Source of the DNA: Chiloscyllium plagiosum
Lineage: Eukaryota
Length of the DNA: 38,155 bases
Direction of reading: 5' to 3'
Assembly (NCBI RefSeq): GCF_004010195.1
Contig: NC_057749.1
Location: 8,744,293 to 8,782,447, forward strand
The notes beneath the pieces are model-generated. The model saw nothing but the letters and a program-made list of their open reading frames with translations. It did no database searches and had not been told where the DNA came from. The position numbers were made by a program, and so were the translations under genes. Each line of letters starts with the position of its first letter. Within the stretch, counting starts at the first letter, position 1. This document shows positions 1 to 38,155 of this stretch, piece after piece.

Positions 1-343
1 TTTACAAACTAACGAGGGGTGTAGATGGTAGAAGGTGAATGGTAAGGGCCTTTTCCAGAGGGTGGGAGATTTGAAGATAAGGGAGCATATTTTTAAGTTG
101 AGAGGAGAAAGATTTTAAAAATAATTTTTTTATACAGAGAGTGGCTCGTGTATGGAATGAACTTCCATAGGAAGTGACGAATGTGAGTACGGTTACAACT
201 TTTAAACGACACTTGGATAAGTGTGTGAATAAGAAATGTCTGGAGGGATATGTGCGAGGAACAGGCAGGTGGTCAACAGGAGATTATGGTCAGCATGGAC
301 GAGTTGGACCGAAGGGTCTGTTTCAGTGCTGTGACTCTATGAC
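1..343 (+). mobile_element. CR1-clade LINE (HER1-like) 3' fragment
   Basis: Decayed C-terminal ORF2 (..TFKRHLDKC..) and the 3' tail GGACCGAAGGGTCTGTTTC..GACTCTATGACT. Confidence 0.85.
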
Positions 344-349
344 TGGAGA

Positions 350-465
350 CATGATTTGGAGATGCCAGTGTTGGACTGGGGTGGACAAAGTTAAAAATCA
401 CACAACACCAGGTTAAAGTCCAACAGGTTTTGGACTATAACCGGGTGTTGTGTGGTTTTTAACTT
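350..465. mobile_element. Collapsed palindromic Penelope-like element with 12-bp TSD
   Basis: Inverted arms 387-423 and 430-466. Flanked by TATGACTGGAGA at 338-349 and 466-477. Same family as 22387-22720. Confidence 0.75.
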
Positions 466-884
466 TATGACTGGAGATAATGTGACAGGTGACTCTGGCC
501 AGCAGGTGGTGCCACAGAACAGGATTCCGGTTTTGGCCAGTAGGGGGAGGCCGTGAGCAACTTTCTGAACATTCTCGCCCAACTCCATACTCTGCTGTCC
601 ATGAGAAGAAAACTTTCACCCCCTCCTCAAAGAAAAGCTTATGTTTCAGCTCTGGGAAATAAGTATTTTTTTTCCCTATTCCTGTTCTAGGACAGTTAAT
701 CGTGCTGAGTTTCGAAAAGAAAGCCTTCTTTGGAAGAGTTCACTTGAAAGTTAATGTTCTTAGCATTTTCGAATGTAATGTGACTTGACCAGTGCAAAAC
801 AATCCATTAATCCCTCAAGGAAGGGTGGTGCACTACAGGGACTCTTTTGTTGTCTGCCTTTCGTCTCCTGCAAACTTTAAGATG

Positions 885-1160
885 GGGAGACAATGGCCAA
901 ATGTTATTATCTCAGGACTATTAATCCAAAGGAGAAAGTGAGGACTGCAGATGCTGGAGATCAGAGCTTAAAAATGTGTTGCTGGAAAAGCGCAGCAGGT
1001 CAGGCAGCATCAAAGGAGCAGGAGAATCGACGTTTCGGGTATAAGCCCTTCTTCCCTTCTTCAGGAAGAAGGGCTCCTGCCCGAAACGTTGATTCCACTA
1101 TTAATCCAAAGACTCTGGTAATGTTGTGGAAACTGTGGTTCGAATCCTGGAATTTGAATT
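885..1160 (+). mobile_element. tRNA-derived SINE (family 2) 5' part, interrupted by a PLE-like insert
   Basis: Matches the head of the 7048-7345 copy, with B-box GGTTCGAATCC at about 1137-1147. Split at the TSD 917-930/1097-1110. Confidence 0.6.
931..1096. mobile_element. PLE-like hammerhead-bearing element, partly palindromic, 14-15 bp TSD
   Basis: Starts GGAGAAAGTGAGGACTGCAGATGCTGG. Inverted GAATCGACGTTTCGGG / CCCGAAACGTTGATTC. TSD ACTATTAATCCAAA at 917-930 and 1097-1110. Confidence 0.8.
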
Positions 1161-1414
1161 CATTGCACATCTGAAGTGAAGAGTTTGATGATATAGATCT
1201 ATAAGTTGTGAGAATGCTGGGACAGGGGTTTTGGTTCTGAATGGTGTACATGATGGATGAAGGGAAAGGGTCAAGGGACATATGAAAGTTCCTCCTGCTC
1301 AACCCACCGAGAATGAGATTTTATTTTCCCTTACAGTCCAACCATGGAAATAATAAGCAGCAGAGAAACGTGTTGTCAAAACAGTTCAGGAAGACTAGTG
1401 ACCGTTGTTGATGG

Positions 1415-1710
1415 ATGGCTCAGTGGTTAGCACTGCTGCCTCATAGCACCCACAGACTTGGGTTCGATTCCACCTTGTGGCAACTCTGAGTGGAGTTTGT
1501 ACATTCTCCCTGTGTCTCCTGGTGCTCCGGTTTCCTCCCACAATCAAAGGATGTGCAGTTGAGTTGGATTAGCCTGGCCAAATTACCCCGTGGTGTGCAG
1601 GCTAGGGAGATTAGCTGTGGGAAATGCTCGGTCAGGGGTCTGGGAGCAATGGCCTTTGGAGGGTCAGTGCAAACCTGATGGATCAAATGGCCTCAATCTG
1701 CACTGTAGGT
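1415..1710 (+). mobile_element. HE1-type tRNA SINE (V-SINE)
   Basis: A-box TGGCTCAGTGG, B-box GGTTCGATTCC, V-domain GTGGAGTTTGTACATTCTCCC. Confidence 0.85.
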
Positions 1711-1714
1711 ATGC

Positions 1715-2045
1715 TGTGGTGGGATGCAGAAATCACCAGCATTAATTGCCCATTCTTAATTGTCCAGAGGCCAGTTAAAAGTTGCCCACATTACTGGAGT
1801 CACACATCGGTGAGACTGGGTAAGAATGAACAGATATCCTTCCTTAAAGAGCATAGTGAATCAGATGGGGTTTTTACATCAATAGTAAGATGGTCACCGT
1901 GAGGCCAAGTTTTAAATTCCAGATTTTTATTGAATTTAAATTTCACCATTTACTGTCATGGGATTTGAATCTACATCACCAATGCATGAGACTGGGTCTT
2001 TCTATTAATTCTCCAGCAGCAATATTACTCAGCCACTACTTCTCC
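1715..2045 (-). mobile_element. tRNA-derived SINE (family 2)
   Basis: Reverse complement of the 7048-7345 element (AATTCCAGATTTTTATTGAATT, GGGATTTGAA). Confidence 0.65.
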
Positions 2046-2061
2046 TGAACAAATGAAGGAT

Positions 2062-2265
2062 CATAGAGTCATAGAGATGTACAGCGTGGAAACGGATGCT
2101 TGGGTCCAACTCAGTCTAGCCCCATGTGCCAGCATTTTGCCCATATCTCTCTAAACCCTTCCAGTTGATGTACCCATCCAGATGCCTTTTAAATGTTATA
2201 TTCGTACCAGCCTCCACCACTTCCTCCAGCAGCTTATTCCACTTGCACACCATCTGGGAGTTGAA
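2062..2265 (-). mobile_element. HER1/CR1 LINE 3' end
   Basis: TCATAGAGTCATAGAG tail; minus-strand EEVVEAGTNITFKRHLDGY. Confidence 0.85.
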
Positions 2266-2754
2266 GCCTGCACCTCTCACATACTCACTCACCACACAGC
2301 CCAAAGCTGGAATCACAGCACTGGACCAATGAGCTGGTAAGATAATCTAAGTTCAGCAATGAGCAGATGGCACAGCATGGTGAGGTGGAGGGTATCGAAG
2401 GCTCAAGGTAGGGAGAGGGGCACCGGAGTAGTTTATCAGAGGGGAGGCAGGATGAGTCAACACTTTCAGAGATGGACTAGGCAAGACTAAACGATCCCAA
2501 TACTCGAAGGCAGCGAGGCGGTTGGGAGGAATAGGCTTAAGAACTCTGAGTGGGTAGGATGTGCCAGTTGAGATAAGGTTAGCCACATGAGAGATAGTAG
2601 GGCAGAGAGCAGACAGCTCACTCAATATGAGGATAGGATAAAGGAACAAGGCTGTCGAATAAGGTGGGTTAGAAATTAATCTCTACTGCCGTAAGACCAT
2701 AAACACTTTGAGGATGTCGCTGTTTGAGTTTCTCCAGCAATGTGTTTTTATGTT

Positions 2755-3042
2755 CCAACAGAGAAAATGCTGGAAAATCTCAGCAGGTCTGGCAGCATCT
2801 GTAAGGAGAGAAAAGAGCTGACGTTTTGAGTCTAATTGACTCTTTGTCAAAGCTAAAAAAAAGGGAGAAATAGGAAGATATTCATACTAGGTCCCCCTTT
2901 TTTTAGCTTTGACAAAGAGTCAGTTAGACTCGAAACATCAGCTCCTTTGTCTCCTTACAGATGCTGCCAGACCTGCTGAGATTTTCCAGCATTTTCTCTG
3001 TTGGTTTCAGATTCCAGCATCTGCAGTAATTTACTTTTATCC
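2755..3042. mobile_element. Palindromic PLE-like element with two inverted hammerhead motifs, 17-bp TSD
   Basis: Inverted arms of about 110 bp (about 2755-2865 and 2895-3004). TGTGTTTTTATGTTCCA at 2741-2757 and 3043-3059. Confidence 0.8.
2905..2943 (+). ncRNA. Minimal type-I hammerhead ribozyme motif, U3-A8 variant
   Basis: AGCT-TTGACAA-A-GAGTC-agtta-GACTC-GAAA-ca-TC-AGCT: stem I, core, stem II, GAAA, UH triplet, stem I. Mirror copy on the minus strand at 2816-2854. Confidence 0.6.
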
Positions 3043-3149
3043 TGTGTTTTTATGTTCCATTGTTCCCTGCCTATGTGTAGCAGTTACAGGGATCAAACAC
3101 AAGATGGAGCAAGAGAGAGATAATTCATGTTAAAACCTCCAGTTAAGAT

Positions 3150-3650
3150 GATCTGATTGAATCTATTACGTTGTTCATTTTACTGTAGCAGATTTATAAA
3201 TGTGTTTCAGACTAAGTCCTGTTCACGCATCACCCTTGTGTTTGTTCGCCTTCCAGTCCATCTCAGTTTTAAAATTCCCACCGAGTTCTACCATGTTTTC
3301 ACTCCTCTGTCACTTAGTCCAGCCACACTTTTAATGTATCCCTCTAAGCTCTGCTTATAGCACCCAGCTGGCTTGATGTGCAGCATGCTTGCATTAACAT
3401 TGATGCATGGCCACATTGTGTTCCTGATAACAAGGGGAGCGTTGCCTGTGCATGGCCTGTCTGTTTAGCCAATGCACCCCAGTGGCCAGGCATCCACACT
3501 GCTGGGGGACATGTTGTGACAAACCCTTTGGGATCTTCACGTTCCTCTAATGCTGGCCACTCATGCTTCCTGGAATTTCTCCATCCCATCAACAGTGAGC
3601 ATCACAGTCTAGATCCTAAATTATGGAATACCTTCCCCTCTTCCATCCAG
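3150..3650 (+). mobile_element. Decayed L2-clade LINE 3' fragments
   Basis: SRITLV..LPVHLSFKI and LDPKLWNTFP resemble the L2 ORF2 C-terminus (HITP..LPV..RIDFKI; GPKLWNSLP). Confidence 0.45.
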
Positions 3651-4470
3651 AAAGCTAATGGGATGCTGTCACTAGAAGGACTTAAGACCTGCAGATATGG
3701 TTTAATTTGGATAAATGTGAGGTATGGTATTGTGGTAAAACAAACAAGAACAGAAGTAAAATAATTGAAAATAGGGCCTTGGGTAGTGTTGCAGAACAGA
3801 GTGAACTATAGAGGTTTAGGTCCATAATTCTTTGAAATTTATGGCCCATGGAGACAGGATGGTTAAGAAGGTATTTAGCAAGCTTGCCTTCATTGCTCAG
3901 ACCTTTGAGTATGGGAGTTGGGGCTTTATGCTGCTGTGCAGGATGTTGGAGAGGCCCCTTCTGGATTATTGTGTCCATTTCTGGTCTCCTTGTTATTGGA
4001 GGGATATTATGAAACTGGAGAGAGTTCAAAAGAGATTTACCAGGATGTTGGCAGGAATGGACGGTTTGAGTTATAAGGAGAGGCTGGATAGGCTGGGACT
4101 TTTTTCACTGGAGCGTGGGAGGTTGATGGGTGACCTTGTAGAGGTTTATAAAATCATGAGGGGTATAGATAAGGTGAATAGCAAGGGCTTTTTTCCTCGG
4201 GTGGGGGATTTCAAGATGATTTTTAAGGTGAAAGGAGAAAGATTTAAGAAAGACATGAGGGGAATATTTTTTCCACAGTGTGGTTCATGTGTGGGAATAA
4301 ACTTGTGGGCACAGTTACAATGTTTGAAACAAGTTTGGATAAATACTAAAAGTTTGGAGGGATTATGGGTCAAGCACAGGAAGGTGGGACTAGTTTAGTT
4401 TGGGATTATGGTCAGAATGAACTGGTTAGACCGAGGAGTCTGATTCCATGCTGTATGACTCTATGACTCT
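3650..4470 (+). mobile_element. HER1/CR1 LINE, 3' part of ORF2 and tail
   Basis: ORF 3832-4398 RPLLDYCVHFWSP..KLERVQKRFTRM..LFSLERGRLMGDLVEVYKIMRG; tail (ACTCTATG)n. Confidence 0.92.
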
Positions 4471-4479
4471 AAGAATTGA

Positions 4480-5270
4480 AGTGAGGATGTTTTGCTTCAG
4501 TTCCATGGAGCATTAGTGAGATCACATCTCAAATACTATGTGCAGTTTTGGTCGTCTTATTTGCTGAAGAATGTAAAAGCAATGAAAGCAGTTCAGATGG
4601 ATTTGATACCTGGAATGAGTGAGTTATCTTTGAAGGAAAGGTTGGGCTGGAGTTTACAAGAGTAAGAGGGGGTGACGTTTTGAAGTGTTCAAGACCTTAA
4701 ATGGTCTTGACAAAGTGAACATGGGAAGAATGTTTCCTTGTGTGGGTGGGTCCACAACTCAGGGACACTGTTTTAAGATTCATCCTTCCAGGGTGGAGAT
4801 GAAGACATTGCTTGTTCCTTCAGAAGATGGAGGAGAAAGTGAGGACTGCAGATGCTGGAGATCAGAGCTGAAAATGTGTTGCTGGAAAAGTTCAGCAGGT
4901 CAGGCAGCATCCAGGGAACAGGAGAATCGACGTTTCGGGCATAAGAGAAGGGCTTATGCCCGAAACATCGATTCTCCTGTTCCTTGGATGCTGCCTGACC
5001 TGCTGCGCTTTTCCAGCAACACATTTTCAGCTCCTTCAGAAGATGTACAACTTGGGAACTCTCTGCCTCAGAGGGCAGTTGAGGTGGGACTGAGGTGGAG
5101 GGGAGGGTTGTCATTGAATATTTTTAGGAAGTAGATTCTTATTACACAAAGATGTCAAGGATTATCAAGGGTGGGTGGAAATTATGCATCTCTAACACAA
5201 ACAGAAGAGCAATGATTTTACTGAACGGTGGAATGAGCTTGAGGAAGCGAATGGTCTGTTTCTGTTTCAG
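4480..5270 (+). mobile_element. Older CR1-clade LINE 3' fragment, interrupted by a PLE-like insert
   Basis: GTGAGATCACATCTCAAATACTATGTGCAGTTTTGGTC (VRxHLxYxVQFW); FKTLNGLDKV; GNSLPQRAVEV. Confidence 0.75.
4830..5031. mobile_element. Palindromic PLE-like element, collapsed centre, 14-bp TSD
   Basis: Inverted arms of about 80 bp (4866-4945 and 4953-5032). TCCTTCAGAAGATG at 4816-4829 and 5032-5045. Confidence 0.85.
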
Positions 5271-5907
5271 AATTCTACATTCTCTGCTCTCCCACTCCTC
5301 CACTCCAGCCATAGCACAATGGTGTAGAATGCAGTCCAGTTGCCTCACTTTGTTTTTCAGTTTCCCTGAAAGACTCAAGAGGTCTGGAATCTCCCCATGA
5401 AGACTGAACTGAATAATTCTGCCAAGTTCATTTTATTTCTGAATATCAAATTAGTTGTTACTTTGAGATATGTAGTGATTGGGGGAATGAAATTGCCCTT
5501 CAAACCAGCCGGTGCAGAAATGATGGGCCTCCTCCTGTGTAGCATTGCTTTATATTTCTAAGATGTTGCTTTCAGAACCATCTCTCATCATCTTCTCTGA
5601 AGCACAGTTGTATTTTACTATTGAAAATGTGCCATATCATTACAAGTTGTACACCAGGCTTTCAAAATCTCTGAGGAGCATCCCAAAGCACACTGTGACG
5701 TCCATAAAATATAATGAACACATTGACTATCTTGTGGGCAACAAGATTCCACAAACTGTATTATAATGAGTGAATGGTCAATTGACTGGTTGGAGCTCAA
5801 CGAGGAAGGACAACATCAAGCAAAATGAAGTTTGGAACATGAAAAATAATTGGGGTGGGGGGGAGAGGGAACTGCAGGAGCTCGGATTGATTAGTTTTTT
5901 TGTGAGG

Positions 5908-6222
5908 GAGGGCTATGGAAGATGTAGGTGGGGCTGTGGAGATGTAGGTGGGGCTATGGAGATGTAGGTGGGAATATGGAGATTTAGGTTGGTCTATGGA
6001 AGATGTAGGTGGGGCTATAAAAGTATAGGTGGGTTATGAAAATATAGATGGGGTTATGGAAGATGTAGGTGGACCAATGGAGATGTAGGTGGGGCTATGG
6101 GTGGGGCTATGGAAGATGTAGGTGGGGTTATGGAAGATGTAGGTGGGGTTATGGAAGATGTAGGTGGGGCTATGAAGATGTAGGTGGGGCTATGGAATTT
6201 GGAGGTGGGGCTATGAAGATGT
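5908..6222. repeat. G-rich minisatellite, ~20-21 bp unit GGGGCTATGGAAGATGTAGGT
   Basis: About 15 imperfect tandem copies visible. Confidence 0.9.
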
Positions 6223-6469
6223 GGAACAAGGGGTCAGTGTGCGGATCAATTCTGATATAATTGGGAATCAAGGAAGGGCAACCAATACTGTCCTCACCAG
6301 AACCATGCCTGTCCAATTAAACAAAATAAATAAAAGACCCAGTGTAATCAATGACAGGGCATGTCCAAGGGTCTGTTTGGCATAGGGCCAATGTTACACC
6401 ATTATTTCAGCCTTTAGGTAAACTGCCTCTGCAGAACTTGTTGTTATGAATTGTTAACATTGGCAAGCC

Positions 6470-6800
6470 TGAGAAGTGAACTAGTGTCACATAGGAAATG
6501 TCACTTCACTAGTAATCTGGAAACCAAATTCCTGAGGGATTTCAGATCTGTTAGCAATATTGGAGCTGTTAATAAATCTGGAAATGAAAGTTACCTTCAG
6601 TATCGGTGACCATGACGACCAGCATCGTTGTAAAACCCCAGCTGATTCACAAATGAACTAGGGAAAGAAATCTGCCATTCTTACCTGGTCTGGCCTATAT
6701 GTGACTCCAGACCCACAACGAGGTCGACCTTTCTCTGGAACAGACCAGGAGGCCACTCAGTTCAAGGACATGATTCCCACATTCTGTATCAGAATGAAAG
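6470..6800 (+). mobile_element. tRNA-derived SINE (family 2), degenerate
   Basis: CTTACCTGGTCTGGCCTATATGTGACTCCAGACCCAC core shared with other copies. Confidence 0.6.
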
Positions 6801-7047
6801 GGGTTAAAAAATTAAGTGTCATGCACCATCAGAAATAACATTCCCAAACTGGGATCGCTGCCTGTTCCCGCTTCCCCGGTGATCCGGAGTCTGGAAATCC
6901 AATCAGGATCTTTCTGACCCTGGCTGTGGACCAATGGTTGAGTGCAGAAACATGCTGATCACCCATGATCACTTTTACACAGTGATGTGAACCCAAACAG
7001 ATCTTTAAAAGCAATTTTAAAACATGCCTTTGTTTTGTGGAAATAGA

Positions 7048-7345
7048 GGGGGTGATGCCTTATTGGTATTATGGTTGGACCATTAATCCAGACACCCAGG
7101 TGACGCCACAGGTACTCTGATTCAAATCTACTGATGGTGGAATTTGAATTCAATTTTTAAAAAATCTAAAATTAAGAATCTAATGATGACCAAGAATCCA
7201 TTGTCAATTTTTGGAAAAATCCATCTGGGAAATCAACCACCCTTACCTGGTCTGGTCTACATGTGACAGCAGACTCTTAACCAGCCTCTGGGCGATTAGG
7301 GATGTGCAATAAATGCTGAGGAAGCCAGCGATGCCCTCATGATTT
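7048..7345 (+). mobile_element. tRNA-derived SINE (family 2), near full length
   Basis: tRNA-like head, GGAATTTGAATTCAA, CCTTACCTGGTCTGG, and tail GGGCGATTAGGGATGTGCAATAAATGCTG. Confidence 0.7.
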
Positions 7346-8079
7346 AAAAATTCCACATTGGCTGCAACAGAAAAGGTCATATATATCACTTCATTGTGTC
7401 AGCATATTCCCTAGTAGCTATGAACAGTGCCCTTGTTCCAATTTGAATGAATACTTGGTCCAACTATTCTTACCTAAACTTAATCTCAGACAGCATTTCT
7501 TTTTGAAAGTGGGAAGCATAGCATATTGCGCTGCATGATTTTGTAATTATGCAATACCTCAAGCCTCCTCAAGGTGGAGACAGTTCAGCAAGAAGTGAAA
7601 GGTTCCATTTGCCTCCTTTCCAAGAAAAACAATAAAGAATGTTGTACTTTCTTGGGTTTCTCTACATGTGCATTGGGTGGGAGTTAGTGAGGAGGGGGCA
7701 TCTCAATTTCCACCCATCCCTGGACTTGGGTCTGTGAGTTCCACAGATAAAACACAGGGAATGGGAGACTCTGATCCTCCTGCCTGTACTTAGAGGGGGT
7801 GTTTCAATATTGTTGTACTGGTCTGGCATTGGTCTGTCTATGGGGTTTTCCCGCTGGTAGACAACAAACATATTTATGAGAAGGAGTGAACATCCCAGTG
7901 CTTCAAACCTGCTCTGCCGCTCAATACAATCGTGACTGATTGTTGCCTTTATGCAAGGATGTCTTGCGGACCAGTGGTTCTGGTCTTACTCCAGGTCTTA
8001 CTCCAGGATTTACTGACCATGAGCTTATCTCCGTTAAGTGTTTGTGATATGCAGGCTGGGAATCCTTCCACAATAGGGG

Positions 8080-8473
8080 AATGTGTGTTTGTGTGTGAGT
8101 GCGTGTTTGTGTACTTATGAGAGAGAAAGAGTGAGTGTGTGTGTGTGAATGAGTGAGTGTGACTGTGTGTGAGTGAGTGTGTGTGTGTGTGAGTGTGTGG
8201 TATGAGTGAGTGTGTGTGAGTGAGTGTGTGTATGTTATGAGTGAGTGTGTGTGAGTGAGTGCCTGTGTGAGTGAGTGCCTGTGTGAGTGAGTGTGTGAAT
8301 GAGTGAGTGTGTGAATGAGTGAGTGTGTGAGTGAGTGCATGTGTGAGTATGTGAGTGAGTGCGTGCTTGTGTGTGTTGTGTGTGTGCGAGAGAGAGTGAG
8401 TGTGTGTGTGAATGAGTGAGTGTGTGAGTGCGTGTGTGTGTGTTGTGTGTGAGTGAAGTGTGTGTGAATGTGT
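8080..8473. repeat. (GT)n/(GAGT)n compound microsatellite
   Basis: Direct inspection. Confidence 0.95.
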
Positions 8474-8519
8474 ACCTTCTTTTTTCTACACAGCTTCGCC
8501 TCTACTTTCCCGGCTGCTT

Positions 8520-9090
8520 CCCATATTGACTGTGTCTCTGGGAGACTTAAACACACTCAATGGGGCAGCATTGATCACAAAAACTCCGAAGATTCACAAT
8601 CCTTTGGGTGATGGAATTTCTCCCCATTTCAGCCCCAAATGATTGGCTGCTCTCCACATCAACATCTCCCCCCACCATCAAAAATCTCTTACAGCTTTCT
8701 GTGGCAAGGAGTTCCAAAGACTCACAACCCTCTGAACGAAGCAATTCCTGCTCATCTCAGTCTTAAATTGCTGTCCCTTTATTCTGAGACTATTTCCCTC
8801 TCCCAAGAGGGGAAAACAGCCTCTCAGCATCTATCCTCTCAAGCCCCTTGAGAATCCTGTATGTTTTAATGAGATCACCTCTCATTCTTCTAAACCTCAG
8901 CGAGGAGGCTCCCAAAACTGTTTAGCTTTTGCTCATAAGGCAATCCTTCCATAGCAGGGATCATCCTTGTAAATATTCTCTAAACTGCCTCCAATGAAAT
9001 TATACCTTTCCTAAAGTAAGGAGATAGAACTGCTCCCAGTGCTCCAGGTGTGGTCTCACCAGCACCATGTACAATTACTGTAAGACTTCC
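8520..9090 (-). mobile_element. CR1-clade LINE fragment(s)
   Basis: Minus-strand GTGAGACCACACCTGGAGCACT, SPYFRKGIISLEAV, GDLIKTYRIL and TQRIVNL remnants. Confidence 0.75.
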
Positions 9091-9696
9091 CTGCAGTAAT
9101 ATTCTAAGCAGACTGGCAAATGGAAACCTCCTTACTGCACAAAGACCTGGATCTGTAACATCTGCTCCACAGAAACCTGAGAGGGTATCCCCAAATTGCA
9201 CTTTCCGGGGGGTGGGGGGGGGATGAACAGATGAGGTGTCAATGTTGGGAACCTGGGAAAGGTCGGCATAAAAGAGTGAGACATGGAGAGCCTGAAAGTC
9301 GGGTGAAGTAGCATGATACGTATATATTTACAAAATAGATCATCTCTCTGGGGGCACTGGGTTTGGTGAATGTTGCCCAGAGGCAAGGGGAAGGAGAAAG
9401 CAAACTCCTCAAACATCAGCAGAGCAAAAAGAAGCAGCCAATTCTTAAATAAAACCTGAATAAGTGCAGATTGACACAGTTCAACTAGTATTTTTTTAAG
9501 ATCTGATGATCTAATGATTGCTACAATTTCTCTGAAATGTCTACATTATCCCATTACCTCTTCATGTATCAGGGCAAACCAAGGTTTAGACTACTTCGAA
9601 AAGCAAGACACTTGATTCAGTGTATCACCTATTATCACTCAAATATCTCCTGAAACTGTGGTTTCCAATCACTGAAGGACATTTTTGATTTGATTT

Positions 9697-10018
9697 GATT
9701 AGATTAGATTCCCTACAGTATGGCAACAGGCCCTTCAGCCCAACAAGTCAATACCAACCCTCTGAACAGTAACCCACCCAGACCCAGTCCCCTACCCTAC
9801 ATTTACCCCTGGCTAATGCACCTAACACTACGGACAATTTAGCATGGCCAGTTCACCTAACCTGCACATCTTTGGACTGTGGAAGGAAACTGGAGCACCC
9901 GGAGGAAACCCACACAGACACGGGGAGAATGTGCAAACTCCACACAGACAATTGCCTGAAGGTGGGAATCGAACCTGGGTCCCTGGCGCTGTGAGGCAGC
10001 AGTGCTAACCACTGAGCC
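9697..10018 (-). mobile_element. HE1-type SINE, full length
   Basis: Reverse-complement A/B boxes at the right end, V-domain, and (AATCT)n tail at the left end. Confidence 0.92.
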
Positions 10019-10215
10019 AATTTGATTTATTTGATTTGATTTATTATTGTTGTCTGTACCTAGGTACAGTGAAAAGTGTTGTTTTGTGTGCAGTAAGGGC
10101 AGATCATCCCATACAAAGTGCATTAGGGTCATAGAACAGCGAGGAATACGATGTTACAGCTACAGAGATGACGCATAGAGAGTGAGAGCAATATTAAATT
10201 TAAAATTTGAGAGGG
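10019..10215 (-). mobile_element. Rex1/Babar-like LINE 3' UTR/tail
   Basis: Reverse complement matches the 3' end of 18455-18945 (TTTCACTGTAC..GGTACA..GACAACA..AAATCAAA). Confidence 0.6.
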
Positions 10216-10779
10216 CCACTCTTGGGGTCTTCAAATGTGGTTACACATAGAATCTGGTTAAAAAAAAAGTTACAGGGCCATTATTACTAATGTAATCGTC
10301 CAACTGTTCATTTATTTTCCCTTGGTTAGTAGATGGTGTAAAGATGCAACATGCCAATCCTGGGACAGAAAGGAAGGTGAGCAGCAATTAACATCCGACC
10401 AGGGACAGGGACATGGAAAAGACCTTTCTGCCAGTAAGGGAGACTAGGACTGGAGGACATAGGAGGGAAGGAAGGAGAGGAAGTGAAGGATGTAAGAGAA
10501 GATGAGGAAGGGCGGGGAAGCAGGGCAGGGAGGGATAGAAGGAAGGGGAAAGGGAGAAGGGAGCAGGGGTGCCCATTTGCAGCTGAACATGGAGCAGAAC
10601 AGGAGGAAAAATCTGAGAGAGAGAGGAGGCAAGGCTTTGATGTTGGCTGGTCAAGCTGCTGTGTGTTTACAGAGAGTTCTAATGAATCCACCTCAGCACC
10701 TCTTCCTGCAATCCTGGGTCTGACCCTTCCCAGTGCAATAGGAAGGAGAAAGCAGGCTCTGCCTGTGAACTCTGGGACT

Positions 10780-11045
10780 GAGCATCTCCCAGGGATTATA
10801 CATTGCAAGAACTGACCCAGATCCACGCAGGCGCCGGTCCCTATACTTGTTGCATGCTGGGATTGATATTTACTAGTGTCGAGAGGAAAATGCCAGTAAT
10901 TATAGCCAGGGGCACTGGTGACTTTATCTTGTAATCATCCCTGGGCTTGCATTATGCGTTAACGAGTCAGGAGCTGGCGTTGTTATTATCCTAGAAGGGT
11001 GTGTGTGTGTCTCTCTCTCTCTCATGTATCTATCTCTGAGCCGGC
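10780..11045 (+). promoter_or_regulatory. Probable promoter/5'UTR of the ARID3 gene
   Basis: Non-repetitive sequence directly upstream of ATG 11046, with local CpGs and a (GT)n(CT)n tract at about 10999-11022. The TSS cannot be determined from sequence. Confidence 0.4.
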
Positions 11046-11090
11046 ATGGTGGAGAACACAGGGAAATTCAACAGCACTTCAGCGCCGATG
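11046..11090 (+). CDS. ARID3B: Putative first coding exon of ARID3-family gene (MVENTGKFNSTSAPM)
   Basis: ATG in strong Kozak context (GCCGGCATGG), 15 open codons, then donor ATG|GTAAGG in phase 0, matching the phase-0 acceptor at 22933. It resembles the recalled MV(D/E)N...M start of fish arid3b. Not in the ORF track because it is too short. Confidence 0.75.
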
Positions 11091-11641
11091 GTAAGGGAAA
11101 AAAAATTCATCATCTCTCTTGTATAACATGAAGACAGGGCGATCGAAGTGTTGTGCGTTCTCTCTCTCAATCTATACTGTGTATGTGTGGGTGCGCGCGT
11201 TTGAGTTAGAGAAAAGCAAAAATTAAAATGCATCCTGAAGAAAGTGTCCCCTGCAACCCATCTGGGCTGCAGGGGGGCAATTTTCCTCCCCTTTTTGTCT
11301 GTAAAAGAAAAGTTTGTGTAGAGGGTTTTGGGTGAACGTATAAGAGAGAGAGAGTTCAGGCTCTATCAGCCTGTTGTGTGTTGGAGATGGAAATTGAGAG
11401 TGAGGTTAGATCGCCGCGTTTCAGGGCTGTTTAAGGTCGGATTAATTTTTATTTGTGCACACATCGAATGTGCTTTGAGTTCAGTCGGGATGCGGGTTTT
11501 CGTTCCTTTTTTTGAAAAAAATACAACCAGGTCAGGTTGGGAATGTGTGTGGGGGGGGGGATCCTCATTGTTCTGCACCGTCTCTGGCTGCTGTTCGGTG
11601 GAGTTTGTCCCGATTGTTTTGCTTGTCGCTTTTATAGAATT

Positions 11642-11683
11642 NNNNNNNNNNNNNNNNNNNNNNNNNNNNNNNNNNNNNNNNNN
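11642..11683. other. Assembly gap (42 N)
   Basis: Run of N. Confidence 1.
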
Positions 11684-12384
11684 GGGTTTTTGCTGTTTCT
11701 GTTTGCGAGGTTGGGGGGGATAGGCTGCAGTCTTAGATCACATACTGCTCTTCCCCCCCACCCCCCCACAAGGAGAAGGGAAACTGGTTTCCAGATTTGT
11801 CTTCCTTCCTAATTGTTGTCCTTTTTTTTTATTTCACGGCTTCTTTTCTCTCTCTCCCTCTCCCTCGCTCTCTCTGTGTAACTTTTCTCCAAAGCTGGAA
11901 AGGTTGACAAGTTGCTTAAGCATTTATTAAGGCCCGTATTCCCCCCCTCCCGTCCCCTCCCGTGCTGGGTGGGTCGATCATGGGAATTGCAACCTTCCTG
12001 AAGTGTTTTTTTTTGGGTCAAGTTTCCCGGCTGAAACTGACGCTGCCTCCTTCATGTGACAAACATTTGCTGGGGGCCAGAGAACCGAACTATCCCAAGT
12101 CATTCCCTGTTGGAAATCGTTCCAGAGAAATCCACATGGAACAATTAGCTATTTCTCTCCCAGTCAAAACCATTACACCCTCACTGCCCCTCACACACAC
12201 ACACTCTGATTCAACAATGTTTAACATCAACAGCTGGAATTTCGTTTAAAATCTATTGGTTACATTCTAGCATTTGTTCAGTCTTTGTCTTAAATGGCCA
12301 AGTCTCTGTAGTTCTTGCTTTATATCCATGTATTTGTCTCTGTCTTTGCAATATAAATAGCTTGGTGAGACAGAATGTAAGCAT

Positions 12385-14630
12385 CGCTAATGAGAGACAC
12401 TGTGTCATTCAGGTAAAGGGACATCTGACTGAAGAGGTGCTGGAGGTTTTAAAACACATGAGTTGGAGGCTTTCAAAAGTGTGATAACAAGAGTTTGGAG
12501 GCATTATTACCCTTCACTCCTGTTAGAGTGAAGGGTAAGGCTGGTAAGAGCAGGGAGTCGTGGATGAGTAAAGACATTGAGGTTCTGGTCCAGCATAAGA
12601 AGGAGGCATAGTTAGATGTAGGAGAGAGTGAGGACTGCAGATGTTGGAGATCAGGGTCGAGACTGTGGTGCTGGAAAAGCACAACAGGTCAGGCAATGTC
12701 CGAGGAGCAGGAGAATCGACGTTTCAGGCAAGGGCTCTTCATCAGGATTGAGGATTTAGTTATAGACAGTTTGGATCAAGTGAATCTCTTGAGTGTAAAG
12801 GGTGTAGAGACATTCTTAAGAGGGAAATTGGGAGAGCAGAAAGCAGCCATGAGATTGCCTTGGCTGATAAGGTTAAGGATAATCCAAAGAGATTGTGCAA
12901 GTACATTAAGAGTAAAAGAACAACTAGGGAGAGAACAGGGCCCCTTAAAGATCAATGAGGTTGTCGATATGTTGAACCTCAGGAGGTCGGAGAGATACTG
13001 AATTAATATTTCACATCAGTTTTTACTAGAGAGAAAGAAATGGAGGCTAGGGAATTTGGGGAAATAATGATGTTATAAAACAGTTAATGTTACAGAAGAG
13101 GAAATGCTGGCAGAAAATATAAAGTTGGATAAATCTCTGGGACCTGATCAAGTGTATCCCAGGATGTTGTGGGAAGTTAGGGAGGAAATTGCAGGGCCCC
13201 AAGCAGAGGTATTTGTATTATCTGTAACCGTAAATGAGGTGCTGGAGGACTGGAGGGTGGCTAACGTTGTCTTTATTTAAGAAAGGCTGTAAGGAGAAGC
13301 CTGGGAACGATAGACCTGTGGGTCTGACATCCAGTAAGTTGGTGGAGGAGATTCTGAAAGATAGGATATTACATGCATTTGGAGGGGCAAGGACTGATTA
13401 GGGATAGTCAGCGTGGTGTTGTGGCGAGGGAAGTTGTGACGCACAAACTTGAGTTTTTTGAGGAAGTGACCAAAAAGATTGAGGGCAGAGCAGTAGATGT
13501 TGTTTACATGGACTTTAGTAAAGCCTTTGACAAGGTTCCGAATGCTAGACTAATTAGTAAAGTTAGATCACGTGGGATTCAGGATGAGCTTGCCAATTCG
13601 ATACAAAATTGGCTTTACAGAAGGAGAGAGAGGAAGGTATTGGAGGGTTGTTTCTGGAACTGGGGGCCTGTGACCAATGGTGTTCCACAGGGATTTGTAC
13701 TGTGTTCACTGTTGTTTATCATTTATGTAAACAATTTTGAAGAGAATTTAGGATGTGTTGTTAGTAAGTTCGCAGATGACGCCAAAATTGGTGGTATATT
13801 TGACAGTGAAGAAGGTTATCTAAGATTACAAAGAGATCTTGAACAATTGGGTCAATGGGCTGAGGAGTGGCAGAAGGAGATTGATTTGGATAAATGCGAG
13901 GTATTGCATTTGGGTAAAACAAACAGGGCAGGACTTGTACAATTAATGGTAGGGCCCTGGGTAGTGTTGTAGAACAGATATCTAGGGGTTCAGGTACATT
14001 TTTTTTTTAAATTTGCCTCACATGTAGACAGGATGATTAGGAACTCGCTTGGCACACTTGCCTTTGGTGCTCAGACCTAATGACTATAGGAGTTACATGT
14101 CATGTTGAGCTTATACAGGACATTGGTGAGGCCTTTTCCGGAGTTTTGGTGTCCCTGCCATAGAACGATATTATTAAATTGGAGATGGTTCAGAAAAGAT
14201 GTTGCTGGGAATGGGAAGGCTAGAGTTATAAAGATAGGCTGGGAATTTCTTTCACTGGAGCGTAGGAGATTGAGGGGTTGACCTTTTAAAAATCATGAGG
14301 GGCAAAGATAAGATGTATGGCAAGGGCCTTTTCCCTAGGGTGGGGGAATTCAAAACTAGGGGGTATATCTTTTCAAGGTGAAAGATTCAAAAAAGGCCCA
14401 AGGGAATGTCTTTTATACAGAGAGTGGTTCACTTGTGGAATGAACTGCCAGAGGAAGTGGTGGATGCACGCACAGTTATAACATTTAAAGAATTTTGAAT
14501 AAGTATGTGAATAGAAATAGTTTGGAGGGATATGGGCCAAATACAGGCAGGTGGGACTAGTTTAGTTTGGGAACATGTTTGGTGTGGATTAATTGGACTG
14601 AAGGGCCTGTTTCCTTGCTGTATGACTCAA
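12385..14630 (+). mobile_element. HER1/CR1 LINE, ~2.2 kb 5'-truncated copy with decayed RT
   Basis: ORF 13373-13972 has VDVVYMDFSKAFDKVP, GVPQGFVL and SKFADD. Frameshifted; CR1 3' tail present. Confidence 0.95.
12621..12749 (-). mobile_element. PLE-like hammerhead-bearing element nested in CR1
   Basis: Same start as 931 and 4830. Minus strand AATC-CTGATGA-A-GAGC-cctt-GCCT-GAAA-cg-TC-GATT. Confidence 0.8.
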
Positions 14631-14907
14631 TTTTCTATTTATCAGGACAGGGATAAAGCCACAAGGTCTCGCAGCATGTTATGGCACTAAACCCGTCAGG
14701 TCTGCTCCACTAGTCAGTGAGATCATGGCTGATCTCGTAATCTGCAACGCCCCTGCCTTTCGCGCGCTGCCCTTGATTCCTTTATATAAAAAATATTAAA
14801 GGCTTTGATTCATTCAGAAACCGATCACAGAGAAAGGAAGGAAGAGCAGTTCATATAAATTGTTGTTCCCTTTTTAAATTTAGTTTTCTTGCATTCCAGT
14901 TCTGATG

Positions 14908-15457
14908 AGGCTGTTTTCCCTGGAGTGTCAGAGGTTGAGGGGTGACCTTATAGAGGTTTATAAAATCATGAGGGGCACATATCGGATAAATAGATAGTCT
15001 TTTCCCTGGGATGGGGGAGTCCAGAACTAGAGGGCAAAGATATTAAAGAGACCTAAGAGGCAACTTTTTCACACAGAGGGTGGTGCTGCCAGAGGAAGTT
15101 GTGGAGGCTGGTACAATTGCAACATTTAAAAGGCACCTGGATGGGTATATGAATAGGAAGGGTTTGGAGGGATATCGGCCGGTTGCTAGCAGGTGGGACT
15201 AGATTAGGTTGGGATATCTGGTCGGCACGGATGGGTTGGACCGAAGGGTCTGTTTCCATGCTGTATATCTCTATGACGTGGAGGCTGGTACAATTGCAAC
15301 ATTTAAAAGGCACCTGGATGGGTATATGAATAGAAAGGGTTTGGAGGGATATAGGCCGGATGCTAGCAGGTGGGACTAGATTAGGTTGGGATATCTGGTC
15401 GGCATGGATGGGTTGGACCGAAGGGTCTGTTTCCATGCTGTATATCTCTATGACTCT
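14908..15457 (+). mobile_element. HER1/CR1 3' end with 177-bp tandem duplication
   Basis: 15101-15277 is repeated at 15278-15454. Confidence 0.9.
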
Positions 15458-15619
15458 TGAGTGCACAAGAAAAGGCTTGACTTTGCATCTCTTTTAAGCA
15501 ACCTGTAAGATAAATATCAAAAGTAAGGTGTTAAGTTTGTTCATGTGATTGCTTGGCTCTCTCCAGTTCTCTCACTCTGGGAATTTTGTGTCCACGTAGC
15601 ACTGAGTTAGACATAACTT

Positions 15620-16085
15620 GGTCATGTGCACAATGACTTATGAAGAGTTTGAGCAGTTTAGGCTTATCCTCTTTTGGAGTTGGCAAGAGCAAGAGGAGAT
15701 CTGATTGAGATCTACAAGATGCTAAAAGGGGATTGACAAAGTAGTCGTAGCGAGGATGTTTCCCCTTGTGGGACAGTCTCGAGCGCGAGGTAATCGTTTT
15801 AGAATAAGGGGTGGGGCAGATTTAAAACCGATGAGAGGAGAAACAATTGCTCTCGAAGGGTCACGAATGTGTGGATTTCACTCCCCCAGGGAGCAGGGGC
15901 ATTGAGTAAATTAAAGAAGGAAACCTGCTTTTAATTAGTGATGGGCTGAAGGGGTATGGAGAGCTGGCAGGAAAATGGTGTTGAAGCTGAGATGAGATCA
16001 GCTATGATGGTGTTGAGAGGTGGAGTCGGCTCAAGGGGCTGAATTGTCTACTGCTGCTTCTAGATGTTGGCTTCTAATGTTCTTT
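15620..16085 (+). mobile_element. Older CR1-clade LINE 3' end
   Basis: RGDLIEIYKMLKG; tail GGCTCAAGGGGCTGAATTGTCTACTGCTGCTTCT. Confidence 0.75.
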
Positions 16086-16171
16086 TAATAGTGCTTGTAA
16101 TGTAATGGAGTGGCCCAAAGGAACTCTACAGGAGTATGATCAAACAAAACACCACTCTTCCTAAAAATTCC

Positions 16172-16482
16172 TAGAATCCCTACAGTGTGGAAACAGGCCA
16201 TTTGGCCTAACAAGTCCACACTGACCCTCCGAAGAGTATCCCACCTAGACCCAATCCCCTACCCTATTACTTTACATTTCCCCTGACTAATGCACCTAAC
16301 CTACACATCCCTGACACTTTGGGCAATTGAGCATGGCCAATTCACCTGACCTGCACATCTTTGGACAATGGGAGGAAACCCACACAGACACTGGGAGAAA
16401 GACACTCGCCCAAGGCTGGAATCAAACCTGGTCCCTGATGCTGCGAGGCAGCAGTGCTAGCCACTGAGCCACCGTGCCGCCC
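16172..16482 (-). mobile_element. HE1-type SINE
   Basis: Ends in CCACTGAGCCACCGTGCCGCCC (reverse-complement head). Confidence 0.9.
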
Positions 16483-16494
16483 AAGGTGAATTTC

Positions 16495-16880
16495 AGTTCA
16501 AATGACCAAATATTTGGTCAATATTGGAGGCTTCAAGAACTGTCCTCCAGGAGGAGAGTGAGGTAGCACGTGGGAGAGGGAATTCCAGAACTCGATGCCC
16601 TGGCATCTGAAGACACGGCCAGCAGTGATGGAGCAATCACAATTAGAGGAGCCCAGAGAGCTCGGAGTGTTGTGGGGCTGGTGGAGACAGAGAGGGGCGA
16701 GCTCACAGACGGATTTGAAAACCAGGATTAAAAATGTTAAAATCAACACATTGCTGGACTGGGACTCAGCATTGAACATTGAGCACATGGCACGATCGGG
16801 AAATGGGACTCGCTGCGCGGTGAGAAACAATCAGCGGGGCTTTGGATGAGCCCTTGTTTCTGGAGGGTAGAATCGGAGAG
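16495..16880 (-). mobile_element. L2-clade LINE 3' fragment
   Basis: Minus ORF: FLILVFKS..LAP..AGRVFRCQGIEFWNSL. Confidence 0.7.
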
Positions 16881-16894
16881 ACCAGCCAGTTGGA

Positions 16895-17045
16895 CTCTTT
16901 GATGTGCAGAGTTGGCGGATAAGCCATGGGAAATGCCGGGTTACATGGATAGGTAAGGGGTATAGGTCTGGATGCGATGCTCTTTGGAGGGTCGAAGTGG
17001 ATTCGATGGGCTGAATGGCCTGTTTCCACACTGTAGGGATTCTGC
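16895..17045 (+). mobile_element. HE1-type SINE 3' half
   Basis: GGCCTGTTTCCACACTGTAGGGATTCT tail. Confidence 0.75.
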
Positions 17046-17677
17046 AATTCTTCAAATCTCAAATTAACAGAAGTATACCTGATGGATTCAGCAGAAGCTG
17101 AGCTGAATCAAGCAGCTGAGTGATGTTACAGAAATCGCTGTGCAATGGACATTTTTTTAAAACTATGAAAATGCAAAACTGGGACCTGGTGTAGAAAATG
17201 TCTAATCTTTACCATCAGGACCATTGATTTTCAGCATCTGAATAAGGAAGGAAGACTCCATTATCCAAAACTTTAAGGATTGCAATCTGCTCTATTATCT
17301 GTGGAATTTGCAAACCAGCTTGTCTCAAGAAAAATTGACACAATTATTTTAAAAGGAAAGACTTGAGACTCTAAATACACATTTGCTCAGTAGCTCATAA
17401 CGTTGAGAATGTTCAAATTGTGGTTAAATCTCTGTGTTAGTCATCCAAATGATAGAGCTAATAATCTGGAAAGGTGGGCTAACATTCCATGACACCAGCT
17501 GGGGAATTTAAATGCACTTTAATAAATCTGGAATCTGTTTTAGTAATCCGTGAAATGTCTGGATTGTTGATTTAAAAATTCCATCTGGTTCATTAGTGCC
17601 TATTTCAGAGGAGGAAATCTGTCCAGACTGTGAGCATTGTTGTTGCTTCCTAACCTTCCTCTGAGCTAGACTCTTAG

Positions 17678-18172
17678 TTATAGAATCATACAGCACGGAA
17701 ACAGACCCCTTGGTCCAACCAGTCCATGCCGAACATAATCCCACCTGCCTGCTCCTGGCCCATATTCCTCCAAACCTTTGCTTTTCATGTACTTATCCAA
17801 AAGTCTTTTAACAATTGTAACTGTACCCACCTGCACCACTTCCTCTGGAAATCCATTCCACACAAGAACCACCTTCTGGGTAAACAAAAAGAAATGCCCC
17901 TCATATCTTTATCATTCTTTTTCCTCTCACCTTAAAATTGTACCCCTAGTCTTTTCCCTAGGATGGGGGAATTTCAAGCCAACTACTGTTAACTCTATCT
18001 GTACCCCTCAATATTTTATGAACTTCTATGAGGTCGCCTCTCAACCTCTTATCCGATGAAAACAGTCCCAGCCTTTCTTTATAACTCAAACCTTCCTTAC
18101 TTGGCAACATCCTGGTAAATCTCTTCTGAACCCTCTCCAGCTTAATAATATCCTTCCTATAACTGGGTGACC
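17678..18172 (-). mobile_element. HER1/CR1 LINE 3' end
   Basis: Minus ORF FTQKVVLVWNGFPEEVV..RLLDKYM. Confidence 0.88.
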
Positions 18173-18194
18173 AACTGGGCAGTTAGTGTTAGCA

Positions 18195-18295
18195 ATAAAA
18201 ACAGAAAGTGCTAGAAAAGCTCAGCAGGTTTGGCAGCATTTGTGGAGAGTGAAACAGATGTTTCTCTTTCAAGTCCAGCGACTCTTTGTCAACCC
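18195..18295 (-). mobile_element. PLE-like element arm with U3-A8 hammerhead remnant
   Basis: Minus strand TTGACAA-A-GAGTC-gctg-GACTT-GAAA at 18292-18267. Confidence 0.6.
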
Positions 18296-18299
18296 CGAG

Positions 18300-18445
18300 A
18301 CAGGCTGTTTAACATCTCAGCTGAAAGACAGTACCTCTGACAATGCAGCACTCCCTCAGTAGTGAACTGGAATGTCAGCTTGGGTTCAAAGGTCAGCAGA
18401 GGGACTCAAACCTCTGACTCAGACATGAGTGTTATCCATAGCTAA
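18300..18445 (-). mobile_element. Deu-type SINE (SacSINE1/AmnSINE-like) 5' fragment
   Basis: TTTAACATCTCAGCTGAAAGACAGTACCTCTGACAATGCAGCACTCCCTCAGTAGTGAACTGG matches the recalled family consensus. Confidence 0.6.
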
Positions 18446-18454
18446 TGAGAAGAA

Positions 18455-18945
18455 GAGGAATTATTCACCAACTTTTACAGATGCACCATGGAAAGCATTC
18501 TATCCGGGTGCATCATGACTTGGTACGGCAATTGCTCTGCCCAGGACTGTACAAAACTACAGAGTTGTAAACACAGCCCAGACCACCACGGAAGTTAATC
18601 CCCCATCCATGAATCTACACTTCTCATTGCCACAGAACGGCTGCCAACATCATCAAAGACCCCTCCCACCCCGGTATGCTCTCTTCCAACCTCTTCCGTT
18701 AGGCAGAAGATACAGAAGCTTGAACACACGCACCAACAGGTTCAAGAACAGCTCCTTCCCCGCCGTTATTAGACTGCTGAAGGGATCTCTCCAACTTTAA
18801 ATCTAATATTGATCTTGCTTTATGCGTCCCCTATGCAGCTGTAGCCTTGTATGCCTTGCTCTGTGTAAGCACCCTGGACTGCTCTCAAAACAAAACCTTT
18901 CACTGTACTTGGGTACAAGGGACAACAGTAAATCAAACCAAATCA
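18455..18945 (+). mobile_element. Rex1/Babar-clade LINE 3' end
   Basis: TNFYRCTMESILSGCIMTWYGNCSAQD and LFQPLPLGRRYRSLNTRTNRFKNSSFPAVIRLL; (AAATC)n tail. Confidence 0.85.
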
Positions 18946-19652
18946 TATTCCAGAAAAGAAATGGACAACTGTTGTTGAAAATAATTTAACAGGGAAGGAA
19001 TCCCTAAGTGATTTGTCCCCCAGGTCTCTCCGTCCCAGCCCCAAGCACCGGCAAATCAGCAGAAAGCTAATGTTGGAAGTGAGTTGGGTTTTGATTGCTG
19101 GGTGAAATGTGATAAAATCCCTCTCGGGAACACAGACCCCGATTTGAACCTGAAACCTCACAACGAGCAGACCCCTCCAAACCAATGTAGGGGCTCTTCA
19201 AAGTCTCAGTGGTTACCCTGTTTTTTAAGGTTGGAAGCTGCTCTGTGTTTCTTTTTTTTTTGTTTGAGATTGCTGCTGCCAGACACTGCAAGCTGCACAT
19301 TGGGAAATTAATACGGCACGTGTACACTACCTGAAGGATGACCTGCAGCCACATCGTCAGCTGATGCTTCACCCTGAAGCCATTTTCTGACATGTAGTGT
19401 TTTGCTATTGCTGGTCACCCTCAGGCATGGGTTAAGGAACGCAATTCTAAGCTGGAGTTGAAGCAGGAATTGGGCTGTTGTTTTGCCTCTCAGCCATCTA
19501 ACCAGCGGAGCTAATCAATCACCCGAGGAAATTATCCTTTGTGACTTTAGGTTAAGATCGTGGATTTCACTCATTGAGCCCTGTTGGTGTCTGCCATTGC
19601 ACTGAGGAGCTTGGTTGTAAGGACCTCACAACCTAATCGATTTGCCATCAAG

Positions 19653-19755
19653 CAGTCCTGATGAAGGGTCACTGGACCTGAAATGTTAACTCTGCTTTCT
19701 CTCCACAGATGATGCCAGACCTGCTGAGTTTTCCCAGCCATTTCAGTTTTTGTGG
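19653..19755 (+). mobile_element. PLE-like element arm with hammerhead motif, sense to ARID3 intron 1
   Basis: CTGATGA(19658-19664)-A-GGGTC-actg-GACCT-GAAA-tg-TT-AACT. Confidence 0.7.
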
Positions 19756-19819
19756 CATAGAGTAGGCATCTGTTGGCACCCAGCTTTGTGTTGACGCTGT
19801 TTGGCTCTCTGGTTAAACG

Positions 19820-20235
19820 ATCTGACCAAGGCAAAGTAGCTCATTGGATTGCCACTGCATCCAGCACCTTCAATGTTCACTCCCTCTCCTCCACCACATG
19901 CTGTGAGGGCGTCATTGAGTGCCCTCTACAAGAAGTACTCGCCAAGACTTATTCAACATGAACCTTCCAAGTCCGGAACCTCAACCATCTAGAAGGACAA
20001 TGCAGCAGAGGCATGGGATCATAGAGTATCTCGAGTATCCATCCAACCCCACATCGTCCTGACTTAAAATATATCAGCTTTTCCTTCACTGTCGCTGGGT
20101 CAAAGTCCTGTCACTTCCTCCTGAGGGCATCTCAACAAGGAGAACAGCAGTGAAAGATGCTGGCTCAACACTGCCTCCTCCTGGGCAGTTAGGGACAGAC
20201 AACAATACGTGGGCAGAGCCAACACTATGAAAGAG
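19820..20235 (+). mobile_element. Old LINE 3' end (probable partner of SINE family 2)
   Basis: Homologous to 33250-33558 (CCTTCCAA..CCATCTAGAAGGA..CATGGGA; GGGCAGTTAGGGA tail). Confidence 0.6.
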
Positions 20236-20339
20236 CAAAACAAAATCTCCATCCTTTTTAATAGGTAAAGGTTATGGAAGAACGGTTAGGTTTTATACTT
20301 TGGGGTTTGAGTTATAAGCAGAGGCAGGATATAATCAAA

Positions 20340-20656
20340 GAATCTCCACATTGTAGAAGCAGGTGATTCGGCCCATTGAGTCCACACTACCCCGCCGAAT
20401 AGCATTGCACACAGACCCACTTCCCTACTCTATAACCTTGAATTTCCCATGGCTAGCCCACCTACCCTCCTCATCCCTGGGCACAATGGGCAATTTAGCA
20501 TGGCCAATCCACCCTGACCTGCACATCTTTGGACTGTGGGAGGAAACCCGTACAGACACAGGGAGAATGTGCAAACTCCACACAGACAGTCGCCTGAGGC
20601 TGGAATCAAACCCTAGTCCCTGGCGCTGTGAGGCAGCAGTGCTAACCACTGAACCA
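20340..20656 (-). mobile_element. HE1-type SINE
   Basis: Reverse-complement head and V-domain. Confidence 0.9.
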
Positions 20657-21070
20657 CTGGGACTTCTTTCCCCTGGAGTGACAGAGGCTGAGGGGTGACC
20701 TTATCGAGATTTATAAAATCATGAAGGTCATGGATAGGGTGAATAGCCAAGGTCTTTTTTCTGGGGTGCGGGAGCCCAAAACAAGAGGGCATAGGTTTAA
20801 GGCGAGAGGGGAAAGATTTTAAAAGGGACCTGAGGCGCAACTTTTTCACACAGAGGGTGGTATTTGTATGGAACAAGCTACTAGAGGAAGTGGTGGAGGC
20901 TGGTACAATTACAACATTTAAAAGACATTTGGACAGGAACATTGGGCAGGACGAGTTTAGAGGGATACAGTTCAAACATAGGCAAGTGGGTCTAGTTTAA
21001 TTTTGGGAAACCTGGTCGGTATGATGAGTTGTGCCGAAGGGTCTGTTTCCGTGCTGTATGAGTCTGCGAC
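20657..21070 (+). mobile_element. HER1/CR1 LINE 3' end
   Basis: CTGAGGGGTGACCTTATCGAGATTTATAAAATCATG through the tail GGGTCTGTTTCCGTGCTGTATG. Confidence 0.88.
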
Positions 21071-21234
21071 TGTTATCAGAGGATTCCACATATTAGTTCA
21101 CGTGTCATGTCCCTAATTCACCAAAGTTTCTGAAAGTATGGCTGTGTATTTGAACATCTAATTCATTTTATATATTGTGTTCGGTAAGCAAGATTCTCAG
21201 AAGAATATCTGAAGTTGGTATCATGTGATGAACG

Positions 21235-21530
21235 AAGGGCAGAAGGCAATGTCACTGGGTTCAAACTAAGCTAAAGCTCTGGGTCATGAGTTCAAATCCC
21301 AGCAGTCAGTGGAATTTAAATGGAATTAATAAATCTGCAGTTGTTTGTTGTCTCCGTAACGATGGCCACAAAAACGATCATTTTGTTCTTTGAAAGTCCA
21401 TTTGGTCCACCACTGTCGTTTAGGGGAGGAAATCTGCTGTCCTTATCCCGATGGCCTCCATCTGATTCCAAATCCAGAATAAATGCCCTCCAAAACTTTC
21501 ATACGATGCAAGGACAATTAGGGATGGATA
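21235..21530 (+). mobile_element. tRNA-derived SINE (family 2), degenerate
   Basis: GAGTTCAAATCCC B-box; TTTAGGGAAGGAAATCTGC; CAATTAGGGATGG. Confidence 0.55.
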
Positions 21531-21534
21531 GCAG

Positions 21535-21960
21535 AAGAGTTGCTGGGACTGATGGGTTTGAGTTACAGGAAGAGGCTGGATCGACCTTTTCACTGGAGAG
21601 TAGAAGGTTGATAGGTGACCTTATAGAGGTTTATAAAAACATGAGGGGCATGGGTAAGGTGAATGACAGGTGTCTTTTCCATAGAGTATTTCACAACTGG
21701 GGGCACAGTATTCGGGTGACAGGGGAACTTTTTTTTTAACACAGAGTGTGTTTTGTGTGTGAGATGAACCTCCAGAGGTAGTGGTGGATGTGGGTAGAGT
21801 TACAATGCTTAAAAGATATTTAGATAAGTGCATGAATTGGACTGGTTTGGAGGGATATGGGCTAAGCGCAGATAGGTGGGACTCGCTTACTTTGAGATTA
21901 TGGTCGGCATGGGCTGGTTGGACCGAAGGGTTTGTTTCTGTGCTGTATGACTCAATTACT
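21535..21960 (+). mobile_element. HER1/CR1 LINE 3' end
   Basis: FSLESRRLIGDLIEVYKNMRG; tail. Confidence 0.88.
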
Positions 21961-21985
21961 CTAAGTACCCGTCCCAATAAGATTT

Positions 21986-22030
21986 AAAACCGAGAATGCT
22001 GGAGAAACTCAGCAGGTCTGGCAGTATCTG

Positions 22031-22061
<31 letters not shown>

Positions 22062-22268
22062 AAAGTTGATGCTTCAAGTCCAGTGACCCTTTTCGGAACT
22101 GCAAGTATTTATGTACACTTTCCTAACTGTTATCAGTTTTGCAGAAGAGTTGCTGAACTCTAAGTGCTAACTTGTTTTCTGTCCACAGACGCTGCTAGAC
22201 CTGCTGAGTTTCTCCAGCAATTTCCATTTTTATTTCAGATCTTCAGCATCTGCAGTTCTTTTCTTTCA
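21986..22268. mobile_element. Older palindromic PLE-like element containing (GA)n
   Basis: Inverted arms GCTGGAGAAACTCAGCAGGTCT / AGACCTGCTGAGTTTCTCCAGC. Hammerhead cores decayed. Possible weak TSD GATTTAAAA (21981, 22275). Confidence 0.7.
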
Positions 22269-22386
22269 CAGTCGGATTTAAAATCGGTGCGATATCCACT
22301 GGAAGACTTAGTTTGCAGATTGTCAAAAGTACAGAAGATGAGCAGATGATGGAATTGGAGTGGTTAAGGTTGTGGAAGGCTTCTGT

Positions 22387-22720
22387 TTGGAGATGCTGGT
22401 GTTGGACTGGGGTGTACAAAGTTAAAAATCACACTCACTAGGTTATAGTCCAACAGGTTTAATTGGAAGCACTAGCTTTCAGAGCATTGCTCCTTCATCA
22501 GATGGTTGTGGAATACACAGTTGTAAGACACACAATTTGTAGCAGAAGTTTACAGTGTGATGTAACTAAAATTGTACATTGAAAAATACCTTGATTATTT
22601 GTTAAGTCTCTCATCTGTTAGAATGACCACGTTAGTTTCACTTCTTTCATATGTAAATTACAAAACCTTTTTTAAAAAAAGTTACATTCTAAGGTGAAAC
22701 TTTAACAATTGGCGTCAGCC
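22387..22720 (-). mobile_element. Penelope-like element terminal fragment (second family)
   Basis: Same start as 355-423, continuing into a hammerhead motif and AT-rich 3' sequence. Confidence 0.7.
22470..22504 (-). ncRNA. Minimal type-I hammerhead ribozyme motif
   Basis: Minus strand CAT-CTGATGA-A-GGAGC-aat-GCTCT-GAAA-gc-TA-GTG. Confidence 0.65.
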
Positions 22721-22932
22721 CAGATAAGGATTCGAGGGATACAAACTATTTGCCCTGTTGCAGGTGGAAGGGGGAGGACTATCTGGGTTTGAAGAGCGTA
22801 GTGGGGCAACGTTGCCCAAATGCCAAGAAGCAAGTGTGTTAGATGGCAATCAGTGTTGACTTGCAGATGGTACAGTCGATGATGCCAATGAGTGGTTAAT
22901 GTGAGCTCTGTTTTTGTTGTTTTTTTTGACAG

Positions 22933-23526
22933 CCTGGCTTAACCACTGGAGAAGAGTTGAATCTGGTTCTGACTGGAAGCTCTCAGTTCCATCATCAGGG
23001 GATGAAGCTGGAAGCTGTGATGGAGCATTTACAGAGGCAGCAGCAAGTGCGCTTGGAGATGGAGGGCAGGGAGAGGAAGGACCGGGACGTCCACCACGCC
23101 CGCATCTTCTACGCTCAGCAGATGGCAGCAGCCTCGTCCAGATCTCCGCCGGCATCACCGCTGGTCGCCGCCCTGGCCCGCCAATCGGCGCTCGCCGTCC
23201 CACAGGGCTCCGACAAGAGCAGCGAGGACTCGGAAGCTGAGGACGACGCCTTTGAACGGGAGGACGCCGCCAGCGAGCTGGAGGACGAGGACGCGGTGAG
23301 GGGTGAGCTCGACGAGGAGGACGACGGCGAAGAGGAGGACGTGGAGTATCTCAGGAAACGGCCCGCGGCCATGTTGTCTGGTCAGAGGGCCCCACCCGCT
23401 CACCGTCCATCCGTTAGCGGACAATCCCAACAGCAGGGAAATAGTCAGGCCATTTCCCCGAGTCCAGCACATTTGAAATCTCCTGCAAGCCATCACGATT
23501 GGGGTTATGAAGAACAGTTCAAACAG
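22933..23526 (+). CDS. ARID3B: ARID3-family (Bright/dead ringer-like) N-terminal coding exon, 198 codons
   Basis: Acceptor TGTTTTTGTTGTTTTTTTTGACAG| and donor CAG|GTAAGG. The frame is open: PGLTTGEELNLVLTGSSQFHHQG-MKLEAVMEHLQRQQQVRLEME...acidic tract...DWGYEEQFKQ. MKLxAVME and W.YEEQFKQ are ARID3 hallmarks. RERKDRDVHHARIFYAQQM resembles ARID3B REKQ..MREAQFLYAQKL. Family call is strong; paralog call is moderate. Confidence 0.9.
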
Positions 23527-24386
23527 GTAAGGCTTCTCGATCGCGTGCCTGGATTTCGGTTAGCAGCATCAAACTGACTGGATCACTTCAGTGTGCCCTG
23601 CAATGGGGGAGAACATAGTCCAGTAGTAGTCGTGTTCTTCCTAATGGCAAACTTGGAACTTCTCTGAGTCACCTGGATTCTTGCTGTTCTCTTCCCCATG
23701 ACACCTGTCCTAGAATGTGCGCAATTATCACCAAAGGTGCATTCAGGCTGTAGTAATACACTGGCTCAACAGGCATTGACTATTGGCTGCTTTGTCAGTC
23801 TATAGCTATTTTGCTAAGTATTCCCATGGCGATACAGTCAGTCTCGGATACATGATACACCTCTCCTATTGCACAAAAGAGGAATGAATTTTCTCAAGCA
23901 CGATCATGAACAACTGTAATTGCCAAGCAGCTATGCTTGTGCTGCAGGCAAGTTGGGTATTGAAGCCAGTTGTAAAGTCAAGGTTAGTGCGCCTAAACTA
24001 ATGTCAAAGCAGTTCTGATCCAGCATGTTAATAATTAGCTTAAGGACCGTTGTGTACATTAGAACACAAAGCAGCAACAGATTGCTCAGTTCAGACTCCT
24101 TATACAACAAATTAATTGTGGAGCTCCACATCCAATCTACATTGGCATGACCATTTGGAAAGCAGCTATTTGGACCAACTGATCCACACTTATGAACTAT
24201 TCCCCCTCCCCCGCCCCCACCTAATGACACAACGCAATCAATATTTCCTTCTCGCGTACTCACAAGTTTCCCTTGTCCTGCTTGGCTTGTCGTAACATGG
24301 TCTCCTGATCTTGCTCATCGCTGAGTTTGGTGTTGAGGATTGTTTTGAGATTATTCAATACAGCGGTGATCCCTGCCCAGAGTCTA

Positions 24387-24422
24387 GTGTGTGTCTGTGT
24401 GTCTGTGTGTCTGTGTGTCTGT
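24387..24422. repeat. (GTGTGTCT)n microsatellite
   Basis: Direct inspection. Confidence 0.85.
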
Positions 24423-25354
24423 AGTGGAGTCATAGTTTGAACGTACAAGTTTCCATCTGTCGAAATGACTGCAACAGGATCAGGAGTGTAAGGTCCAGGA
24501 GAGATGCGAACTATCAGAGACCCTTTGTGCCTTCTTCACGTGCTCTTTACAGATCGCATTTGGGAAAGGTAGCTCCAGAATGGCTTGGAGTATCAAGGAT
24601 TGGGCTGTCCTTGTTCCACTGGCTGCTTTCTATGCGACCGCTGGGCGAGTTGTGAATTTTTCGGTTTAGAAGCATGAGATAACCAGGCGTGGAATCAGCT
24701 GAAGAGGTCGGAGCTGTGCTCCACCCCATTGCAGGTGTTTCAACATGTGGATGGGACCTAGGCTACAGTGTTGGTAACTAGTCAATGTAGCGGTGACTCG
24801 ATTCTCTATGTCACACGGACCGCGGAGAATTGCTTTCCGCCTCTTACCTGGAGGAAGCTCACTCACGGAGTGTCAGAAATGTTATGGTGAAGCAGGAGGC
24901 CGTTGGGTCCATCCTGCACGCCTGGCTCATTACCTAAGCGTCATTGCACTCATGTTCATGAGGAGGCTGACTCCAAGAGAACACATCCTCCATTGAGATA
25001 TTGCCTCTTCAAGCAACTGGAGTGAAATATGAAATAAATTGGTGGTGATGAGCTTTAGGAATACAAAGGGATCCTAATTTGAGGCACAGGAGGCTATTTG
25101 GCCCAGTCCTCAAAAAAGCTACCAGTTAGTTCCTCTTTTCCTGGAACCTGGCAAAAGTTTCCTTTTCTAAGTGAACGAAGATCCAATTCATTTTTGAAAG
25201 TTATTGTCAATTCTGCTTCTCACCCCCTTCCAAGTCAGTATTTTCTCTCGAAACAAAGCAAAAACTCTCAATTGACTTCTCTTGCCAATTAACTTGAATC
25301 TATCTCCCCTGATTATCCAACCTCCTGCCAGTAGCAATAGTTTCTTCTTGTCGT

Positions 25355-25800
25355 ACGAACATCAGAACTAGAGCAGGAGTAGGCCATCTGGCGCCTCCAG
25401 CCTGCCTACCATTCAATAAGATCGTGGCTGATCTTTTTGTGGACTCCGCTCCATGTACTCACCTGCTCACCCTTAAATCCTTTATTCTTCAAAATTTGAT
25501 CTATCTTTGCCTTAAAAACACTCAATGCGGTGGCCTCAACTGCTTCACTGGGGCAGGGAATTCCACAGATTCACAACTCTTTGGGTGAAGACGTTCCTCC
25601 TCAATTTGGTCCTAAATCTGCTTCCTCTTGTTTTGAGACCATGCCCCGCCAGTGCAAACAACCTCCCTGCTTCTATTTTATCTATTCCCGTCATAATTTT
25701 ATATGTTTCTGAAAGGTTCCCCAGCCTCCTCCTTCGAAATTTCAATGAGTATGGTCCCAGTCTGCTCCATCTCTCGTCATAAGTCAACCCTCTCAAGAAA
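25355..25800 (-). mobile_element. CR1-clade LINE 3' end
   Basis: Minus ORF LGNLSETYKIMTGIDKI..RRNVFTQRVVNLWNSLPQ. Confidence 0.88.
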
Positions 25801-26079
25801 AGCCTGATTGTTTCTGTTGTGGTCCATCTATAGGGTTGGCACGGTGACCTGATGGATATACAGTGCTCGCTGTCACAATTACACACCCCAAAATAGCAAA
25901 GTTATGGATTGGGGTTCTGTTTGGTTGGATCTTCAATTCTGTAAATAAAGGATCGGACCCATAAATTACTTGTAAAATTAATTCTATCTTCAATTCTATT
26001 TTTTTTTCTTGACTGAAGTTTATTGGTTATTTGCTCAAATAAACCAGAGATCTGGACTTTTTAAAAAATACTCTTTGAC

Positions 26080-26233
26080 GCGGTGTAGACGTCATTGGCT
26101 AGTCCAGCATTTATGCCCCATCCCTGATTGTCCAGAGGCCAGCTCAAAGTCTAATGCATTGCCGTGGGTCACACTTCAGGCAGGCTGGGTAAGGACGGTA
26201 GATTTACTCCCCGAAAGGACTTTAGTGAACCAG
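26080..26233 (-). mobile_element. tRNA-derived SINE (family 2) 3' part
   Basis: CCAGCATTTATGCCCCATCCCTGATTGTCCAGAGG is the reverse-complement tail. Confidence 0.6.
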
Positions 26234-26700
26234 GTGGGGCAGCACAGTGGTTCCGTGGTTAGCCCTGCCGACTCACAGTGCCAGGGACCCAGGTTTGATC
26301 CCACCCTCGGGTGACTGTCTGTCTGTGTGGAGTTTGCTTGTTTTCCCTGTGTCTGTGTGGGTTTCCTTTGGGTGCTCTGGCTTCCTCCCACCATCCAAAG
26401 AGATCACATTACCCTTCAGTGGTTCCTGCAGACTCAGATCCTTCAACTCCAGGCAGCACAGATCTTTGACCGGATCGCTCGTGATTTGCTAAGACAGAAT
26501 TAGATCCAAAGATGTGGAAGGTCAGGTGAATTGGCCATGCTAAATTGCTCATCGTATTCAAGGATGTGTAGGTTAGGTGCATTAGTCATGGGTAAATGTA
26601 GAGTAATAGAGTAGGGGAATGGGTTTGGGTGGGTGACTCTGGAGGGTTGATGTGGACTTGTTGGGCCAATGGTCCTGTTTCCACATGTAGGGATTCTATG
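26234..26700 (+). mobile_element. HE1-type SINE interrupted by a ~102-bp foreign insert
   Basis: SINE runs to 26400 and resumes at 26504 after a duplicated ATCCAAAGA. Confidence 0.85.
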
Positions 26701-26974
26701 GTTCACTCAAAAATTCCAAATGAGTGTGCTTTTTCAGATCAGGAAATTCAATCCTTATGGCTGTTTCATGACTAACAGCCCCAAACGAAGGTGATTGACT
26801 CGAAAACATAAATTTCTGGTGGAACTCAGCAGGTCTGGCAGTAACTATGGGGCAGAAGTTAATACTTCGAGTCTAATGATGCTTCTCCATTAGCTCTCCT
26901 TCCTAGGAAGCCACTTAGTTATAGCAACTTGAAGTGGGTGAAGGGGGGGGGGGGGGCAGAAAAGAAAGGCCAGA

Positions 26975-27130
26975 TTTTTATTTTCCTTTATTCGTTCACA
27001 AGATGAGGGCATCACTGGCCAGACAACATTTATCACCCATCCCTAATTGCCCAGTGGGCAGTTAAGTGTTAATCACTTTGCTGTGGGTCTGGAGTCACGT
27101 GTAGGCCAGATCAGGTAAGGATGTGCTATC
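26975..27130 (-). mobile_element. tRNA-derived SINE (family 2) 3' part
   Basis: CATTTATCACCCATCCCTAATTGCCCAG..GGGTCTGGAGTCACGTGTAGGCCAGA. Confidence 0.7.
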
Positions 27131-27206
27131 ATCCAGAAAATAAACTGGGCACGAGTGACTCCAGTCTCCTTTTGAATGATATGATGTCTAGTGTGCTTGA
27201 ACATCC

Positions 27207-27320
27207 TAAGCCCGAAATGTCAGTTCTCCTGCTCCTTGGGTGCTGCCTGACCTGCTGTGCTTTTCCAGCACTATGCTCTCGATTTTGATCTCCAGAATCT
27301 GCAGTCCTCACTTTTTTTCC
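27207..27320 (+). mobile_element. PLE-like element arm, hammerhead core truncated
   Basis: GCCCGAAATGTC..CTGCAGTCCTCACTTT is the reverse complement of the 931-type arm. Confidence 0.75.
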
Positions 27321-27978
27321 GAGCAGTCAAGTTTTAATTTGAGACATGGACTGCACTTGGACGGTGGGGATTCAGTAAAGGCCTCGGAGAGCATTGACTA
27401 ACTGGGGAGGAGACATTTGGAGGGCTACAACAGCAGACCAAGGGCAGCAGAGCTTGTTATTCGGGCATTAATGATGGACCGAATGGTCACAGGATAGAGT
27501 CAGTCTGCTCTCTGATTACAATAGTCATTACATGTCACAAGTACTTAACTTTACTTGTGAAACACTTTGGGAAGTCCTGTCCAAGCACCAATAAAAATGT
27601 AAGTCTTTCTCTCTGTGGTTTCCTCTGAATTCCCAAGGACTTAGCATAACTTTGAAGCCCAAGTATAAAAGTTCCTTCTTTCTTTTGGAAACTGTTCCAT
27701 TTCCCCAGACAGTGTGGAAACATGTTGGTCTGTGCCGAGGTTTATTACCCTTTGGTAAAGGCAGTAATGGATTAGGAAGACCAAAATGGAGAAGGAGTTG
27801 GTGACCTCTGTAGTGAAATCCCGAGTTTTTGCTGTTTTGCGATTTGGACAATGTTAAATTGATGCTGGGCGTTGTGACCATAAAAATACACTCTTTTTCA
27901 CTCATGAGAGAAAAAGAATTGAGTGGGTAGGTTATGTGGACCAGGCACTGTTCCGTTTCATAATGTTGTTCTAAGTTT

Positions 27979-28305
27979 GGGCGGCACGGTGGCACGGTGG
28001 TTAGCACATCTGCCTCACAGCACCAGAGACCCGGGTTCAATTCCCGCCTCGGGCAACTGTCTGTGTGGAGTTTGCACATTCTCCCCGTGTCTGCGTGGGT
28101 TTCCTCCGATTGCTCCGGTTTCCTCCCACAGTCCAAAGATGTGCAGGTTAGGTTAATTGGCCATGCTAAATTGCGTGTAGGTGAAGGGGTAAATGTAGGG
28201 GAATGGGTCTGTGTGGGTTGCTTTTCGGAGGGACAGTGTTGACTTGTTGGGCCGAAGGGCCTCTTTCCTCACTGTAGGGAATCAAATCTGTAAGTAATCT
28301 AATCT
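27979..28305 (+). mobile_element. HE1-type SINE, full length and young-looking
   Basis: CpGs retained; A/B boxes; (TAATC)n tail. Confidence 0.93.
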
Positions 28306-28429
28306 AAATCCTATGCTCATATCTGAGGTGGCCTTTCCAATTCCTTACTGCCATCCTTGACCAGGGGATGAAAATGACTGTGTTCTGTTAGTAACTGGGC
28401 ACTTACTCCTTTTTCTTTTCTCTTGTTAG

Positions 28430-28682
28430 CTTCTCTCCTCTCTACACGCTCGCTCTCTCTCACTTTCTCTCTCGCTCTCTCTCTCCTTTTATGCCCTCTC
28501 TCCCTCACTTATGTTCAATATTTCTCTCTCTCTCTCTCCCTCATGCATCCCTCTCTGTGGTCCCAGGTTCTGTCATTCTCTTTCATGCTCTCTGGTTCTC
28601 TCTCGCTCTCTCTCTTGCGCTGTCTGTCTCTCGCGCGCGCTCGCTCTCTCTTGACCTCTTTCTATCTCCATGTCTTTTCTCT
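28430..28682. repeat. (CT)n-rich polypyrimidine tract with a (CG)n core
   Basis: Direct inspection; CGCGCGCG at about 28632-28640. Confidence 0.85.
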
Positions 28683-29540
28683 TGTGTCTTGCCTGTCATC
28701 AGCCCAATGGAGAGGAGGGGGACGGGGGAGTATTTCAAATCATTTCAATGATTGAACAACACTGATGTGGAATCCTGAATTGTGACCACTGCTCACTGCA
28801 GAGCTTGCTGGAGTGAGATGCAGGGTGGTTAGGATGTGTGTGTTTAACAGATCGCTGATGTATTAAGCAGTTTGAGGGAGTTGGGAGGTTGCTGCAGAGG
28901 AGAGCAATGAAAGATAGCGAGTAGTATATTTCTTGACAGAGTTGAGAGGTTATTAGTGTAACTGTACCACAAACCAGTGTTGGTAATAGCTGCCATCTGT
29001 TCGTATGAAAATTGAAACTGTGATGTTTGGCAGGTGGCCAAGCTGAGCTTTCAAAGAACACTCACCACAAGCCCCTCTGGCACAGCTCCTTGTTTTGGAT
29101 GGGTTTCAAAAGATTTATAACCAGCCCGTGCCAACAATACTTGGCCTGTCAAGAGCGCGAATATGCAGGTGCTTTAGCGTTGCTTAGCTCTTAATTGAAT
29201 TAACCGGCACCTGTCAGCAGGAGGCTTGCTGTGTGTTTTGCTGCCAAACACTGAGCTCTCTTGGCTGGAGCAGGACATCCCAAATTACTTGGGCATTTTT
29301 CATTCCTTCCTTCATTGGTGCAATCCCTTTCAGAGCATCCTGAGGCCAGCAAAGGTTACTGCTTTGAAGTAGATAGTACAGTGTCCTTCCTTCTGCGCTG
29401 TAAGATCATACCAATGATAAATACCAGATCGTTGGATGTTTGATTAAAATTGTTGGCCGGCATACCGAGGGTGAACGTGTTCCCCTCTTCGAAATAGCAC
29501 GGTGCGATTTCGACATTGCCTTGAGCTCCCTGTTATGTCA

Positions 29541-30293
29541 TGGCCCTCCGGCACTGCAGCACTCCCTCTGTTATACAGTGGCCCCTCCGGCCCTGCAGCA
29601 CTCCCTCTGTTATACGGTGGCACCTCTGGCACTGCAGCACTCCCTCTGTTATACAGTGGTCCCTCTGGCGTTATACAGTGGCACCTCCGGCACTGCAGCA
29701 CTCCCTCTGTTATACAGTGGCACCTCCGGCACTGCAGCACTCCCTCTGTTATACAGTGGCACCTCCGGCACTGCAGCACTCCCTCTGTTATACAGTGGCA
29801 CCTCCGGCACTGCAGCACTCCCTCTGTTATACAGTGGCACCTCCGGCACTGCAGCACTCCCTCTGTTATACAGTGGCACCTCCGGCACTGCAGCACTCCC
29901 TCTGTTATACAGTGGCACCTCCGGCACTGCAGCACTCCCTCTGTTATACAGTGGCACCTCCGGCACTGCAGCACTCCCTCTGTTATACAGTGGCACCTCC
30001 GGCACTGCAGCACTCCCTCTGTTATACAGTGGCACCTCCGGCACTGCAGCACTCCCTCTGTTATACAGTGGCACCTCCGGCACTGCAGCACTCCCTCTGT
30101 TATACAGTGGCACCTCCGGCACTGCAGCACTCCCTCTGTTATACAGTGGCACCTCCGGCACTGCAGCACTCCCTCTGTTATACAGTGGCATCTCCGGCCC
30201 TGCAGCACTCCCTCTGTTACACAGTGGCCCCTCCGGCACTGCAGCACTCCCTCTGTTATACAGTGGCATCTCCGGCACTGCAGCACTCCCTCA
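29541..30293. repeat. 39-bp minisatellite (GGCACCTCCGGCACTGCAGCACTCCCTCTGTTATACAGT), ~19 units
   Basis: Near-perfect central units, variant edge units, and one truncated unit near 29660-29680. Confidence 0.97.
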
Positions 30294-30829
30294 GTCCCAT
30301 TGGTCTGTGGAATGTGAATCTCTGACCCAAAGCTCAGAGTGCCGCTGTGGAGCCGCGGTTGACACCATCAAATGGGCTTGCCCTGAGGTAGTTCAGTATT
30401 CTTTTAAGATATCCTGCTTGCCTCCTGTCTGTCTCCACACCAGGCCCACATTCTGCCCAGTGCAATGAGGCATGATCTCCTGTCCGCTGTCACCTACTCT
30501 GCACACTCTCTATCCTACTCTGTGTTCCCTGTCCACGTATACAATATTCTTTACACAAGTGTTGATGGGCTGTGGGGTATGCTGATCAGAGGCACGTTCC
30601 CTTCAAGTCCCACCCTTCATGGCAATGAACTGCCTCTCTCCAAGGTGTCGGTCAGAATATGGAGCCCATGATGACGGCTTTGCCCAACTCCTCCTCCTGC
30701 AGGGCACTGAGACCAGTTTGAGAGTGCCTGGTGTGATTGCTGCACGGAAGGTGGCCATTCAGCCCGTTGAGTCTGTGCTGCTAACTATAAAGAACCAACG
30801 AGACAGAGTTCTGATGTATGAGAACGTGT

Positions 30830-31365
30830 CGGGTTGTGTGCGTGTGTATGTGTATCAATGTGTCTGGGCTGTGTGTGTAGTCAGTGCATTTGTGTTGTTG
30901 TATGTGTGTGCGTGTCACTATGTGAAAGTTAGCATATCAGTGTGTCTGGCACAGGTCATGTGTATCTGTGTCTGTATGCATTTAGGGGGTGTGTGTGTGG
31001 CTGTGTATGCATTAGGGGTAAGTCTGCTCTGTGTCTGCTGTATGTGTGTGCATCAGTGTGTCTGTTGTGTGTAGCTGTGTATGCATCAGTGTGTCTGCTC
31101 TGTGTGTGTGTGTGTAGCTATCAGTGTGTCTGCTGTATGTGTGTGCATCAGTGTGTCTGTTGTGTGCAGTTGTGTGTGCATCAGTGTGTCTGCTCTGTGT
31201 GTAGCTGTGTATGCATCAGTGTGTCTGCTCTGTGTGTGTGTTAAGCTGTGTATGCATCAGTGTGTCTGCTGTGTGTCTGCGTGTGTGTGTGTCTGCGTAT
31301 ATATTGGTATACCCAGTATTTGTCTTGGCAGTGTGTCTGCGCACTAGTGTGCATCTGTGCATGTG
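30830..31365. repeat. GT-rich low-complexity/minisatellite region (GCATCAGTGTGTCTG motif)
   Basis: Direct inspection. Confidence 0.9.
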
Positions 31366-32602
31366 AATTTGTCAGTCAAATCCATGCTTCCCGGAGTAGT
31401 CTCTCACTCCACTGTTGAAGCGAGGGCCTCGATATCCAGCTCTAATTGGAAGCTGACCTCCCCTTTCAGTGATTAAATGAACTTGCTCGCCACACTCTGT
31501 CATTCTCACTCATTTCCCTTTCATTCTCCGGGTCTTCTATTTTCTCATGTGCCAATTTTAAAAAGTTTAATTGGGCTATTAAGTTTCCACGTGCCGTGAG
31601 GTTAGCCACAGCAATTTAATGTGCTTGCCAAACAGCAATATTAAATTTCCCCATTCATTTAGCAAAAAAAAGGAAGCTTGAATTGGACACATTGATTAAG
31701 TTACTTACAGTATCCTGTTACTGTCCGCCCGCCCTCCCTCTGCTGCTGTGAATTTTATGAATACATATTTCTAGCCAACTCCAGTTTCTTTTCAGTTACA
31801 CAGGGGCTGTGGGGAATGATTATCTTTGTAAAAGTCCCAACTCAGTTGTGACGCAGTGGAATGTTTTACCCAGCATGACACAACCTGGGAATGTGTCACA
31901 CTTTTTGCCCTAACTGAACTTTTATTGCCTATCCCTCAGACCCTGGGAAAGGAGTGGTACAGTTGAGTGTCTTGCCAAGGCATATCAGAAAACAATTGAA
32001 GGGTCATCCATGAGGAAATGCAAACTCCTGTTAATTGCCTTTAGGTTGTGTGGGTAAGCCAACTGGAATTTTTCCCAGCTTCATTGCACCTCTTGCTAAA
32101 CTAGGCATTCATTTCTTGCTGAAAAGAGAGATGTTTGGGAGCTTTCCATCTTGCCCTTGTCAGGACCAATGCAAGAATGCCAAATTTCGAACCATCACAA
32201 CAATTTATACTACAAGAGAAAAGGCTACTGACTGGTTGGCTCAGGCTGTGGTGATTGGCCAAGGTGTTGGTATAGGTGATGGAAATGGGTAACTACAGGC
32301 TCTGGGTTTCTGGGAAATCTAAGAAAGGTGCAAGGCTTAAACCTATTCCTTTTGTTTGCAGAAAGCAGGGCCCAGTTATGAATGTATGTCACTTCCAGCA
32401 AGCGTGTGTGAACCGTGTAACGTGTCTGACTGATCATCTTCACAGATTGTTCATGTAGCTACAAGTGTGCACAGGATTGGACAGCACTTGCTGAGCAATC
32501 ATGGAATGACATCTAGCAGTGGCTGATTGTGGTTTTGCAAGCGTGAGTTGGTTGAGCATGGTCTTTGTACCCTACCTGTTAATGACGGCTGAACCAAGTT
32601 CA

Positions 32603-32932
32603 TAGAATCATTCCAGTGTGGAAGCAGGTCATTCAGCCCATCGAGTCCACACTGACCTCCAAAGAGCATCCCACCCAGACCCACCCCAATACCCTATCAC
32701 TGCATTTCCCATGGCTAGCCAACCTAATCTGCACATCTGGGCAATTTGGCATAGCCAATCCACCCTAAGCTGCACATCATTGGAGTATGGGAGGAAACTG
32801 GAGCACCCAGAGGGGGCCTTCACATACATAGGGAGAATGTGCAAACTGGACACAGTCACCCGAGGCTGGAATTGAGCCTGGCTCCCTGGCATTGTGAGGC
32901 AGCAGTGCTAACCACTGAGCCACCATGCCGCT
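32603..32932 (-). mobile_element. HE1-type SINE
   Basis: GTGCTAACCACTGAGCCACCATGCCGC reverse-complement head. Confidence 0.88.
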
Positions 32933-33249
32933 CCAATCAAGTTGTTTGATTTGATCACCCTGGCATTGGGATATACATTCTACCTAGCGGGCATCAGCTG
33001 ATGCTGACATGTCTACATGACTTTGTTCAATTCTGTTGTGGACAGATATCTATATGATTAACAGTCATACCCCATTAGTGGGAAATATCACTTGCATTGA
33101 CACAGCATCGTGGCAAAGTAAAACCACTTGCTTCAACTGTTTTTCATTTTTTTGAGATACTTTGCCTCTCCAGAATAGATGATAAACTGAATGAAAAATG
33201 TTTTTTGAAAATTGAATCAATATATAAAATAAATTGAAGTGAATTTAGT

Positions 33250-33558
33250 GAAGACCTTCCAAACCCATAGCCACTTCCATCTAGAAGGATAGGGCAACAG
33301 ATACATGGGAACACCACCCCTTACAATATTCCCCCTTCAAGCCACTTACCATCCCAATTTGGAAATATATCACCGTTCCTGCAGTGCCATTGGGACAAAA
33401 TCCTAGAATTCCCTCAAGGGCATTGTGGGTCAACCCACAGCAGGTGGGCTACGGCGGTTCAAGAAGGCAGCTCACCATCACCTGCTCAAGGGGCAACTAG
33501 GGACTGGCAATAAATGCTAGCCCAGCCAGCAACGCACACATCCCATATATGAAAGAAA
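33250..33558 (+). mobile_element. LINE 3' end sharing its tail with SINE family 2
   Basis: GGGCAACTAGGGACTGGCAATAAATGCTAGCCCAGCCAGC..CATCCCAT. Confidence 0.65.
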
Positions 33559-33569
33559 AGGAACCCTGC

Positions 33570-33660
33570 TCAGATGCTGCCAGGCCTGCTGAGTTTCTCC
33601 AGAAGTTTCCGTTTTTGTGTGTTTCTGATCTCCAGCATCCGTGTTCATTTTTGCTTTATC
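33570..33660 (+). mobile_element. PLE-like element terminal fragment
   Basis: CAGATGCTGCCAGGCCTGCTGAGTTTCTCCAG..TCTCCAGCATC. Confidence 0.65.
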
Positions 33661-33844
33661 TTGTGTTAGTTTGATCTCCTCCCAGGTCGCATTGACACAT
33701 AAGGCAGACAAAGCATCGCCTTAAATCTTAGATGTTCTTATAGTTGGTTTTTGCTGGAATGACTCTCAAAGATGTTACCAGAAGCTCTAGATTGAGGACT
33801 CGACATTCCCATTTCAAATGTGATTGGTTTAGAGACTCTGTTCG

Positions 33845-33940
33845 CCCAGGAGCAGGCAGGTGGGACTAGTTTAGTTTGCAATTATGGTCAGCATGGACTG
33901 GTTGGATTAAAGGGTCTGTTTCTGTGCTGTATGACCCTAT
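33845..33940 (+). mobile_element. HER1/CR1 3' tail
   Basis: GCAGGTGGGACTAGTTTAGTTTG..GGGTCTGTTTCTGTGCTGTATGAC. Confidence 0.8.
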
Positions 33941-33979
33941 ATCAAACTCTCGTGATAACTGGGTTGGCCGAATTATGAT

Positions 33980-34108
33980 GGAGGAGAAACTTCTGGAGAC
34001 GCTAGAGATCCGAGTTGAGAGTGTGATGCTGGAAAAGCACAGCAGGTCAGGCAGCATCCGAGAAGCAGGAGAATTGATGTTTCGGGCTAAAGCCCTTCAC
34101 CAGGAATC
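33980..34108 (-). mobile_element. PLE-like element arm, hammerhead with mutated core
   Basis: Minus strand ATTC-CTGGTGA-A-GGGC-ttta-GCCC-GAAA-ca-TC-AATT (A6 mutated to G). Confidence 0.75.
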
Positions 34109-34517
34109 TGGCTCAGAGGCAGGGGCAGGGCTGAGCCACAGGACCTCTCCATTGTTAATACACTGAACAGTTAGATGGCCACAGAGTGAGCTGGGTGTAC
34201 TCTGCTAGAATTGGAGAGAGCCGCTTTGGTTGTCAGACACTTGGATTGGCCTTGCTGCTTGGCCCATCTGAATCTCCTGATGTTCAATGACGTTGAGGGA
34301 AAGATGATGCAAATCTCTGGCAGCTGCTGCCTGATTGGTTGAAGTTGTAAATCAGAACCTACCTACTTAAATGAACAAAATGTTTGCCATGTCTGATACA
34401 CTTCTTTTAATTAAAGGGGCACATTGCTGTGGGTGAGAGTTCCTAAGAATGACTAACACATCCAGTGAAATGTTTTTTTTTAAGAGTTATTCAACTTGTT
34501 CATTGAAATGCTGGAAC

Positions 34518-34755
34518 TGGTTCGATTCCACCCTCGGGCAGCTGTCTGTGTGGAGTTTGCACATTCTCCCTGTGTCTGCGTGGGTTTCCTTCGGGTACTC
34601 CGGTTTCCTCCCGCAGTCCAAAGATGTGCAGGTCAAGGTAGATTAGCCAGGCTAAATTGCCCGTAGTGTTCAGGGATGTACAAGCTAGGTGGGTTAGGCA
34701 TGGGAAATGCAGGGCTATGGGTCAAATGGCCTGCTTCCACACTGTCAGGATTCAC
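34518..34755 (+). mobile_element. HE1-type SINE, 5'-truncated
   Basis: Starts at B-box GGTTCGATTCC; V-domain present. Confidence 0.85.
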
Positions 34756-34759
34756 TGAT

Positions 34760-34962
34760 CAAAGGGACAAGGTAAGGGCCTAAGTTTTCTTCCCTAAAGC
34801 ACCAATGTTCGCCTTTCCAACAAACGATTTGTGGTCATGAATTCCAGATTTTTATTGATTTCAAATCGGCCGGATGGGATTTCAATCCCAGGTCCCCAGA
34901 ACATTACCCGGATCTCTGGATTAACAGTCCAGTAACAGTGCCACTAGGCCATCGTCTCCCCA
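34760..34962 (-). mobile_element. tRNA-derived SINE (family 2) 5' part
   Basis: CCACTAGGCCATCGTCTCCC reverse-complement head. Confidence 0.7.
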
Positions 34963-35927
34963 GCAGGATCTTTCTGGATCTGGAGAGGATGGGAGAAAAT
35001 TGGAAAGAAATTTTTAAAACCAAAAAAGTAATTTCCCTAGATTTTAGCAACCCAGTGTATTGAGGCACCTCAGAGTGCAACGCATGCAGGATGGAGAAAA
35101 GTTAAATTTTGTTTTGTTTTCTACATACTGTTACAAACTTAAGAATAAAGAGTATTTCTAGAGTGTTTTATCTCTTAAAAATTGTCAATATAACTTTAGA
35201 ATATCATTCATCTATTTAATTATTCCCATATTTTTGCCAATAGCCAAGTTATTGAAAGTGATTGTGATATCTTTTTAACTTCCCTCTTCTATCTGATGGG
35301 AGTGCCCCCATACTGTGTCAGTCCATTTGTCCTCCATTTTCACAAGCCTGTTGCTCGTCATTGATGGAAGCCTTTTGAATGTTGACCCTTCATTGTGCCA
35401 CCAGCACAAGAGTAAATAATTGTTGAACAAGTAGGCCAACAAAAGAACTGCAACCGGATGCTGACATCAGGCAGAGGAGGGGGTGGGGGAGACTTGTCAA
35501 CACTGCGGCCTAGTGGAAAAGGCCTCAGTCACTTTCACCTCAGCCCAGACTGCCTCATAAATCCATCAGAGCTCTCCTGTCAGTGCTGAAGCTCCCACAT
35601 TGTTTTCCTGATCTGGGAGTTTAACTCGGAGGGTGTTTTATTTTCTGGAAAGTGGGGGTGAGGGGTTGGGGTGTTGGGAAAGAATGATAAAGTGATGTTT
35701 TAGTCAACACTATAGACAGCTGCTCTGTATAAAAGGCTGTCAGGTTCTGTCCACACAATTCACTGAGCAGCCAAGGCAGGAAAGAGAATGAGAGTGTCAT
35801 CAAACGTAATGTGTTCTCACCATAGTGTCAAACATTAGTGTGCACTGTTAGAAAGTTTTTTTTTAACTTTAGTAAGTACCAGTTGTTTGGGTGAGATGTT
35901 AAATGGCGTCCCCAATTTCCTCTCAGC

Positions 35928-36465
35928 CAGAGTCCTACAGCATGGAAACCGACCCTTCAATCCAACCAGGTTTCCCAAATGAAAATAGTCCCACTTGCTT
36001 GCATTTGACTCATATCTCTGTAAATCTTTCCTATTAATGCATCTGTCCAAATCTCTCTCCAATGTTGTAACTGTACCTGCATCCACCACACCCTCGGGCA
36101 GTTCGTTCTGCCTACCACCCACCCTTTGTGTGGAAAAAGTTGTCCTCCGGTCCCATTTAAATCCATCTCCTCTCATTCTAAAATGATGCCCTCTTGTTTT
36201 GAACTCCCCCAGGGAAAAGACTTTTACTGTTCACCTCATCTATGCCCCTCATGATTTTATAAACCTTTGTAAGGTCACCCTTCAACCTCCTACGCTGCCG
36301 GGGGAAGAATTCTTGGCCTATCCAGTCTCTCCTTCTAACTCAAACCCTCCAGTCCCAGTAACATCCGTACAAATATTTCTGTATCCTTTCCAATTTAATA
36401 ACATCCTTCCTATAGTAGGGCAACCAGAACATAAAACAGTGCTCCAACAGTGCCTTCACCAACTG
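35928..36465 (-). mobile_element. HER1/CR1 LINE 3' end
   Basis: Minus ORFs LVKALLEHCFMFWLPYYRKDVIKLERIQK and ELPEGVVDAGTVTT. Confidence 0.88.
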
Positions 36466-37065
36466 GATATTAAAGACCCCTGTGTCAAAAAGGTAAGGCT
36501 GGATTCTCCGACATGTGACAGTCCATGTTATCCTTTTAATTAACATTAAAGACTACCCAGTCATCAACGCACGACTGGTGCCAACACCTACATTATAGTA
36601 GCCAGGACACTTCAGAGTGTTTCATTGACTGTATGGCGATTTTGGGATGTGGTGAAGTTGTGAAAGACGCTATTTAAAATGAAACCCCTTCACTTCTGGG
36701 AGTTTGCTGAATGGATCGAGTTCACTGAGGTTCTAACGACCTGGACTGTCACAGGAGCTTCAGTGTGTTGTAGGACTTGAAAGGGTTAACTGACATCTCT
36801 AGAGAAGCTCCACCCATTAGCTATAGAACACGGTGTTCCTGGGTGGAGCTAACTGTTTCTCCATTGATTCGCCATGTGTCTGAACAGGTTCTTGAGTTGT
36901 TCTCTCTGTAAATAGCACATCGCTAAAGCAGTAGTTGTGCTTACTTTTACCTTGAGTTCAGTTGTCCCTTAAGACCAGCATGAGTTTGAGATATAATGTT
37001 ACCAGCCGTTAAGTCATCTGGAATGAACCAATTTACTCTACAAGAAGATTCAATTACTCTACTGT

Positions 37066-37243
37066 GGAGAAAGTGAGGACTGCAGATGCTGGAGATCAGA
37101 GATTAGAGTGTGGTGCTGGAAAAGCACAGCAGGTCAGGTAGTATCTGAGTAGCAGGAGAATCAATATTTCTGGCATAAGTCCTCTTGGATCCCTGATGAA
37201 GGGCCTGTCCCCGAAACGTTGATTCTCCTGCTCCTTGGATGCT
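37066..37243. mobile_element. Partly palindromic PLE-like element with + strand hammerhead motif
   Basis: Arm as at 931. CTGATGA(37193-37199)-A-GGG..CCC-GAAA-cg-TT-GATT in the inverted arm. Confidence 0.8.
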
Positions 37244-37693
37244 ACTCTCTCATGGACGTGGAGTGACATCGTTCCTCCTGTGGTATCAGTCGGCTAAAGT
37301 AAAACTCGCAGGAAAGATTGCTCTCTCAAATCGACCAAAGCCATCCCAGGTACTTTCAATGGGACCCAACGTGACAATGAAATGAAACTTTATCGGTAAC
37401 GTGGACTGCGACCAATGGGAAGGATTGGTGAAAATGAATCCATCTAAGGCAATATATGATTCCAGTGGACACAGTTAGAACAGAGACAACTTTACCAAGC
37501 TGATCCAGTTCTAAGTCCCTTGCAGGCCCAATTTATCCTCAACTTCGAGTAAAGCTCTCTCACTCTCAGTAATACTGTCAACTATCTACACTAAGGCCTG
37601 CATTACACGTACAGTGCCTCCCTTCACTCTCCTCCACTCTGAGTCTATGTCACGCGTTTCACTCTGCTCTGCTGATCTCATAGTTACCAAACA

Positions 37694-37729
37694 CATCATC
37701 ATCATCATCACCACCACCACCACCACCAC
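37694..37729. repeat. (CAT)n(CAC)n trinucleotide repeat
   Basis: Direct inspection. Confidence 0.9.
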
Positions 37730-37745
37730 TGCTATATCCAGAGCT

Positions 37746-37960
37746 GGGGGATTGGTTAGCTCAGTTGGCTGGATGCCTGATTTATGATGTCGAGTGACAC
37801 CAACAGTGGGGGTTCAATTCTCACATCAGGCTGAGGTGACCACGAAGGACTCTCCTTCTCAACCTCTCCCCTTGCCTGAGGCACAGTGACCTTCGGGTTT
37901 AAACCACTACTAGTTGCCTCTCTTTAATGAGAGGGCAGGCTATGGTCTTCTGGGACTTCA
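37746..37960 (+). mobile_element. tRNA-derived SINE (third family, unassigned)
   Basis: A-box TAGCTCAGTTGG and B-box GGTTCAATTC with tRNA-like spacing, followed by a non-tRNA body. Confidence 0.65.
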
Positions 37961-38003
37961 CTGGTTTCATCATCTTCCCCTCTTCCCCCCCCCCCCCCCC
38001 CCC

Positions 38004-38155
38004 AATCTAGTTCCAGATCCGACCTTCCGACTCGGCACCACCCTCTTGAACTGCCCTACCTGTCCATCTGCCTTCCCAACTATCCACTCTACCTTCACCT
38101 ATCAGCATTACCCCCATCTGCATCTATCTATCTCTCTCCCCGCTACCCCATTCCC
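38004..38155 (+). mobile_element. Probable Penelope-like element 3' region (runs off window)
   Basis: C-rich CCTTCCGACTCGGCACCACCCTCTTGAACTGCCCTACCTGTCCATC resembles recalled shark PLE 3' sequence. Confidence 0.45.

Follow-up and report, generated by a model that had tools for sequence, protein, structure and literature searches.

Short elements with a predicted minimal hammerhead ribozyme in a 38-kb stretch of the Chiloscyllium plagiosum genome

The stretch of DNA analysed here (the window) is 38,155 nt of the forward strand of Chiloscyllium plagiosum (GCF_004010195.1, NC_057749.1, positions 8,744,293-8,782,447), and the question that it raises is what its short, in part palindromic, repeated elements are and how they came to be there. 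They are real, but of a kind that is well described in the published literature; in all likelihood they are dead short retroposons of three related families, each the 3'-terminal module of a Penelope-like element (PLE) with a predicted minimal type-I hammerhead ribozyme and a tail.

The elements and their families

There are 14 such elements in the window, each 93-285 bp long. A first-pass annotation, made from the letters of this DNA, had listed twelve positions in at least three subfamilies; an element is present at every one of the twelve, two more were found (26796-26897, minus strand, and 33558-33650, plus strand), and the elements fall into three families. Family A has six members (beginning at 932, 4830, 12621, 27198, 33980 and 37066), family B six (2758, 18163, 19652, 21993, 26796 and 33558) and family C two (350 and 22378). 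Families A and B are homologous across the ribozyme and the tail, with an identity of about 67-76%, and in each family a tail of 95-120 nt lies 3' of the hammerhead, individual arms being about 125-160 nt long. No description of the three families themselves was found in the literature searched.

Six of the elements are head-to-head inverted pairs. C1 (350-461) is a pair of tail fragments in which the ribozyme is absent; it lies in a 16-bp target-site duplication with one mismatch (334-349 / 462-477), and the outer end of one arm extends 42 nt further. A1 (932-1096, in an exact 15-bp duplication, 917-931 / 1097-1111) has a long minus-strand arm, with CUGAAGA at 1064-1058 and an internal 8-nt duplication, and a short plus-strand arm (1065-1096). 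The arms of B1 (2758-3042, exact 17-bp duplication, 2741-2757 / 3043-3059) are about 92% alike, and the cores of their ribozyme motifs (2850-2820, minus, and 2909-2939, plus) have decayed to UUGACAA; a sub-threshold microRNA-hairpin match is all that Rfam returns for it. Those of A2 (4830-5031, exact 14-bp duplication, 4816-4829 / 5032-5045) are about 91% alike and turn round within helix II. B4 (21993-22274, 12-bp duplication with one mismatch, 21981-21992 / 22275-22286) has strongly diverged arms, the left one with a (GA)n run, whose motifs start at 22096 (minus) and 22139 (plus). The arms of A6 (37066-37243) are about 76% alike, and the right arm, A6R, carries a ribozyme at 37193-37220 (plus) in which all boxes are intact and three of the four helix II pairs are formed.

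The other eight elements are single-armed. A3 (12621-12756, minus; 5' boundary uncertain, with a weak 8-bp repeat only) has a ribozyme at 12745-12718 (minus) with all boxes intact, three of four helix II pairs and a helix I of 4 bp. B2 (18163-18298, minus) has a decayed core, a completely paired helix II (5/5) and a 6-nt insertion 3' of GAAA, and A5 (33980-34109, minus) has the core CUGGUGA (hammerhead nucleotide A6 is changed), a helix II with 4/4 pairs and decay of both CpGs that flank the cleavage site. Two copies pass our strict hammerhead descriptor with all boxes intact: B3 (19652-19785, plus, both boundaries uncertain), whose ribozyme at 19658-19687 (plus) has the helix II GGGUC/GACCU, and C2 (22378-22503, minus), whose ribozyme at 22501-22473 (minus) has GGAGC/GCUCU, a GC palindrome and a UA cleavage site. 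The 10-12-bp duplication of C2 (22366/8-22377 / 22502/4-22513) adjoins the CUGAUGA box, so its apparent 3-bp helix I borrows flanking DNA. A4 (27198-27311, plus) ends within helix II, with GAAAUGUC and the tail remaining; B5 (26796-26897, minus) is a decayed copy, and B6 (33558-33650, plus) is a tail fragment in which the ribozyme is absent. The three elements without a complete ribozyme (those at 350, 27198 and 33558) were cut off 5' of it or within it.

The hammerhead motif, its pairing and its decay

The layout common to the families is helix I, CUGANGA, an unpaired A, helix II, GAAA, a 2-nt palindrome, UH and the other strand of helix I. This is the order that the first-pass annotation had proposed, and it holds, with the extra unpaired A before helix II, in ten of the eleven arms that could be parsed (in B5 the register is uncertain); all four helix II variants that it named (GGGC/GCCC, GAGTC/GACTC, GGGTC/GACCT and GGAGC/GCTCT) are present and paired. 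Its statement that the listed elements carry the motif stands for most of them, not for those at 350 and 27198, which have no complete ribozyme, and most cores are decayed. All catalytic boxes are kept in only four of the eleven parsed arms (A3, A6R, B3 and C2), which marks the copies as fossils, and in most of the others the boxes are one to three changes off, many of these at CpG. Helix II is completely paired in eight of the eleven and helix I has four contiguous pairs in five. There is no helix III of its own; CG (or its CpG-decay products CA and TG) follows GAAA directly in families A and B, and GC does so in family C. The copies in the window do nothing any more, most cores being mutated.

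The minimal hammerheads of metazoan PLEs, including those in their pseudo-LTRs, have an unpaired nucleotide between A9 and 10.1, a G10.1 that pairs with C or U11.1, palindromic positions 15.2-16.2 in place of a helix III of their own, and a helix I of about 4 bp; several families with compensatory changes occur per genome, and the copies are mostly isolated, with some opposite-strand pairs 100-700 bp apart (Cervera & de la Pena 2014, PMC4209133). The motif described here agrees with them in its boxes, unpaired nucleotide, G10.1 pairing (G-C in five arms and G-U in three of an eight-arm alignment), CG/GC palindrome (15.2-16.2 is C-G in three rows, U-G in two and unpaired in three) and short helix I, as well as in having several families with compensatory changes and both isolated copies and opposite-strand pairs. 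The agreement includes features that lie outside the search pattern. Helix II differs, being 4-5 bp here and 7-8 bp in the schistosome families (PMC4209133), and, unlike the published hammerheads, no copy in the window is seen within a full PLE.

Chance does not account for the motif. A loose pattern has ten matches in the window against a shuffle mean of 4.07 (none of 100 shuffles reached ten); the strict descriptor, passed by only two of the 14 elements, has two matches against 0.005 expected, and a version that allows one helix II mismatch has four against 0.035 (none of 200 shuffles reached two or four, respectively). Over eight arms, 88.2% of the cells are paired, against 15.3-41.6% when the partners are slid by one to three columns, and double-sided changes occur at seven of all eleven pairs, against zero to two in the slid registers; none of 500 shuffles equalled the real alignment in paired share or in covariation score, these values being those of related arms with perhaps 3-4 independent lineages and of a structure derived from the same sequences. 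The covariation of helix II noted in the first-pass annotation is borne out, pairing being kept through double-sided changes at three of its five pairs (and at three of the four in helix I). A model built from the eight arms (R1) recovers three arms outside its training set, A1L, A2R and A1R, at E ≤ 1.2e-4 (7.8e-06 and 1.2e-4 for the two of A1); it scores B2 at E = 0.032 and B5 at E = 0.18, and it misses C2. The single-strand folding energy is not unusual (z from -0.15 to -1.84; A3, +0.71).

The hammerhead families of Rfam are types I, II and III, HH9 and HH10. The first-pass annotation had suggested a hammerhead search, which gave the two matches to the strict descriptor and none to Rfam models: over the window Rfam has no match at its gathering score and 16 at E ≤ 10, no hammerhead family among them. 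This is expected of a motif without helix III.

Insertion traits and the source of the elements

The inverted pairs are asymmetric. In all six, one arm abuts the duplication directly and the other is longer, the excess being 37, 41 and 42 nt in three pairs and 51-92 nt in the other three, and the point at which the element turns round varies between copies. The 3' end is constant across copies and the 5' end variable, the ribozyme always being on the strand that has the constant 3' end. By manual reading the 5' ends of about ten of 20 arms fall 0-13 nt upstream of the ribozyme core, and no family sequence is common to the arms beyond about 20 nt upstream of it. The window has six exact matches to CCAGCATCT, five of them close to the 3' ends of copies of families A, B and C, and both of the 3' termini are downstream of a CCAGCA box.

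Much of this resembles PLE insertions, which, in the account of Craig et al. (2021, PMC8557442), are 5'-truncated, adjoin an inverted 5'-truncated copy and have a 30-40-bp "tail" at one end only: the constant 3' end, the variable 5' end, the inverted pairs and the 37-42-nt excess of three of these agree with that account, and the excess of 51-92 nt in the other three does not. According to PMC11167929, PLEs cut and extend both DNA strands, their hammerhead is protein-assisted, and reverse transcription of the Poseidon element PAc starts internally, no more than about 170 nt downstream of the hammerhead. In the window, likewise, about 100-120 nt separate the hammerhead from the 3' terminus; the ORF of PAc has its start within the hammerhead, whereas the tails here have stop codons in all frames in the copies inspected by eye. 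The end of the family sequence within about 20 nt upstream of the core sets these arms apart from those PLE insertions and from PAc. The reading of the elements as PLE derivatives, first made from the letters, is supported by the minimal-hammerhead features, the insertion hallmarks, the 10-17-bp duplications (in six of the 14) and the lack of poly(A). Of the 224 stop-to-stop ORFs of at least 60 amino acids in the window, 180 were scanned, and no GIY-YIG or PLE-type reverse transcriptase (RT) was found in these.

The elements could instead be monomer offspring of non-LTR retrozymes, made when a tandem transcript cleaves itself and circularises and the circular RNA is reverse-transcribed into the genome. 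We consider this unlikely, although retrozymes are themselves reported to be PLE-derived, to have one cartilaginous fish among their carriers and to occur as dispersed monomers too (bioRxiv 10.64898/2026.07.22.740005), and the arms are near the lower range of the published units. The elements do resemble non-LTR retrozymes in being short, non-coding, hammerhead-bearing and probably PLE-dependent, with duplications longer than 4 bp; animal retrozymes, however, are head-to-tail tandems with a circular RNA, defined by a canonical type-I hammerhead with loop-loop contacts (PMC7229834), whereas none of the 14 elements is a tandem and their motif is the minimal variant without helix III. In a copy of a circle, moreover, the 3' end of the tail would run on into the sequence 5' of the ribozyme; here the two are not continuous.

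It is hardly probable that a resident LINE moved these as ordinary SINE-like elements, with a hammerhead-like motif unrelated to Penelope biology. The window is rich in LINE fragments, which include the sole RT among the ORFs scanned (13358-13969, plus), whose best match is an R2 non-LTR protein and which is on the opposite strand from its neighbour A3; repeated LINE-like 3' tails are also present (families D6 and D11), and the duplication lengths are compatible with LINE-type integration as well. The tails of the elements, however, show no similarity in the window beyond the A, B and C copies (E ≤ 1e-3), none of the 14 has a poly(A) or microsatellite tail, none has a tRNA-, 5S- or 7SL-like head, and the agreement with PLE hammerheads extends beyond the search pattern; overlapping inverted arms with a one-sided extension are moreover a PLE rather than a LINE signature (PMC8557442).

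An origin as MITE-like DNA transposons, or as simple hairpin repeats in which hammerhead words occur by chance, is extremely improbable: six are palindromic and two have sub-threshold microRNA-hairpin matches (59.7 bits, cut-off 90, and 46.3 bits, cut-off 100), but the duplications have no fixed length, the arms are unequal where a MITE has terminal inverted repeats, most elements are single-armed with a variable turn-round point in the pairs, the motif count is far above that of shuffles, and pairing is kept through double changes.

How such modules may have moved

If the elements are PLE modules, PLE biology suggests that a PLE protein with RT and GIY-YIG domains would have bound the tail and cut the target with a stagger, and that cDNA synthesis would have begun close to the 3' end, where it had at least two alternative start sites. 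Copying would then have run back through the ribozyme, usually halting at it or just 5' of it, and the inverted arm may have arisen from priming on the second DNA strand or from the strand folding back at the hairpin of helix II. The ACGU or AGCU palindromes of two hammerhead copies in the source transcripts would pair with one another, so that the hammerhead, which lacks its own helix III, would be expected to cleave as a dimer or with the help of protein, and might so process multimeric PLE RNA.

Tentatively, we suggest that the elements may even be a dedicated minimal parasite of PLEs, about 125-160 nt long and consisting only of the hammerhead and an RT-binding tail, rather than random truncations. 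The 5' end of its RNA would be fixed at helix I, and two reverse-transcription start sites, each downstream of a CCAGCA box, would give rise to the one-sided extension of 37-42 nt. Such a parasite, if it exists, would be smaller than any other unit known to be mobilised by PLEs, and would serve as a natural map of the requirements of their machinery. That the 5' ends cluster at the ribozyme, and that the families have a 3' box in common, could help to define the minimal RNA for PLE RTs, although a genome-wide analysis is required to establish it.

Penelope-type hammerhead modules form a sizeable share of the window (about 2.2 of 38 kb). Standard RNA family searches overlook them, and repeat annotation could mistake them for SINEs, MITEs or microRNA hairpins. 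To ribozyme biology they contribute one more vertebrate lineage with a known pattern.

Short hammerhead-bearing elements and their insertion

Self-comparison of the window and reading of each site identify 14 short elements that belong to three families: A (copies A1 to A6, starting at 932, 4830, 12621, 27198, 33980 and 37066), B (B1 to B6, at 2758, 18163, 19652, 21993, 26796 and 33558) and C (C1 and C2, at 350 and 22378). All 12 positions listed in the first-pass annotation prove to be real elements, and the two additional copies, at 26796–26897 and 33558–33650, are decayed. By the sum of their part lengths they cover about 2.2 kb of the 38 kb, or about one element per 2.7 kb. Families A and B align over their full length with about 67–76% identity, and family C shares with them only the layout and a CCAGCATCT box close to the 3' end. 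Five of the six exact matches to CCAGCATCT in the window lie inside A, B or C copies; the sixth, at 20155(-), is outside any element. The tail of these modules (the 95–120 nt 3' of the ribozyme) carries a CCAGCAUCU box, and a metagenome scan with a 32-nt family motif from this tail gave no matches.

Each family has one constant and one variable end, and we took the strand with the constant 3' end as the RNA-template sense; the ribozyme motif is always on this strand. Six of the elements are flanked by clear target-site duplications, which are 16 bp (one mismatch) in C1, 15 bp in A1, 17 bp in B1, 14 bp in A2, 12 bp (one mismatch) in B4 and 10–12 bp in C2; they were sought at the other eight, where none was convincing. 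All 14 copies lack a poly(A) or microsatellite tail. The differing lengths of the duplications, together with the constant 3' end, point to retroposition rather than cut-and-paste transposition as the mode of insertion.

In six of the 14 elements, one unit is present twice, head to head, as an inverted pair. In all six, one arm (one unit of such a pair, or a single copy) stops within the tail and directly abuts the target-site duplication there, and the opposite arm has the full 3' end, being longer by 37, 41 and 42 nt in A2, B1 and C1, respectively, and by about 51–92 nt in B4, A6 and A1. A2 and A6 turn round in the loop of helix II, A1 does so in the core, and B1 about 20 nt upstream of the core. 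Since the turning point varies between copies, the palindromes formed during insertion rather than being passed on by a master that was already palindromic.

Of the 20 arms, in our own tally with boundaries partly judged by eye, about ten have their 5' end 0–13 nt before the core, five inside the ribozyme, three in the tail and two about 20 nt upstream of the core; no arm has common family sequence farther upstream than this last position. Such clustering is a hint that the RNA had a defined 5' end and that these are dedicated short elements, not randomly truncated ones; with 14 elements and boundaries partly set by eye, it is no more than that.

The hammerhead motif

The motif could be parsed in the eleven arms that extend far enough in the 5' direction. 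The first strand of helix I (about 4 nt) is followed by CUGANGA and, in 10 of the 11, by an unpaired A; next come helix II (4 bp in family A and 5 bp in families B and C), GAAA, CG (replaced by GC in family C), UH and the second strand of helix I. All boxes are intact in four arms (A3, the right arm of A6, B3 and C2), helix II is fully paired in eight and helix I has four contiguous pairs in five; CpG decay, for example ACGU to ACAU or AUGU, lies behind many of the defects. In C2 the target-site duplication abuts CUGAUGA, which leaves this copy without its own helix I strand. All four helix II variants from the first-pass annotation are present in this parse, and its claim of covariation holds in that pairing is kept through double-sided changes. 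In an alignment of eight arms 88.2% of the cells are paired, against 15.3–41.6% when the partners are slid by 1–3 columns, and both sides have changed in 7 of 11 pairs, against 0–2 in the slid registers; these counts represent few independent events because the sequences are related, and the structure tested was read from those same eight arms.

A strict descriptor finds two sites, 19658–19687(+) and 22501–22473(-), where 0.005 are expected from 200 dinucleotide shuffles; allowing one helix II mismatch gives four sites (0.035 expected), and a loose pattern gives 10 matches (4.07 expected). The Rfam hammerhead models match nothing in the window at their gathering score or even at E ≤ 10, as expected for a motif without helix III. 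A covariance model that we built on the eight arms recovers three arms outside its training set (E from 7.8e-06 to 1.2e-4) and, weakly, B2, and its search of the window did not recover family C. Its matches at 6463–6510 (E 0.066) and 25188–25216 (E 0.088) are, on reading by eye, due to chance.

When five single motifs were folded as single strands, the right arm of B1 gave exactly helix I plus helix II; the folding energies of the five are unremarkable relative to shuffles and are not counted as support. A consensus fold of nine tails allows a long-range stem, for which we make no claim because only 1 of its 12 pairs is doubly changed. Two palindromic copies have sub-threshold matches to Rfam microRNA precursors, B1 at 2813–2946(-) (59.7 bits, cut-off 90) and A2 at 4912–4986(-) (46.3 bits, cut-off 100); inverted insertions of Penelope-like elements (PLEs) could be taken for microRNA-like hairpins, or could turn into them.

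In the few family B copies concerned, the bases directly 5' of helix I end in YAG, resembling a 3' splice site (2890–2908, 19646–19657, 22120–22138 and 22097–22105(-)), and are preceded by a pyrimidine-rich run in B1 or a CTAAC word in the right arm of B4. In the Penelope element of Drosophila virilis, an intron is reported to end where helix I starts (PMC4209133).

Probable relationship to Penelope-like elements

Cervera and de la Pena described minimal hammerheads in the repeats that flank PLEs (PMC4209133). Like the motif in the window, they have no helix III, a palindromic 15.2–16.2, G10.1–C11.1 and a helix I of 4–5 bp; as here, there are many families per genome, rich in compensatory changes, mostly as isolated copies (read there as truncated PLEs), with some opposite-strand pairs 100–700 bp apart. 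Craig et al. (PMC8557442) list as hallmarks of PLE insertion that copies are heavily truncated at the 5' end, that an inverted copy, likewise 5'-truncated, lies next to them, and that only one end has a 30–40 bp tail. For Poseidon of Anolis, a study (PMC11167929) shows that the protein cleaves the two DNA strands and extends each of them, that reverse transcription begins at internal positions no more than about 170 nt 3' of the hammerhead, that mutating the ribozyme leaves insertion in vitro unaffected, and that the ribozyme cleaves only with the protein present.

The first-pass annotation had read the elements as PLE derivatives, a reading that the minimal hammerhead layout, the variable duplications and an inverted-pair architecture matching the PLE reports support. 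The copies are most likely the 3'-terminal hammerhead-plus-tail module of a PLE-type RNA. By analogy with published systems, this module would have been inserted through target-primed reverse transcription by a PLE protein with reverse transcriptase (RT) and GIY-YIG domains, cDNA synthesis would mostly have stopped at or just before the ribozyme, and the inverted arm may have come from priming on the second DNA strand or from fold-back at the helix II hairpin. PLE hammerheads are said to act as dimers, and helix III in the source transcripts would require a second ribozyme copy or protein. The copies in the window are fossils.

Among the 180 of 224 open reading frames of at least 60 amino acids that were scanned (the remaining 44 are for the most part either the shortest ones or frames that span tandem repeats), none in the window encodes an RT/GIY-YIG protein. 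The sole RT is a fragment at 13358–13969(+) (Pfam RVT_1, E 1.4e-17); A3, its neighbour, is on the opposite strand. Among solved structures the fragment is closest to an R2 non-LTR protein, and it has a FADD motif by eye; it is a LINE remnant and not a PLE. LINE-like 3' tails recur at about 298, 4420, 14587, 15230, 15407, 21023, 21912 and 33896.

Elements of this kind are already well described, and families A, B and C add members to it. In a literature search on Penelope and transposable elements of Chondrichthyes, the titles and abstracts listed contained no specific description of hammerheads in cartilaginous fish. A 2026 preprint traces animal retrozymes back to PLE repeats, and one cartilaginous fish is among the species it covers (10.64898/2026.07.22.740005); families like ours may already be in its supplements.

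Other repeats in the window

A repeat whose reverse complement is tRNA-like by eye occurs in four copies (9960–10032, 16412–16484, 20597–20669 and 32863–32935) and is probably a tRNA-derived SINE; longer inverted pairs related to it are at 9828–9978 and 28030–28180. There is a run of 42 N at 11642–11683, and low-complexity arrays at 5897–6236, 8081–8455, 30959–31307 and 28447–28680 comprise an approximately 21-bp repeat, arrays rich in GT/GAGT and runs rich in CT. Positions 29514–30437 form a minisatellite whose 39-bp unit is present in about 24 copies, identical at the centre, and a related single unit at 18333–18376 adjoins B2.

Follow-up and report, generated by a model that had tools for sequence, protein, structure and literature searches.

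Minimal hammerhead ribozymes (min-HHRs) of Penelope-like elements (PLEs) have been described as having one base between positions 9 and 10.1, a G10.1-C11.1 pair, a palindromic 15.2-16.2 stretch, and a short helix I (Cervera and de la Pena, 2014; PMC4209133). That description also reports that these motifs cleave weakly in vitro, even as dimers, and that the Cercyon PLE of Schistosoma mansoni has a U3-A8 min-HHR family with ~1300 matches. Covariation of the core pair from C3-G8 to U3-A8 was found in several hammerheads by Perreault et al. (2011; PMC3088659), who relate that such ribozymes had earlier been shown to be active in vitro; the premise of the original prediction for the locus described here, that C3 pairs with G8 and that U3-A8 is a tolerated variant, was thus already in print. 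Insertions of PLEs are marked by an inverted copy adjoining the 5' end and by an optional tail of 30-40 bp at one end (Craig et al., 2021, PMC8557442; PMC11167929). For the Poseidon PLE of Anolis carolinensis (PAc), hammerhead cleavage was reported to be unnecessary for insertion in vitro, and no reads ended at the cleavage site (PMC11167929), and Naiad PLEs are described as proliferating well without hammerheads (PMC8557442). The role of PLE min-HHRs is therefore unsettled, as they cleave poorly in vitro, are dispensable for Anolis insertion, and are absent from some PLE clades. Animal non-LTR retrozymes, which are non-autonomous hammerhead repeats defined by tandem arrays and circular RNAs and thought to derive from PLE pLTRs, have been described in vertebrates, among them one cartilaginous fish (Cervera and de la Pena, 2020, PMC7229834; Li et al., 2026, preprint). 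A literature search for PLE hammerheads in sharks returned no shark-specific report; its only match was a review that uses 'shark' for the shape of the motif.

We analyzed a stretch of 38,155 nucleotides from Chiloscyllium plagiosum (NC_057749.1:8744293-8782447; below, the window), in which both arms of a palindrome at 2755-3042 carry a hammerhead motif. Judged from the sequence, the carrier is a non-autonomous repeat of ~175 nt that starts with a putative minimal type I hammerhead devoid of helix III. With the min-HHRs of PLE pLTRs it shares a type I layout that lacks helix III and loop 3, a single unpaired base separating A9 from G10.1, the G10.1-C11.1 pair, the palindromic 15.2-16.2 stretch, and the short helix I; the core boxes (C/U)UGANGA ... 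GAAA and pairable positions 3 and 8, also diagnostic of min-HHRs, were likewise found. It shares, too, their occurrence as thousands of dispersed, mostly single copies with some close opposite-strand pairs and, with the Cercyon PLE, the presence of U3-A8 in place of C3-G8 in one family. Unlike the min-HHRs described in PMC4209133, the repeat resides in a vertebrate, its helix II has 5 bp rather than 7-8 bp, and its carrier is a mini-element. The bacterial and phage U3-A8 hammerheads of PMC3088659 show the same covariation of this tertiary pair, but they are described as complete three-helix motifs of type I or II in intergenic positions, whereas the motif here is without helix III and is carried by a retroelement. 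Thus, the U3-A8 hammerhead was already known (in 2011, and in 2014 for the Schistosoma PLE min-HHR), and a vertebrate example is added here. No match to the Rfam hammerhead models (types I, II, III, HH9, and HH10) was obtained over the whole window at the gathering score or at E<=10, as expected for motifs without helix III.

Features of the palindromic insertion and of the third TTGACAA copy in the window
Feature	Position	Strand	Remarks
Left copy of target-site duplication (TSD), 17 bp	2741..2757	.	Exact direct repeat of 3043-3059
Inverted element copy, subfamily C, without tail	2755..2888	-	Palindrome arm 2755-2865 plus leader
Minimal hammerhead motif, - arm	2816..2854	-	U3 2850, A8 2845; predicted cut between 2820 and 2819
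Direct element body, subfamily C	2889..3004	+	Arm 2894-3004 plus alignment with subfamily copies
Minimal hammerhead motif, + arm	2905..2943	+	U3 2909, A8 2914; predicted cut between 2939 and 2940
Tail extension, 38 nt, + arm alone	3005..3042	+	Without counterpart in the left arm
Right copy of TSD, 17 bp	3043..3059	.	Exact repeat of 2741-2757
Third TTGACAA copy, decayed, subfamily B	18267..18292	-	Helix II loop GCTG, B-type body

The two arms of the palindrome are each 111 nt long, are 95% complementary, and differ at 6 sites, two of which are the CpG-type lesions described below. The whole consists of an inverted copy and a direct copy with a tail, enclosed by a TSD whose left copy overlaps the start of the left arm by its last 3 bases; at its 5' end, the inverted copy extends into a TATA-like leader (2863-2888). 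All features of a PLE-mobilised insertion (inverted 5' copy, optional tail, and TSD) were therefore present, and the locus is a single insertion of PLE type. Consequently, its two arms stem from one event and do not count as two independent witnesses. As in PAc (PMC11167929), the tail is optional; among 29 subfamily C copies with a readable 3' part, it was present in 19 and absent in 10, and the latter stop just upstream of the tail position. PAc and other PLE insertions (PMC11167929; PMC8557442) also share with this repeat the inverted copy adjoining the 5' end, and PAc shares a hammerhead made of stems I and II alone and, in the published description, the absence of RNA or copies ending at the predicted cut site. 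PAc, however, is autonomous, with an ORF that starts within the hammerhead, whereas the present repeat is very short and has no coding sequence. Among the first 100 genome-wide matches listed, 10 pairs were arranged head to head (-/+), with spacings of 29-395 nt, none were in the opposite (+/-) order, and 3 were close pairs on the same strand; most copies were single or head to head. The head-to-tail tandem arrays that help to define non-LTR retrozymes were thus not seen among these 100 matches.

Several further observations concern the build of these insertions. A second palindromic insertion at 4830-5032 belongs to subfamily A, which has the canonical core, and is flanked by a 13-bp duplication (4817-4829 / 5033-5045). 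Its left arm is longer and bears the tail, its build is otherwise that of 2755-3042, and the core box is absent from both of its arms because the hairpin turn lies within helix II. Hairpin joints between inverted and direct copies lie at fixed points (L087, L090, and L097, with an identical joint; L089; L094 and L095; and pairs such as 73028629/73028656). In one class, the two copies mirror each other exactly about the AGCT of helix I, which is its own complement; in a second class, antisense ...CTGAC runs straight into sense ...AAAGGG, with TGAC shared. The recurrence of these joints suggests microhomology-guided strand switching during the making of the inverted copy. Full-length subfamily C copies open with a TATA-like box, TATAAATA, ~33 nt upstream of AGCT; this leader was seen at L060:1461-1500, L076, L070, L062, and L043, and it persists as a remnant in the inverted copy of the palindrome. 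From this spacing, an internal promoter with transcripts starting exactly at helix I would explain the copies that start at AGCT. Finally, the 9-mer TTCCAGCAT occurs twice in the palindrome, at 2983-2991, just before the tail-less 3' end, and at 3013-3021, within the tail, and the pair recurs at corresponding places in subfamily C loci. Such a pair would be in keeping with the report that reverse transcription of the Anolis PLE starts at two adjacent sites (PMC11167929).

Each minimal hammerhead of subfamily C has a helix I of 4 bp (AGCU/AGCU), the core with an A bulged out behind A9, and a helix II of 5 bp; on the 3' side, GAA is followed by a palindromic ACGU before C17. In the + arm, AGCT (2905-2908), TTGACAA (2909-2915), and the extra A (2916) are followed by helix II (GAGTC/GACTC with loop AGTTA, 2917-2931), GAA (2932-2934), ACATC (2935-2939), and AGCT (2940-2943). 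The - arm mirrors this arrangement at 2854-2816, with TTGACAA at 2850-2844. That TTGACAA stands in both arms and at 18267-18292, in the place of CTGATGA or CTGAAGA in sister copies, was confirmed by direct reading; near 19680, 1050, 34080, and 37190, sister copies read CTGATGA, CTGAAGA, or CTGGTGA. The original prediction also held for the single CpG-type lesion assigned to each arm. In the + arm, ACGTC has become ACATC by decay of G16.2 to A (CG to CA, 2937); in the - arm, G12 has decayed to A (GAAA to AAAA, 2827). The resulting C15.2/A16.2 mismatch in the + arm and the G12-to-A change in the - arm would leave the motifs dead or weakened, so that both hammerheads of 2755-3042 are, as judged from these lesions, very probably inert.

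Two sequence variants were seen beside these features. At 2918 and 2841, GAGTC replaces GGGTC in helix II, so that pair 10.2-11.2 becomes A-U instead of a G-U wobble. This variant occurs in 6 of the first 100 subfamily C matches listed (~6%), several-fold above the ~1% of reversions at position 3 or 8, and so it may mark a sub-lineage. In a subfamily B copy at 21950-22060 (- strand; anchored at 22025-22008), the hammerhead is separated from the conserved block by an expanded (CT)n microsatellite.

About 15 copies of the repeat occur in the window, and ~180 more were found elsewhere in the genome, in stretches totalling 290 kb. These copies sort into four subfamilies, A, B, C, and D, whose parts come in one order: the first strand of a short helix I, the core of seven bases, an extra A, a helix II of 4-5 bp with a loop of 4-5 nt, GAA, ACGU, one base (C or U), and the second helix I strand. 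Subfamily C is marked by helix II loop AGTTA and helix I AGCT. Helix I reads AGCU/AGCU in C and D and AGUU/AACU in B, and it is weaker in A. Subfamily D (L098-L101 and L017:1495-1538) is diverged, with the same AGCT helix I as C, C3-G8 (CTGATGA or CTGACGA), and U17, and its loci L098-L101 have the AGTTA loop as well. Among the copies seen, none with a canonical core stand closer to the U3-A8 subfamily than those of D; in addition, one copy with a C-type body (L105) retains CTGACGA.

Conservation of the fold was assessed in an alignment of 81 motifs (26 A, 24 B, 28 C, and 3 D), from which loci selected for a particular 3/8 state were left out, except for the 3 D rows. The hammerhead structure paired 88.3% of 912 cells, compared to 22.6-36.6% with slid partners; these cells count copies, and at the level of subfamilies every covariation represents one or two events. 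The 3-8 pair was CG in 44 motifs, UA in 27, UG in 5, and other in 2, and it was standard in 97.4% of cells. Two helix I pairs split into UA and CG between subfamilies (36/24 and 45/19), helix II pair 10.2-11.2 was GC in 34, GU in 28, and AU in 13, and the G10.1-C11.1 pair (columns 15-29) was GC in 58 and GU in 20, with 0 unpaired. The extra A between A9 and G10.1 (column 14) was invariant, and U4, G5, A6, A9, A13, A14, A15.1, and U16.1 were unchanged in 81/81 rows. G12 changed solely from G to A at its CpG (10 CA in the 78 A, B, and C rows). ACGU lies directly before H17 in all subfamilies, with its CG intact in 13/28 C rows and CpG-decayed in the rest. The two CpG sites are intact in 2/24 and 6/24 rows of B, 18/28 and 13/28 of C, and 18/26 and 15/26 of A; subfamily B is old.

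We counted the states of positions 3 and 8 throughout the genome with patterns that require exact matches elsewhere in the motif, so that all counts are lower bounds and biased toward young copies. Reversed-pattern controls gave 0 matches in every genome-wide search, compared to 1318 to 3280 for the real patterns, numbers that lie far above what chance would produce. AGTTA-loop motifs anchored by the AGCT of helix I were U3-A8 in 2117 cases, C3-A8 in 31, U3-G8 in 16, and C3-G8 in 5, and 3 or 4 of these 5 C3-G8 copies belong to subfamily D, which has a different body. U3-A8 thus accounts for 97.6% of 2169 anchored copies, and each single-mutant state for ~1%. Unanchored AGTTA-loop motifs gave U3-A8 2999, C3-A8 152, U3-G8 22, and C3-G8 13, and 7 of 10 C-type copies in a small unselected sample of 50 kb read TTGACAA. 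Single mutants at ~1% are as expected from the ordinary decay of a young subfamily, which implies that U3-A8 was already in the master copy. We conclude that the source element of subfamily C already carried the double change.

The 152 unanchored CTGACAA motifs had been taken as a candidate intermediate subfamily with C3-A8. This candidate was dropped, since the requirement for helix I left 31. Among 12 of the 152 loci that were inspected, 8 were artefacts in which the C is not position 3: 4 were hairpin joints with antisense ...CTGAC abutting a sense copy (3 of them identical), 2 were ...AAAGC/TGACAA joints, and 2 were 5' truncations.

Subfamily B behaved differently from subfamily C. A hand count of the first 100 listed of 1318 four-base-loop motifs gave CTGATGA 57, CTGACGA 13, TTGATGA 13, CTGACAA 7, CTGATAA 6, TTGACAA 3, TTGATAA 1, and TTGACGA 0. 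In these 100 motifs, T3 occurred in 17 rows and A8 in 17 rows, and both occurred together in 4 rows, compared to 2.9 expected. A8 accompanied C7 in 10/23 rows and T7 in 7/77 rows of the same 100, a preference that is the signature of decay at the C7-G8 CpG. Across the genome, TTGACAA occurs in 21 four-base-loop motifs, of which 10 are C-type copies with a one-base deletion in the loop; the remaining ~11 B-type copies in ~1308 compare to ~22 expected from T3 at 17% and C7A8 at 10%. TTGACAA at 18267-18292 is therefore most likely a coincidence of decay. The proposal that separate insertions have the double change in common is accordingly upheld within subfamily C, by 2117 of 2169 anchored copies, and fails for 18267-18292, which belongs to the older subfamily B. 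The tabulation of positions 3 and 8 that the original prediction had proposed likewise gave a divided answer, with an excess of U3-A8 in subfamily C and, in subfamily B, the independent variation that had been named beforehand as evidence against it.

The reading that we favor, to which we assign a probability of about 0.55, combines a PLE insertion, a U3-A8 pair derived from the master copy, and selection on masters to keep the hammerhead fold. In this reading, G8 would have changed to A in a master copy, probably through decay of the C7-G8 CpG, and a change of C3 to U would then have restored the 3-8 pair as U3-A8. Subfamily C inherited U3-A8 in place of C3-G8 from its master, and 2755-3042 arose as one retro-insertion of the ~175-nt repeat by the PLE machinery. 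Selection on the masters of the repeat family for the fold would account for the finding that only paired states, C-G and U-A, are seen amplified. The chief argument for selection is that the sole core differences between subfamily C and its canonical relatives, besides N7 and H17, are the two bases that pair with each other. Moreover, the bodies of the elements have diverged strongly between subfamilies while the core has been kept, and an intact core together with covarying helices I and II across four subfamilies makes selection on the fold plausible. Counting against selection, the subfamily C copies form one master lineage and so record the 3/8 covariation only once, one of its two steps fell on a hypermutable CpG, and tests at the cut site gave no signal of cleavage. 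More tentatively, and to our minds possible rather than probable, the genome may record the crossing of a fitness valley, in which CpG decay broke C3-G8 in the master, a second change restored the pair as U3-A8, and PLE mini-elements need an intact core to propagate. If that is true, vertebrate mini-elements depend on an intact hammerhead core although it is uncut RNA that is retrotransposed, and the crossing would provide evidence, from within a genome, that minimal hammerheads have a function, which is still called unclear in published work.

The alternative that survives best is neutral hitch-hiking, in which the hammerhead is dispensable, G8 to A by CpG decay and C3 to T by an unrelated transition became fixed in a master, and amplification was independent of the pair. 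We consider this doubtful as the full explanation, yet it agrees with the single master lineage, the position of G8 in a former CpG, where the first 100 four-base-loop motifs show the preference of A8 for C7 given above, and the independent variation of positions 3 and 8 in old subfamily B. Moreover, cleaved RNA is not the template, and the published descriptions of PAc and of Naiad PLEs cast doubt on a need for cleavage (PMC11167929; PMC8557442). By contrast, neutrality does not lead one to expect that the only changed core bases, apart from the free N7 and H17, would pair with each other, that the other core bases would be constant in four subfamilies with strongly different bodies, or that compensatory changes would separate the subfamilies in helices I and II. 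The same swap has also occurred independently in the hammerheads of the Schistosoma PLE and of phages (PMC4209133; PMC3088659).

Evidence for cleavage itself was sought in copies and in RNA. By genome-wide pattern count, 3006 copies continue through the predicted cut site. At that site, 29 copies had neither of the two expected preceding bases, and 19 of these share the prefix AA, which leaves ~10 candidate 5' ends; a control site 4 nt downstream gave 19 matches, of which 9 look like a 2-nt deletion, leaving ~10, where the internal-deletion readings at both sites are taken from the recurrent prefixes alone. In these genome-wide pattern counts, 5' ends were thus not enriched at the predicted cut site compared to the control. 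The commonest 5' end was instead the first base of helix I, in 12/32 copies, to which many hairpin joints centred on AGCT can be added. Two raw-read RNA runs were searched, both poly(A) single-cell. One was without any matching reads; in the other, 192 reads fell on the repeat, with no pile-up of starts or ends, and 98% continued into unlike sequence, which implies that the repeat is a passenger in host transcripts. In computed folds of a consensus-like copy, the hammerhead layout had -9.1 kcal/mol, compared to -10.6 kcal/mol for the minimum-energy fold, which adds a competing GAC/GUC pairing. An intermolecular ACGU duplex was weak (-3.1 kcal/mol, computed), whereas the RNA hairpin of the whole palindrome reached a computed -196.3 kcal/mol, and according to this folding model, a transcript through 2755-3042 would form the long hairpin instead of hammerheads. 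Selection for cleavage, which had been argued from the sharing of the double change by separate insertions, was therefore not supported on that argument, as the copy counts reflect one master lineage, G8 lay in a former CpG, and no signal of cleavage was obtained.

These results bear as well on a second alternative, in which the fold is selected and catalysis is not: the hammerhead-shaped 5' module would be a structural handle, for instance one recognized by the PLE reverse transcriptase or one that stabilizes the RNA, and the 3-8 pair would serve its shape. We judge this unlikely. It is consistent with the uncut motif in the 3006 retrotransposed copies that run through the site, with the dominant 5' end at the first base of helix I and the AGCT hairpin joints, and with the description of unprocessed RNA as the main substrate in the Anolis PLE (PMC11167929). 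However, the invariant bases are exactly the catalytic ones (G5, A6, A9, A13, and A14, and G12 save for CpG decay), a cleavable NUH site is kept with them, and a mere scaffold would not require catalytic bases.

Independent decay after insertion, in which positions 3 and 8 drift separately in each copy, describes 18267-18292 and subfamily B well, where ~11 double changes in ~1308 motifs stand against ~22 expected. For the palindrome it is false, since the state is common to both arms and so predates the insertion, and for its subfamily C it is refuted by the anchored counts, with 97.6% of 2169 copies paired and each single-mutant state at ~1%; as an account of the locus, it is very improbable. 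Least probable of all, to the point of being negligible, is an origin of the palindrome as a gene for a microRNA-like hairpin or as a DNA transposon of the foldback (MITE) type. Its very stable RNA hairpin speaks for this, as do plant miRNA precursor matches over 2813-2946 (MIR9563 and MIR848, at 59.7 and 42 bits, below the gathering score of 90); sub-threshold miRNA-hairpin matches on the palindromes were all that the Rfam scans returned. These matches, however, reflect what any long perfect hairpin would give, the two arms differ in length because one alone bears a tail, the TSD measures 17 bp at this locus but 13 bp at the sister locus 4830-5032, and most copies of the repeat are single rather than palindromic.

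Two subfamilies of similar young age in this genome differ in the core pair, one with canonical C3-G8 and the other with U3-A8 in at least 2000-3000 well-preserved copies. This pair of subfamilies is a natural double-mutant comparison for whether the core pair, and hence the ribozyme, matters for mobilisation.

Among 30 ORFs scanned, five RVT_1 ORFs scored above the Pfam cut-off. Reverse-transcriptase ORFs of this type, with E values of 1e-15 to 9e-35, lie at 13358-13969 (+) in the window, L078:1616-3025 (-), L083:9402-9998 (+), and L025:2480-3025 (+), and the RT-bearing insertion in L078 splits a subfamily C copy just 3' of the GAAA box. Words of subfamily C occur in sequencing runs under six organism labels, and the repeat or a close relative of it is probably common to several species. 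Finally, a 354-aa open frame at 29404-30465 (+) has a sub-threshold match to the Pcf11 RFEGP repeat (30.6 bits, cut-off 43) and may represent an exon from a PCF11-like gene of the host.
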